Below, piece after piece: positions 1 to 27,990 of a stretch of 27,990 nt of DNA. The stretch spans positions 1-27,990 of the forward strand of contig CACZIP010000001.1 in the NCBI GenBank assembly GCA_902781245.1, written 5' to 3'. The DNA comes from an uncultured Coriobacteriaceae bacterium (lineage in GTDB: Bacteria > Actinomycetota > Coriobacteriia > Coriobacteriales > Eggerthellaceae). The notes under the pieces are model-generated. The model did no database searches. It was not told where the DNA came from and worked only from the letters and a program-made list of their open reading frames with translations. The translations under genes were made by a program, and so were the position numbers. Position 1 is the first letter of the stretch, and each line of letters opens with the position of its first letter.

Positions 1-1
1 A

Positions 2-85
2 CCCCACTACGAGAACATCCGCGTATTACGTGACACTAAACACGATTACCGCGAATACCAACTCGAGCTGGAGAAGGCGAAATGA
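2..85 (+). CDS. 3' end of an upstream CDS of unknown product (partial, runs off left edge)
   Basis: Open frame from position 2 (PHYENIRVLRDTKHDYREYQLELEKAK*). Its TGA (83-85) overlaps the ATG (82-84) of the next gene in an ATGA coupling like others in this locus. Confidence 0.5.
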   Translation, partial: PHYENIRVLRDTKHDYREYQLELEKAK

Positions 86-3000
86 CAACGATTCCAAGTA
101 CGACAGTGGCCCTTACGGTCACCGACGCTTTCCATCCCTCTGAAAGCGAACTCGACTTCGTCGTACGCACCTTCAACGTTCGATTCTCCGATTGGCGCGG
201 CAAACGAATCGTGCTCCATGGAACGAGGGAATATGCGCGCGCCATCGTAGAGTCTTTCGACGAAGCATATCGATTTGCCGCCGTAGTTGCCGATGGCTTT
301 GCGAATGCAACATTCGCGGGCAAGGATGTTTGGACCGACAGGCAGCTTGTCGAAGAAAAGCCTGATCTGGTAATTCTCACAGAACGAGTGCGTCACGCCG
401 AAGCCGTCTACCAGGAAATTGGCACGAAATGCCGAGAGGCAGGCATCGCACTCTTTGACATGTATGGACTGGATTGGCTGGCAATGCGCGACGAGATCGA
501 TGGGCAAGGTGCGCACACGTTGGAGGAATGGGTCGATATCGCCGCCCCTTATGACATCGTGAGTTTCGAAGTACCCGATTGCCTGATGATGCCGAACCCG
601 CAAGATGCGGACGTGCCGCTGATCTGCCAACCTTCGATGCGCAAACTCATCAAACGAATCGTGGCACAGGGCAAGCAGGCGCTATTTGTTGGACGCAAGC
701 CCTACACTGCCGAAGAGCAAATCGAGTCGCTCATAGCGTCAGGACTCATCTCCCGCAGAGAAGACGCCCAGGATCTCTTCTTTATGCGCGCGAACGAAGA
801 CGGTGCGTGGCGCACTATCCGTGCTGCTTATCCCGATGCGCGCATCTTACACGTGGGGTATGGCATCCCCAAGGAATGTGTGCTGCCTCGGTATTACGGC
901 GTCAACACGTATCGCATGGTGGGTGAGATAGCACCGGACAGCAAACAGCTCCAATACGGCAACCTTGCACGCGAGTCGCTCGACCCGGCGAAGCTGAAAG
1001 AACGCTTGGAAGCAGCCATCGAACAGGCAGAGGTCGTTTCGTTCGATATCTTCGATACATTGCTCGTACGCACGACGCTTGTGCCCTACGATGTGTTCGA
1101 GATCGTCGAACAACGCGCGGTGGAAATCGGGTTGCCAGCGCAGGGGTTCGCCGCAGCTCGCTTGGCAGCCCAACATAGCGCTGATGGCTATACAGCTGCG
1201 CGTATCTACCAAGCAGTGCAGCATGCCCTTGGCTGCAGCGATGCCGAATGTGAAGAGCTCTATCGTATAGAGCTTGAGGTAGAGCGCGAATCCATTTTTC
1301 CACGCGATTCAATGTGTTCATTGCTGCACAAGGCGCTCGCAAGGGGAAAGACAGTTGTCCTAATCTCTGACATGTACCATTCTGCTGAAACGATGGTCGA
1401 GCTCCTGCAAGCCAACGGCATCACAGGGTATCAGAAGCTCCTCGTTTCGAGCGAGCAGGGCATCCTCAAACGTCAGGGGCTGTTCGATTGCGTGATTTCG
1501 CCAGACACCCCCGCAAACCACATCGTTCATATCGGTGATAGCGTCAACAATGATATCGTTCCAGCCAAGGCAGCCGGCATGCAAGCCATCTTCGTCCCTT
1601 CCCCGCTCGATCTCGCGTTGACACATGGCATCAATCGAATGATGCGCAAGGATATGACCCTGGAGGAGCGCTGCGAGCTGCAAAGCATAATCGTCCGAGA
1701 ATATGCCGACCCTTTCGTTGAGCGAAACCTTGCCGTCGTCGAAGGCGCATGTGAGTCAATTCCCATCCCCTCCGTCGCCTCATTCTGTTCGTGGATGTCA
1801 AACACACCCTCTCTCGAAAAAGCCGTCGTCCATGTCGCACCCTACGAAAGCCGCATCCCTGTCGAGCTCCGTCGTGCGCTTCTCGCCTGGTACCCCTTCC
1901 ACACAGGATCACGTGCCCTGTTCTTGGGATCAGATCGGGAGGCATTCACATCACTGCTTGAAGCACATTACAGTATGCTCGATTTCGAGCTCGCACCCAA
2001 CGTGCAATACGACTTCATCGTCGCGCTCGACGTGCTCGATGGAAATCCTGAGCTGCAAGCGCTCGCCGAACGACTGTCACGCGCATTGGCGCCTGACGGC
2101 GTGCTGCTCTTGGGATTCAGGAACCGTTTCGGCGTGAAATATCTATGCGGCGCCATCGACGACGTTGTTGAAAACCCATTCGCCACGTTCGACTCAACCG
2201 GCTACCCAGGCACCCATGGACGACACGAAATGCAACACCTCGTCGAATGTGCCGAACTTTCGGCAGACCGCTTGTACTACATCATGCCTGATGCGGGTTT
2301 CGCTCAGGCAATCTATACCGACGATTACATTCCCAGTGCGGGAATCCACGACCGCGTGATGCCATTTGACAAGCACAAAAGCCCAATGGTCGCCGTCGAG
2401 CGCGATCTCTATCCCGCCATCGTAGAAGAAGGCATGCTTCCAGCTGTAGCCAACTACTACCTGATGGAATGCCGGAAGCCAGATGCTGCGCGTCCCGCCA
2501 GGCAGGTTGCCCATGTGGCGCTTTCGCTCGATCGCGGGTTGGCACACTCGTTCATCACCACACTGTTCACCGATGGAACCGCTCTCAAAGCCGCCGCACA
2601 TCCAGAAGGCCGTGCGGCGCTCGAAGCGCTTTACGCTAACAGCCAGGCATTGCATGCACGTGGCCTTGTGACTGTCGAAACGCAGCTCGAAGACGACGGT
2701 TTGCACATGCCCTTCATTAAGGAACAGCCGCTTCTCGCACATCTGGATGCGTTGCTGCCCATTGACCCTGATGCATTCATAGCTGTGTTCGACCAACTCT
2801 ACGAGGACGTTCTCGCATCGTCGGAACCCGGCACCATCTCGGATACCGACGCGTGGGGCACCTGGCACGCGAGCGCAACAGAACTCTCCCCCATCCTGCA
2901 AACAGCCTATATCGACATGGTCCCATACAACTCCTTCTGGTCAAACGGCATACTGCGCTTCTTCGACCAGGAATTCACCGTCGCAAATTGCCCAGCGAAA

Positions 3001-3702
3001 TACGTGCTGTTCCGCGCCCTGCGCTATACGTGGATCCATCTGCCGCATGCGGAACAATTGATTCCACTCGAGCGCATGAAGAAGCGCTTTGGCCTCGAAA
3101 AATTATGGGACGACTTCTTGAATTTAGAGGAAAGATTCGTCGAGGAGAACCGCAATCGTGCGCGCTACCGCGACATCTACGAATGGGCACGGTTCGATGC
3201 CCGCAGGATTGCAGAAAGCCGACATGCGTTGGCGCAATCCACGCAAGCCGCCGACGATAAGCCCTATCGCATTGGCCTGCTCATGGGTGTATTCGACCTG
3301 TTCCACGTGGGACATCTACGGCTCATCAAGCGCGCTAAAGCTCGCTGCCAGTTCTTGCGAGTTGCCGTACTCTCCGATGATCTCGTGCGCAAATTTAAAA
3401 ACATCACACCCACCATACCGCTTTCCCAGCGCATGGAAATCATCGCAGCCATAGACGGGGTCGATGAAGTTGTCGCCATCGAGGATGAGCCCTCACGTCT
3501 CGTGGAATGGCATCGCCGGCCCTTCGACTGCTTCTTCTCGGGCGACGATTACGCAGGAAATGAATACTGGGCACAAGAGCGTATCGAATTGGAAAAGCTT
3601 GGCGCAACCATCGAATTCTTCAGCTACACCGAAGAGCAAAGTTCTTCGAAGATTCGAGATGCACTCGAAGGACGCACCACAAACAAGAGGTTATCCGATT
3701 GA
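82..3702 (+). CDS. 1206-aa multidomain glycan biosynthesis protein: Rossmann-like module + degenerate HAD + intact HAD phosphatase + degenerate class I SAM methyltransferase-like + kinase-like + C-terminal HxGH (TagD-like) cytidylyltransferase
   Basis: RBS GGAGAAGG before ATG. Motifs: RIVLHGTREYA; degenerate HAD SFEVPDCL...HVGYGIPKE; intact HAD SFDIFDTLLVR (1039-1071), LISDMY, HIGDSVNND; MTase-like LLAWYPF...LAPDGVLLLGFRNRFGVKYLCG; kinase-like YIDMVPYN and FFDQEF; cytidylyltransferase GVFDLFHVGHL (HVGH at 3304-3315), QRMEIIAAIDGVDEVV, FSGDDY, SSSKIR. Confidence 0.85.
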   Translation: MTTIPSTTVALTVTDAFHPSESELDFVVRTFNVRFSDWRGKRIVLHGTREYARAIVESFDEAYRFAAVVADGFANATFAGKDVWTDRQLVEEKPDLVILTERVRHAEAVYQEIGTKCREAGIALFDMYGLDWLAMRDEIDGQGAHTLEEWVDIAAPYDIVSFEVPDCLMMPNPQDADVPLICQPSMRKLIKRIVAQGKQALFVGRKPYTAEEQIESLIASGLISRREDAQDLFFMRANEDGAWRTIRAAYPDARILHVGYGIPKECVLPRYYGVNTYRMVGEIAPDSKQLQYGNLARESLDPAKLKERLEAAIEQAEVVSFDIFDTLLVRTTLVPYDVFEIVEQRAVEIGLPAQGFAAARLAAQHSADGYTAARIYQAVQHALGCSDAECEELYRIELEVERESIFPRDSMCSLLHKALARGKTVVLISDMYHSAETMVELLQANGITGYQKLLVSSEQGILKRQGLFDCVISPDTPANHIVHIGDSVNNDIVPAKAAGMQAIFVPSPLDLALTHGINRMMRKDMTLEERCELQSIIVREYADPFVERNLAVVEGACESIPIPSVASFCSWMSNTPSLEKAVVHVAPYESRIPVELRRALLAWYPFHTGSRALFLGSDREAFTSLLEAHYSMLDFELAPNVQYDFIVALDVLDGNPELQALAERLSRALAPDGVLLLGFRNRFGVKYLCGAIDDVVENPFATFDSTGYPGTHGRHEMQHLVECAELSADRLYYIMPDAGFAQAIYTDDYIPSAGIHDRVMPFDKHKSPMVAVERDLYPAIVEEGMLPAVANYYLMECRKPDAARPARQVAHVALSLDRGLAHSFITTLFTDGTALKAAAHPEGRAALEALYANSQALHARGLVTVETQLEDDGLHMPFIKEQPLLAHLDALLPIDPDAFIAVFDQLYEDVLASSEPGTISDTDAWGTWHASATELSPILQTAYIDMVPYNSFWSNGILRFFDQEFTVANCPAKYVLFRALRYTWIHLPHAEQLIPLERMKKRFGLEKLWDDFLNLEERFVEENRNRARYRDIYEWARFDARRIAESRHALAQSTQAADDKPYRIGLLMGVFDLFHVGHLRLIKRAKARCQFLRVAVLSDDLVRKFKNITPTIPLSQRMEIIAAIDGVDEVVAIEDEPSRLVEWHRRPFDCFFSGDDYAGNEYWAQERIELEKLGATIEFFSYTEEQSSSKIRDALEGRTTNKRLSD

Positions 3703-3727
3703 AAGTACAAGACGGAAAGCGGAGCTC

Positions 3728-4687
3728 ATGACACGTGGATTCGTAACAATTGCAACTGGCAGGAAGCGTTACTACATCATCGCTGCTAACTTGCTTGCGT
3801 CGTATCGACATTTCTCTGCCAGCCCTCTGCCTTTCGCAATCATCTGCGACGCTGAGAATGACTACACCAAGCTTTTCGACGATATAGTACTACTCGACAA
3901 CCCTCACCGTTCTTATTTGGATAAGCTCGTCCTGCCGCGCCTCGCACCATACGATGAAACCATTTTCATTGATGCAGATTGCCTCGCTTATCGCGACCTA
4001 AACGATTACTGGAACTACTTCGAACAGGCGGCGGATTTTACCGCATTCGGCACAACCCATCCCGCCGATTTCCCCTATGCGTGGTTCAAAAAGAATGACG
4101 TGGACGAATATGCCGACCGCATCGAGTTCGTGCCAGACTTTATTGGGGGCGTCTACTTCATCAGAAAAGATGCGACACTTAATGCATTCTCCGATACGTG
4201 TACCCACATCCTCGAAAACTACCATCGCTATACGTTCCGTCAGTTCTCACAACCAGCTGACGAACCTATCTTCGCCCTCGCCATGGCAGTTCATGGTTTT
4301 AAGCCGGTCGATAAAGCACAAGCTCCTATCTGCTTCTTCCCACACGAAACGAGCTTTACATCCGATATCACGACGGGTCAAGTACGTTATACAAGCAAGT
4401 ACGAAAGTGACTGCGGTGAACGCCGATGGGCCTATATGGTCCATTGGGGCAGCGGCAACACGTCGAAACCGCCTTACATCACCGAAGCAGCCCGCTTGAA
4501 ATCTGCTATTCGCGAGCGCGGGAAACTCGCAACAACATGCGGAGCCATGTGTGCATGCGCGCCTTATTATGCAAAAACAGGTATGAAGTGGGTTTTGTCG
4601 AAGCTCCATTTGCTCGATGTCGCACGTAGGGTGAAAAGCTCGCTTGCATCACCCCATCGCGACAACTCATCATCAGTTTCTCGATAG
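3728..4687 (+). CDS. GT-A fold glycosyltransferase (GT8-like nucleotide-diphospho-sugar transferase), 319 aa
   Basis: ATG 3728 preceded by GGAAAGCGGAG, preferred to the track's 3464 start that overlaps the upstream gene. DxD motif in PYDETIFIDADCLAYRDL; GGVYFI and DEPIFALAM motifs; basic amphipathic C-terminus. Exact family assignment is inference. Confidence 0.65.
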   Translation: MTRGFVTIATGRKRYYIIAANLLASYRHFSASPLPFAIICDAENDYTKLFDDIVLLDNPHRSYLDKLVLPRLAPYDETIFIDADCLAYRDLNDYWNYFEQAADFTAFGTTHPADFPYAWFKKNDVDEYADRIEFVPDFIGGVYFIRKDATLNAFSDTCTHILENYHRYTFRQFSQPADEPIFALAMAVHGFKPVDKAQAPICFFPHETSFTSDITTGQVRYTSKYESDCGERRWAYMVHWGSGNTSKPPYITEAARLKSAIRERGKLATTCGAMCACAPYYAKTGMKWVLSKLHLLDVARRVKSSLASPHRDNSSSVSR

Positions 4688-4778
4688 CGACGACCGGCTC
4701 TATCCCGAGACGATAGAAAGCTCTCTGGGGGCACTTGATCAAGCTGAGGCTGGCATGGTCATCTTCGAAGCGCGCTAC
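4671..4778 (+). pseudogene. Internal remnant of a GT2 glycosyltransferase
   Basis: The frame of ORF 4644-4853 reads FLDSDDRLYPETIESSLGALDQAEAGMVIFEA. This aligns without gaps to [32 protein letters not shown] of the GT2 at 13850-15334 (11/32 identities by hand count). No GT2 N-terminus precedes it. Confidence 0.6.
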
Positions 4779-4910
4779 AAGATGAAAATGCGGAAAAGAA
4801 ACGCCAGGAAATCCTCGATTATCTTATGCGCTCTGAGCCCCCGCTCGCATTGAATGCCATCGCAGCGGTGATCCTGGCACGAATATCGCTTATGCCGTCA
4901 TTTTATGAAT

Positions 4911-4939
4911 TTGTCATTGTTATCATCAATTATCATAAT
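4911..4939 (+). promoter_or_regulatory. Candidate sigma70/sigmaA promoter for the CotH-family gene
   Basis: TTGTCA (4911-4916), 17-nt spacer, CATAAT (4934-4939), inside the most AT-rich patch of the region and about 50 nt upstream of ATG 4989. Confidence 0.55.
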
Positions 4940-4988
4940 TAGTACAAATCGCCAACGTTCTTGTGGTTTCATTTCGTGAGGGGAAGCT

Positions 4989-6740
4989 ATGAAATCGATT
5001 TCGCTGAGCAGGTGGATATGCATCGGCTTTTCCGCATTGCTGATAGCCATCAGCTTTCTTGTCGGATGCCAATCATCCACTGCATCCTCCGCCACTTCGG
5101 CATCAGCCGCCAGCTCGGCATCGTCCGCCGATGTGGAAACCGCAGTTACCTTCAGCGTGGAGTCCGGCGCATACCAAGCACAGTCCATCGATCTCACGCT
5201 TAGCAGCTCCTCGGGCTTGCCTATCGTCTACACGACGGACGGGTCATTGCCTACCGCTTCTTCCGTGCGCTTTGATGGCGCAATTTCGATCGATTCGAGC
5301 GATACCAACAGGGCCCTCATAACCCGGCTCAACAACGAGATACCCGATTTCAGAGCGATTGTCGTGGACGATTCGCTTCCAACAGCAACTGTAATCAGGG
5401 CAGCCGTCTTGCGTCCTGACGGAACAGTTGGCCCAACTTTCACGAACACATATTTCGTAGACGAGGACCTCGTGCAGATGTTTGACAGCATCATGGTCGT
5501 TTCACTTGTAGTCGACCCAGCCAATCTTCTCGATTACGAGAGTGGCATCATGGCGAAAGGAGCCATCTACGACGAGCATCGCGCAGAAAACGAGCTCCTG
5601 AGCAACGGAAACCAACATGATGTTCAGGCAAACTACACTCAAAAAGGCCGCGATTGGGAGCGAGAAGCCACCATCGAACTCTTCGACGGTTCCAACACGC
5701 TTTCGTACGAAGCGCCTTGCGGAATACGCTTGCGCGGACGTGTGTCGCGCATATATGCGCAGAAGAGCTTCAACGTGTATTTCAAGGATTCGTATGGGAC
5801 CAAAAAGATGGAATACCCGCTGTTCGGCGATATCGCAACGTCATCAAACGGGGATCCAGTAACCACTTACAAGAGCTTCTGCTTGCGATCGGGCGGCAAC
5901 GACACGGAACTGTTGCGCTACCGAGATAGCCTTCTGCAGGAAACGCTCGGTGGCTACGATTACGCCACGCAAGCCTCGCGTCCAGCAATCGTCTTCTTGA
6001 ACGGGGAGTTCTATGGCGTCTACAGCCTTGCAGAGAAATATTCAGATTCCTACATCGAAAGCCATTATGGAGTCGATTCTAAAAATGTGGTCATGTTCGA
6101 AGACGGGGAACTCGACGAGGGCGTCGACGAAGACCAAGCTCTCTACAACGAACTCATAGAATTTGCAGAGCGCGACCTGGCAGACGAAACCACATGGAAT
6201 GAATTCAACAATGTGGTCGACGTTCAATCTATGGCCGACTATTATGCAACTCAATTATTCATCGGCAATTACGATTTCGATGAAACGCAGAACTGCCGCA
6301 TATGGAGGGCACGCGATCCTGAAGAGGATAGCGCGTATGCCGACGGGCGATGGCGCTGGATGCTATACGACACCGAGTTTTCCACTGGGCTGTACGGCCT
6401 CCAGGTAACACAAGCCGACTACGACACAATGAAACAATATCTGGAGATATGCCCGCTCTTTGCCGCAGCGATGCGCAACCCAACCTTCCGCGAGCTTGTC
6501 CGCAGCCGCATCATCGATCTTTCGCAAAACGCATTCGAACCTACCCGAATTACCACCTTGTTCGACGAGTGGTGGGTGGTTTGGAAGCCGTGGATTAACT
6601 TGAGCTGCAAGCGATTCGCGACAAAAATCGACAGTGCTGAGCAGAGCTTGACCTTTGCGAAAGACTTCTTCGCCCGACGCGCGGATTGCATCATCGATTT
6701 CTTTGACCTGCATGTGGCGGAGATAGCTGCACAAAGTTAA
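4989..6740 (+). CDS. CotH kinase family lipoprotein with Fn3-associated/CHB_HEX_C-like domain, 583 aa
   Basis: Signal peptide with lipobox LVGC (Cys27). Ser/Thr/Ala-only linker at aa 29-47. FSVESGAY...IVYTTDGSLPT (Fn3-associated). CotH motifs GIRLRGRVSR, KSFNVYF, LRSGGND, LNGEFYGVYSLAEK, YYATQLFIGNYD, WRWMLYDTEFS. RBS GAGGGGA. Confidence 0.85.
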   Translation: MKSISLSRWICIGFSALLIAISFLVGCQSSTASSATSASAASSASSADVETAVTFSVESGAYQAQSIDLTLSSSSGLPIVYTTDGSLPTASSVRFDGAISIDSSDTNRALITRLNNEIPDFRAIVVDDSLPTATVIRAAVLRPDGTVGPTFTNTYFVDEDLVQMFDSIMVVSLVVDPANLLDYESGIMAKGAIYDEHRAENELLSNGNQHDVQANYTQKGRDWEREATIELFDGSNTLSYEAPCGIRLRGRVSRIYAQKSFNVYFKDSYGTKKMEYPLFGDIATSSNGDPVTTYKSFCLRSGGNDTELLRYRDSLLQETLGGYDYATQASRPAIVFLNGEFYGVYSLAEKYSDSYIESHYGVDSKNVVMFEDGELDEGVDEDQALYNELIEFAERDLADETTWNEFNNVVDVQSMADYYATQLFIGNYDFDETQNCRIWRARDPEEDSAYADGRWRWMLYDTEFSTGLYGLQVTQADYDTMKQYLEICPLFAAAMRNPTFRELVRSRIIDLSQNAFEPTRITTLFDEWWVVWKPWINLSCKRFATKIDSAEQSLTFAKDFFARRADCIIDFFDLHVAEIAAQS

Positions 6741-6890
6741 GGACAGGTCCCGCCCTTCAGGCACAGGCTCGGGCAAATCGGCGGCGGAACGCTCCAGCAC
6801 GACATCCAGAGCTGGTGGGCGCGCAAACGCGGTCGGGATGACCCCAATCGGCTCATCGGCACCACGCAAAAAACAACGGGCGATGCGTTT

Positions 6891-7979
6891 TTGGCGCTCG
6901 ACGACGTGAGCCTTTCAGTCTACGAAGGAGAAGCGCTGGGAATCATCGGCCGCAACGGCGCAGGCAAGAGCACACTGCTCAAACTACTGTCGCGCGTGAC
7001 GGTGCCAACGACGGGCCAGATTCTCGTCAGGGGCATGATTTCTTCCATGCTCGAAGTGGGCACCGGCTTTCATCGGGAAATGACCGGTCGCGAGAACGTG
7101 TATCTCAACGGCGCGATACTGGGGATGTCCAAGCGAGAAATCGACGAGAAGATGGAAGACATCATCGAATTCGAGGAAATGAGCCGTTTCATCGACACGC
7201 CCGTGAAGCGATACTCGAGCGGCATGTATGTCAAGCTCGCCTTCTCTGTTGCCGCCCACTTGGACAATGACATCATGGTCATGGACGAAGTGCTTTCGGT
7301 GGGAGATGTCATGTTCCGCGCAAAGAGTCTCGCCAAGATGCAGCAGGAAGCGAGCGGCGGCAAGACCATCCTCTACGTGAGCCACAACATGTCCACCATC
7401 AGAAAGCTTTGCGACAGATGCGCGGTGCTCCGGGAAGGCAAGCTCGTGTACTTGGGCGCTACCGAAAAGGCGATCGAAAAGTACCTGGACACGATCCTGG
7501 ACAATCGAACGTCGAGGGACCTATCCCAAATGCCGAGGAGCGCGCGTCTAACATCGCGCAAGATGATCCTCACGCATGCTGAATATCCTGGGAAGGACTG
7601 CATCCAATTCGAAGATGGAGAAAAGCTGACGATGCGCCTTCACTGGGAGGACCTGGACGATTACGAAGACCTTTGCTTACGCGCAGAAGTCTGGACCATC
7701 GAGGATGTCCTGCAAGCGAGCGGCGTAATCCACAACGTGTGCTCGGGCAAGCGCGGTGATTCACACGACGTGACGATAGAGTTGGACATCTCGCGGTTCG
7801 CGAGTGCTACCTACAAAACGAAGTTCACGTTCTTCTTCCGCGATAGGTTCGGGGGCATTCACGATACGGACAGAGTAATCGGATTGTTCTTCGAGAGGGT
7901 TTCGCAAGACGAAGCCCTCTGGGATGTCTCGAATTGGGGTTATATCCATCTCGATGATCTACGAGTGCTGCAATCCTAA
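6891..7979 (+). CDS. wzt: Polysaccharide ABC transporter ATP-binding protein (Wzt) with C-terminal carbohydrate-binding-like domain; probably 5'-truncated
   Basis: Walker A GRNGAGKST, signature YSSGM, Walker B IMVMDE, VSHNM. Wzt homology extends 44 codons upstream to 6759 (RHRLGQIGGGTLQHDIQSWW) with no ATG/GTG/TTG between the CotH stop (6740) and TTG 6891, so it may be a silent or pseudo copy. Confidence 0.7.
   Translation: MALDDVSLSVYEGEALGIIGRNGAGKSTLLKLLSRVTVPTTGQILVRGMISSMLEVGTGFHREMTGRENVYLNGAILGMSKREIDEKMEDIIEFEEMSRFIDTPVKRYSSGMYVKLAFSVAAHLDNDIMVMDEVLSVGDVMFRAKSLAKMQQEASGGKTILYVSHNMSTIRKLCDRCAVLREGKLVYLGATEKAIEKYLDTILDNRTSRDLSQMPRSARLTSRKMILTHAEYPGKDCIQFEDGEKLTMRLHWEDLDDYEDLCLRAEVWTIEDVLQASGVIHNVCSGKRGDSHDVTIELDISRFASATYKTKFTFFFRDRFGGIHDTDRVIGLFFERVSQDEALWDVSNWGYIHLDDLRVLQS
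7137..7168 (+). repeat. 32-bp perfect inverted repeat, arm 1 (inside + wzt)
   Basis: GAAATCGACGAGAAGATGGAAGACATCATCGA; exact reverse complement at 8859-8890. It arises from paralogy of the two wzt genes. Confidence 0.85.
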
Positions 7980-8017
7980 GCAAGAACCGCTGAAACGGAA
8001 ATCGACAGAAGGAAAGT

Positions 8018-9331
8018 TTACTCGGAGATTTCAATATCTACATCGTGCAAGCGAATGGCACCCCAGTAGTTGTGGTGCCAATCAAGATAATTCTTTTCGT
8101 CGAGCTCTACCACCACATCGAACACCACTCCCGGGTACACGCCGTCGAGAATATCTTCATTGCCTTCTTCATCGTGGAAAAACGCTACAAGATCGGCGCT
8201 ATACTGCCCTGTCGTCAAATGCGACAAATCCATGCGCATATGGATTTTGTTGACCCCTTCGTGTAGATCGACGAACCCTCTCGAGAGCATTGTGCCGATC
8301 TTTGTGCCATCTTGCGACCAGAGCTCGAAGCGGAAGCCCACCTGCGCAAGCGGACGCAAAGCCGTGCACGACAACTCCAACTCCACCGTTTCATCAGCGG
8401 CGAACGTAGGAGCGTCTTTACCGAGGATATCAAGCGTGTCGATGTTAAGCCGTCGGTTGAGCCGCAAGTATTCGTCATAGGGACGATAGCCATCATCATA
8501 TTCATAGTGCGTTTGCAACAACGTGTTGCCACCACCCAGATAAAGAGCAACGGCCGCATCAACATCGCCATCAAAGACGATCTTCCCCGCATCCATGACA
8601 ATGCAGCGGTCACACAAACGTTTGATGGTGCTCATATTGTGACTCACATACAAAACGGTCCTATGTTCCTGTTTTGCAGCTTGCCGCATTCGGTCGAGAC
8701 ACTTGTGCTGGAATTCCATATCGCCAACTGCCAGCACCTCGTCCATAATCATGATTTCGCTGTCCAGGTGCGCAGCAACTGAGAAGCCTAGCTTCACGTA
8801 CATGCCGCTTGAGTAGCGCTTTACGGGCGTGTCGATGAAGTCGCGAACTTCCGAGAACTCGATGATGTCTTCCATCTTCTCGTCGATTTCACGGCGCGAC
8901 ATACCCAAGATAGCACCGTTGAGATAGATGTTTTCACGACCTGTCATTTCGCCATTGAAGCCCGTGCCAACTTCAAGCATAGATGCGACTCGGCCATACA
9001 GGTCGATTTCGCCTTCCGTGGGGGCTGTGATGCGACTTAGGATCTTGAGCAGTGTCGACTTTCCAGCACCGTTCTTCCCGATGATGCCGAGCGCCTCGCC
9101 CTTGTACACCGTGAGATCGAGGCCATCGAGCGCATAGAAGTCATCATCCCTCTTCGGTGCAGCACCATCGACTTCGCCAGACCGTTCTATCTGCCTCCGC
9201 TCGCGCCATTCTTTTATGTCGCCTTGGAGCGTACCGCTGCCAATCTGACCAAGACGATAACGCTTACGCAAGCCCGAAATCGCAATGATCGGTTCACGTT
9301 CGGTGTTCTGTCTGCTTGTCTGATGCGCCAT
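8018..9331 (-). CDS. wzt: Polysaccharide ABC transporter ATP-binding protein Wzt with C-terminal Wzt_C-like domain, 437 aa
   Basis: ATG at 9331, 2 nt after the wzm stop. IAISGLRKRYRLGQIG, Walker A GKNGAGKST, YSSGM, IMIMDEVLAVGD, VSHNM; beta-rich C-terminal extension. Confidence 0.92.
   Translation of the reverse strand: MAHQTSRQNTEREPIIAISGLRKRYRLGQIGSGTLQGDIKEWRERRQIERSGEVDGAAPKRDDDFYALDGLDLTVYKGEALGIIGKNGAGKSTLLKILSRITAPTEGEIDLYGRVASMLEVGTGFNGEMTGRENIYLNGAILGMSRREIDEKMEDIIEFSEVRDFIDTPVKRYSSGMYVKLGFSVAAHLDSEIMIMDEVLAVGDMEFQHKCLDRMRQAAKQEHRTVLYVSHNMSTIKRLCDRCIVMDAGKIVFDGDVDAAVALYLGGGNTLLQTHYEYDDGYRPYDEYLRLNRRLNIDTLDILGKDAPTFAADETVELELSCTALRPLAQVGFRFELWSQDGTKIGTMLSRGFVDLHEGVNKIHMRMDLSHLTTGQYSADLVAFFHDEEGNEDILDGVYPGVVFDVVVELDEKNYLDWHHNYWGAIRLHDVDIEISE
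8859..8890 (-). repeat. 32-bp perfect inverted repeat, arm 2 (inside - wzt)
   Basis: TCGATGATGTCTTCCATCTTCTCGTCGATTTC is the reverse complement of 7137-7168. Confidence 0.85.
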
Positions 9332-9333
9332 AT

Positions 9334-10173
9334 CTACACCGTATCCACGAACGTTCGCTCCACGCGATTGAACATAAGGATGCCGCATACCGCACACACC
9401 AGCGCAACCACGATGCTAATTCCCGTTGTAATGGGATCGATGGTCCCCGAGCCCAGCAGGGCGAATCGAAGCCATTCTACTGGCGCCGTTACCGGATTCA
9501 GCATCACGACGGTTCGCAGTATCCCTTCGGGAATCTGCGAAAGCGGGTACACGATGGGAGTGCCGAACATCCAAAGCTGCATTCCGAACGACACGAGAAT
9601 TTGCAGGTCGCGATATTTTGTCGTCAAGCTGGACAAGATGATGCCCACACCCATACCTAGAACACAAAGATGCACAAGAGCGAGTGGAATGATCAGCCAC
9701 ATCAACCAGTTCGGGCTTACCGTGCCTTGCACGACGAAGAACGCCACCAATGCAAGCACGAGAATCATCTGTATGCCGAACCGGATGAGCCCTACGAGTA
9801 GATTTGAAACAGGTACAGTGAGCCGCGGGAAATATACCTTGCCGAACACGTTTGCATTCGCAATGAACGTTGCCGCATTGTCGGTGACCGCTGATGCAAA
9901 CAAGCCCCATATAGCCGTGCTCGCTAGATAGAACAGGATTTGGGGTACTCCATTGGTACTGATGCCGGCTATGACGCCAAACACAAGCATATAGGCGATG
10001 CTCGACAGAAGCGGACTGATGATTATCCACGCAGGCCCCAGCACCGTCTGCTTGTACGTGAGCGTGAACGTCTTTTTCGTGAGCAGCACGATGAGGTCGC
10101 GATATTGCCAAACTTCACCAAGGTTGAGCCCTACGCACTCCGTTTCGGAAGATATGTGGACATGATAGGTCAT
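9334..10173 (-). CDS. wzm: Polysaccharide ABC transporter permease Wzm, 279 aa
   Basis: WQYRDLIVLL...TYKQTVLGPAWIIISPL, ANVFGKVYFPRLTVP, LTTKYRDL, WMFGTPIVYP, LNPVTAPVE; about six hydrophobic segments. ATG 10173 overlaps the upstream TGA (ATGA). Confidence 0.93.
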   Translation of the reverse strand: MTYHVHISSETECVGLNLGEVWQYRDLIVLLTKKTFTLTYKQTVLGPAWIIISPLLSSIAYMLVFGVIAGISTNGVPQILFYLASTAIWGLFASAVTDNAATFIANANVFGKVYFPRLTVPVSNLLVGLIRFGIQMILVLALVAFFVVQGTVSPNWLMWLIIPLALVHLCVLGMGVGIILSSLTTKYRDLQILVSFGMQLWMFGTPIVYPLSQIPEGILRTVVMLNPVTAPVEWLRFALLGSGTIDPITTGISIVVALVCAVCGILMFNRVERTFVDTV

Positions 10174-12848
10174 AGCAAATAGATTAACCCCCTCTTGGAG
10201 CTTGTTTCGTGAGGCTCTCGCCAAGAGTCACCATAGTATAAATCGAGCCACTTCTCTGCATTTCCCGGAACGGGGATGGTGGTACCTTCAAATGATACGC
10301 GGACCGCGTGGGCAATATCGGCTTCAGCGAACCGCACGTGATTGGGCCTGCGGCGATAGTTCCCGGTGAAGCAGGTGAGCAAGCCCGTGGGCTTCACCGC
10401 TGTGCAGGATGCGCGCAACCCGCGGCAAAGCGCAGAACGACTCACCAGGTCGGCGAGCAGGAAGTATGCACTTACTTTGTGGGGATCGGCATCCCAGATT
10501 TGCTCGAGATTGTCATAGGTCTTCGCATAGAGCAGCCTTTGCCATGTGCGCACGATGCGTTGCCGCTTCTCGACCTCCGCATCGTCGAGAGGACAATTGT
10601 CGAGGGGAAGAATATCTATCCACACCCCCTCCTCTTCTGAATGCTTATCGTTCTCCGACCTCTCTACAATCGCAGATAGATTGCGTAATTTAGCATAACC
10701 GCCGGTGAAGCTCGCAGCATCATTTTCGGGGGTCTGAAGAACAAACGGTTCGGGAAATACACCACATGCAGCCAGTTCAGTCAAACGATCGTAATCTGCG
10801 CGGGGCATAGCCACATCGATATCATCGTCTCCTGAAACGAAGCCGCCCTCGCGCACGGCTCCAAGCAACGTGCCGTGCGTCGCAACGTACTTCAGATCGA
10901 ATTCTTCGCACACGGCATCGAAAACATCGAGCAACTCGAGCATCGCATACGTAATGTCGCGCTTCGCAATCTGATTGCCGTCCATGCAAACGTCGCCTTC
11001 AACTGCATCATCACTTGCAGCTGCGTCGCCAACTGGATTGTTGAGCGGTATCAGTTCGTCAATCCGCTTCGTAAGCACACGCCCGCTCAAGTCATCGACG
11101 AGTGTCATGCTGTCTGTGTCGCACAGGTCGAGATACGGCATTATGGCATTCAGGAAGGCTGGAGATATCACGTCGCCTTTTTCGTACCAATGCCTGAAAT
11201 ACTCGCGCGCGAAAAGCTTGACACCTTTATGCACATCTTGAAGAATCCGCAGCTCTCCAGAAGTGCGGTATTCAGTGCTGAAAACTGGCGTTCCGTCATC
11301 GTCGAAGCCTTTCAACGATGGTTCGGTTGAGCTCAGGTAAGGTTCGAGGACGAGATAGCGCGAGAAAAAGCTCACATGTTCGCTGTCGAAATAGAGCGAA
11401 CATGTGAGCTTGCGAGAGATGTTGTTCCCTATGCGCGATCCAAAATAGAACCCTTTGAGACAGAAGGGAGCGAACCGCTCGAGTTGACGCTGGCACGTTC
11501 CCGCACCAACGAACTCGACAAACGCATATGTTTTTCCCAAGCCGAGACCGCACGAAGCGAAATAACTCAGGGAATTGTCACGCTCGACCGTCGAGACAAT
11601 TGCAGCACGACTAGCATTGCGCGACGTATAGAAATACCTCGACAAAGGATATGGCCCCCCCGCGCATTGGCTCCGGAAGATATCGTACACGCCTTTCACA
11701 AGAAACCCGTCTCGCGAGACGAACAACGCTTCCTCGAATACTTCCGGAGATTTCGCAAAACAATCCGCCAACCACGTCACAAACCCGACAACCAGAGGCG
11801 CAACTATTGCAACAACCTTGGCAGACCGTTTGTCAATAGCGTCGGAAATATCGGGCAAAACCGCACGCGCGCACGACAAGAGGCGATCATCAGGCGCTCG
11901 CCCCTCTTCAACTACCTCGTCTTCATACCAAATTCCCCTCGGAACAATCTCTTCTCTCAAGCCTTCGAGTCGAATGCCGTTTGGCACTTCCAACAAACTC
12001 GTCAATACAGATCGCTTGCCATAACAGAGGGGAATGTAACAGTCGCGAAGGATATCCATGCCGATGTGAACCGTTGCACCTGAAGGCAGATGCCTGTACA
12101 TGAGTCGATAGAGGCCGTTTTCGGCAAATGAATCCGTTTCTGCCGCCAAGAACAACGGTCCCGTATTCGCCAGGCCAGCTTGTTCGAGTAGAGATAGAGC
12201 GGTCTTCTTGTCCACTGCGGGATCGACGCAATAGTATGCAACCTTCTTGCCTTTTGCGAGTTCGTAGGCAAGAATCGAACTGAGGCACTCGGAAATATCC
12301 ACCTGATTTCGAATGCACTTTGCAATTTCCATTGTCGCCGCCGCGCCGATAAGCAACCCTATGCTAACGCAAAGGGAGTTGCTCGACTCGATTTCTTCCA
12401 GCTTGCTTTCCAACGATTGCGCGATTGCTCGCTGAGTCAACGCCTCTATGGCCTCGCAATCGTTGCCATACATGTCTAGTAAGCGCACTCCAGCATCGAA
12501 GCATCTTTCACGAATGCGGCTGATGACAGCAAGAGCAGAAGTAAACTTAGCAGCGACGATAAGCGCATCAATTCCCTGAGAAAGAACGGCTTCGAGACTC
12601 GATACCACGAACTCGTCCACCGTCTCGCCAATTGCATTGTCGTCGGCAATCGCCACAACATCGAAGCACCGACCTTCGGCGTCGAGAATGTAATGCGCAT
12701 TTGCGCCTGACCCATACAATGCAACTCGTCTACCTTGAAGGTTCTTGCTCGCAGACAAAAGCGCTGCGAGACGATAGTCCGTTTCGCACTCAAAGTCTGC
12801 TGGTTTGCGAATTGAAACCCCAGCGTCTTTACATAGAAGCCTGTTCAC
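10170..12848 (-). CDS. 892-aa multidomain protein: Rossmann-like module + degenerate HAD + putative phosphoribosyltransferase-like (SRDG) domain + C-terminal LicD-family phosphotransferase
   Basis: RVALYGSGANA; degenerate HAD VHIGMDILRD; FVSRDG, YFYTSR, AFVEFVGAGTCQ, GFYFG; LicD motifs LLDVFDAVCEEFDLKY, HGTLLGAVREGGF, GDDDIDVAMPRADYDRL, WIDILPLD, LDLYYGDSW. GTG start is uncertain. Confidence 0.8.
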   Translation of the reverse strand: MNRLLCKDAGVSIRKPADFECETDYRLAALLSASKNLQGRRVALYGSGANAHYILDAEGRCFDVVAIADDNAIGETVDEFVVSSLEAVLSQGIDALIVAAKFTSALAVISRIRERCFDAGVRLLDMYGNDCEAIEALTQRAIAQSLESKLEEIESSNSLCVSIGLLIGAAATMEIAKCIRNQVDISECLSSILAYELAKGKKVAYYCVDPAVDKKTALSLLEQAGLANTGPLFLAAETDSFAENGLYRLMYRHLPSGATVHIGMDILRDCYIPLCYGKRSVLTSLLEVPNGIRLEGLREEIVPRGIWYEDEVVEEGRAPDDRLLSCARAVLPDISDAIDKRSAKVVAIVAPLVVGFVTWLADCFAKSPEVFEEALFVSRDGFLVKGVYDIFRSQCAGGPYPLSRYFYTSRNASRAAIVSTVERDNSLSYFASCGLGLGKTYAFVEFVGAGTCQRQLERFAPFCLKGFYFGSRIGNNISRKLTCSLYFDSEHVSFFSRYLVLEPYLSSTEPSLKGFDDDGTPVFSTEYRTSGELRILQDVHKGVKLFAREYFRHWYEKGDVISPAFLNAIMPYLDLCDTDSMTLVDDLSGRVLTKRIDELIPLNNPVGDAAASDDAVEGDVCMDGNQIAKRDITYAMLELLDVFDAVCEEFDLKYVATHGTLLGAVREGGFVSGDDDIDVAMPRADYDRLTELAACGVFPEPFVLQTPENDAASFTGGYAKLRNLSAIVERSENDKHSEEEGVWIDILPLDNCPLDDAEVEKRQRIVRTWQRLLYAKTYDNLEQIWDADPHKVSAYFLLADLVSRSALCRGLRASCTAVKPTGLLTCFTGNYRRRPNHVRFAEADIAHAVRVSFEGTTIPVPGNAEKWLDLYYGDSWREPHETSSKRGLIYLL

Positions 12849-12852
12849 CGCA

Positions 12853-13797
12853 TCAACGCCTTAAAAACTCTGCGGTTTTCATGATGCCCTCATCGACTGA
12901 AACGTGCGGCTGCCAGCCGAGCATCTCCTTCGCTAACGAGATATCCGGTTTACGCCGTGCAGGATCGTCAGAAGGCAGGTCGCAGAACACCACCTTTGAG
13001 GATGAGCCCGTGAGGGCAATCACCTTTTCGGCGAGCTCGAGCATGGTGAGCTCCTCGGGATTCCCCAGGTTAACCGGACCTGTGAACCCTTCGCATTCCA
13101 TCATGGACACGAGCGCATCGAGCATATCCTCCACGAAGCAGAAGCTTCGTGTCTGGGTGCCGTCGCCATATATCGTGACGTTTTCCCCCGCAAGGGCTTG
13201 AGAAATGAAATTCGTCATCACGCGTCCATCGTCAACACGCATGCCGGGGCCATATGTGTTGAACACTCGGACAACGCGGATTTCCACGCCATACATACGG
13301 TGGTAGTCGAAGAACAAGGTTTCCGCAGCACGTTTCCCCTCGTCATAGCATGCACGCACGCCGATAGGATTCACATTTCCTCGATAGTTTTCCCGCTGCG
13401 GATGCTCCAGCGGATCTCCGTAGATTTCGCTGGTCGACGTCAGAAGCACTCGTGCATTGGTGCGGCGAGCAAGCTCGAGCACGTTGATGGCACCGAAAAC
13501 GCTCGTCTTCATCGTGGCGATAGGGTCGGCTTGATAAAAAGGGGGGCTGGCTGGACATGCGAGGTTGTAGATATGACCAACTTTTTCAATCGAGTTGAAG
13601 GCGCTTGCATCAGCCACGTCGGCTTTCAGGAACGAGAAGTTCGGATATGCAACAAGATCGGCTATGTTTTCTTCTCGGCCCGAAATCATATTATCGAGAC
13701 ATACAACCCGTTTGCCTTCTCCCACAAGGCGTCTACATAGGTTGGAACCGATAAAACCAGCGCCACCTGTCACAAGCGCCGTTTTGTCAAACCCCAC
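12853..13797 (-). CDS. uxs: UDP-glucuronic acid decarboxylase (UDP-xylose synthase), extended SDR family, 314 aa
   Basis: [92 protein letters not shown] 13797 follows AGGAGG. Confidence 0.92.
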
Positions 13798-13849
13798 GAT
13801 TACTTTCCTCCTGTTTTTAAGCCAAGCCCAACGGCGCATGCCCAGACCA

Positions 13850-15334
13850 CTAACGTCTGATCCTTTTCTTTATTTTCCTGACTGCCCTAATGGCCTGCTT
13901 TCCCGCTTTGTAAAGCCGGGGATGTGATAAATGCACTCCAACTCTGAACTTGTTCAAAAGATAAACACAGCGAGGAACAGTATACGTTTGCATTTCCGCG
14001 CCGAGGTAGCGCGCAACATTGGCCTTCATCTCCTCGGCATATTTTGCAGCGGTAATTATTACAACATCAAGGTTGAGGGAAGCCGCGTCTGCAATACCAA
14101 TGACTGGTTTTCCACAAAACGTTTTACCTGGAGCTGCATCTGTTTCTAAAAAAAAGCAAGATCTCCCCTTCGTGTCGAACACCTTGAGAAAGCCCTTGCA
14201 TGCCATGCCTGTTCCGTAGAATCCAATACGAGATGCCGACTCGATTATCGGCACATTACAATGTATCAGTGATTTCACCAGGTCCTTCGTAAGAACGACA
14301 GGCGAATTCGGCCACACAGCGACACCATCCGCGAGGTTTATCACCGCAGAAAGGTGCATGGACCTGACGGCATCGGGAAGATCATCTCGAGCGCATTCCT
14401 CGCATAGGAACCGGACGAAGCATGACGTCAGCTCGCGAAGGTACTCTGTTGGCTCAAGCCCCGAAAACTCCCTAAAACGGCAATCTTTCACACCGCTCAC
14501 GTTTTGTATCATCATCAGGTGTGCCCGATCGTGTTCTGCACGCGCCAAACTGCATAAGATGGCATGCACATCGAAACTGCTATCTGCTAAAACGTGCGTG
14601 AATCCCGATCGGACGTTCGACCCTGAGCGCGAGCGATAGCGATGAAGCCTGAGCGGCACGAATTTCATCCGCTTAGCTGCCATGAAGATTCGCACAATCC
14701 AGTCGTTGTCTTCGAAGTAGATGCCCTCGACAAAAGTCAAATTGTTCTCAATAAGAAACGAGCGGTCGAAGTATTCGAGCCAGCAGAGGAAACCTATCAT
14801 TCCTTCGGGGAAATAGCGGTTCCAAAACGAGACCCCATCAATGACATCTTCATCGATTATCCCGCGACGATCACGAAAATCGCGAAACAGTTCGGGGCGC
14901 ACGACGTTGGGGTCGTCGACGAATCCGGCGGTTTCGAACGTTACAAAATCCAAGTCAAATTCCTTGCAAACTCGGTAACACGTTTCAAAGTGCTCGGGAA
15001 CAATCCAGTCGTCAGAATCCATGAAGTAGACGTACTCGCCGCGAGCTTCCAGGAGGCCACGGTTACGAGCTGCCCCTTGCCTAAGATTGGGTTGCTGGAT
15101 TACACGAACTCTCGGATCGCGGTCTTCATAGGAGCGCTCTATCTCAAGGCTACCATCGGTCGAGCCGTCATCGACGAGAATGACTTCAATTTCTTGCTGG
15201 GTCTGTGCGAGCACGCTGTCGAGACAGGCCGGCAAGTATTCCTGCGTGTTGTATACGGGAATGATGACCGAGGTTTTCGGAACGGGAGCGCTTGCTGTGA
15301 ACGAGGCATTCGCGATGGCTGCTGATTTGAGCAT
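13850..15334 (-). CDS. GT2 family glycosyltransferase with C-terminal Rossmann-like module, 494 aa
   Basis: [66 protein letters not shown]; C-terminal [11 protein letters not shown]...GKPVIG...LDVVII. RBS GGAGG. Confidence 0.92.
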
Positions 15335-15543
15335 ATGGTTATACCTCCAGCTTAATCGCTAAAAACGCCGATGGCATTGAAGTATCCCCGAATATCCCGT
15401 CCGTGATTCGAGCTACCATGTGTAACTCCTTGCAGCACGCCCTTCAAACTCGTTTGCCTTTACCAGAAGGCATGTGTAATCATACAACGTAAATCAGGGC
15501 ACATGTGCTCAAGCATAGCAACCACTGAAAGAGATGTTTCACC

Positions 15544-17622
15544 ATGCTGTTCATTTCCAGGCGCTACCTTTGTATCTATCGCTCGAACGAGAAACTCGAC
15601 GTCGTGGAAAAACGCAATTTGCGAGAACTCCTTGAAGCAAGGCCTTCAAATACCATCTATTTCGAAACCGCCGATAACAAGCTCTACGGCATGATTTCCT
15701 ATGGGGACATCCGCAAGGCAAGGGATGGGATAGTGCGCATAAACAATTCTTTCGTTTCCCTCGAGCGCGATGCATATATGGAAGCTCGGGAACGTTTCCG
15801 TAGGTCAAACAGCATCTGTGAAATACCCGTTGTTAAAAATGGCCAGCTTGTTGGCGAGTTTCACAAGTTTGACGATGAGCTCATGATCGACCGCGCCGTG
15901 GACCTTGATAACAACGCATACGCACCTGCCTATTTTGCGAGGCTTCGCAACGTCGCTATTGTAAAGCCTCCTGCGTCACGCGATTACAAAATGCGTTATT
16001 TCGAGAAGCTGAAACGCATCTTTGATCACTATGCAGTCGCATACACGGTCCTGGAAGTTTCAGATATCGCGCAGAATCTCACGCGCTTCGACAGGTTCTT
16101 CGTCGTAGACGAGCAAGAGCGGCGAGGGGTGCATATTATCATCTCCCTCTTCGAAGACAAGCAGCATTTCTTTTACAAGATAGTCACGTTCCTCAGAATG
16201 CTCAACAGAATCGAATCGGATGAGGCAATCGACTACAAGAAACTATTCTCCGAGCTCGAAAAGCGAGGCGTCGAGACGGTCCTCATGACCACGAAGCGCA
16301 ATGATTCCAATTACGTCGTAAAAACGGAAAAGGAAATGAAGGAGCGGTTTCCCACAGTTGCCAACAATCTCAACGAGCTCATGGTGCAATATGAGCAGCA
16401 ATTCTTTGACGACCTCTACGAGAAGACGTACGCTCGCGAAATCGAAGCTTGTCATTTCTCCATCCAAAGAGTTCGAGATGGTATACGCCTGAAAGATATC
16501 AAGAGCGAACTCGTGAACGTCGAGCATGGGGAACGAGCAACGGTCGACCAGCCCGACGACTACGAGCGATGCATCTACTTCTTTGGACAATGCCTGATTA
16601 TCGGAGCGTACGTTGACGATGCGCACACAATCGAAAGCTATTTGCAAGCCATGGTCAATGAAGCAGGTTATAAAGCGCGCATTGTGAATTGCGGATGCTG
16701 GGGAAATGCCATCCAGAGCGTTGTCCGAATGCTTGCCACCCCATTAAGGGAAGGCGACATCGTGGTGATGCTGTCAGAAGATCCCGATGTAGACACCACG
16801 AATCTGAAAACCGTCGATCTATGGCAAACACTCGAAAAAAACGGGGCCCCTTCCCAATGGATGCTCGACATTCCCTTCCATGCCAACCATCATGTTTCGG
16901 AGCTATGTGCAAAAGCGCTCTTTGACGTCATTTTCGATTCCAGATACAAAGACAAGCCGAGAAGCACTGAAGTAATCACGCAGGGCTTCGACATCGTGGA
17001 CCAGTTCTTCACACAGAATTATTTCCACGGTCAAGACCTGAGACGTTTCAATCGGGTAGCGTGCTGCGTCTTCAATGGCAACCCTTTCACCAACGGGCAC
17101 AAGTATCTTATCGAGACCGCCTCGAAAGCTGTAGACCACGTATATCTGCTCTCGTTGAGGGAGAATTGCAGCATGTTTTCCTTCAACGAACGCTACGCGA
17201 TGGCTGTTGACGCAACGAGTAACTTGCCTAACGTCACCGTCGTGCCAGACAGCCTTTCAGTCGCTGACGCCACCAACTTCCCCGCATATTTCATCAAGGT
17301 TTACGAAGGTGATGCCGAAGAGCAAATCGAACGACACGTCGAAATGTACGCCGCCATAGCAAAACCGCTTCATACCACACATCGCTATGTTGGGGAAGAA
17401 GCCCATGACCTCGTAGCCAATGGCATCAATGAGGCGTGTAAGAGAATTCTCCCCCGTTACGGAATCAAAACGGTGGTGGTCAAACGCAAGGAGGACGACA
17501 GCGGAGTCATCACAGGATCATGCGTCCGAGAACTTGCCGCTAACAACAATCCCAGACTTGACAGTCTTGTCCCAAAGGCAACCGCCAACATCATCCGCTG
17601 CAAGGAGATCAACGCTTTTTAG
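15544..17622 (+). CDS. 692-aa fusion: CBS-like N-terminus + SGNH-like domain (Cys at nucleophile position) + C-terminal [citrate (pro-3S)-lyase] ligase (CitC)-like adenylating domain
   Basis: CBS-like KLYGMISYGDI and EIPVVKNGQLVGE. SGNH-like YFFGQCLIIG, NCGCWG, DIPFHANH. CitC-like VFNGNPFTNGHKYLIE, SMFSFNERY, NLPNVTVV, FPAYFIK, RYVGEE, ITGSCVRE. Confidence 0.75.
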   Translation: MLFISRRYLCIYRSNEKLDVVEKRNLRELLEARPSNTIYFETADNKLYGMISYGDIRKARDGIVRINNSFVSLERDAYMEARERFRRSNSICEIPVVKNGQLVGEFHKFDDELMIDRAVDLDNNAYAPAYFARLRNVAIVKPPASRDYKMRYFEKLKRIFDHYAVAYTVLEVSDIAQNLTRFDRFFVVDEQERRGVHIIISLFEDKQHFFYKIVTFLRMLNRIESDEAIDYKKLFSELEKRGVETVLMTTKRNDSNYVVKTEKEMKERFPTVANNLNELMVQYEQQFFDDLYEKTYAREIEACHFSIQRVRDGIRLKDIKSELVNVEHGERATVDQPDDYERCIYFFGQCLIIGAYVDDAHTIESYLQAMVNEAGYKARIVNCGCWGNAIQSVVRMLATPLREGDIVVMLSEDPDVDTTNLKTVDLWQTLEKNGAPSQWMLDIPFHANHHVSELCAKALFDVIFDSRYKDKPRSTEVITQGFDIVDQFFTQNYFHGQDLRRFNRVACCVFNGNPFTNGHKYLIETASKAVDHVYLLSLRENCSMFSFNERYAMAVDATSNLPNVTVVPDSLSVADATNFPAYFIKVYEGDAEEQIERHVEMYAAIAKPLHTTHRYVGEEAHDLVANGINEACKRILPRYGIKTVVVKRKEDDSGVITGSCVRELAANNNPRLDSLVPKATANIIRCKEINAF

Positions 17623-17715
17623 TTTCCGAAGGGCATCGATGGGCAACCGTCGCTTTCACAAGATGGCATAAGCGCCCCGAATGAGCCGTTCGCAAGAATC
17701 ATCGTCTCGGCTGCA

Positions 17716-17994
17716 TCATAACTCGTAAATGTAGTCGACGACGCATCTTCCCTCGTCAATAGCCCATTCGCCTTCCTCCTGCGGCTTGTTCCTGAATGTC
17801 TCCTTCGCTGCTTCGAGCATCTCGCGATCTGAGAGCTTGCCCTCAAGACGATTGCTCATAAGCGACCTGAAACGCGGTAACGTATCAAATGAATATCGAT
17901 ACACTGGCGAACAGGTCACATCAACGTCTTCGAGGTAGCTCTTCGTGTTGGGGTCTATTTCGGGGAAGCAGTATTGCGCCTCAATCCAGTTCAT
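17716..17994 (-). CDS. Hypothetical protein, about 92 aa
   Basis: ATG 17994 overlaps the last codons of the carbamoyltransferase, consistent with coupling. It fills the gap to the convergent gene. No recognisable motif. Confidence 0.45.
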   Translation of the reverse strand: MNWIEAQYCFPEIDPNTKSYLEDVDVTCSPVYRYSFDTLPRFRSLMSNRLEGKLSDREMLEAAKETFRNKPQEEGEWAIDEGRCVVDYIYEL

Positions 17995-19807
17995 AGGAAA
18001 TTGCAACTCTTTTCTCAAGGGGCTGCTCGTCTTTGAACAAGACGAATCTTTGTAATATCAATACGTCCATCTCGGTGCTCATAAAGCAACGGTACGCATC
18101 TTCCGGCGAGCATACTATCGGCTCCCCTCGCACGTTAAACGAAGTATTCACAACAACACCGCAACCCGTACGCTTCTCGAAGGCTTTGATTATCCCGTAG
18201 AAGAATGGGTTGGTTTCCTTTTCGACTTTCTGCACCCTCGCACTATAGTCAACATGAGTCACTGCGGGTATATCTGAGCGCCTTGAATTGACAATGGGTA
18301 TAAGGTCGGGATCGTCGCTCAGCCGATCTTTGAACATATCACCCTCCCCCTCGCGGTTCTTCACGTATGAGCAGAAGAGCATATAGGGTGAATGCAATCC
18401 ATCTTCGAAATAATCGGAACACCGCTCCTCGAGAACGGCGGGCGCAAACGGCCTAAACGACTCTCGGTACTTAATGCTCAGGTTCAAACGTGCTTGCATG
18501 GTTTCCGACCGTGGGTCGGTGATAATGCTTCGATGTCCCAAGGCGCGGGGACCGAATTCCATGCGTCCGGAAAATAACCCAACGATCTTCTGGTCTGCGA
18601 GCAAATCGGCAACCGTTTCCTCCAGCTCATGGGGCTGCATGAGCTGATAGGGGATGCCCTCTTCTTTGAGAAACGCTTCAATATCATCATCTGAATACTC
18701 CGGGCCCAAGAAGCTTCCCCGCTGAGCATCGGGACGCTTCACAACACGCGGTTGTCCTCGTTCAACGTGATAATAAGCGAGCGCCGCCCCGAGCGCGCCG
18801 CCCGAATCACCCGCTGCAGGCTGCACCCAAATATCGTCGAATAAGCCTCTTCTGGCCAGCTTCCCGTTCGCGACACAATTGAGAGCAACTCCCCCGGCCA
18901 TGACGAGTCTCGACTCCCTAGCAAGGTTCCTTGCTGTGCGCGCAAGCTTCAAAACAGCCTCCTCGACGACAGCTTGTGCCGACGCGGCTATGTCCATTTC
19001 ACGTTTAGTTATCTGGGATTCCGGCTCTCGCTTCGGCCCACCGAACAATGACGCGAACCGTTCGTTTGTCATGGCTCGTCCATGCTGGAAGTCGAAATAT
19101 TCGAGATTAAGACGAAAAGACCCGTCATTTTTGATGTCAATTAGTTTTTCCCTTATTAAATCGACGTATGTCGGATTGCCATAGGGAGCCAAGCCCATAA
19201 GTTTGTAGTCGCCATAATTCACGCGGAACCCACAAAAACTGGTAAAGGCACCGTAGAAAAGACCGAGCGAATGGGGATAATCGATTTTTTTCAGAAGCCG
19301 GATATCGTTGCCTGAGCCAACGCCGATCGCAGTCGTGTTCCATTCGCCGACACCATCGATAGTTAGAATTGCGGCGCTTTCGAAAGGTGAGGGATAGAAC
19401 GCCGACGCTGCATGCGAGTAATGGTGCTGAACCGCGAAAAGACAGTCTTCTTTCCCCAGCTTCCCTAAATGCGAACGAAGAAGCTCCTCTATCCAGAGCT
19501 TCTTCCCAAATAGGGCACGGGAGCTCAAGTTAACAAGTTCGCTGGCATCGTCGTCAACTGCAGTTATGTTCGAAACATACCTATGCAACGAGAGAAGCGG
19601 ATCGTCATAGAAGACAACTGCATCAAGCTGACCGCCTGTCAGATTGCCCCCCGCACGTAAGCAGTAATCGATAGCGTTAACTGGTAGTGACTTATCAAGC
19701 TTCACACGCGTGAAACGCTCCTCTTGGGCAGCAGCGACAATGCTCCCGTCGCATACAAGCGCAGCGGCAGAGTCGTGATAAAGCGCCGAGACACCGAGAA
19801 CATACAT
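17981..19807 (-). CDS. O-carbamoyltransferase, NodU/CmcH/TobZ family, 608 aa
   Basis: LGVSALYHDSAAAL, AAQEERFTR, HHYSHAASAF, TIDGVGE, YKLMGLAPYG, AGGVALNCVANG, QPAAGDSGGALGAA, GRMEFGPRALGHRSI, RESFRPFAP, NTSFNVRGEPIV, C-terminal ELD. Confidence 0.95.
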   Translation of the reverse strand: MYVLGVSALYHDSAAALVCDGSIVAAAQEERFTRVKLDKSLPVNAIDYCLRAGGNLTGGQLDAVVFYDDPLLSLHRYVSNITAVDDDASELVNLSSRALFGKKLWIEELLRSHLGKLGKEDCLFAVQHHYSHAASAFYPSPFESAAILTIDGVGEWNTTAIGVGSGNDIRLLKKIDYPHSLGLFYGAFTSFCGFRVNYGDYKLMGLAPYGNPTYVDLIREKLIDIKNDGSFRLNLEYFDFQHGRAMTNERFASLFGGPKREPESQITKREMDIAASAQAVVEEAVLKLARTARNLARESRLVMAGGVALNCVANGKLARRGLFDDIWVQPAAGDSGGALGAALAYYHVERGQPRVVKRPDAQRGSFLGPEYSDDDIEAFLKEEGIPYQLMQPHELEETVADLLADQKIVGLFSGRMEFGPRALGHRSIITDPRSETMQARLNLSIKYRESFRPFAPAVLEERCSDYFEDGLHSPYMLFCSYVKNREGEGDMFKDRLSDDPDLIPIVNSRRSDIPAVTHVDYSARVQKVEKETNPFFYGIIKAFEKRTGCGVVVNTSFNVRGEPIVCSPEDAYRCFMSTEMDVLILQRFVLFKDEQPLEKRVAISYELD

Positions 19808-19808
19808 G

Positions 19809-21470
19809 CTACAGCCGCTCCTTCAATAGCTGGTATACATGCTCGGCGATGATGCGATTTGCAGCATCGGAATAGTGACATCGATCGATGTATGCGCCAT
19901 CTTGATGATGGAACATGTCAAGAAAATTGAAATAGAAATCATCGTCGCGAGCACCGAAAAGAAAAGCTCTGCCCCATTTATGGTTCTCTGACGTGAAATA
20001 CATGTTTTCGAATAACGAGTTTATCCGCATGCATGCATTCATGGGCTGCAATATCGCTATAAACTCTGCTCCTTCTTCTTCGACAACAAGCTTCATGTAC
20101 TTTTCCACGCGACGCCAGAATTCGAAGGGGTTATCACCGTGAACCTGTTCGAATTTGTTCTCCTGTGCACGCTGATCGTTTACACCACTCAAACTTATAA
20201 CGAAATCGGGCTTGAGCGCATGGATATCGCGCAGCAGACGGGACATTTCCTGTGTCACGCCATTGCCCTCGTTTGCGCCGTTGAAAACAACAGCTTTGAC
20301 CCCATCTGCCTCGAACATTTTGTACAGTTTTTCGACCCAGCTTTCCGGATAGTACAATTCGGTTGATGTGCTGCCACCAACAACAACAATGCGCACAGTC
20401 GCTTCGGCCTCATCTCCATGCACCATCCATCCCGGCTTACCGCCGAGGCACGAATAATCGATGCTAGCTAACATCCGAACGTCATACTCATAATCCACAA
20501 CGTGATTCAGCAAATACTCATTGTTTACAGACAGCTGTAAAGAGCCACAATCGGCTTTCTCCATTGAATAACCGAGGTCGTATGCGGCTCCGAGCATTTC
20601 GAGTCGCTGACGGTTTGAGAAAGACCCGATGATCACTGCGCTTCGATCGGAATCTTCGTCAGCCAAATCCCAAATATCCCCCGCGCTTTCGCCTTTGCGG
20701 GTCATGAAAACCTCGCGATCCACGTTTATCCCATAGGCCGACAACAAGCGGCTTAAAAGTGCTCGTGAAGCATCATCCCCACAACAGAGCAAGAGACGAC
20801 GGTGTTCTTTTGCAGACTTGTCTAAAACATATACAAGATTATCTCCCCAGAGTGAAAAGTGCGGCACAACCTCCCGAATGTATATCGTCCCGCGAAATCC
20901 GATTGCGAGCAAAACTGCTACTTCATCCCCTATCTGGCAATGGGAATCCGCAGCCACGATCACGGCATCGTCCGCATTCAGAGGAGCCTCCTTTATCGTA
21001 TACACAGGAACCCCGAGGATAGATACGGTTTTCGTCACTGTTTTTTCCGTAATGAACCCGCTCACAGCACCCACGCCTACCTTGGAAACCTTCTTTGCAA
21101 TATCCCATGTCAATTCCCCGGTTCCATAAAGATACGGTGATTTGCACTCGAGGTTCGGATTGAGTTCTAAGGCTTCGGAATAGTACAGAGCGTATCCGCG
21201 AGAGGCCACAACGTTGAAAGCACCTTCCCGGACATCGTCATCCACGATTGCAATAGCGTCCTCCAATTCCGAAAACTCATCGACGGACACGATAGGCAAT
21301 CCCATTATGGTATCGCCAACAAACTCACTGAAATTGGTGACAAACCCCTCGACCCTGACACCGCGAAGCGCAAGCGCCGAGAACACCCATATAGCTTTTC
21401 TCCCCATGTCCCATACGTATATTGACTTGTCCTTCAAATCGCGCCGAAGCGTATACAGGTGTTCTACCAT
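19809..21470 (-). CDS. Protein with tandem N-terminal Rossmann-like modules and C-terminal SGNH/GDSL hydrolase-fold domain, 553 aa
   Basis: ATG 21470 with GGAG 8 nt upstream. SIYVWDMGRKA and YLYGTGELT modules. SGNH blocks VVGGSTS, FNGANEG, SLSGVND, IDRCHY. No signal peptide. Confidence 0.7.
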   Translation of the reverse strand: MVEHLYTLRRDLKDKSIYVWDMGRKAIWVFSALALRGVRVEGFVTNFSEFVGDTIMGLPIVSVDEFSELEDAIAIVDDDVREGAFNVVASRGYALYYSEALELNPNLECKSPYLYGTGELTWDIAKKVSKVGVGAVSGFITEKTVTKTVSILGVPVYTIKEAPLNADDAVIVAADSHCQIGDEVAVLLAIGFRGTIYIREVVPHFSLWGDNLVYVLDKSAKEHRRLLLCCGDDASRALLSRLLSAYGINVDREVFMTRKGESAGDIWDLADEDSDRSAVIIGSFSNRQRLEMLGAAYDLGYSMEKADCGSLQLSVNNEYLLNHVVDYEYDVRMLASIDYSCLGGKPGWMVHGDEAEATVRIVVVGGSTSTELYYPESWVEKLYKMFEADGVKAVVFNGANEGNGVTQEMSRLLRDIHALKPDFVISLSGVNDQRAQENKFEQVHGDNPFEFWRRVEKYMKLVVEEEGAEFIAILQPMNACMRINSLFENMYFTSENHKWGRAFLFGARDDDFYFNFLDMFHHQDGAYIDRCHYSDAANRIIAEHVYQLLKERL

Positions 21471-21587
21471 TAGCGCCACTCCTGTTAAACAGCTCCTGTG
21501 AAGAGCAACTCCAAGAATCGATTGGGCTGATCTGCGTTAGTTCGCATTTCGCTCATTTCGCCACATCAATCATCATAGCATCGCCTT

Positions 21588-22943
21588 TTATAGAGCGTTC
21601 ACAGCGTCAACGATGATCTGGAGACGTCCGCGGTCAACCCGCCCATTTGCAATGCTGTCGAAGAGAAGCTGAATGAGCTCGAGGCTCAACATGACAAGAA
21701 CAGCTTTCGCGTATTGCCGTTCCGCGAATTCATGCCCCCTATATTGAACAAGATGTGAGTACAGGTTGTCATAAAGGCTGTTCCTCGCTTTTCGATAGGA
21801 AACCCGACCAACCCTAACGTTTCTTACCTGCAAGCTGAATAGGAAATAGCACACGTCGCACAATGGATCGCCCATCGCAACAGTATCCAAGTCTACAAGG
21901 TAATACGTCCCTTGGTAATACACGAAATTCGTATACGAGCAGTCTCCATGGCATGGCCTGAGCGTGGTTGACAATAAGGCGAGCCTCGACGCCACTCTCT
22001 CTTCGCATGCATCGATTGCCAGCTTTGCCTCATATTCAAACTTCAAGCAGCGCTCAAAAACCTGCGAGAAATAGCGGTATCGCTCCTCCAAGTAATCAAA
22101 GACGACGGGTGCAACGAGGCTCATTTCGTGAAAACGCCGAATACAATTCAGTGCGTTTGCTACCACTTCCCGGTCATTGAAGCGAATGTTGAAAAATGGT
22201 GTTGCATAGCGGTCAATTCGGGCTCCATCATCACGCGCGCAAACGAGAAGCTCCGTCCCAACGCGATGCTGTATTAACCAGGCTGTACGATTTGCTGTAT
22301 TCCACTGCTCCGGTGCGGCAAAGACACGAGTAGCGTGCTCCTTGTCATACGGCATGCGAAACATATACTTTATCGTGTCGACAACATAGCCGAAAGAAAC
22401 GCTGTTTTCCCCGCCCCTCATCGTAAAGAAGCTGTCCGCAGCCTTTTCGCCATGCGCCTCTTTGTACAAAGCACGAAACGATTCGTATACCATCGTAGAA
22501 TCGCAGGCCCAGCCACCGAGCCTTAGAGATCGTTTAATTAGGGGATCATGCGTGACCATTTCCTCCCAATTGTTGTAGTAATACGTTATGTGTCTACGAT
22601 TTACGCAAACTGGAAGATTGGATATATCGAAGAGCAATCGAAGCTCAGCAAGGATTTCCTCTGAAAAACGCTGACTCGAAACGACAAGATAGTACTCGTT
22701 GAAATCAAGGGAAGCCAAATAATCGAAAGGTTGAATACGATAGCTGCGTCCGCAAAGCTCAATGATTTTACCCACTTTATTCGGACTGTTGTCAATAACA
22801 TGGGCGACATTGGGCAATTCCATCTCATTCATGAGATTGAGACAGCCTCTACCAGCGCCACATATGATGGCATGTCGCTGGGTAACGTCTTGCTCGTCGT
22901 CTTCGCACGAAATGCAAATCTGCATACATGGCTCCAGAATCAT
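21588..22943 (-). CDS. Choline/ethanolamine kinase-like (APH superfamily) phosphotransferase with N-terminal Rossmann-like module, 451 aa
   Basis: AIICGAGRGC...IDNSPNKVG; kinase features MRGGENS, KYMFRMP, IRRFH, PCHGDCSYTN, LVDLD, MGDPLCDV. ATGA coupling to the upstream gene. Confidence 0.75.
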   Translation of the reverse strand: MILEPCMQICISCEDDEQDVTQRHAIICGAGRGCLNLMNEMELPNVAHVIDNSPNKVGKIIELCGRSYRIQPFDYLASLDFNEYYLVVSSQRFSEEILAELRLLFDISNLPVCVNRRHITYYYNNWEEMVTHDPLIKRSLRLGGWACDSTMVYESFRALYKEAHGEKAADSFFTMRGGENSVSFGYVVDTIKYMFRMPYDKEHATRVFAAPEQWNTANRTAWLIQHRVGTELLVCARDDGARIDRYATPFFNIRFNDREVVANALNCIRRFHEMSLVAPVVFDYLEERYRYFSQVFERCLKFEYEAKLAIDACEERVASRLALLSTTLRPCHGDCSYTNFVYYQGTYYLVDLDTVAMGDPLCDVCYFLFSLQVRNVRVGRVSYRKARNSLYDNLYSHLVQYRGHEFAERQYAKAVLVMLSLELIQLLFDSIANGRVDRGRLQIIVDAVNAL

Positions 22944-24793
22944 TCACCATTATCGAGAGGAGAAAACTGTTCGAGAACTTCGCACAACAACTCTTCGACA
23001 TTTCCAGTGTAAACAAGGTCAGTCGCATGCGGATGAACGCCCATCCGTTTTAGGCTAAACGTATCGGGAATAATCCCCGTGCCCTGCTCGTATAAAAGCA
23101 CCATCGTGCAATCCGAAGCAATGCTCGCAATATCGCACAGACCGCTCCGGATGGAGACGAACCCACCCGCACGGTTGAGGAAATCAGCTATTTCGTCGAA
23201 TGGCACGCAGATTCCCAAAGTGCCCTCGATGGCCCCCTCATCCGTGCTGCAATTCGTGCAAACGCCATATCCGCGACCAATCAACGCACGGGCAAGCCGG
23301 TCCCAAAAGTCTGTATGCTCAAGCAATACTGAACTATAAGCATTGGCGTAGGGCGCAAGAACCACCGTCATGCCAGGTCGAAATCCAACACGTGAAAACA
23401 TATCCTCGGGAACAGGATGCTGCACGGGGGCGGCGAGATCGAGGGGCCCCTCGTAAAAGAAGTATTGGAACCTCATGCTGTTGAGGTGATGACGCCAAGG
23501 CGGGAAGTGCCCGTTCTCCTTTTTGGGCAGTATGTTTCTCACGAGTCGGCTTCCTAAATGCAAATCTGGCTTCATGTTCATGCGGCATCCACCGAAGAAG
23601 TCCCACGCCTTGTATAGAGCCAAGAGATCGTCGATTGGGCATGTCCGGATTCCATCAATTCCGAACAAAGCAGCGACATGGGCATCGGCTTTGCTTGATT
23701 TGCGCTTTTCTAGAAGCAAGGTGTAGTTCTCGATTGAGGAACACTTCAAGTACTCAGGCAACAAGGTGCAGAGCCAGAAGACATCGCCCGTGCCGCCGAT
23801 GCTTGTAATGAGCAAACCATCCCCGAGTTGTTGGCGAAGCTCGTAGCCAGCACACGCTTTCGAAAACTCTTCCTTCAACGTCGCTTCGTCATCGCCAAGC
23901 GACCGCGCAATACCCCAATCGAGAGGGATTTCATATATTTGGTCATCTCGGTAGCCCAGTTTTGCAAGACACCCGCGCATTGCGCGCGCATGCTTCTCGA
24001 CGACGATGATGATTGCATTTTCGTCATAAGGACAAAGAGCATGTTCCGGCAACTGACAGCGTAGCGACATCTCTACATTAAAGCCATCTTTTTCCGGATT
24101 GCTATCCAAGAGCCCCGCTACTTCGAAACCGCAATCTCTCAACGAACGGCAGATATCGCCTGCAAAGTGAGTCAACCCGAAAATGTATACGTTTTTGTCC
24201 GCGAATTGAGATGCGTTTTCCCTGATTGCTTGCACGATAGTACGCGAGCTTGCGTTCCACCATCCCCAGTTCACTGGTTTGGCGCAATAGATTCCATCCC
24301 GAACGAATTGCTCAAGCGTAATACCGCAGTTTCCAATCCATGCAGAACATGAATAGGGCTCTTCCAGAGAAACGACGATTACATCATCTGCAAACTGGAC
24401 TAAACGATAATACGCCAACAAATCGGCAAGATCATTTGCCTCGATATGCCTGAAGGTGATCTCGCAATCGCCAAACATTCGATGGCCGTTAATATCGATG
24501 CCAGCATCATCAGATATGAGAACGATGGCACGCCGATAGTATTGTTCGTTTACATATGTTCTCAGAGCATCGCCGAGCGCGATCCGATTCAACTGGTCGT
24601 TATCGGATGGCACGATAATCCAGCAATCATGCTCGGTAAGATCAAGCCTCTGTTTGAGCGCGCGCACAATCACGCGACCTCTATCAGCGCGACCATAATC
24701 GCCAGTAAGCTCATCTGGCGCTAAAAGTCTAACAGCGCCCCCCGAAGCTAGGTCAGCCGATTCCTCTGCTTCTTTTGCTTCATATTGCCTCAT
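22940..24793 (-). CDS. Multidomain putative GT-B glycosyltransferase (GT9/heptosyltransferase-like C-terminus) with central Rossmann-like module
   Basis: C-terminal ITSIGGTGDVFWL, VVLAPYA, FWDRLARALIGRGY, FVSIRSGLCDIA (GT9-like GxGD and xSGxxH/D patterns); central NVYIFGLTHFA...LDSNPEKDG. Start is uncertain (ATG 24793 or GTG 24826). Confidence 0.55.
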   Translation of the reverse strand: MRQYEAKEAEESADLASGGAVRLLAPDELTGDYGRADRGRVIVRALKQRLDLTEHDCWIIVPSDNDQLNRIALGDALRTYVNEQYYRRAIVLISDDAGIDINGHRMFGDCEITFRHIEANDLADLLAYYRLVQFADDVIVVSLEEPYSCSAWIGNCGITLEQFVRDGIYCAKPVNWGWWNASSRTIVQAIRENASQFADKNVYIFGLTHFAGDICRSLRDCGFEVAGLLDSNPEKDGFNVEMSLRCQLPEHALCPYDENAIIIVVEKHARAMRGCLAKLGYRDDQIYEIPLDWGIARSLGDDEATLKEEFSKACAGYELRQQLGDGLLITSIGGTGDVFWLCTLLPEYLKCSSIENYTLLLEKRKSSKADAHVAALFGIDGIRTCPIDDLLALYKAWDFFGGCRMNMKPDLHLGSRLVRNILPKKENGHFPPWRHHLNSMRFQYFFYEGPLDLAAPVQHPVPEDMFSRVGFRPGMTVVLAPYANAYSSVLLEHTDFWDRLARALIGRGYGVCTNCSTDEGAIEGTLGICVPFDEIADFLNRAGGFVSIRSGLCDIASIASDCTMVLLYEQGTGIIPDTFSLKRMGVHPHATDLVYTGNVEELLCEVLEQFSPLDNGE

Positions 24794-25163
24794 CGATATA
24801 ATATTCAATCCCTTCAAAGCGATCACGAATGCAGTTCACCGCATATGCAGTGGCTAACCCGGAAGGCTTTCTGTCGTTGATCAGAATTCGCTCCCCGCAA
24901 GGCGCATTCCAGATGATGCAATCGAAGCGCATCCCCTGATCCAAAAGGAACGACTCCGTTTGCTTGCGGTATTCTTCTGATCGAGCTGTAATGAGAACGA
25001 CCATGTCATCCTCACCGAGTTGGTTCAAAAACTCTCTCGCGCCCGGAAGCACCATATCCCCTTGCTCGGTTTTGTAACCGTTGTGTTTGACAAGCAACCC
25101 GTCGATATCGATAATCCACGTCTTCGGCAGGGCTGATAGCCTGAGAGCGTCATTTGAGCCCAT
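24780..25163 (-). CDS. Small capless HAD-superfamily phosphatase, 127 aa
   Basis: Motif I IIDIDGLLV, motif II ITAR, motif IV LINDRK; overlaps both neighbours. Confidence 0.8.
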   Translation of the reverse strand: MGSNDALRLSALPKTWIIDIDGLLVKHNGYKTEQGDMVLPGAREFLNQLGEDDMVVLITARSEEYRKQTESFLLDQGMRFDCIIWNAPCGERILINDRKPSGLATAYAVNCIRDRFEGIEYYIDEAI

Positions 25164-25761
25164 ATAGCCCCTTCTTCTCGCTTAAAAGAGCACCAATTGC
25201 ACCTCCGGGATGATTGCGGGCAAACTGCCCAAGCTCAACCCCCATCCTCTGCGCCACGAGAATCGCTATGCCCTGTAACACGAAAAGATTGACTATCGTG
25301 GAATTGTTGGGCATCACGTTCCACAAATCGCCCTCGTGCTCTAAATCCATCACAAGACGCTGGGGAACTAGGTCTCTCAATGTGCTCTCATGAGAATATG
25401 TGATGAGCCACTGGTCGACATGCCTTCCTTGGTCGTTCAGCTCTCGAACAAGCTCAATTGCCTCGAGTGTTTCTCCGCTCTTCGAGAGCACAATCAGAAC
25501 ATCCCCGTCCCTTATGCATCCCATGTCCCCATGAAATGCGCTGTTGGTATTCATGAACAAGGCATCCAAGCCCATCGAAATCATTGTTCCTGCAAACATT
25601 TCGCAGATGGGCACGTTCTTTCCCAACCCTGTGACAATAACTCGATGTCCATTATTAAGTGCGCAGGTCGCGTGATCGACGAGCTGTTCGAACAACTCGC
25701 TATCAATAGAGCTGATCGCATGGCGAATCATGTCAAGCTGCTCTTCGAAATAATCAATCAC
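25150..25761 (-). CDS. SIS-domain sugar-phosphate isomerase, KdsD/KpsF/GutQ (arabinose-5-phosphate isomerase)-like, no CBS pair, 203 aa
   Basis: VIVTGLGK, FHGDMG, VLSKSGETLE, PNNST, FARNHPGGAIG; ATGA coupling at 25758-25761. Confidence 0.85.
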   Translation of the reverse strand: MIDYFEEQLDMIRHAISSIDSELFEQLVDHATCALNNGHRVIVTGLGKNVPICEMFAGTMISMGLDALFMNTNSAFHGDMGCIRDGDVLIVLSKSGETLEAIELVRELNDQGRHVDQWLITYSHESTLRDLVPQRLVMDLEHEGDLWNVMPNNSTIVNLFVLQGIAILVAQRMGVELGQFARNHPGGAIGALLSEKKGLYGLK

Positions 25762-27296
25762 AAAACATCCTCCAAGTAGAACAAACCATTATAAAATGCC
25801 GCACAGATCGAGTCATAATCTGGCCATGCGTACGTTGTGAGAGAAAGCCAGATTATCGCATGAATCAGACGTATTTCCCTCGTATCCGATTCTGTAAGCT
25901 CAAAGAACTCGTCCTCGAGCTCCTCCCAGCCATTGGAAACGATGCTGACACACACCTCGCCCTCCGGCAGTCTTGTCTCTCTCGATCCATTCTTCCCACC
26001 TATATCCAAATTGAATCGCTTAAGGTTGAACTGATCGTAATTACCCACTATCGAATAGTACAGTTTTGCCCAATCGTAGCGTTCGTCGCCGTAAAGCTCC
26101 GTATGGCCGAAATAACCACGTGGATCAAGCATCACCGGAGTCCCATCAGCCCTGCGCATGATATTGGAGAACGTGCAGTCTCCATGAATCAACGCAAACC
26201 TTTCGCAGCAAATCGTCGAAATGAGTTGCTCGAATTCCCGCTCATGGAAGAAGATGTTTCTGCAAAGCTTTCCGTTGACGGTTATGACCTCGTCTTCTGA
26301 GTAGGGAATGAGCCTTCTCACCTTCGATAACCTGTCCATGGTTTTGATATAGTACGCTTCAATCACGCTCGATCGATCGGCTGGAACGGAATCGAGCGCG
26401 TGAAGATCACCCAAATCGCCAACGATCGCCTTAAGCAGCTGGCTCTTCTCCTCCCTACCGAGCTCAATCTCATGAACGCACCCTCCGATCAAACGCTCCA
26501 TACGCAATGGATCGAGCGAGCAGATTCTCGGAATAAAGCGAACTCCGTGAGACAAGACCTTTTCGTACCAGGCCCTTTCGCGCTTTGACAAGCGTCTTCC
26601 CTGCTCGTCAATTGGTTCTTTGATGACTACTTCTTCTTCGAAGGTCAGACGATTGAAGGGCCTCCATCTCGATGCGCATCTTTTCTCTGCATTTTCGAGT
26701 AACCCGTATTCAGCGATCCCAGCCACATCGAAGGGCGTCATGTCCATGCCACTATCTTTGAGCCAACGGACAAACTCCCCCGATGACGGAACATGAGAAA
26801 GTCTAAATTTTTCAGCGAACAGAAAAACCCCCGCAACACCGTGTTCGTCCGACCGTTCTTCAAAGAGCTCTCCATTTATAAACGACCATCTGCACGAAAA
26901 CGCTGACGTAACCCCAACGTAATCACGCTTTGCCGAGGAGCCTTCGCGATAATCTCTCGGCAAGCAGAACGCTTTTGACAAAAGCAAATCACTCCAGATG
27001 AGCAAGAACGGCTCTTTATCGGGAATAAGCTTCACGGCATCTCTAATACCTGCGCAAGTGCCCGCGCCCTTCGCATCAACAACCTGATAACTGACCTCGG
27101 CGAAGCAGGATAAGTATTCTCGCAACACATCCTTCTTGTAATCCGCGATAATAATGAATTGTTTGTCTGGATACTTCTTAAATAGATGAAACAGCAGCGG
27201 GAGATTATCGATGGGCACGAGAGCTTTTGGCTTGTTCCTTGTCAAATGACCCAATCGCGTACCCTTTCCTCCTGCCTGAACGATAATGTACTTCAC
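25758..27296 (-). CDS. Fusion of N-terminal sugar-phosphate nucleotidyltransferase (NTP_transferase) and C-terminal APH-like kinase, 512 aa
   Basis: VQAGGKGTRLGHLTRNKPKAL, LIWSDL; kinase motifs VVIKEP, IHGDCTFSN, MLDPRG, YDWAKL. GTG 27296 follows AAGGAGG. Confidence 0.85.
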   Translation of the reverse strand: MKYIIVQAGGKGTRLGHLTRNKPKALVPIDNLPLLFHLFKKYPDKQFIIIADYKKDVLREYLSCFAEVSYQVVDAKGAGTCAGIRDAVKLIPDKEPFLLIWSDLLLSKAFCLPRDYREGSSAKRDYVGVTSAFSCRWSFINGELFEERSDEHGVAGVFLFAEKFRLSHVPSSGEFVRWLKDSGMDMTPFDVAGIAEYGLLENAEKRCASRWRPFNRLTFEEEVVIKEPIDEQGRRLSKRERAWYEKVLSHGVRFIPRICSLDPLRMERLIGGCVHEIELGREEKSQLLKAIVGDLGDLHALDSVPADRSSVIEAYYIKTMDRLSKVRRLIPYSEDEVITVNGKLCRNIFFHEREFEQLISTICCERFALIHGDCTFSNIMRRADGTPVMLDPRGYFGHTELYGDERYDWAKLYYSIVGNYDQFNLKRFNLDIGGKNGSRETRLPEGEVCVSIVSNGWEELEDEFFELTESDTREIRLIHAIIWLSLTTYAWPDYDSICAAFYNGLFYLEDVL

Positions 27297-27403
27297 AAAC
27301 CTATACCTCCTTACCGGCATGCAATATGGCGCCCTGCTGCATTTCAGTCATGTAGCATCACCCCTCGCGCAATCAGGCTTCGCTTGGATTCGTTTGACGT
27401 CTT

Positions 27404-27988
27404 TTATTCCTTGCTGTATACATGTTTCCAGCCAGCCGCATCGAGCATCTGCTCGACGTCGGCGCGATATCCATCAGTTACCGACACCACCACAAGCGCA
27501 TCGCGCCTACATGGCACATCGGCGAGCGCCTGCACCCGATGCCCCTTGAACGCATTGGGATTGCCCTCCACGCTGCTCACGAGGAACCCTTCGATGGCGC
27601 GACCCTGATTCACCAGCGATTCAAACACATTGCCCGCGATGACGCCCGCTCCATAGACGTAAATCGCATTCGCCGTCTCAATCGCCGCTTGGGCCAGCGG
27701 TCCAAGCATCCCATGATGCAGATGCGCCTTCTGAGACTTGGCGAATACAATGTAAGCATCCAAAAGCTCGGTTCCTGCAAACCAAGCAGCAATGTCCACG
27801 TCGTCGGCAAGAAGCTGCGCGTGCTGGCGCACAAGAGCGTCGTAGATGCGCGCGAGGTTGCGATCCGCCGCCTCGCTCTCGAATCCCCGCTCCTGCATAA
27901 AGCGCCCCATATGGCAGAACCCCTGGAAATACGACGCAAAGTTTTTCAACGTGGGTTTAGTGGTCATAACTGAACCCTCACGATAACG
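27404..27988 (-). CDS. C-terminal part of a probable GT2 glycosyltransferase with C-terminal Rossmann-like module (partial, runs off right edge)
   Basis: The frame stays open to the window edge and reads RYREGSVMTTKP, the typical GT2 YRxRxGSxM motif, so ATG 27967 is probably internal. C-terminal AIYVYGAGVIA...FKGHRVQAL...DALVVVSV. Confidence 0.65.
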   Translation of the reverse strand, partial: RYREGSVMTTKPTLKNFASYFQGFCHMGRFMQERGFESEAADRNLARIYDALVRQHAQLLADDVDIAAWFAGTELLDAYIVFAKSQKAHLHHGMLGPLAQAAIETANAIYVYGAGVIAGNVFESLVNQGRAIEGFLVSSVEGNPNAFKGHRVQALADVPCRRDALVVVSVTDGYRADVEQMLDAAGWKHVYSKE

Positions 27989-27990
27989 TC

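Follow-up and report, generated by a model that had tools for sequence, protein, structure and literature searches.

Gene content of the locus

The window is a 27,990-nucleotide stretch of DNA from an uncultured Coriobacteriaceae bacterium. The features of interest, with coordinates and strand, were as follows.

2..85, + strand: 3' part of a preceding gene, truncated at the window edge (translation; synteny with loci L001, L050 and L051)
82..3702, + strand: P0001, a 1206-aa six-module protein (ATG 82, TGA 3702; 14 full-length homologues)
139..531, + strand: module 1, Rossmann-like alpha/beta domain, aa 20-150 (AF2 model, pLDDT about 90)
544..921, + strand: module 2, degenerate HAD core, aa 155-280 (hhalign and homologue alignment)
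994..1641, + strand: module 3, predicted intact CrpP-type HAD phosphatase, aa 305-520 (Pfam; D322 nucleophile, S429, K463, D486/D491)
1840..2487, + strand: module 4, degenerate class-I methyltransferase fold, aa 587-802 (GxGxG and about 29 residues lost)
2494..3231, + strand: module 5, kinase-like domain, aa 805-1050 (K836, D945-x4-N950, D962-Q-E)
3265..3666, + strand: module 6, predicted HxGH nucleotidyltransferase, aa 1062-1195 (HVGH at 1075-1078, GDDY, YTEEQSSSKIR)
3728..4687, + strand: conserved 319-aa gene, no Pfam match (66% identical to the gene after the homologue in L050)
8018..10224, - strand: Wzm/Wzt export system (Wzm 9334-10224; Wzt 8018-9397, with a C-terminal Wzt_C-like extension)
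10170..12848, - strand: 892-aa partner protein with chassis (aa 20-277), predicted CriT-like PRPP ribofuranosyltransferase (about aa 335-596, nt 11073-11852) and LicD domain (aa 647-873); about 28 full-length homologues
12853..13839, - strand: SDR epimerase/dehydratase-family gene beside the partner (same adjacency in homologous loci)

The TGA of the truncated upstream gene overlaps the ATG of P0001 (ATGA), and in the homologous loci L001, L050 and L051 the gene upstream of the P0001 type encodes a LicD protein of 289-297 aa. By eye, the product of the 319-aa gene looks like a GT-A enzyme and has an IDADC motif. An SDR gene adjoins a nucleotidyltransferase gene in other loci. The extended form of Wzt, at 431-443 aa, is also found in homologous loci, and the window encodes one or more separate APH/choline-kinase-like proteins, as does L050.

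P0001 is a conserved six-module fusion

The initial annotation had described a single 1206-aa reading frame at 82-3702, and this was borne out by a frame that runs from ATG to TGA uninterrupted across all six modules and is preceded by a GGAG Shine-Dalgarno sequence 9 nt 5' of the ATG. All six of the modules it outlined lay within a few codons of the positions given, and all of its domain calls were correct. Fourteen full-length homologues, independent metagenomic proteins of 51-67% identity, had a collinear architecture; the same six-module fusion was carried by 12 sequences clustering at 99% identity, and Eggerthellaceae MAG contigs also encoded a fusion of this type. In most other genomes the modules are split over two or three genes, which could be taken to mean that the long frame was produced by an assembly or gene-calling artefact joining separate genes, the assembly case being one that the initial annotation had itself named. 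However, since the unbroken fusion recurs in the homologues, in the 12-sequence cluster and in the Eggerthellaceae MAGs, P0001 is not an assembly chimera, and we consider an artefact of either kind ruled out for all practical purposes. P0001 is a real, conserved six-module fusion. Comparison with the PDB and the literature consulted found no characterized protein with this architecture, as the initial annotation had suspected.

A putative chassis and phosphatase

Module 1, for which family-model searches gave no match, forms the first half of a region homologous to the N-terminus of the 892-aa partner, the alignment between the two reaching E 2e-11. Module 2 aligned with the intact HAD of P0001 in a profile-profile comparison (hhalign, 95% probability, E 3.5e-8); its nucleophile Asp is replaced by E163, and it reads GYGIPKE where the intact motif is GDSxxxD. 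Sequence and fold comparison support the view that residues 20-280 are a putative non-catalytic chassis, made up of a Rossmann-like domain and a dead HAD copy, with a homologous chassis in the partner. The initial annotation had pictured an assembly line, and although its six modules stand, modules 1 and 2 would not be catalytic steps in it, both belonging to the chassis common to the partner.

Module 3 has kept the motifs FDIFDT, SDM, K463 and GDSxxND. D322 of motif I (VSFDIFDT) was invariant in 18 sequences and aligned with the CrpP motif of Bcs3 (FDIFDT, D386), while S429-D430, K463 and G485-D-S...D491, representing motifs II-IV, were invariant or nearly so in the homologue alignment. Among HADs, the module lay nearest to CrpP and 7SHG, and its closest relative was CrpP of Bcs3, the ribose-5-phosphate phosphatase of this Hib capsule polymerase (PMC10299916). 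Residues 305-520 are supported, by sequence and fold comparison, as a likely intact HAD of the CrpP or phosphoribosyl-phosphatase type. The dephosphorylation proposed for this HAD in the initial annotation is also supported, and by analogy with CrpP in Bcs3 it may be narrowed to removal of the 5-phosphate from newly transferred ribofuranose-5-phosphate.

The partner protein

A profile of the middle region of the partner matched residues 647-834 of Bcs3 CriT (E 3e-6) and 301-491 of 7SHG (E 8.6e-4). The partner keeps the Asp of SRDG and the acidic residue of VEF, which correspond to D680 and E818 of Bcs3 by a manual residue count on the alignment. A CriT-like PRPP transferase is present in the partner and not in P0001, and in other genomes the gPRT-type region is fused right after the chassis-HAD. 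The sole gPRT domain of the genome was in the partner and the sole CrpP-type HAD in P0001, although the genome is 71% complete, so that further copies of either could exist. No match to a TagF-like CroT domain was found in P0001 or the partner; LicD domains are present instead. Sequence and fold comparison support the prediction that the partner carries a PRPP-dependent ribofuranosyltransferase domain (CriT/gPRT-like) and a LicD phosphotransferase domain. P0001 is probably one half of a two-protein unit with this 892-aa LicD protein, a pairing that the initial annotation missed.

The putative C-terminal nucleotidyltransferase

Module 6 scored above the cut-offs of both PF01467 (53.9 bits, cut-off 21) and TIGR00125 (50.5, cut-off 27.7). 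It carries an HVGH motif, and donor activation by the C-terminal domain, as had been proposed, is supported. Its score was higher for HldE domain II (TIGR02199, 69.9 bits) than for TagD (TIGR01518, 40.5 bits), and both fall far below the equivalog cut-offs (181.5 and 165.4 bits, respectively), so that its nucleotide may be either CTP or ATP. At the level of the group, sequence and fold comparison support residues 1062-1195 as a putative HxGH nucleotidyltransferase of the TagD/ECT/CCT/HldE-II kind.

The module set in other genomes

The same modules occur widely among gut anaerobes, where they are fused in other orders, a distribution that the initial annotation did not cover. In about 30 other genomes we found a chassis-HAD-gPRT protein, then an MT-KIN-LicD protein (MT, methyltransferase fold; KIN, kinase-like domain), then a separate nucleotidyltransferase, so that, judged from sequence, the module halves are swapped in the P0001 lineage. 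The fusion orders included MT-KIN-LicD (15 ORFs), MT-KIN-CT (at least 5 ORFs) and megafusions. Of 50 loci, many of which were truncated, 25 combined KIN, nucleotidyltransferase, LicD, gPRT and HAD; this census was seeded on nucleotidyltransferase motifs, and co-occurrence with the nucleotidyltransferase is therefore biased. Three distant homologues of P0001 (51-55% identity) had a partner-type gene of 871-885 aa, SDR and GT2 genes and Wzm/Wzt within about 4 kb.

The methyltransferase-like and kinase-like pair

Module 4 has a Rossmann-like methyltransferase fold. Its motif I reads LGSDRE, where P0020 has IGAGFG and about 29 residues more; the class I SAM motif E/D-x-G-x-G-x-G is absent, and the PF13489 score of 20 bits is below the cut-off of 27. 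Methylation has probably been lost in the P0001 lineage.

The model of module 5 has the strand and helix order of a protein-kinase fold, and its candidate catalytic residues follow kinase order and spacing, with a beta-3 Lys (K836), D/E945-x4-N950, and D962 lying 12 residues past N950. Across 51 diverse family members (27-48% identity), K836, N950 and D962-Q-E were invariant and position 945 was always Asp or Glu (Glu in 13 of the 51). None of the Pfam models matched module 5, its best PDB profile match was a Ser/Thr kinase (weak, E 0.11), and its language-model neighbors were APH, RIO1, WaaY and WaaP (0.85-0.89, all below 0.9). AFDB matches of the MT-KIN didomain included proteins named APH/phosphotransferase (E 3e-13 to 3e-12) and proteins fused to glycosyltransferases. 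No profile similarity was found between module 5 and the APH-like kinases of the locus itself. The KIN family comprises at least 1061 cluster representatives at 50% identity, almost always with MT followed by KIN, and MT-KIN proteins were found in Lachnospiraceae, Erysipelotrichaceae, Oscillospiraceae and Eggerthellaceae.

Methyltransferase-kinase terminators have been described for the ribofuranose-containing O7 and for O9a polysaccharides, the cap being read by the CBM of Wzt (PMC11231755), and the order of the two domains in P0001 (aa 587-802, then 805-1050) is the same as in those terminators. By analogy with WbdD and K. pneumoniae O7 ORF6, residues 587-1050 might phosphorylate the non-reducing end of the glycan as a cap for the extended Wzt. 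We offer this tentatively, at somewhat less than an even chance, and it is the least certain part of our best explanation; chain capping by the pair is plausible, with a serious rival in a kinase acting on a small alcohol. Under that alternative, which we regard as possible but doubtful, KIN would resemble LicA or Gtp3 and phosphorylate a free alcohol, the nucleotidyltransferase would convert the product to a CDP-alcohol, and LicD would transfer it. These three activities would then follow one another in a single pathway, while the chassis, the CrpP-type phosphatase and the partner gPRT would keep their places. In relatives with an intact methyltransferase, this module would alter the head group, for instance from phosphoethanolamine to phosphocholine. 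LicA, LicC and LicD offer one precedent for a kinase, cytidylyltransferase and phosphotransferase acting in series. The pneumococcal gtp1-3/wchX genes offer another (PMC1391919).

Gene arrangement speaks for the small-alcohol kinase, KIN being fused to or beside a nucleotidyltransferase or LicD in most loci: besides the fusions to LicD (15 ORFs) or to a nucleotidyltransferase (at least 5), of 36 KIN cases, 35 had a nucleotidyltransferase and 33 had LicD in the same locus, figures biased by how the loci were found, and stand-alone MT-KIN genes lay beside nucleotidyltransferase or LicD genes in two look-ups made without that seeding. It is also consistent with the model, in which no coiled-coil ruler follows the kinase-like domain (only helices of at most 19 residues precede the nucleotidyltransferase), and with one stand-alone MT-KIN locus whose 242-aa ABC ATPase has no CBM. 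Both observations count against a terminator, as does the absence of WbdD from the sequence and fold matches listed for P0001, lists taken up by single-domain matches to methyltransferases and nucleotidyltransferases. For a terminator, on the other hand, we counted the extended Wzt with its Wzt_C match, the separate APH/choline-kinase-like genes of the window and L050, which could already provide an alcohol phosphate, the loci with gPRT and nucleotidyltransferase but without KIN, and the AFDB didomain matches, named APH/phosphotransferase or fused to glycosyltransferases as terminators are. The separate APH/choline-kinase-like genes, the loci without KIN and the matches fused to glycosyltransferases weigh against a small-alcohol kinase as well, and no choline-kinase or APH profile similarity was detected for KIN. 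It might also be argued that in the P0001 lineage both modules are catalytically dead, their sole role being that of a spacer or docking scaffold linking phosphatase and nucleotidyltransferase, given that the methyltransferase lacks the GxGxG motif and about 29 residues, that the kinase-like domain has no matching Pfam kinase model, and that the chassis shows that dead domains are retained in this family. The invariance of K836, N950 and D962-Q-E, with Asp or Glu always at 945, is expected of an active phosphotransferase site and not of a decaying one, and we consider a dead spacer very improbable.

A proposed two-protein polymerase

With capping retained as the preferred role of the MT-KIN pair, we think it somewhat likely, on sequence and model evidence, that P0001 is a subunit of a Bcs3-like machine of two proteins, which makes an ABC-exported glycopolymer containing ribofuranose and phosphodiesters. 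The gPRT domain of the partner would place ribofuranose-5-phosphate from PRPP onto the growing glycan, and the HAD of P0001 would then strip the 5-phosphate in trans. The P0001 nucleotidyltransferase would make a CDP-activated alcohol phosphate, which two LicD domains, that of the partner and that encoded by the small upstream gene that appears to be translationally coupled to P0001, would spend in adding the phospho-alcohol. The neighboring Wzm/Wzt transporter would export the product as a cell-surface glycopolymer. By analogy, the machine would be a form of Bcs3 (CriT-CrpP-CroT) in which LicD takes over from the TagF-like CroT and which synthesizes its own donor. A bolder and rather unlikely extension is that Gram-positive gut anaerobes have, in these two proteins, a teichoic-acid-like polymerase of a new class. 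It would be a heteromeric counterpart of Bcs3 whose backbone phosphodiester is made by a LicD fold and not a TagF fold and whose product is a poly(ribofuranosyl-phospho-alcohol); CDP-donor synthesis and a kinase-type terminator would lie within the complex, and the duplicated dead-HAD chassis would join the halves.

Comparison with known systems

Compared with Bcs3 of Haemophilus influenzae type b (CroT-CrpP-CriT-SH3b; PDB 8A0C and 8A0M; PMC10299916), the putative activities here are divided between two polypeptides with a duplicated chassis, in a Gram-positive gut actinobacterium; CroT is replaced by LicD, SH3b is absent, and P0001 adds the donor-synthesis nucleotidyltransferase and the MT-kinase pair. 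Bifunctional ribofuranosyltransferases such as those of Thermobacillus composti (7SHG) and K. pneumoniae O4/O7 (PMC11231755) have HAD and gPRT on one chain, in contrast to the two proteins here, and these characterized enzymes lack the chassis of about 280 residues that precedes each domain in P0001 and its partner. As in WbdD of E. coli O9a and ORF6-N of K. pneumoniae O7, a methyltransferase fold directly precedes a kinase-like domain and Wzm/Wzt includes a C-terminally extended Wzt; the O7 glycan also contains ribofuranose, as predicted for the glycan here. P0001 differs from these terminators in having no coiled-coil ruler, no SAM motif and no WbdD match among those listed, and its pair sits between phosphatase and nucleotidyltransferase. 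Compared with TagD (glycerol-3-phosphate cytidylyltransferase), ECT/CCT and HldE domain II, module 6 has Tyr for the Arg of RTEGISTT, scores far below every equivalog cut-off, and forms the C-terminal part of a much longer protein of 1206 aa. LicA/LicC/LicD and pneumococcal Gtp1-3/WchX likewise lead from a kinase through a cytidylyltransferase to a LicD-type phosphotransferase decorating a surface glycan, but KIN belongs to a different, unnamed family, always after a methyltransferase fold, and the nucleotidyltransferase is of the HxGH and not the LicC type.

To our knowledge, the route to ribofuranose through PRPP and a HAD phosphatase was elucidated as recently as 2022-2023, and in Gram-negative pathogens alone. 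In this locus and in roughly 30 related loci, ribofuranose chemistry appears to be wired to LicD, to an HxGH nucleotidyltransferase and to an unnamed methyltransferase-kinase family. The natural domain swap marks the modules that must cooperate, namely HAD with gPRT, and KIN with nucleotidyltransferase and LicD, and gives ready boundaries for expressing single activities. Surface polymers shape host-immune and phage recognition, and these loci point to a common, little-characterized surface polymer of gut and rumen commensals.

P0001 open reading frame and its relatives

P0001, the 1206-aa protein under study, is encoded on the forward strand by one unbroken frame that runs from the ATG at window position 82 to the TGA at 3702, with a GGAG nine bases 5' of the start. 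The adjoining genes are as follows.

2-85 (+): 3' tail of a cut upstream gene, whose TGA overlaps the P0001 ATG (ATGA)
3728-4687 (+): 319-aa gene 3' of P0001, with no Pfam match and with its own GGAG

Since three related loci (L001, L050 and L051) carry a LicD gene of about 289-297 aa at the position 5' of the P0001-type gene, P0001 in the window probably has a second LicD in translational coupling with it. The N-terminus of the 319-aa gene product resembles a GT-A/GT8-type glycosyltransferase by eye (FVTIATG..., IDADC), and because it is 66% identical to its counterpart after the P0001 homologue in L050, the gene is a conserved third operon member.

A search of 5.8 billion proteins recovered a 99%-identical cluster and 13 further full-length proteins at 51-67% identity, all of them 1174-1242 aa long and collinear end to end with P0001. 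The architecture was also present on two Eggerthellaceae MAG contigs, L001 (60% identity) and L002. The fusion is therefore genuine, and the single six-module ORF of the initial annotation is not an assembly artefact.

Domain composition of P0001

P0001 was folded as two separate halves, each with its family alignment supplied; the N-half model reached a mean pLDDT of 87.9 and the C-half model one of 82.1. The first unit of the model (residues 20-150) is Rossmann-like alpha/beta and belongs to no recognisable family. It is followed at residues 155-280 by a degenerate duplicate of the HAD core, which matched the intact HAD in a profile-profile comparison with 95% probability (E value 3.5e-8). 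In this dead copy E163 replaces the nucleophile Asp and GYGIPKE replaces GDSxxxD. We refer to these two units together as the chassis. An intact HAD follows at residues 305-520, recognised by Pfam/NCBIfam at 318-506, while the methyltransferase fold (MT) gave Pfam/NCBIfam matches at 635-677 that were below threshold. The C-terminal nucleotidyltransferase (CT) matched PF01467 (2.7e-14) and TIGR00125 (above cut-off) at 1067-1193. All six domain calls made initially were accurate. The fold searches with the half-protein models gave lists dominated by HAD, methyltransferase and nucleotidyltransferase matches, which swamped the others, so that the Rossmann-like and kinase-like modules were barely probed by them. 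PF22674 (C2185-like_N), found in precomputed annotations of relatives, was not reproduced at an E value of 0.01. A GxGxG regular-expression count over family representatives was too strict and was set aside, since it flagged proteins with good Pfam methyltransferase matches.

The kinase-like domain

No Pfam model matched residues 805-1050 (KIN), and a Pfam scan of 20 KIN sequences at E values up to 10 found no kinase family. In the model, however, the strands and helices of this region follow the order seen in the protein-kinase-like fold. K836, N950 and D962-Q-E are invariant among 51 family members that are 27-48% identical to P0001, and position 945 is Asp or Glu in all 51, giving the D-x4-N...D spacing of kinases. 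A deep KIN profile weakly matched a bacterial Ser/Thr kinase (E value 0.11) in the correct register; for the MT-KIN pair, Foldseek against the AlphaFold DB clusters gave matches whose names are APH-domain or phosphotransferase (E values 3e-13 to 3e-12); and the language-model neighbours were APH, RIO1, WaaY and WaaP, every score being <0.9. An hhalign comparison of the KIN family with the two APH/choline-kinase-like proteins of the window, as a profile of two sequences only, gave no match. We class the region as kinase-like, and it is probably active. The family comprises 1061 cluster representatives at an E value of 0.001 or better, in nearly all of which KIN begins approximately 270-300 residues from the N-terminus, after a methyltransferase.

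A partner protein with a ribofuranosyltransferase domain

The window also encodes an 892-aa LicD protein.

10170-12848 (-): partner protein, chassis, CriT-like PRPP-dependent ribofuranosyltransferase domain (gPRT) and LicD
12853-13839 (-): SDR epimerase/dehydratase-family gene beside the partner

P0001 and the partner are homologous over their N-terminal 260 residues (E value 2e-11). A PDB search with the partner as a single sequence found no match; only a five-sequence profile of its middle region reached CriT, the transferase of the Hib capsule polymerase Bcs3 (residues 647-834, E value 3e-6), and the bifunctional ribofuranosyltransferase 7SHG of Thermobacillus composti (residues 301-491, 8.6e-4). 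By residue count on the alignment, the Asp of SRDG and the acidic residue of VEF in the partner correspond to Bcs3 D680 and E818, mutation of which inactivates CriT (PMC10299916). Three metagenomic proteins (P0021, P0023 and P0024) consist of a P0001-type N half followed by approximately 290 residues matching the partner's middle. The 71%-complete genome has its sole gPRT domain in the partner and its sole HAD of the type of CrpP, the Bcs3 phosphatase, in P0001. A CriT-like transferase within residues 1-305 of P0001 was ruled out, this region being the Rossmann-like unit and dead HAD and the gPRT lying in the partner. Complex prediction for the two chassis (P0001 aa 14-300 with partner aa 10-300) gave run scores of 0.61, 0.00 and 0.00, which speak neither for nor against binding.

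Module arrangement across related loci

An HMM for each module was used to scan 50 related loci; as nucleotidyltransferase motifs served as the seeds of this census, co-occurrence with nucleotidyltransferase is biased. A common three-gene layout occurred in MAGs that bear the labels Lachnospiraceae, Erysipelotrichaceae/Solobacterium, Oscillospiraceae and Planctomycetaceae.

Gene 1: chassis-dead HAD-HAD-gPRT, 800-930 aa
Gene 2: MT-KIN-LicD (15 ORFs) or MT-KIN-CT (5 ORFs)
Gene 3: stand-alone nucleotidyltransferase or LicD

All five activities occurred together in 25 of the 50 loci, many contigs being incomplete. Two megafusions were present, a 1489-aa chassis-HAD-gPRT-...-KIN-CT protein (L013:9563-14029) and a 2177-aa protein containing HAD-gPRT-MT-KIN (L042:7313-13843). 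In the window lineage, chassis-HAD is joined to MT-KIN-CT in P0001 and chassis-gPRT to LicD in the partner; the halves have been exchanged relative to the common layout.

Three P0001 homologues at 51-55% identity keep the window neighbourhood. Two of them have a small LicD on the 5' side, in translational coupling, the third having a partly read 5' gene that overlaps the start, and each has a partner-type gene (871-885 aa) at most about 4 kb away, together with an SDR gene, GT2 genes, Wzm and a Wzt of 431-443 aa.

Other arrangements were also seen. P0206 and P0207 (1054-1070 aa) are of the partner type and carry an additional C-terminal cytidylyltransferase domain. A 1195-aa protein (L048:4890-8474) has HAD-gPRT confined to its C-terminal half, behind an N-terminal region of approximately 600 residues that matches no module HMM, and its gene adjoins LicD, MT-KIN, LicD and a nucleotidyltransferase-GT1 fusion.

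Proposed mechanism and the role of MT-KIN

In the proposed scheme, the gPRT domain of the partner would add ribofuranose-5-phosphate, the P0001 HAD would take off the phosphate in trans, the P0001 nucleotidyltransferase would synthesise the CDP-alcohol phosphate that the LicD domains use, and the finished chain would be exported by Wzm/Wzt. The predicted polymer would contain beta-ribofuranose and an alcohol in phosphodiester linkage. The two-protein unit would work as Bcs3 does, with LicD replacing the TagF-like CroT. Sequence and fold comparison support the module identities and their conserved association. Further genes of the window bear on the scheme or lie nearby.

4989-6740 (+): CotH-family kinase with chitobiase-C and Fn3-associated domains
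6891-7979 (+) and 8018-9397 (-): a convergent pair of genes for Wzt-type ATPases, with a Wzt_C-like match in the latter only (E value 7.7e-6, under cut-off)
21588-22943 (-): APH/choline-kinase-like protein with an N-terminal extension of approximately 200 residues, 451-457 aa here and at L050:7597-8970 (-)

The APH/choline-kinase-like protein is common to the window and L050, whose P0001-type gene is 51% identical, and is a candidate alternative source of alcohol phosphate for the nucleotidyltransferase. An SDR gene lies directly beside nucleotidyltransferase or LicD in many loci (L032:3775-4827, L017:3715-4647, the P0040 contig), a recurrence which hints at a reduction or epimerisation step on the nucleotide-activated alcohol or sugar, as with HldD after HldE and with CDP-xylulose reductase. 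A CotH protein also occurs at L032:7080-8864, an Acidaminococcaceae locus with chassis-HAD-gPRT and nucleotidyltransferase and without MT-KIN.

The scheme is least secure in the role that it gives to MT-KIN. By analogy we favour a glycan-end kinase of the kind of WbdD and K. pneumoniae O7 ORF6, which have the same domain order. In O7 the terminator serves an O antigen that contains ribofuranose, and the Wzt CBM reads the cap (PMC11231755); this precedent and the extended Wzt found here argue for such a role, as do related didomains fused to glycosyltransferases. Against this role, the P0001 model, unlike WbdD-type terminators, lacks a coiled-coil ruler; no WbdD match was recovered in the sequence and fold searches, in which HAD, methyltransferase and nucleotidyltransferase matches dominated, and one MT-KIN locus has a Wzt without a CBM.

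A LicA-like small-alcohol kinase would account equally well for the fusion pattern of KIN, which is tightly fused to nucleotidyltransferase or LicD, and MT-KIN again lay beside nucleotidyltransferase and LicD genes in two look-ups that were not seeded on nucleotidyltransferase motifs. However, separate APH/choline-kinase-like genes are already present in the window and L050, and some loci have gPRT and nucleotidyltransferase without KIN, which speaks for the glycan-end kinase.

Relation to known systems

The initial annotation recognised this architecture in no characterised protein, and we agree: neither it nor the MT-KIN-LicD family was found among solved structures or described in the literature searched, which also yielded no characterised member for WbdD with LicD, LicD with ribofuranosyltransferase, or LicD in these gut families. 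No part of P0001 or its partner falls outside the known superfamilies, and the pair follows the logic of Bcs3 and of polymerase-terminator systems; the system is thus not a new category. The initial proposal, a scaffold that couples donor activation with dephosphorylation and chain capping, is supported in part, and P0001 is better described as half of a proposed two-protein ribofuranose/phospho-alcohol machine that originated by domain swapping.

Follow-up and report, generated by a model that had tools for sequence, protein, structure and literature searches.

Eight copies of one diverged domain of about 95 residues lie in seven proteins of the 27,990-nucleotide stretch of DNA from an uncultured Coriobacteriaceae bacterium analysed here (the window), and profile searches confirm that this recurrence is real and beyond chance. 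We assign a probability of roughly 0.6 to the reading that the module is an old mobile accessory domain, inherited with each enzyme family and serving within its own enzyme as a nucleotide handle or sensor. An accessory domain of this kind is already catalogued and is common in the surface-sugar clusters of gut bacteria.

Location of the module copies and their host proteins

All eight motif strings reported in an initial annotation of the window fall in long open reading frames (ORFs), about 15 nt or less from the positions first assigned. The motifs start at nt 205 (o01, plus strand), 12728 (o07), 14230 (o09), 21425 and 21134 (o12), 22871 (o13), 24193 (o14) and 27667 (o18), within the following modules:

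m1, 187..501, plus strand (HMM envelope): N-terminus of o01, aa 36-140; degenerate glycine turn H-G-T-R
m2, 12429..12746, minus strand: N-terminus of o07, aa 35-140; G-S-G and A-D-D kept
m3, 13925..14251, minus strand: C-terminus of o09, aa 362-470; G-T-G kept
m4a, 21144..21446, minus strand: first module of the o12 tandem, aa 12-112; glycine turn lost (W-D-M-G)
m4b, 20850..21158, minus strand: second module of the o12 tandem, aa 108-210; G-T-G kept
m5, 22569..22892, minus strand: N-terminus of o13, aa 18-125; G-A-G and I-D-N kept
m6, 23897..24214, minus strand: middle of o14, aa 205-310; second glycine lost (G-L-T)
m7, 27407..27691, minus strand: C-terminus of o18, aa 100-194 of the fragment; G-A-G kept

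Consistent with the initial annotation, placement is varied (N-terminal in o01, o07, o12 and o13, central in o14, C-terminal in o09 and o18), the DNA of the copies shows no mutual similarity, and profile searches confine the module to these seven ORFs, without a match in the other ORFs of the window. A ninth copy is found on contig C144; because this contig adjoins and continues the window's right end, all nine copies of the genome belong to one locus. The host proteins are:

o01, 82..3702, plus strand: 1206 aa, with module, HAD-like region, HAD, methyltransferase-like region and cytidylyltransferase (Pfam CTP_transf_like 2.7e-14, HAD matches)
o07, 10170..12848, minus strand: 892-aa LicD-family phosphotransferase (Pfam LicD 1.9e-30)
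o09, 13850..15334, minus strand: GT2 glycosyltransferase with C-terminal module (Pfam Glycos_transf_2 2.4e-37)
o12, 19809..21479, minus strand: tandem module, then SGNH/GDSL hydrolase-type domain (Pfam Lipase_GDSL 4.5e-5)
o13, 21588..22943, minus strand: APH-type kinase-like protein with N-terminal module (Pfam APH 2e-7)
o14, 22940..24826, minus strand: 628 aa; C-terminal half GT9-like (a lead only)
o18, 27404..27988, minus strand: GT2 enzyme of about 410 aa truncated at the contig end, so that only its C-terminal half is present

The o01 protein is also matched by NCBIfam cytidylyl/adenylyltransferase models, and full-length homologues of o12 make up 57 of the 150 top representatives. Searches of Pfam and NCBIfam return no family match for o14, the C-terminal half of which resembles GT9-type clusters (ESM Atlas features 0.95-0.96, TM 0.63-0.80). 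The truncated o18 is homologous to 417-aa proteins that combine GT2 and module, and its N-terminal half lies on C144, as shown by synteny and a sequence match to L008. The hosts had been described as seven unrelated enzymes; seven hosts do carry the module, but 'unrelated' is an overstatement, since some of them are akin. In o01 and o07 the module is part of a collinear N-terminal unit of about 255 residues (aa 21-273 versus 20-277, E 2e-11), while o09 and o18, the latter compared through its full-length orthologue, are paralogous GT2 enzymes that share one architecture (37% identity, E 3e-39).

Homology of the eight copies

Mutual identity among the window's copies is 13-27%. Leave-one-out HMMs were run against the genome's full set of 23,255 six-frame ORFs: the left-out copy ranks first for m4a/m4b (E 3.5e-11), m7 (E 3e-8) and m3 (E 5.5e-6) and second for m1 and m2 (E 0.03-0.06), and m5 and m6 are missed by HMMs made from window copies alone. 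Profiles enriched with foreign copies, from which the tested copies and their close kin had been removed, recover left-out m6 at 2.9e-7, m2 at 1.6e-5, and m1 at 1e-4 when m1 and m2 are both left out. The most divergent copy, m5, is recovered at 1.7e-3 by such a profile and at 1.1e-5 when only m5 is left out, and an hhalign comparison of the m5 family with the family alignment lacking m5 yields a probability of 97.5% (E 5.6e-12). Some relationships are also visible to BLASTP, which aligns m1 with m2 at 2e-9 and matches m6 directly to foreign copies.

It is hardly credible that the likeness is one by eye only, between short beta-alpha-beta segments of separate origin or between generic Rossmann folds: several copy pairs are not significant in BLASTP, the copies are invisible to Pfam, and a 2-hydroxyacid dehydrogenase and a ThiF-type protein of the genome score E ~1e-3 against the profile, but the leave-one-out, enriched-profile and hhalign results contradict this, with left-out copies recovered at 3e-8 to 1e-4 across the whole genome, the weakest copy included by hhalign, all eight alignments collinear, and the specific motif G-x-x-x-x-G-x-P-V common to the copies, PglD_N and CoA_binding_3.

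Spread and inheritance of the module

The family comprises 3855 cluster representatives at E ≤ 1e-3, with one to four copies per protein at any position, frequently in tandem, and partner domains that include GT2, GT1/4, methyltransferases and GDSL. The nearest relatives of each window copy are 40-70% identical to it and reside on proteins of the same architecture elsewhere, and for each copy 12-101 foreign copies outscore the best neighbour in the window. Since each copy is nearest to copies on the same type of enzyme in other organisms, the fusions are old, and the number of foreign copies above the best neighbour indicates that each enzyme family brought its own. The initial annotation had the module 'grafted' onto the enzymes of the locus, a description that these scores render misleading. 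The copies would have been inherited with their own enzyme families and not shuffled inside the locus, the putative carriers being the N-terminal unit of o01 and o07, the GT2 enzyme with C-terminal copy, the SGNH protein with N-terminal tandem, the APH-like kinase and the GT9-like protein.

Only 3 of 40 related genomes hold any copy. The GC content of the window is 51.8%, against 57.1% for the genome, which places it in the lowest 2.3% of contigs. The locus is probably a low-GC island that was acquired whole from donors of Bacillota type, among which islands of this kind are commonplace. Lachnospiraceae genomes routinely have islands of 8-14 copies, Lachnospiraceae loci carry 8-11 copies per 16-22 kb, and clustered copies elsewhere number 24-36 per genome.

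Glycine turn and structure models

The fold of the module is Rossmann-like, with five strands and three helices. As first annotated, just three copies have a broken G-x-G turn (G-T-R in m1, D-M-G in m4a, G-L-T in m6); it is intact in the other five, m2, m3, m4b, m5 and m7. The end of strand 2 is acidic in four of the eight (Asp in m2, m5 and m6, Glu in m3), and turn and acid occur together only in m2, m3 and m5. A classical dinucleotide-binding Rossmann domain combines a G-x-G-x-x-G/A turn with an acidic residue closing strand 2. Family-wide, G-x-G is kept in 256 and broken in 126 of 382 copies, and Val is the second commonest residue at the strand-2 Asp position; a nucleotide site of the PglD type thus cannot be universal. 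The loss seen in m4a is conserved in the o12-like family (consensus IYIWD), as is the m1-type 'LHGxR' loop across the o01-like family. Among two-copy proteins, 61 have a degenerate copy first and an intact copy second, and 0 have the reverse arrangement. In the AlphaFold2 model of o12 residues 1-215 (pLDDT 94.6, pTM 0.89), degenerate m4a is predicted to pack rigidly against intact m4b. The AlphaFold2 model of m5 (pLDDT 84.4) is not independent evidence of the fold, because it was built on the family alignment.

Possible roles of the module

Positioned beside the catalytic domain of its own enzyme, the module would hold or sense the nucleotide moiety of NDP- or CDP-activated substrates, or of their by-products; this is the most likely role, as judged only from solved relatives. 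GT-A and GT-B domains bind the NDP-sugar donor unaided, and for this reason the four glycosyltransferases would have no need of a substrate handle. The copies with a degenerate turn, m1, m4a and m6, are more likely to be structural partners.

We regard it as unlikely that the domain is purely structural or homodimerising, ligand binding having been lost in the lineage and the host enzyme being only stabilised or dimerised. The absence of G-x-G from a third of the family and of the strand-2 acid from many members would agree with such a loss, the conserved degenerate loops of the o12-like and o01-like families point to selection for a function distinct from nucleotide binding, and the Rex and WbaP relatives dimerise. 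However, 95% of copies in the family alignment retain the first glycine and 89% the second, a conservation of the phosphate-binding turn that is unexpected for a pure scaffold, and every solved relative binds a nucleotide.

Less probable still is the main idea of the initial annotation, an address tag: modules would bind each other or one shared scaffold and thereby gather the glycan enzymes of the cytoplasm into a complex at the Wzm/Wzt transporter. The rigid packing modelled for o12, the frequency of tandem copies and the 61 versus 0 asymmetry, which hints at obligate pairing, speak for it; single-copy proteins could meet such a requirement with a copy from another protein, and the related WbaP DUF makes most of its dimer interface (PMC10942596). 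Identities of 13-27% and a separate enzyme family for each copy nevertheless fit one shared recognition surface poorly, the module also occurs on lone proteins in genomes with only one or two copies, and the beta-hairpin swap by which WbaP dimerises is specific to the WbaP family (PMC12802240). The second option of the initial annotation, a ligand sensor common to the pathway, is a candidate role that our results neither support nor contradict.

Comparison with known domains

The domain belongs to a superfamily with PglD_N, CoA_binding_3 (the 'DUF' of WbaP/WbpM), Methyltransf_14 and C2185-like_N. The resemblance to PglD_N, CoA_binding_3 and C-methyltransferase domains asserted in the initial annotation stands through homologous segments and through profile and structural matches, but not through a direct Pfam match of the copies: Pfam yields none for the window's eight, whether the whole proteins are searched (E ≤ 0.1) or the segments alone (E ≤ 10). 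Of 111 homologous segments taken from other proteins, 23 match PglD_N, 14 Methyltransf_14, 14 CoA_binding and 4 C2185-like_N at E ≤ 0.01. Against the PDB, the family profile finds 3nkl (2.8e-9), Rex (2.7e-8), VioB (4.6e-7), WbaP (4e-6) and 2g6t (3e-4).

The o12 model gives VIA-align Z-scores of 10.0 with 2g6t, 9.8 with 3nkl, 9.2 with WbaP, 8.7 with Pcryo_0637 (7l7y), 8.3 with Rex, 8.1 with VioB (on model residues 17-103, in m4a) and 7.0 with PglD. The best of 48,161 chains, 2g6t, exceeds generic Rossmann domains by only 2-3 Z units; its chain B residues 1-97 superpose on model residues 112-207, that is m4b (rmsd 3.2 Å over 91 residues). Foldseek matches of the m5 model include 3nkl, Rex, PglB-ATD, KijD1 and TcaB9, the last two (TM 0.56-0.58, rmsd 2.7-3.1 Å) being dTDP-sugar complexes going by their PDB titles.

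PglD_N (PF17836) is the N-terminal domain of NDP-sugar N-acyltransferases of the PglD/PerB/VioB/NeuD type (7txp, 7l7y, 2npo), and in these enzymes it forms the platform for UDP/TDP; that of Pcryo_0637/PglD holds UDP through a loop Ser and an Asp-Asp closing strand 2 (PMC8040287). Unlike these enzymes, the window hosts lack a left-handed beta-helix acyltransferase, Pfam detecting no hexapeptide/LbH domain in any of them, and the Asp-Asp that contacts the nucleotide survives in some window copies only.

CoA_binding_3 (PF13727), the DUF of WbaP and CpsE and the N-terminal domain of WbpM/PglF-type dehydratases (3nkl, 8t53), shares with the window's module the motif I-Y-G-x-G ... F-x-D ... G-x-x-x-x-G-x-P-V ... 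D-x-V-I-I and is likewise a non-catalytic domain on glycan-pathway enzymes. CoA_binding_3 either links a 4-TM bundle to a PGT domain or precedes a PglF-type SDR, and neither setting recurs in the window, where the module is carried by soluble GT2, LicD, SGNH, kinase-like and GT9-like proteins and by a HAD/cytidylyltransferase protein, anywhere along the chain and sometimes in tandem. PF13727 does not appear among the Pfam matches listed for the window copies and the 111 segments, and by sequence the tie would be one at superfamily level. In WbaP the DUF binds UMP/UDP/UTP and forms a dimer with a beta-hairpin swap, and a role in both ligand sensing and dimerisation has been published only for this cousin domain (PMC10942596).

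The C-terminal NADH-binding domain of Rex (CoA_binding, PF02629), which supplies the top Swiss-Prot structural matches, is similarly a sensor-type Rossmann domain, small and joined to a partner of different function; it differs in sensing NAD(H), in its winged-helix DNA-binding fusion and in its helix-swap dimer, and the window contains no regulator. Methyltransf_14 (PF08484), the C-terminal domain of the sugar C-methyltransferases TcaB9 and KijD1, anchors the dTDP of the sugar substrate and is matched by 16 of 60 host proteins of the family. The window modules are not preceded by zinc-binding and SAM-binding domains, and the sole methyltransferase-like region, in o01, is far downstream of the module.

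C2185-like_N (PF22674) is, as we take it, the N-terminal domain of the uncharacterised Clostridium acetobutylicum protein in PDB 2g6t. Its HMM reaches none of the eight window copies even at E ≤ 10, whereas ESM Atlas clusters of same-architecture GDSL, GT1 and GT2 fusions carry this label in 47-95% of their members. The locus is an ordinary new example of a domain that is known yet unstudied.

Composition of the locus

The gene content of the window is that of a glycan locus of the ABC-transporter type. Seven of its proteins carry between them eight copies of a ~95-residue Rossmann-like accessory domain, here called the module.

Genes of the window (coordinates, strand), with the module copies m1–m7 given for their hosts
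82-3702, +: o01, 1206 aa; HAD, methyltransferase-like region, cytidylyltransferase; m1
about 3728-4687, +: o02, 319 aa; without Pfam or NCBIfam match
4989-6740, +: o03, CotH
6891-7979, +: o04, Wzt-type ATPase
8018-9397, -: o05, Wzt-type ATPase
9334-10224, -: o06, Wzm
10170-12848, -: o07, LicD, 892 aa; m2
12853-13839, -: o08, UXS-type SDR
13850-15334, -: o09, GT2; m3
15544-17622, +: o10, CBS and CitC-like ligase
17981-19807, -: o11, carbamoyltransferase
19809-21479, -: o12, SGNH; tandem m4a and m4b
21588-22943, -: o13, APH-like kinase; m5
22940-24826, -: o14, 628 aa; without Pfam or NCBIfam match; m6
24780-25163, -: o15, small HAD
25150-25761, -: o16, KpsF/GutQ-type SIS
25758-27320, -: o17, nucleotidyltransferase and kinase
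27404-27988, -: o18, cut by the contig end; m7

Since the longest ORF of o02 (from 3464) overlaps the end of o01, translation probably begins at the later ATG instead; the protein contains an F-I-D-A-D-C-L stretch reminiscent of the GT-A DxD motif. The CotH-family protein o03, with a lipoprotein-like N-terminal signal (…L-V-G-C) and chitobiase/Fn3-associated domains, is likely an extracytoplasmic CotH kinase inside the glycan locus. The two Wzt-type ATPase genes lie tail to tail with one wzm nearby, and a weak Wzt_C match is seen in the minus-strand o05 only, not in o04. Residues 305-628 of o14 resemble ESM Atlas clusters of the GT9 family (heptosyltransferase-type, GT-B fold; feature score 0.95-0.96, TM 0.63-0.80), many of them of phage origin. 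The SIS protein o16 falls in the arabinose-5-phosphate isomerase family (KpsF/GutQ/KdsD type, E 4e-25) and is not GmhA, for which reason NDP-heptose synthesis by o17-o15 was dropped. The metagenomic relative L008 has the sugar-activation cassette (24780-27320, -) as well as o14 and o13, whereas a related locus from sample ERZ1029115 lacks them.

Nine module copies exist in the genome (2.18 Mb, 335 contigs, 71% complete). The ninth lies N-terminally in a GT2-DUF6270 protein of 810 aa encoded on contig C144. The right end of the window carries on in this contig (L007, 1-5784), where an incomplete GT2 at the contig end (4875 onward) supplies the missing N-terminal half of o18, and the 810-aa protein, a 287-aa LicD and a metallophosphoesterase lie upstream of it. 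The joined gene order agrees with that of L008, which runs LicD, GT2-DUF6270, GT2 (410 aa), nucleotidyltransferase-kinase, SIS, and then proteins of 127 aa and 614 aa, APH (445 aa), a 553-aa protein and a carbamoyltransferase. All nine copies therefore belong to a single locus.

Homology of the eight copies

The eight motif strings by which the initial annotation located the module all lie inside ORFs, offset by at most about 15 nt, and the recurrent beta-alpha unit that it described is borne out by a collinear alignment of eight ~100-residue segments sharing the pattern I-Y-G-x-G ... F-x-D ... G-x-x-x-x-G-x-P-V ... D-x-V-I-I ... E-I ... L ... G. Because any two copies share only 13-27% identity, several of the pairs showing no significant BLASTP similarity, all 23,255 six-frame ORFs of the genome served as the background against which each copy was tested. 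With HMMs made from the remaining copies, m7 (E 3e-8), m3 (5.5e-6) and the o12 tandem (3.5e-11) came first and m1 and m2 only second (E 0.03-0.06), while m5 and m6 were missed when window copies alone went into the model. A profile enriched with foreign copies, from which the copy under test and its near relatives had been taken out, retrieved m6 at 2.9e-7, m2 at 1.6e-5, m1 at 1e-4 and m5 at 1.7e-3 (1.1e-5 with m5 alone withheld). In addition, with m5 left out of the family alignment, hhalign still matched the m5 family to it at 97.5% probability, and m6 has direct BLASTP matches to foreign copies. From these searches taken together, all eight copies are homologous. No further window ORF matches the module, the copies have nothing in common at the DNA level, and the glycine turn is broken in exactly three of them, m1 (G-T-R), m4a (D-M-G) and m6 (G-L-T); on all these points the earlier description of the copies was correct and careful.

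Family and fold of the module

The module belongs to a known accessory domain, widespread and functionally unstudied, of which the window offers one more example that escapes Pfam. A Pfam scan of the eight copies gave no relevant match, either for whole proteins at E<=0.1 or for isolated segments at E<=10. With the eight-copy profile, a search of 1.84 billion proteins yields 3855 matches at E<=1e-3, each the representative of a 50%-identity cluster. The best 150 of these carry one to four copies in N-terminal, internal or C-terminal position, in hosts of 114 to 2300 aa. In 60 of the best 150 hosts, partner domains include GT2 (18), GT1/GT4 (9), methyltransferases (7) and GDSL (4), and in the same 60 PglD_N is called in 16, Methyltransf_14 in 16 and CoA_binding in 11; Pfam on 111 isolated module segments yields PglD_N in 23, Methyltransf_14 in 14, CoA_binding in 14 and C2185-like_N in 4. 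Its neighbours in the ESM Atlas are C2185-like_N-labelled clusters fused to GDSL, GT1 or GT2. Literature searches found nothing under ‘C2185-like', nor for WbaP together with Rossmann.

Against PDB sequences, the family profile matches the N-domain of a WbpM-type dehydratase (3nkl, 2.8e-9), Rex (2.7e-8), VioB (4.6e-7), WbaP residues 144-228 (4e-6) and 2g6t (3e-4). AlphaFold2, given 40 homologues, models o12 residues 1-215 (pLDDT 94.6, pTM 0.89) with five strands and three helices in each module and a confidently fixed relative placement of m4a and m4b. Exhaustive structural comparison of this model with VIA-align gave 2g6t (Z 10.0), 3nkl (9.8) and WbaP (9.2), followed by the PglD-type Pcryo_0637 (8.7), Rex (8.3) and VioB (8.1, on the degenerate m4a), the top values being only modestly above those of generic Rossmann domains (Z about 7). 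Foldseek of the two-domain model against PDB and Swiss-Prot returned low global TM scores (0.2-0.33), because its alignments span both domains; VIA-align and a single-domain m5 model were taken in its place. Since the N-terminal domain of o13 has only two relatives in a 5.8-billion-protein set, the m5 model (pLDDT 84.4) rests on the family alignment and is not independent of it; its structural matches are 3nkl, Rex, PglB-ATD, VioB and the KijD1 and TcaB9 dTDP-sugar complexes. The proposed likeness to PglD_N, CoA_binding_3 and C-methyltransferase domains is thus supported at the superfamily level, from profile and structure matches, but finds no counterpart in Pfam matches of the window copies.

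Old fusions in a probably acquired island

The module had been described as grafted onto seven unrelated enzymes. However, o01 and o07 are collinear in an N-terminal stretch of about 255 residues that takes in the module and the region after it, and o18 is the C-terminal half of a ~410-aa GT2-module protein whose full-length orthologue is a paralogue of o09 (37% identical). The overall interpretation is supported in part: for the superfamily likeness, but not for seven unrelated grafts. The nearest relatives of every copy, 40-70% identical, occur on proteins of the same architecture in other organisms, and 12 to 101 foreign copies per copy beat its best in-window neighbour. Judged from these relationships, the fusions are old, each enzyme family having carried in its own copy.

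The locus has the look of an acquired island, and its closest relatives are in Bacillota MAGs. The GC content of the window (51.8% against 57.1% for the genome) is in the lowest 2.3% of contigs of at least 5 kb, which points to acquisition; by tetranucleotide distance the window ranks 4th of 84 contigs. The module occurs in only 3 of 40 related genomes at E<=1e-5 and is absent from the other 37. A full-length o12 family alignment, used since o12 alone as query gave none, located related loci, with full-length o12 homologues in Solobacterium, Oscillospiraceae, many Lachnospiraceae and one Bacteroides MAG. In their neighbourhoods of 16-22 kb, module copies number up to 10 (L022) or 11 (L030), spread over 9 ORFs in each case, and the genomes of these organisms contain 7, 24, 36, 6 and 16 tightly clustered copies; the eight-copy pattern is therefore routine for such islands. 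On the Syntrophus buswellii chromosome (873929-894642), five consecutive ~400-aa proteins carry one N-terminal module each, so that the pattern also exists outside Bacillota, in a cultured deltaproteobacterium-type organism.

Intact and degenerate copies

Both the G-x-G turn and an acid at the end of strand 2 are kept in m2, m3 and m5, and G-x-G without the acid in m4b and m7. Across the o12 family (40 homologues), the first module is degenerate (I-Y-I-W-D) and the second intact (I-Y-G-T-G), and in o01-like proteins the degenerate ‘LHGxR' loop is conserved. Among 118 two-copy proteins, a sample dominated by the o12 family, 61 are broken-intact, 46 intact-intact, 11 broken-broken and none intact-broken, the first copy being broken in 61% and the second in 9%.

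Relatives of solved structure use the domain to hold a nucleotide. In Pcryo_0637/PglD, the domain is a UDP platform, through a loop Ser and the Asp-Asp that ends strand 2 (PMC8040287). The isolated domain of WbaP is stabilised by UMP, UDP and UTP, and it makes up most of the dimer interface (PMC10942596). The TcaB9 and KijD1 dTDP-sugar complexes also contain the domain, according to their PDB titles. There it has an anchoring role. By analogy, we think that the intact copies (m2, m3, m5, m4b and m7) are nucleotide holders, which would keep the nucleotide moiety of an activated substrate or by-product next to the catalytic domain of their host; a structural role is more likely for the degenerate copies. 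Three points speak against a universal nucleotide site: G-x-G is absent from a third of family copies, Val is often found in place of Asp, and glycosyltransferase domains need no extra donor handle.

It is possible but rather unlikely that the module serves as an address tag, with enzymes brought together through their modules; a complex prediction for the modules of o01 (aa 30-145) and o07 (aa 28-145) scored 0.00, was run with no controls and counts neither way. An unlikely reading is that of a pathway-wide control handle, with all the polymer-acting enzymes of the island (four glycosyltransferases, LicD, SGNH, the kinase and the CDP-forming protein) sensing the same nucleotide by-product or pairing degenerate with intact copies.

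Relation to known systems

Few unannotated parts of bacterial glycan enzymes are as common as the module, with dozens of copies in some gut Lachnospiraceae genomes, and we know of no study of its role on glycosyltransferases, LicD, SGNH or kinase-type enzymes. Should it bind a nucleotide or pair enzymes, it would regulate or organise the synthesis of surface glycans in a general way. The window reveals no new kind of system; it adds a clean case in which standard Pfam annotation overlooks every copy, and a conserved tandem in which a degenerate copy is joined to an intact one. For WbaP, product feedback has been proposed for the domain (PMC10942596). A control handle, if true, would extend this idea to soluble enzymes, and one signal would throttle or assemble the whole assembly line.

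What the first reader, a model, noticed from the sequence alone, without database searches (positions are those of the whole stretch)
11080..11730. Possible split ribofuranosyltransferase: PRT-like half on the LicD protein, phosphatase half on the 1206-aa protein
Seen: the 892-aa protein has FVSRDG, YFYTSR, AFVEFVGAGTCQ, GFYFG and LEPYLSSTEPSLKGF, but its adjacent HAD lacks the Asp nucleophile motif. The 1206-aa protein has an intact FDIFDTLLVR/SDMY/HIGDS HAD (1033-1600) with no such domain after it. Established: bacterial ribofuranosyltransferases (for example the CriT/CrpP part of Haemophilus influenzae b Bcs3) pair a PRPP-using phosphoribosyltransferase-like domain with a HAD that removes the 5-phosphate. 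Inference, from my recollection of that family's motifs: VEFVGAGT is the PRPP-binding loop, and the two activities here sit on two polypeptides about 10 kb apart and complement in trans. The loop is atypical, so the donor could differ from PRPP or the domain could be inactive.
Basis: partly seen in the sequence, partly recalled or inferred. Interest (0 to 1): 0.72.

Follow-up and report, generated by a model that had tools for sequence, protein, structure and literature searches.

The report
Ribose-adding enzyme split over two proteins
A gut bacterium's cell-surface sugar locus encodes a genuine PRPP-using ribose transferase fused to a LicD phosphotransferase but without its usual phosphatase, while the matching phosphatase lies on a second large protein in the same locus; natural separation of this normally fused pair is not described in the papers searched.

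Summary
The 892-aa protein (P0001, 10170-12848, minus strand) carries every quoted motif.

- **gPRT domain.** Residues ~318-590 are a true gPRT/CriT-type glycan phosphoribosyltransferase. A family profile hits only Bcs3 CriT (E 3e-11) and 7SHG (E 9e-7). An AF2 model (pLDDT 90.8) has those two structures as its top eight Foldseek matches. The active-site residues are conserved, so the "atypical" loop is in fact the family consensus.
- **Dead HAD.** The adjacent HAD is non-catalytic (hhalign 98.6% to PRP-type HADs, but cap and catalytic residues lost). It is an old scaffold that also occurs in enzymes with an active phosphatase.
- **Phosphatase on P0002.** The 1206-aa protein (82-3702) has an intact HAD that is specifically PRP/CrpP-type (E 5e-26 and 3e-16, against 2.5e-8 for the best generic HAD).
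- **Linkage.** The two proteins keep complementary halves of an ~840-aa fused architecture. P0002-like and P0001-like genes are neighbours in all five informative loci, and each domain occurs once in this 71%-complete genome.

Trans dephosphorylation is therefore likely (~0.6) but unproven. Two related loci show no phosphatase in the sequence available. Verdict: a new variant of a known kind, of moderate-to-good interest.

The parts
10170..12848 (-). P0001, 892 aa: N-terminal Rossmann-like domain + pseudo-HAD + gPRT + LicD
   Evidence: ORF and translation; Pfam LicD only; domain analysis
12444..12785 (-). N-terminal Rossmann-like domain of P0001 (aa ~22-135), shared with P0002 and with HAD-gPRT fusion enzymes
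   Evidence: BLASTP P0001 20-277 vs P0002 21-273, E 2e-11; alignment; Foldseek resemblance to the Rex Rossmann domain, prob 1.0, rmsd 2.8 A over ~100 residues
11979..12431 (-). Pseudo-HAD of P0001 (aa ~140-290): HAD core without cap; motif I Asp, motif II Ser, motif III Lys and the first Asp of motif IV all lost
   Evidence: Alignment with intact HAD-gPRT proteins; hhalign vs PRP-HAD profile, prob 98.6%, E 1.2e-15; five-strand beta-alpha pattern in the AF2 model
11079..11897 (-). gPRT/CriT-type glycan phosphoribosyltransferase domain (aa ~318-590). Key residues: S378 R379 D380, S409 R410 R414, E445, G448-T451, E502
   Evidence: Profile A1 hits only Bcs3 CriT (3e-11) and 7SHG (9e-7); AF2 pLDDT 90.8; Foldseek top 8 hits are 7SHG and Bcs3, prob 1.0; invariant columns; residue roles from PMC10299916
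10230..10910 (-). LicD phosphotransferase domain (aa 647-873) with DDDID motif at 674-678
   Evidence: Pfam PF04991, E 1.9e-30, full-length match; motif position
82..3702 (+). P0002, 1206 aa: N-terminal domain + pseudo-HAD + intact PRP-type HAD + methyltransferase-like region + unassigned region + cytidylyltransferase
142..981 (+). N-terminal domain + pseudo-HAD of P0002 (aa ~21-300), homologous to the same module in P0001 and in ~840-aa enzymes
   Evidence: 41% identity to P0040 over residues 23-624
1033..1599 (+). Intact PRP/CrpP-type HAD phosphatase (aa 318-506): D322/D325 (FDIFDT), S429-D430 (SDMY), K463, G485-D486...D491
   Evidence: Profile A2 vs PDB: Bcs3 CrpP 4.7e-26, 7SHG PRP 2.8e-16, next HAD 2.5e-8; invariant residues; motifs kept in all 15 P0002-like clusters
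3259..3666 (+). Cytidylyltransferase domain (aa ~1060-1195), the likely source of the CDP-activated donor for LicD
   Evidence: Pfam PF01467, E 2.7e-14; TagD/ECT/CCT PDB hits; orthologous to stand-alone 149/154-aa genes that directly follow gPRT-LicD genes in L006 and L011
12853..13839 (-). Extended-SDR epimerase/dehydratase-like gene immediately upstream of P0001; conserved partner in most related loci (absent next to the gene in L009)
   Evidence: Pfam and NCBIfam; directly upstream, overlapping or a few bases away, in loci and 32 nt away; 66-73% identity across loci
8018..10224 (-). Wzm (9334-10224) and Wzt (8018-9397) ABC exporter directly downstream of P0001
   Evidence: Pfam ABC2_membrane, ABC_tran, Wzt_C

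Best explanation
P0001 and P0002 together form a naturally split, PRPP-dependent ribofuranosyltransferase within a cytoplasmic, ABC-transporter-dependent surface-glycan pathway.

Step 1 (homology shown, activity inferred): the gPRT domain of P0001 (aa ~318-590) binds PRPP. S378/R379 and S409 hold the pyrophosphate. R410, R414 and the G448-T451 loop hold the 5-phosphate. D380 and E445 hold the ribose. The domain transfers beta-ribofuranose-5-phosphate to a hydroxyl of the growing glycan, with the invariant E502 as the probable base.

Step 2 (inferred): P0001's own HAD is a non-catalytic scaffold, so the 5-phosphate is removed by the intact PRP/CrpP-type HAD of P0002 (aa 318-506, nucleophile D322) acting in trans.

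Step 3 (inferred): P0002's C-terminal cytidylyltransferase makes a CDP-activated alcohol or alditol phosphate. The LicD domain of P0001 transfers it to the glycan, possibly onto the new ribose.

P0002 would then supply both things P0001's two transferase domains need. The N-terminal domain + pseudo-HAD module that both proteins share may hold them together (speculative).
For: gPRT identity:
- Profile A1 matches only Bcs3 CriT (E 3.3e-11) and the 7SHG gPRT domain (E 9.4e-7) in the whole PDB.
- The AF2 model has pLDDT 90.8.
- Foldseek's top 8 hits are all 7SHG or 8A0C/8A0M (prob 1.0, TMq 0.48-0.59), followed by type I PRTases.
- R379, D380, Y405, S409, R410 and E502 are invariant, and G450, T451 and Q453 near-invariant, across 65-121 relatives.
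- These align to Bcs3 S678/R679/D680, S707/R708/R712 and E818, whose roles are given in PMC10299916.

Dead HAD.

P0002 HAD is PRP-type: E 4.7e-26 to CrpP and 2.8e-16 to the 7SHG PRP domain, against 2.5e-8 for the best other HAD. All catalytic motifs are invariant.

Complementary halves: P0002 23-624 is 41% identical to P0040 3-618 (E 5e-131). P0040 is an ~840-aa protein with the order N-terminal domain, pseudo-HAD, HAD, gPRT. P0001 matches P0040 3-255 and 535-831 and skips its HAD.

Linkage: the own genome has one gPRT and one PRP-type HAD. P0002-like genes lie within 0.05-7 kb of a P0001-like gene in the window, L008, L009, L010 and the P0181 contig.

Feasibility: Bcs3 cut between CrpP and CriT is inactive as separate parts but active when they are mixed (PMC10299916).

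Cytidylyltransferase-LicD link: stand-alone orthologs of P0002's C-terminal domain overlap the 3' end of gPRT-LicD genes in L006 and L011.
Against: No biochemical data exist for any member of this subfamily.

In L006 (14.5 kb) and L011 (10.3 kb), the gPRT-LicD gene is flanked by the SDR gene and a stand-alone cytidylyltransferase, and no PRP-type HAD is seen in the available sequence. A dedicated PRP partner is therefore not shown to be universal. P0002's HAD could be a lineage-specific addition with another substrate.

Co-location in one glycan locus is expected for any two enzymes of the same pathway and does not prove that the HAD acts on the gPRT product.

The genome is 71% complete, so further copies cannot be excluded.

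The window also holds a small HAD-like ORF (24780-25163; weak Pfam hits only) that could in principle be the phosphatase.

The acceptor, the CDP-donor and the glycan structure are unknown.
Confidence: 0.6

Rival explanations
1. The gPRT domain of P0001 is active, but P0002's HAD is not its partner. The ribose 5-phosphate is either kept in the glycan or removed by an unrelated phosphatase, for example the small HAD-like ORF at 24780-25163 or a housekeeping enzyme. P0002's HAD works on something else, such as a precursor of the CDP-activated donor or a terminal phosphate group linked to its methyltransferase-like region.
For: L006 and L011 carry SDR + gPRT-LicD + a stand-alone cytidylyltransferase with no PRP-type HAD in 14.5 and 10.3 kb. 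This shows that the conserved core of the system is SDR + gPRT-LicD + cytidylyltransferase, and that the HAD belongs to an optional N-terminal extension of the cytidylyltransferase. A second HAD-like ORF exists in the window. P0002 also holds other modules of unknown role.
Against: P0002's HAD is 8 to 18 orders of magnitude closer to CrpP and the 7SHG PRP domain than to any other solved HAD. Its whole N-terminal 600 residues are 41% identical to bona fide HAD-gPRT fusion proteins. In the papers read here, PRP-type HADs act only on PRPP-derived ribose-5-phosphate adducts (PMC11127046). The L006 and L011 contigs are short, so a PRP could lie just outside them. In Bcs3 and STM0726, loss of the PRP nucleophile leaves a Rib-5-P-terminated product.
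Confidence: 0.27
2. The gPRT-like domain of P0001 is catalytically inactive or uses a donor other than PRPP, and serves mainly as a scaffold or acceptor-binding module for the LicD domain.
For: The domain lacks the ~55-residue helical insert (the equivalent of Bcs3 HB-2) found in most relatives and has no catalytic phosphatase beside it. No activity data exist.
Against: Every residue assigned to PRPP binding and catalysis in CriT is present, and these residues are invariant or near-invariant across the family, including the LicD-fused subfamily. The fold is predicted with very high confidence. A few HAD-bearing relatives also lack the insert.
Confidence: 0.06

Closest known systems
Bcs3 of Haemophilus influenzae type b (CroT-CrpP-CriT-SH3b; PDB 8A0C/8A0M; PMC10299916)
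   Same: P0001 has a CriT-type PRPP-dependent ribose-5-phosphate transferase domain with the same active-site residues. P0002 has a CrpP-type HAD. The ribosyltransferase is fused to a CDP-alcohol-dependent phosphotransferase, so the chemistry may likewise give a ribosyl-(alditol)-phosphate unit. An engineered CrpP/CriT split of Bcs3 works in trans.
   Different: Here the phosphatase and the transferase are naturally on two polypeptides. The phosphotransferase is LicD-type, not TagF-like. The gPRT lacks the HB-2 bundle that contacts CrpP and CroT in Bcs3. There is no SH3b domain. Both proteins carry an extra N-terminal Rossmann-like domain + pseudo-HAD module. The host is a Gram-positive gut actinobacterium (closest named relative: an Atopobiaceae MAG) with Wzm/Wzt export.
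Dual-domain ribofuranosyltransferases (PRP-gPRT), e.g. Thermobacillus composti enzyme PDB 7SHG, K. pneumoniae O4 ORF5, Salmonella STM0726, C. jejuni Cj1432 middle and C-terminal domains
   Same: Same two catalytic domain families and the same collinear order (HAD-like, then gPRT) in P0001. Top structural and profile matches.
   Different: The prototypes have an active N-terminal PRP on the same chain, with an invariant Asp nucleophile. In P0001 that position holds a capless HAD remnant with all four motifs destroyed, and the active PRP is on P0002.
~840-aa uncharacterised family (P0040, P0071, P0043, P0059 and others; Bacillota MAGs): N-terminal domain + pseudo-HAD + HAD + gPRT
   Same: Closest sequence relatives of both window proteins. 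P0002 23-624 is 41% identical to P0040 3-618. P0001 matches P0040's N-terminal module and its gPRT domain.
   Different: These proteins keep both catalytic domains on one chain. P0001 has lost or never had the active HAD and gained LicD. P0002 has a methyltransferase-like region and a cytidylyltransferase in place of the gPRT.
C. youngae O1 ORF15 (PRP fused to a UbiA-type polyprenyl-phosphate phosphoribosyltransferase; PMC11127046)
   Same: Precedent for a PRP-type HAD that is not fused to a gPRT yet still acts on a PRPP-derived ribose-5-phosphate adduct.
   Different: ORF15's partner transferase is a membrane UbiA-family enzyme on the same polypeptide. P0002 has no transferase for PRPP at all.

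Membership tests
gPRT / CriT glycan phosphoribosyltransferase | Sequence-profile homology to the solved prototypes (Bcs3 CriT, 7SHG C-terminal domain) | tested here: met
   Profile A1: Bcs3 645-837, E 3.3e-11; 7SHG 300-621, E 9.4e-7; no other PDB hit at E<=1
gPRT / CriT glycan phosphoribosyltransferase | PRTase-like alpha/beta catalytic core flanked by helical bundles | tested here: met
   AF2 pLDDT 90.8. Foldseek top 8 hits are 7SHG and 8A0C/8A0M, prob 1.0. Type I PRTases (OPRT, HGPRT) follow at prob 0.85-0.97
gPRT / CriT glycan phosphoribosyltransferase | Loop 1 S-R-D (Bcs3 S678, R679, D680): pyrophosphate and ribose binding | tested here: met
   S378-R379-D380. R and D are invariant in 121 sequences. 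Aligned to Bcs3 FISRDG. Roles from PMC10299916
gPRT / CriT glycan phosphoribosyltransferase | Loop 2 S-R-x3-R (Bcs3 S707, R708, R712) | tested here: met
   S409-R410...R414, with the same spacing. S409 and R410 are invariant
gPRT / CriT glycan phosphoribosyltransferase | Loop 3 acidic residue (Bcs3 E818) followed by a Gly-rich 5-phosphate loop | tested here: met
   AFVEFVGAGTCQ aligns to Bcs3 AFVEFWGRGYTQ. E445 is present and G450/T451/Q453 are near-invariant
gPRT / CriT glycan phosphoribosyltransferase | Proposed catalytic base (Bcs3 E874) on the helix after loop 5 | tested here: inconclusive
   E502 is invariant in the family and lies on the equivalent helix of the model. The HMM alignment to Bcs3 stops at residue 837, so the equivalence is inferred from spacing and from the 7SHG alignment
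gPRT / CriT glycan phosphoribosyltransferase | PRPP-dependent transfer of ribose-5-phosphate to a glycan acceptor | not testable with these tools
   Needs an enzyme assay
Prototypical dual-domain Ribf-transferase (PRP + gPRT on one chain) | Active HAD phosphatase with an invariant Asp nucleophile on the same polypeptide | tested here: not met
   P0001's HAD-like region lacks motif I Asp, motif II Ser, motif III Lys, the first Asp of motif IV and the cap. The same holds for the 18 subfamily members aligned; one search shows for P0001 that motifs II, III and IV are also lost
Bcs3-type CriT | HB-2 helical bundle between loop 2 and loop 3 (contacts CrpP and CroT) | tested here: not met
   Loop 2 to loop 3 spacing is 39 residues in P0001, against a median of 95 in relatives with a full HAD and 111 in Bcs3
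PRP / CrpP phosphoribose phosphatase (P0002 aa 318-506) | Profile homology to CrpP and the 7SHG PRP domain above that to generic HADs | tested here: met
   E 4.7e-26 and 2.8e-16, against 2.5e-8 for the next HAD. With the single sequence, Bcs3 and 7SHG were the only HAD-domain hits
PRP / CrpP phosphoribose phosphatase (P0002 aa 318-506) | HAD motifs I-IV intact | tested here: met
   FDIFDT (D322, D325), SDMY (429), K463, HIGDSVNND (483-491). The key residues are invariant in 47 sequences
PRP / CrpP phosphoribose phosphatase (P0002 aa 318-506) | Hydrolysis of the 5-phosphate of glycan-linked ribofuranose-5-phosphate | not testable with these tools
   Needs an enzyme assay
LicD phosphotransferase (P0001 aa 647-873) | Full-length Pfam PF04991 match above the gathering score, with the acidic DxD-type motif | tested here: met
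   107 bits against a cut-off of 22.6, profile positions 1-227 of 227. DDDID at 674-678

The most novel reading that the evidence does not exclude
P0001, P0002 and the conserved SDR form a two-protein counterpart of the Hib Bcs3 multi-enzyme machine in a Gram-positive gut actinobacterium. It would be a teichoic-acid-like polymerase that alternates PRPP-derived ribofuranose with a CDP-derived alditol phosphate, with a LicD domain doing the job of the TagF-like CroT. The duplicated N-terminal domain + pseudo-HAD module would dock the two proteins, so that the phosphatase and the CDP-donor synthase sit beside the two transferase sites. The minimal L009 locus (Wzm, Wzt, P0002-like, P0001-like, a second LicD and a dehydrogenase, with no classical glycosyltransferase) is compatible with this reading.
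Probability: 0.3. Interest if true: 0.75.

Novelty: new variant of a known kind. Interest (0 to 1): 0.6.

Why it matters
PRPP-dependent ribofuranosyltransferases were recognised only in 2022-2023. In the papers read here they are always described as bipartite enzymes, with the transferase and its phosphatase on one chain.

This locus shows a natural arrangement in which the two activities lie on different proteins. Each protein keeps a shared non-catalytic scaffold, and the transferase is fused to a LicD phosphotransferase. If the model holds, three things follow.

1. Searches that use the phosphatase domain as a marker, or that expect a fused pair, would misread such systems. About a quarter of the gPRT proteins retrieved here lack an intact HAD.
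2. It gives a candidate polymerase type for complex, ribose-containing teichoic-acid-like polymers of Gram-positive bacteria. The Bcs3 paper states that polymerases for such polymers are still unidentified.
3. It offers a ready-made two-protein system for asking how multi-enzyme glycan machines assemble, and what conserved dead-enzyme domains do in them.

Tried and rejected
1. Complex prediction of the P0001 gPRT domain (alignment A1) with the P0002 HAD domain (alignment A2) gave no verdict (score 0.00, controls not run). It counts neither for nor against binding.

2. Single-sequence phmmer of P0001 1-645 against the PDB found nothing meaningful. The homology appeared only with a family profile.

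3. Pfam and NCBIfam give no hit for P0001 1-645.

4. I first recalled the Bcs3 domain order wrongly (CriT at the N-terminus) and briefly suspected that the SRDG motif belonged to the TagF-like CroT. The paper corrected this.

5. Searches of 120 family-level and 300 class-level genomes found no P0001-type gene outside the own genome, and only two other gPRT-bearing genomes. Genome-wide co-occurrence statistics were therefore not possible, and the evidence rests on metagenomic contigs.

6. The idea that loss of the HB-2 insert tracks loss of the fused HAD was rejected as a strict rule. Some HAD-bearing proteins lack the insert, and some HAD-less ones keep it.

7. The whole-model Foldseek comparison did not show that the pseudo-HAD occupies the same rigid-body position as the PRP in 7SHG or Bcs3. 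The alignment is collinear but the rmsd is 22-33 A.

8. A profile of P0002's middle region (545-1060) against the PDB, and an Atlas look-up, gave only weak methyltransferase similarity and sub-threshold kinase-like leads. No function is claimed for it.

9. The Kelly et al. 2022 paper on gPRT/PRP is not held in the library, so I could not check whether it already mentions separate gPRT and PRP genes.
Full report
**Observation.** The window is one whole contig of a 71%-complete MAG. Its closest named relative is an Atopobiaceae MAG protein. FVSRDG is at 376-381, YFYTSR at 405-410, AFVEFVGAGTCQ at 442-453, GFYFG at 466-470 and LEPYLSSTEPSLKGF at 501-515. The finding's coordinates 11080-11730 are aa ~374-590. 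P0002 (82-3702, plus strand, 1206 aa) has FDIFDTL at 321, SDMY at 429 and HIGDS at 483. Pfam sees only LicD (647-873) in P0001. In P0002 it sees a weak HAD, a weak methyltransferase-like match and a cytidylyltransferase.

**The SRDG domain is a gPRT/CriT domain.** A search of 1.8 billion representative proteins with P0001 300-645 found 673 relatives. A 121-sequence alignment (A1) used as a profile against all PDB sequences hit only Bcs3 (residues 645-837, E 3.3e-11) and 7SHG, the T. composti ribofuranosyltransferase (residues 300-621, E 9.4e-7). According to PMC10299916, Bcs3 is CroT 1-373, CrpP 374-591, CriT 592-1036 and then SH3b. I had recalled this order wrongly and corrected it from the paper.

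CriT's PRPP site is built from three loops. Loop 1 is S678/R679/D680, loop 2 is S707/R708/R712, and loop 3 is E818 with main chain 821-825. E874 is the proposed base. The HMM alignments place P0001 S378/R379/D380, S409/R410/R414 and E445 followed by G448-A-G-T451 on these residues. R379, D380, Y405, S409, R410 and E502 are invariant, and G450/T451/Q453 nearly so.

An AF2 model of residues 300-645 has pLDDT 90.8. Its eight best Foldseek matches in the PDB are all 7SHG or Bcs3 chains (prob 1.0, TMq 0.48-0.59), with classical type I PRTases next. One difference from most relatives is that P0001 and its subfamily have only 33-49 residues between loop 2 and loop 3, against a median of 95. They therefore lack the counterpart of the HB-2 helical bundle.

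**The HAD next to it is dead, and anciently so.** I aligned P0001-like proteins with ~685-aa relatives that have the order N-terminal domain, HAD, gPRT. All 18 LicD-fused members aligned there lack the motif I aspartates and the ~60-residue cap. Profile-profile comparison of this region with PRP-type HADs gives 98.6% probability (E 1.2e-15). It covers only the post-cap core, and in P0001 the motif II Ser, the motif III Lys and the first Asp of motif IV are also replaced. The same capless module precedes the intact HAD in P0002. It also does so in an ~840-aa family with the order N-terminal domain, pseudo-HAD, HAD, gPRT (P0040 and others). So this is a conserved non-catalytic module and not a recently inactivated phosphatase. 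P0001 simply has no catalytic HAD.

The model of residues 1-645 (pLDDT 90.2) aligns collinearly with Bcs3 CrpP + CriT and with 7SHG (E 3e-9 and 3e-7). The rmsd is 22-33 A, so the relative domain orientation is not shown to be the same. The N-terminal domain resembles the Rossmann domain of Rex.

**P0002's HAD is a PRP/CrpP-type phosphatase.** A 47-sequence profile (A2) scores 4.7e-26 on Bcs3 CrpP and 2.8e-16 on the 7SHG PRP domain. The best other HAD in the PDB scores 2.5e-8. The catalytic residues are invariant, and all 15 P0002-like clusters keep FDxFDTL. P0002 23-624 is 41% identical (E 5e-131) to P0040 3-618, which covers that protein's N-terminal domain, pseudo-HAD, HAD and the first helices of its gPRT. 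Beyond that point P0002 has a methyltransferase-like region in place of the gPRT core, and the gPRT profile finds nothing in P0002.

**Are the two halves partners?** Relative to the ~840-aa architecture, P0001 keeps the gPRT and P0002 keeps the HAD. The own genome holds exactly one of each. Neither type of gene is common in the lineage. No P0001-like gene was found in 120 family genomes, and gPRT was found in 2 of 300 other genomes of the class.

On metagenomic contigs, P0002-like genes (45-54% identical) lie 0.05-3.5 kb from a P0001-like gene in L008, L009, L010 and the P0181 contig, usually convergent with it. In the window the distance is 6.5 kb. A sixth contig ends before the expected position. 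P0019's neighbour of at least 1,142 aa is probably another case.

Trans action is biochemically feasible. Bcs3 cut between CrpP and CriT is inactive as separate parts and active when they are mixed (PMC10299916). PRP mutants of STM0726 leave a Rib-5-P-terminated product, which wild-type enzyme then dephosphorylates (PMC11294581). A PRP not fused to a gPRT is also known in C. youngae ORF15 (PMC11127046).

**Evidence against an obligatory partnership.** In L006 (P0024) and L011 (P0055, a distant fusion of the same architecture), the gPRT-LicD gene is preceded by the SDR gene. It is followed, with overlap, by a stand-alone 149- or 154-aa cytidylyltransferase that is clearly orthologous to P0002's C-terminal domain. 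No PRP-type HAD is detectable in the 14.5 and 10.3 kb available. The conserved core is therefore SDR + gPRT-LicD + cytidylyltransferase. The PRP belongs to an N-terminal extension of the cytidylyltransferase that some lineages have. These contigs are short, so this is not proof of absence, but it keeps alive the rival that the phosphate is retained or removed otherwise. A small HAD-like ORF in the window (24780-25163) has only weak Pfam hits and sits in a sugar-nucleotide operon.

**Mechanism proposed.**
1. The gPRT domain transfers beta-Ribf-5-P from PRPP to the glycan.
2. P0002's HAD removes the 5-phosphate.
3. P0002's cytidylyltransferase supplies a CDP-activated phospho-alcohol or alditol, which the LicD domain (DDDID motif) transfers.
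4. Export is by the adjacent Wzm/Wzt transporter.

The SDR is 66-73% identical across loci in which the gPRT has diverged to ~30%. It is adjacent to, and in most loci overlaps, the gPRT-LicD gene. It most likely acts on a small conserved substrate. From my own knowledge of the S. pneumoniae 17F CDP-arabinitol pathway (a cytidylyltransferase plus a CDP-xylulose reductase), a CDP-pentitol route is an attractive but untested possibility. An epimerase acting on the pentofuranose is another.

**Novelty.** The domain families are known (7SHG; Bcs3; Cj1432, PMC12096443). What I could not find described in the held library is a natural gPRT/PRP split, a gPRT-LicD fusion, or the conserved pseudo-HAD module. 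The key 2022 paper was not available. The architecture is not a one-off: about 25 LicD-fused clusters and several other HAD-less gPRT proteins were retrieved. I rate it a new variant of a known kind. The gPRT assignment is near certain (>0.9), and the trans-phosphatase model stands at about 0.6.

Noticed in passing
window 12853-13839 (-); L006 8967-10001; L011 2464-3399; L008 18252-19199; L010 9997-10959: An extended-SDR (epimerase/dehydratase-like) gene sits immediately upstream of the gPRT-LicD gene in most related loci (absent in L009), overlapping its start in most of them. It stays 66-73% identical even where the gPRT domain has diverged to ~30%. It may make a CDP-pentitol donor or epimerise the pentofuranose.
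   Followed up: partly
L009 (GCA_978016955.1 contig) 4972-16092: A minimal locus: Wzt, Wzm, a P0002-like gene (1243 aa), a convergent gPRT-LicD gene (931 aa), an Ldh_2-family dehydrogenase and a 290-aa LicD. It has no classical glycosyltransferase and no SDR next to the gPRT-LicD gene. It would be a good candidate for heterologous reconstitution.
   Followed up: no
L008 9117-10004, L010 2693-3562, P0175 contig; window start 1-81: A stand-alone ~290-aa LicD gene overlaps the start of the P0002-like gene in three loci. In the window the contig begins only 81 nt upstream of P0002, so such a gene may have been cut off.
   Followed up: no
window 12444-12785 (-) and 142-480 (+): The ~110-aa N-terminal domain shared by P0001 and P0002 resembles the NAD(H)-binding Rossmann domain of Rex repressors in the model (Foldseek prob 1.0, rmsd 2.8 A). 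It probably corresponds to Pfam C2185-like_N (PF22674), which is also attached to DUF1919 and GT2 proteins in related loci.
   Followed up: partly
window 6891-7979 (+) and 8018-9397 (-): Two ABC-transporter ATPase genes converge tail to tail. Only the minus-strand one has a detectable Wzt C-terminal domain, and only one wzm gene is present.
   Followed up: no
window 24780-25163 (-): A 127-aa ORF with weak capless-HAD similarity (NIF, Hydrolase_6; E 0.0015-0.005) sits in an operon with an SIS-domain gene and an NTP-transferase/kinase gene. It is a possible alternative phosphatase but more likely belongs to a sugar-nucleotide pathway.
   Followed up: partly
P0002 aa ~545-625 (window ~1715-1956): The alignment of P0002 to the ~840-aa HAD-gPRT protein P0040 continues past the HAD into the first gPRT helices and strand. 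There the ARDG and YFYTSR motifs are replaced (PYES, LFLGSD), and the region merges into a methyltransferase-like fold with a decayed glycine-rich motif.
   Followed up: partly
window 4989-6740 (+): A CotH-kinase-family protein with an N-terminal chitobiase/Fn3-associated domain is conserved beside the exporter genes in related loci.
   Followed up: no

Follow-up and report, generated by a model that had tools for sequence, protein, structure and literature searches.

A 692-amino-acid protein encoded in the window (the whole stretch of DNA analysed here, 27,990 nucleotides from an uncultured Coriobacteriaceae bacterium) joins an SGNH-fold domain, in which the block I serine of the GDS(L) motif is replaced by a cysteine (Cys350, in FFGQC), to a CitC-type ligase domain, and probably uses ATP and a free small acid, not acetyl-CoA, to decorate a sugar polymer at the cell surface. 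The O- and N-acyl groups that bacterial surface glycans carry influence recognition by phages, antibodies and lectins, and in all the characterised routes that we know of the acyl donor is acyl-CoA or a carrier protein. We propose that an acyl-AMP is formed, that Cys350 of the same chain takes up the acyl group as a thioester, and that a histidine then helps to pass it on to a nascent glycopolymer. We infer the mechanism, the acid, the acceptor, the thioester intermediate and the direction of the reaction, and we give the scheme a probability of roughly 45%.

The gene runs from an ATG at 15544 to a TAG at 17620-17622, and in an alignment its Met1 lines up with the start of 17 homologues. It is separated from a divergent GT2 gene by an intergenic region in which a consensus scan found no sigma-70-like site. 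The highest 19-residue hydropathy of the protein is 0.99, and it therefore has no membrane helix; judged from its sequence, it is a soluble, cytoplasmic protein. The full-length structure model has a pLDDT of 86.9 and a pTM of 0.86. From the N- to the C-terminus, the protein consists of a CBS pair (residues 1-121), an alpha/beta domain (122-277), the SGNH-fold domain (278-500) and the CitC-type HIGH-motif ligase domain (503-690). The positions of the features are as follows; a coordinate check agreed with every motif position given in an earlier, sequence-only reading of this DNA.

15335..15543, no strand: divergent intergenic region separating the gene for the 692-residue protein from the GT2 gene (13850-15334, minus strand) (ORF map and sequence)
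15544..17622, plus strand: whole gene, 692-residue soluble protein (ORF list and translation)
15544..15906, plus strand: CBS pair, residues 1-121, accessory module (VIA fold matches)
15907..16374, plus strand: alpha/beta domain, residues 122-277 (confidently modelled)
16375..17043, plus strand: SGNH-fold domain, residues 278-500, starting with a helical and hairpin part (fold and profile match)
16534..16536, plus strand: Arg331, in the hairpin ahead of the SGNH core, nearly invariant (180 of 185 relatives)
16591..16593, plus strand: Cys350 (TGC) in FFGQC, SGNH block I nucleophile position (aligned to the Ser of GDS in 9otv, 7c23 and 7c29)
16687..16704, plus strand: NCGCWG, block II equivalent (N382 in 176 and G384 in 163 of 185)
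16867..16881, plus strand: D442-IPF-H446, block V equivalent with Dx3H spacing (D442 at 16867-16869, H446 at 16879-16881)
17050..17613, plus strand: CitC-type HIGH-motif adenylating (carboxylate-activating) domain, residues 503-690 (PF08218, identity to CitC, fold)
17074..17100, plus strand: NGNPFTNGH, HIGH-type ATP-binding motif containing H519 (motif residues conserved)
17509..17529, plus strand: ITGSCVR, second nucleotide-binding motif of the ISxSxxR type (aligned with ISASRVR of E. coli CitC)

The N-terminus had been described as CBS-like, and the fold searches agree: residues 1-121 match many tandem CBS pairs (VIA Z about 10-11, reaching 10.9 over these residues; 4gqw, 5g5x, 6uof, 5ks7 and others), while the Pfam CBS match lies below its cut-off (22.1 versus 24 bits, E 2e-4). 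The pair is present in 26 of the 84 proteins from related loci that carry the core described below, about one third of the family, and it is probably an optional regulatory add-on; control by energy charge through it is pure speculation. The alpha/beta domain has no Pfam match, no Atlas lead and no paralogue within the window, and in the survey of the same 84 proteins it is confined to the full-length subfamily.

The CitC-type ligase domain

Profile, alignment and fold agree on the C-terminal domain, well above what chance would give. Residues 505-682 match the Pfam family PF08218 (Citrate_ly_lig) along positions 1-180 of its 182-position profile (E 4.7e-39), and residues 495-685 align with residues 133-334 of E. 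coli CitC at 30% identity (E 1e-23) with all CitC motifs in common, which bears out the CitC motifs that the sequence-only reading had seen at the C-terminus. In the HIGH-type motif each of the residues N513, P514, F515, T516, G518 and H519 is conserved in 173-178 of the 185 relatives, R662 of the second motif is kept in 174, and SFNERY, FPAYF and RYVGEE are all present in the translation of 15544-17622. The best structural match of the domain is the phosphopantetheine-binding PPAT (Z 15.5), and TmcAL is found at Z 11.7 and 10.9 (5y0n, 5y0r). When complex prediction was run on the ligase domain, ATP and the SGNH domain, each as its own chain, the score was 0.00 with no contacts, which is evidence neither way.

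A domain of this superfamily could instead activate a phospho-alcohol or a sugar phosphate for phospho-decoration, as in TagD, LicC and PPAT, and not a carboxylate. Membership of the HIGH superfamily, weak matches to CTP_transf_like and CoaD, and a locus rich in LicD, kinase and cytidylyltransferase genes are consistent with such a nucleotidyltransferase. However, the match to PF08218 extends over the full length of the profile and is far stronger than that to PF01467 (E 0.0045), the identity to E. coli CitC includes the CitC-specific motifs, and the locus has cytidylyl- and nucleotidyltransferases of its own at 82-3702 and 25758-27320. We consider this role highly improbable.

The likeness to CitC also raises the question of whether the protein is a true CitC that acetylates the acyl carrier protein of a citrate lyase whose genes lie in another part of the genome. 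The catalytic domain is common to both, and the host genome is only 71% complete. Against this, TIGR00124 matches at positions 138-326 only and scores 129.9 bits versus a cut-off of 262.1, the N-terminal half being absent; there is no significant alignment to CitC residues 1-132. The window had been read as free of citD, citE, citF, citG and citX, and indeed no cit genes were found among its ORFs. Beyond the window, searches of the 71%-complete host genome did not detect CitD, CitF or CitX, nor did searches of five other carrier genomes detect CitD, and the context of the family always consists of glycan genes. These results uphold the premise that the gene is independent of citrate lyase, and the chance that the protein is a true CitC appears close to negligible.

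The SGNH-fold domain and Cys350

Because fold searches with the whole protein were swamped by the ligase domain, residues 276-502 were folded alone, giving a model with a pLDDT of 93.2. The best 50 VIA matches of this model are all SGNH/GDSL proteins, headed by CgnD (8a2n, Z 13.1) and then 4rw0 (Z 9.8); many lie at Z 7-10, including OatA, PatB and a perhydrolase-type acyltransferase. Neighbours of the middle domain in the AFDB and the Atlas are likewise SGNH proteins, and the Swiss-Prot AFDB returned no close structural relative. Sequence families detect the fold poorly: no Pfam family covers the middle domain of the 692-residue protein, and over 69 members Lipase_GDSL was found in two and Lipase_GDSL_2 in one, all weakly. 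A profile search against PDB sequences did find a lysophospholipase L1-like esterase (9otv, E 4e-5), in which GpC falls on GDS, VvNcG on VINAG and HcN on HPN. We regard residues 278-500, on sequence and modelling grounds, as a candidate acyl-transfer domain.

Two other assignments of the middle domain were discarded. A low-molecular-weight phosphatase, which also has a cysteine after strand 1, is ruled out by the lack of a CX5R motif and by the match to the SGNH fold, and a class I glutamine amidotransferase fold is ruled out by the fold search.

A cysteine at the nucleophile position, conserved in homologues, was a prediction of the sequence-only reading that holds across the family: position 350 is Cys in 175 of 185 relatives, Ser in seven and a gap in three, and His446, the counterpart of the block V His in 9otv by alignment, is conserved in 180. 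Relatives with Ser do not group together on the tree (seven changes, at least three of them forced), and all seven retain both the Asp and the His. Because serine has arisen repeatedly and the Asp and His are always kept with it, position 350 appears to be an interchangeable covalent nucleophile and not a metal or redox ligand. Asp is kept in all seven Ser variants versus Asn in 35 Cys forms, a difference that is not significant (rough estimate about 0.07) and on which we do not rely. In the full-length model, residues 350-353 have a pLDDT below 50.

The remaining SGNH blocks are conserved unevenly. In block II, N382 and G384 align to VINAG, and G387, aligned to the canonical ISG glycine, is variable. 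Position 442 is Asp in 127 of the 185 relatives, Asn in 35 and Glu in eight. No conserved Asn follows the GD-IVV strand among the 185 relatives, where positions 411-413 are variable, so the block III Asn of the GxND oxyanion hole has no counterpart there. The earlier description of the middle domain as SGNH-like stands for the fold and the block V His and requires qualification in that the block III Asn is not conserved and the acid is Asp, Asn or Glu with Dx3H spacing.

These features bear on what the Cys domain does beside the ligase domain. The ligase domain could move the acyl group from acyl-AMP directly to the sugar, in the manner of TmcAL, with the SGNH(Cys) domain serving as a de-acylase, an esterase, an editing hydrolase or an acceptor-binding module. 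TmcAL, which has the same fold (Z 11.7), passes acetate straight to a tRNA nucleophile; SGNH proteins are mostly hydrolases, and so is CgnD, to which the middle domain is closest among solved structures. CitC-type domains, however, transfer to thiols, and the change of Ser to Cys in about 95% of a large family would be odd for a plain esterase and expected for an acceptor of the adenylate. If a writer were invariably fused to its own eraser, the result would moreover be a futile cycle. Direct transfer to the sugar is, in our judgement, quite unlikely.

The pairing of a Cys-His(-Asp/Asn) site with an ATP-pyrophosphatase-type domain is also found in the GMP, NAD and asparagine synthetases, and by their logic the ligase domain would adenylate a carboxyl group of the glycan itself (for example of a uronic or nonulosonic acid), while the Cys-His domain would be a new glutaminase supplying ammonia for a sugar amide. 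The presence of NeuB and DegT genes in some family loci and the cleavage of an amide bond by the SGNH protein CgnD fit with this. It is made very unlikely by the specifically CitC-like, and hence small-acid-activating, character of the ligase domain, by the fact that no SGNH-fold glutaminase is known and that fold searches returned no class I amidotransferase, and by the Asn_synthase-type enzymes that already fill such a role in glycan loci, one of which was seen in a family locus (L005).

Glycan context and proposed mechanism

At E<=1e-30 the SGNH(Cys)+CitC family has 715 clusters; in species genomes it occupies at least 592 loci, and its carriers are for the most part anaerobes of the gut and rumen. 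Cultured carriers include Stenoxybacter acetivorans DSM 19021, Selenomonas sp. AE3005 and the isolates recorded as Bacterium 0.1xD8-71 and Bacterium D16-51. Literature searches (CitC-like; SGNH with acyl-adenylate; SGNH with catalytic cysteine) found no publications on the family. In 84 proteins, from 80 loci and the window, the SGNH(Cys)+CitC pair is an invariant core and all else varies; domain HMMs were used for these core and architecture counts, since single-linkage clustering of the neighbours had drawn multidomain fusions into the target cluster. Fusion partners of the core are GT2, RgpF, epimerase and heparinase-like domains, and glycosyltransferase fusions are common. In the loci examined the neighbours are all glycan genes, and the locus in the window encodes a Wzm/Wzt ABC transporter, GT2 and LicD proteins and a carbamoyltransferase.

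In a survey of ORFs of at least 70 aa, a cut-off that a shorter ACP-like gene would escape, each partner family was confined to 12 or fewer of the 81 loci, and those that are annotated are all sugar-pathway enzymes; therefore no dedicated carrier is conserved among the ORFs surveyed. This bears on whether the acyl group might first be passed to a separate thiol, with the CitC-type domain acylating CoA, 4'-phosphopantetheine or an ACP-like thiol and the SGNH(Cys) domain taking up the acyl group by transthioesterification before its transfer to the glycan. The natural acceptor of CitC is a thiol derived from dephospho-CoA, and the best structural match of the ligase domain binds phosphopantetheine. 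Yet no carrier gene is conserved beside the family, and the tight, invariant two-domain fusion is most simply explained by direct hand-over, so we rate such a relay as unlikely. An enzyme of that kind would be driven by ATP but would not be independent of a thiol cofactor.

In the mechanism that we favour, hand-over to Cys350 within the chain, the protein would be a cytoplasmic, ATP-dependent tailoring enzyme for the surface glycopolymer of an ABC-transporter-dependent locus. The C-terminal domain would bind ATP and a free short-chain carboxylate and form the acyl-adenylate; since CitC and TmcAL use acetate, this acid is the default guess. The adenylate would then be attacked by Cys350 of the neighbouring SGNH-fold domain to give an acyl-thioester enzyme, the cysteine acting as an in-cis counterpart of the prosthetic-group thiol that CitC acetylates. 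Finally, His446, aided by Asp442, would activate a hydroxyl or amino group of a nascent lipid-linked glycan or a nucleotide sugar, and this group would receive the acyl group from Cys350. Neither CoA nor a carrier protein would be required. The sequence-only reading had proposed the same in-cis loading and transfer, and it is supported in part: each premise that sequences and models could bear on held. Each half of the scheme has precedent: CitC forms acetyl-AMP and acetylates a thiol, TmcAL activates free acetate with its nucleotidyltransferase fold, and the SGNH acyltransferases OatA, PatB, AlgX and DltD work via an acyl-enzyme.

At the level of sequences and models, this mechanism is supported by the intact ligase motifs, the alignment of Cys350 with the nucleophilic Ser, the conservation of Cys and His, the repeated origin of Ser variants that keep Asp and His, the invariant core, the glycan-gene neighbours and fusions, the lack of a conserved partner, the failure to find CitD in the genomes searched and the lack of a membrane helix. 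The lack of a conserved oxyanion-hole Asn in block III and the Asn at position 442 in 35 of 185 relatives count against it. By analogy, so does the behaviour of TmcAL for the covalent step in particular, since TmcAL transfers from acetyl-AMP without a covalent enzyme intermediate; and CgnD, the nearest solved structure, being a hydrolase counts against a transferase role.

A broader claim is that one soluble enzyme adenylates a free fermentation acid (such as acetate, propionate or lactate), captures it on its own SGNH-domain cysteine in the way that an E1 enzyme captures ubiquitin, and writes it onto a nascent cell-wall polymer, in a very widespread and so far unrecognised system that uses neither CoA nor a carrier; paralogues and fusions would then diversify the surface chemistry of gut and rumen anaerobes by means of the ambient short-chain acids. 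We hold this claim only tentatively and think it somewhat doubtful. If the family works as proposed, it would constitute a third route of glycan acylation, from ATP and free acid, and provide the first SGNH enzyme with a Cys nucleophile. It would explain hundreds of annotations as 'adenylyltransferase/cytidyltransferase family protein' in glycan loci of the gut, the rumen and the termite gut, and it would couple the decoration of the surface directly to the short-chain fatty acids available locally.

Comparison with known systems

One of the closest known systems is CitC, the [citrate (pro-3S)-lyase] ligase (EC 6.2.1.22, TIGR00124, PF08218; for example b0618 in E. coli). The two share the C-terminal catalytic domain, with NPFTNGH, F.F.ER, FP.YF.K, HR(F/Y)VGEE and I(S/T)(A/G)S.VR in common, and presumably, by analogy, the chemistry in which an acid and ATP give an acyl-AMP and then an acylated thiol. 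Unlike CitC, the 692-residue protein lacks the GNAT-like N-terminal half and has the SGNH(Cys) domain in its place, after the CBS pair and the alpha/beta domain; it lacks a citDEFXG context and, in the genomes searched, a CitD; and the proposed thiol acceptor is its own cysteine, with a glycan as the final acceptor.

With the SGNH/GDSL enzymes (OatA-C, PatB, AlgX, DltD and TesA) and the crocagin hydrolase CgnD, the middle domain shares the fold, a nucleophile after strand 1, an N-x-G block after strand 2 and the block V His. It differs from them in that the family nucleophile is predominantly Cys and not Ser, in the absence of a conserved block III Asn, in an acid that may be Asp, Asn or Glu with Dx3H spacing, and in being part of a cytoplasmic protein fused to an adenylating domain. 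In the known enzymes the acyl donor is a membrane partner, a carrier or an ester, and not an adenylate. CgnD (PDB 8a2n) is a hydrolase that cleaves an amide bond.

TmcAL, the tRNA-Met cytidine acetate ligase, shares the HIGH-motif nucleotidyltransferase fold, with which it uses ATP to activate free acetate, but it transfers straight to the RNA base and lacks an SGNH/Cys domain, and its sequence family is PF05636, not PF08218. The E1 ubiquitin-activating enzymes offer a mechanistic analogy only: a carboxylate is adenylated, transferred as a thioester to a Cys of the same polypeptide and then passed onward, whereas the folds are unrelated, the substrate is a protein C-terminus and there is no homology.

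The overall logic of the proposed scheme is also that of the DltABCD system for D-alanylation of teichoic acids, of which no genes lie within the window. In that system too, adenylation, a thioester intermediate and an SGNH-like transferase (DltD) serve to decorate a cell-wall glycopolymer without acyl-CoA. The Dlt system, however, relies on an ANL-type adenylase, a separate carrier protein and an MBOAT membrane protein and works on the outer side of the membrane, whereas in the present case all of these steps would fall to a single soluble polypeptide in the cytoplasm, equipped with a HIGH-type adenylase and an in-cis cysteine.

Domain organization of P0001

The sequence-only reading had divided the target protein, P0001, into a CBS-like N-terminus, an SGNH-like middle and a CitC-like C-terminus, and all the motifs that it named are present where it had placed them. 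The choice of start codon is backed by 17 homologues whose first residue lines up with Met1, and no membrane segment was found in P0001 (peak 19-residue hydropathy 0.99).

15544-17622, plus strand: P0001 gene, an open reading frame of 692 aa
16591-16593, plus strand: Cys350 (TGC) of the FFGQC block
16687-16704, plus strand: NCGCWG
16867-16881, plus strand: D442 and H446
17074-17100, plus strand: NGNPFTNGH
17509-17529, plus strand: ITGSCVR
Residues 1-121: CBS pair, by fold (Z ~10-11 to many CBS pairs in the VIA structural search)
Residues 122-277: alpha/beta domain of the AlphaFold2 model, with no Pfam match and no paralogue in the window
Residues 278-500: SGNH-fold domain, modelled separately
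Residues 503-690: CitC-type ligase domain (PF08218, whole profile, E 4.7e-39)

From 18 homologues, AlphaFold2 gave a four-part model with a pLDDT of 86.9 and a pTM of 0.86. The fold bears out the CBS-like N-terminus, for which the Pfam CBS match lies slightly below the cut-off. The names given in databases are unspecific ('adenylyltransferase/cytidyltransferase family protein', 'CBS domain-containing protein'). One relative, P0005 (852 aa, ENA), is 90-91% identical to residues 1-490 only and then diverges; its short contig may contain a frameshift, or the protein may be fused to another C-terminal part.

Cys350 in the SGNH-fold domain

When residues 278-500 were modelled separately on 69 homologues, the pLDDT reached 93.2, and confidence in the Cys350 loop, low in the full-length model, rose above 95. 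In an exhaustive structural search with this model, all 50 of the best matches were SGNH/GDSL proteins. The top match was the crocagin hydrolase CgnD (8a2n, Z 13.1, 168 residues aligned), described as a Ser79/His esterase-type protease (PMC10070186), followed by GDSL esterases (Z <=9.8), with the acyltransferases OatA and PatB also among the matches (Z ~7). Independently of fold, the sequence profile of the domain matches SGNH esterases in the PDB (9otv, E 4e-5), placing Gly-Pro-Cys over Gly-Asp-Ser in block I, VvNcG over VINAG in block II and HcN over HPN in block V. The proposal that the middle domain is SGNH-like therefore holds on both fold and profile, and Cys350, previously placed by spacing, occupies the position of the GDS serine, and hence of the nucleophile, by homology. 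Pfam has no model for this SGNH(Cys) domain, and Swiss-Prot has no entry closely like it. That the protein is instead a new amidotransferase we consider highly unlikely.

An exhaustive HMMER search returned 2577 cluster representatives, 715 of them with E<=1e-30, and residues were counted in an alignment of 185 relatives. The expected conservation of the cysteine is evident: at position 350, Cys occurs in 175 sequences and Ser in 7, with a gap in the other 3. His446 is found in 180, Gly348 in 182, Arg331 in 180, Asp405 in 179 and Asn382 in 176, and residue 442 is more often Asp (127) than Asn (35) or Glu (8); the canonical block III Asn is not conserved in this alignment. The ATP-motif residues N513, P514, F515, T516, G518, H519, R550, R614, E619, N629 and R662 are each present in 173-178. 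Asp442 and His446 are both retained in all seven Ser variants, which are dispersed on the tree of the two-domain core (7 changes, at least 3 forced by well-supported branches). Since Cys and Ser have exchanged repeatedly at the nucleophile position, the comparison argues for a role of residue 350 in covalent nucleophilic catalysis and against its being a structural, metal-binding or redox residue.

Ligase domain, family and gene neighborhoods

The ligase domain shares 30% identity with residues 133-334 of E. coli CitC, with all CitC motifs present, and its fold resembles PPAT (Z 15.5) and the acetate ligase TmcAL (Z 11.7). A phospho-substrate nucleotidyltransferase would be a very improbable assignment. 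A true CitC, to which we give virtually no weight, is argued against by a TIGR00124 match confined to the C-terminal half (129.9 bits, where the cut-off is 262.1) together with the failure to find CitD, CitF or CitX in the genome of the window (71% complete). CitD is also absent from five other carrier genomes, four of which come from records without a MAG label.

SGNH(Cys)-CitC is a real, large family of predicted enzymes. Scanning one genome per species gave at least 592 confirmed relatives among at least 600 pattern matches. Among the matches listed, record titles indicate mainly gut, rumen and termite-gut MAGs, including Lachnospiraceae, Oscillospiraceae, Selenomonadaceae, Bacteroidales, Treponema and Campylobacteraceae, and a few of the carriers are in culture (Stenoxybacter acetivorans, Selenomonas sp. 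AE3005 and two isolates with the titles Bacterium 0.1xD8-71 and Bacterium D16-51). Domain HMMs applied to 80 loci and the window gave 84 proteins that share SGNH(Cys)+CitC as their invariant core; the CBS pair occurs in 26, and other fused parts are GT2 at either end, RgpF, and heparinase II/III-like, epimerase/NAD-binding, FrhB plus ferredoxin, and radical SAM domains. Three members (L024:6417-9419, L051:6507-9461, L030:6492-9344) carry an N-terminal 2x[4Fe-4S] ferredoxin and an FrhB/FdhB-like domain before the core, and L024 has a polysaccharide pyruvyl transferase gene nearby (10323-11483); such fusions may point to pyruvyl or lactyl chemistry in the family. A 1237-aa member (L059:6765-10478) has a radical SAM domain (residues 936-1068) C-terminal to the CitC domain. 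In a Selenomonadaceae MAG (L073:7347-9180) the SGNH (7347-8681) and CitC (8497-9180) parts lie in overlapping ORFs, either a frameshifted or split copy or an assembly error.

When the neighboring genes were clustered, each partner family was confined to 12 of the 81 loci at most. All ten annotated clusters, the commonest included, are sugar-pathway genes: epimerase, methyltransferases, DegT aminotransferase, hexapeptide acyltransferase, aldo-keto reductase, pyruvyl transferase, IspD-like cytidylyltransferase, TagF-type glycerophosphotransferase and NeuB. Three of four loci from an exact-protein look-up are glycan loci, and the Ser-variant locus has mainly unrelated neighbors. In the window, the gene has a divergent GT2 gene on one side and a convergent carbamoyltransferase/GDSL pair on the other, within an ABC-transporter-dependent locus (Wzm/Wzt, LicD, CotH kinase, several nucleotidyltransferases). 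In this pair (17981-21479, minus strand), a NodU/CmcH-type carbamoyltransferase of 608 aa shows translational coupling to a protein of 556 aa that ends in a canonical GDSL domain; together they would form a second module for acyl or carbamoyl tailoring. Two Wzt-type ABC ATPase genes (6891-7979, plus; 8018-9397, minus) converge tail to tail; of the two, the minus-strand copy alone encodes a Wzt_C-like carbohydrate-binding domain and adjoins a Wzm permease gene (9334-10224). Two large ORFs within the glycan locus of the window, 22940-24826 (minus, 628 aa) and 3464-4687 (plus, 407 aa), have no Pfam match at E<=0.001. In a capsule-type locus (L005:12089-17498, Logan SRR1702556 contig), the gene for family member P0025 (10001-12073) is immediately followed by four genes, for a fused pyruvate-dehydrogenase-like E1, a lipoyl-domain protein fused to a PglD-like hexapeptide acyltransferase, an LplA lipoate-protein ligase and a dihydrolipoamide-dehydrogenase-like protein, possibly a second CoA-independent route from pyruvate through acetyl-lipoyl to a sugar N-acetyltransferase.

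Proposed mechanism and comparison with Dlt

CitC forms acetyl-AMP and acetylates a thiol, TmcAL, which has the same fold as the ligase domain, uses free acetate, and SGNH transferases act through an acyl-enzyme. Taken with the results here, the simplest reading is that the ligase domain would make an acyl-adenylate, that the acyl group would pass to Cys350 as a thioester, and that His446 would assist its transfer to a hydroxyl or amine of a cytoplasmic lipid-linked glycan or nucleotide sugar. We hold this mechanism as a whole tentatively, at a probability of roughly 0.45; the broader claim, that P0001 is an ATP-dependent, carboxylate-activating glycan-tailoring enzyme, is probably correct. A relay in which CoA or a carrier supplies the thiol is unlikely, and direct transfer of the TmcAL type, which would leave the SGNH domain as a hydrolase or binding module, is slightly more so. 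For the proposed adenylate-thioester route, acetate is our default guess for the acid; the bias of the family to habitats where short-chain acids abound is suggestive, though anecdotal. A full-text literature search found no paper on the SGNH(Cys)-CitC family. The proposed logic is like that of Dlt, but here one cytoplasmic polypeptide combines a CitC-type ligase with a putative SGNH acyl-enzyme.
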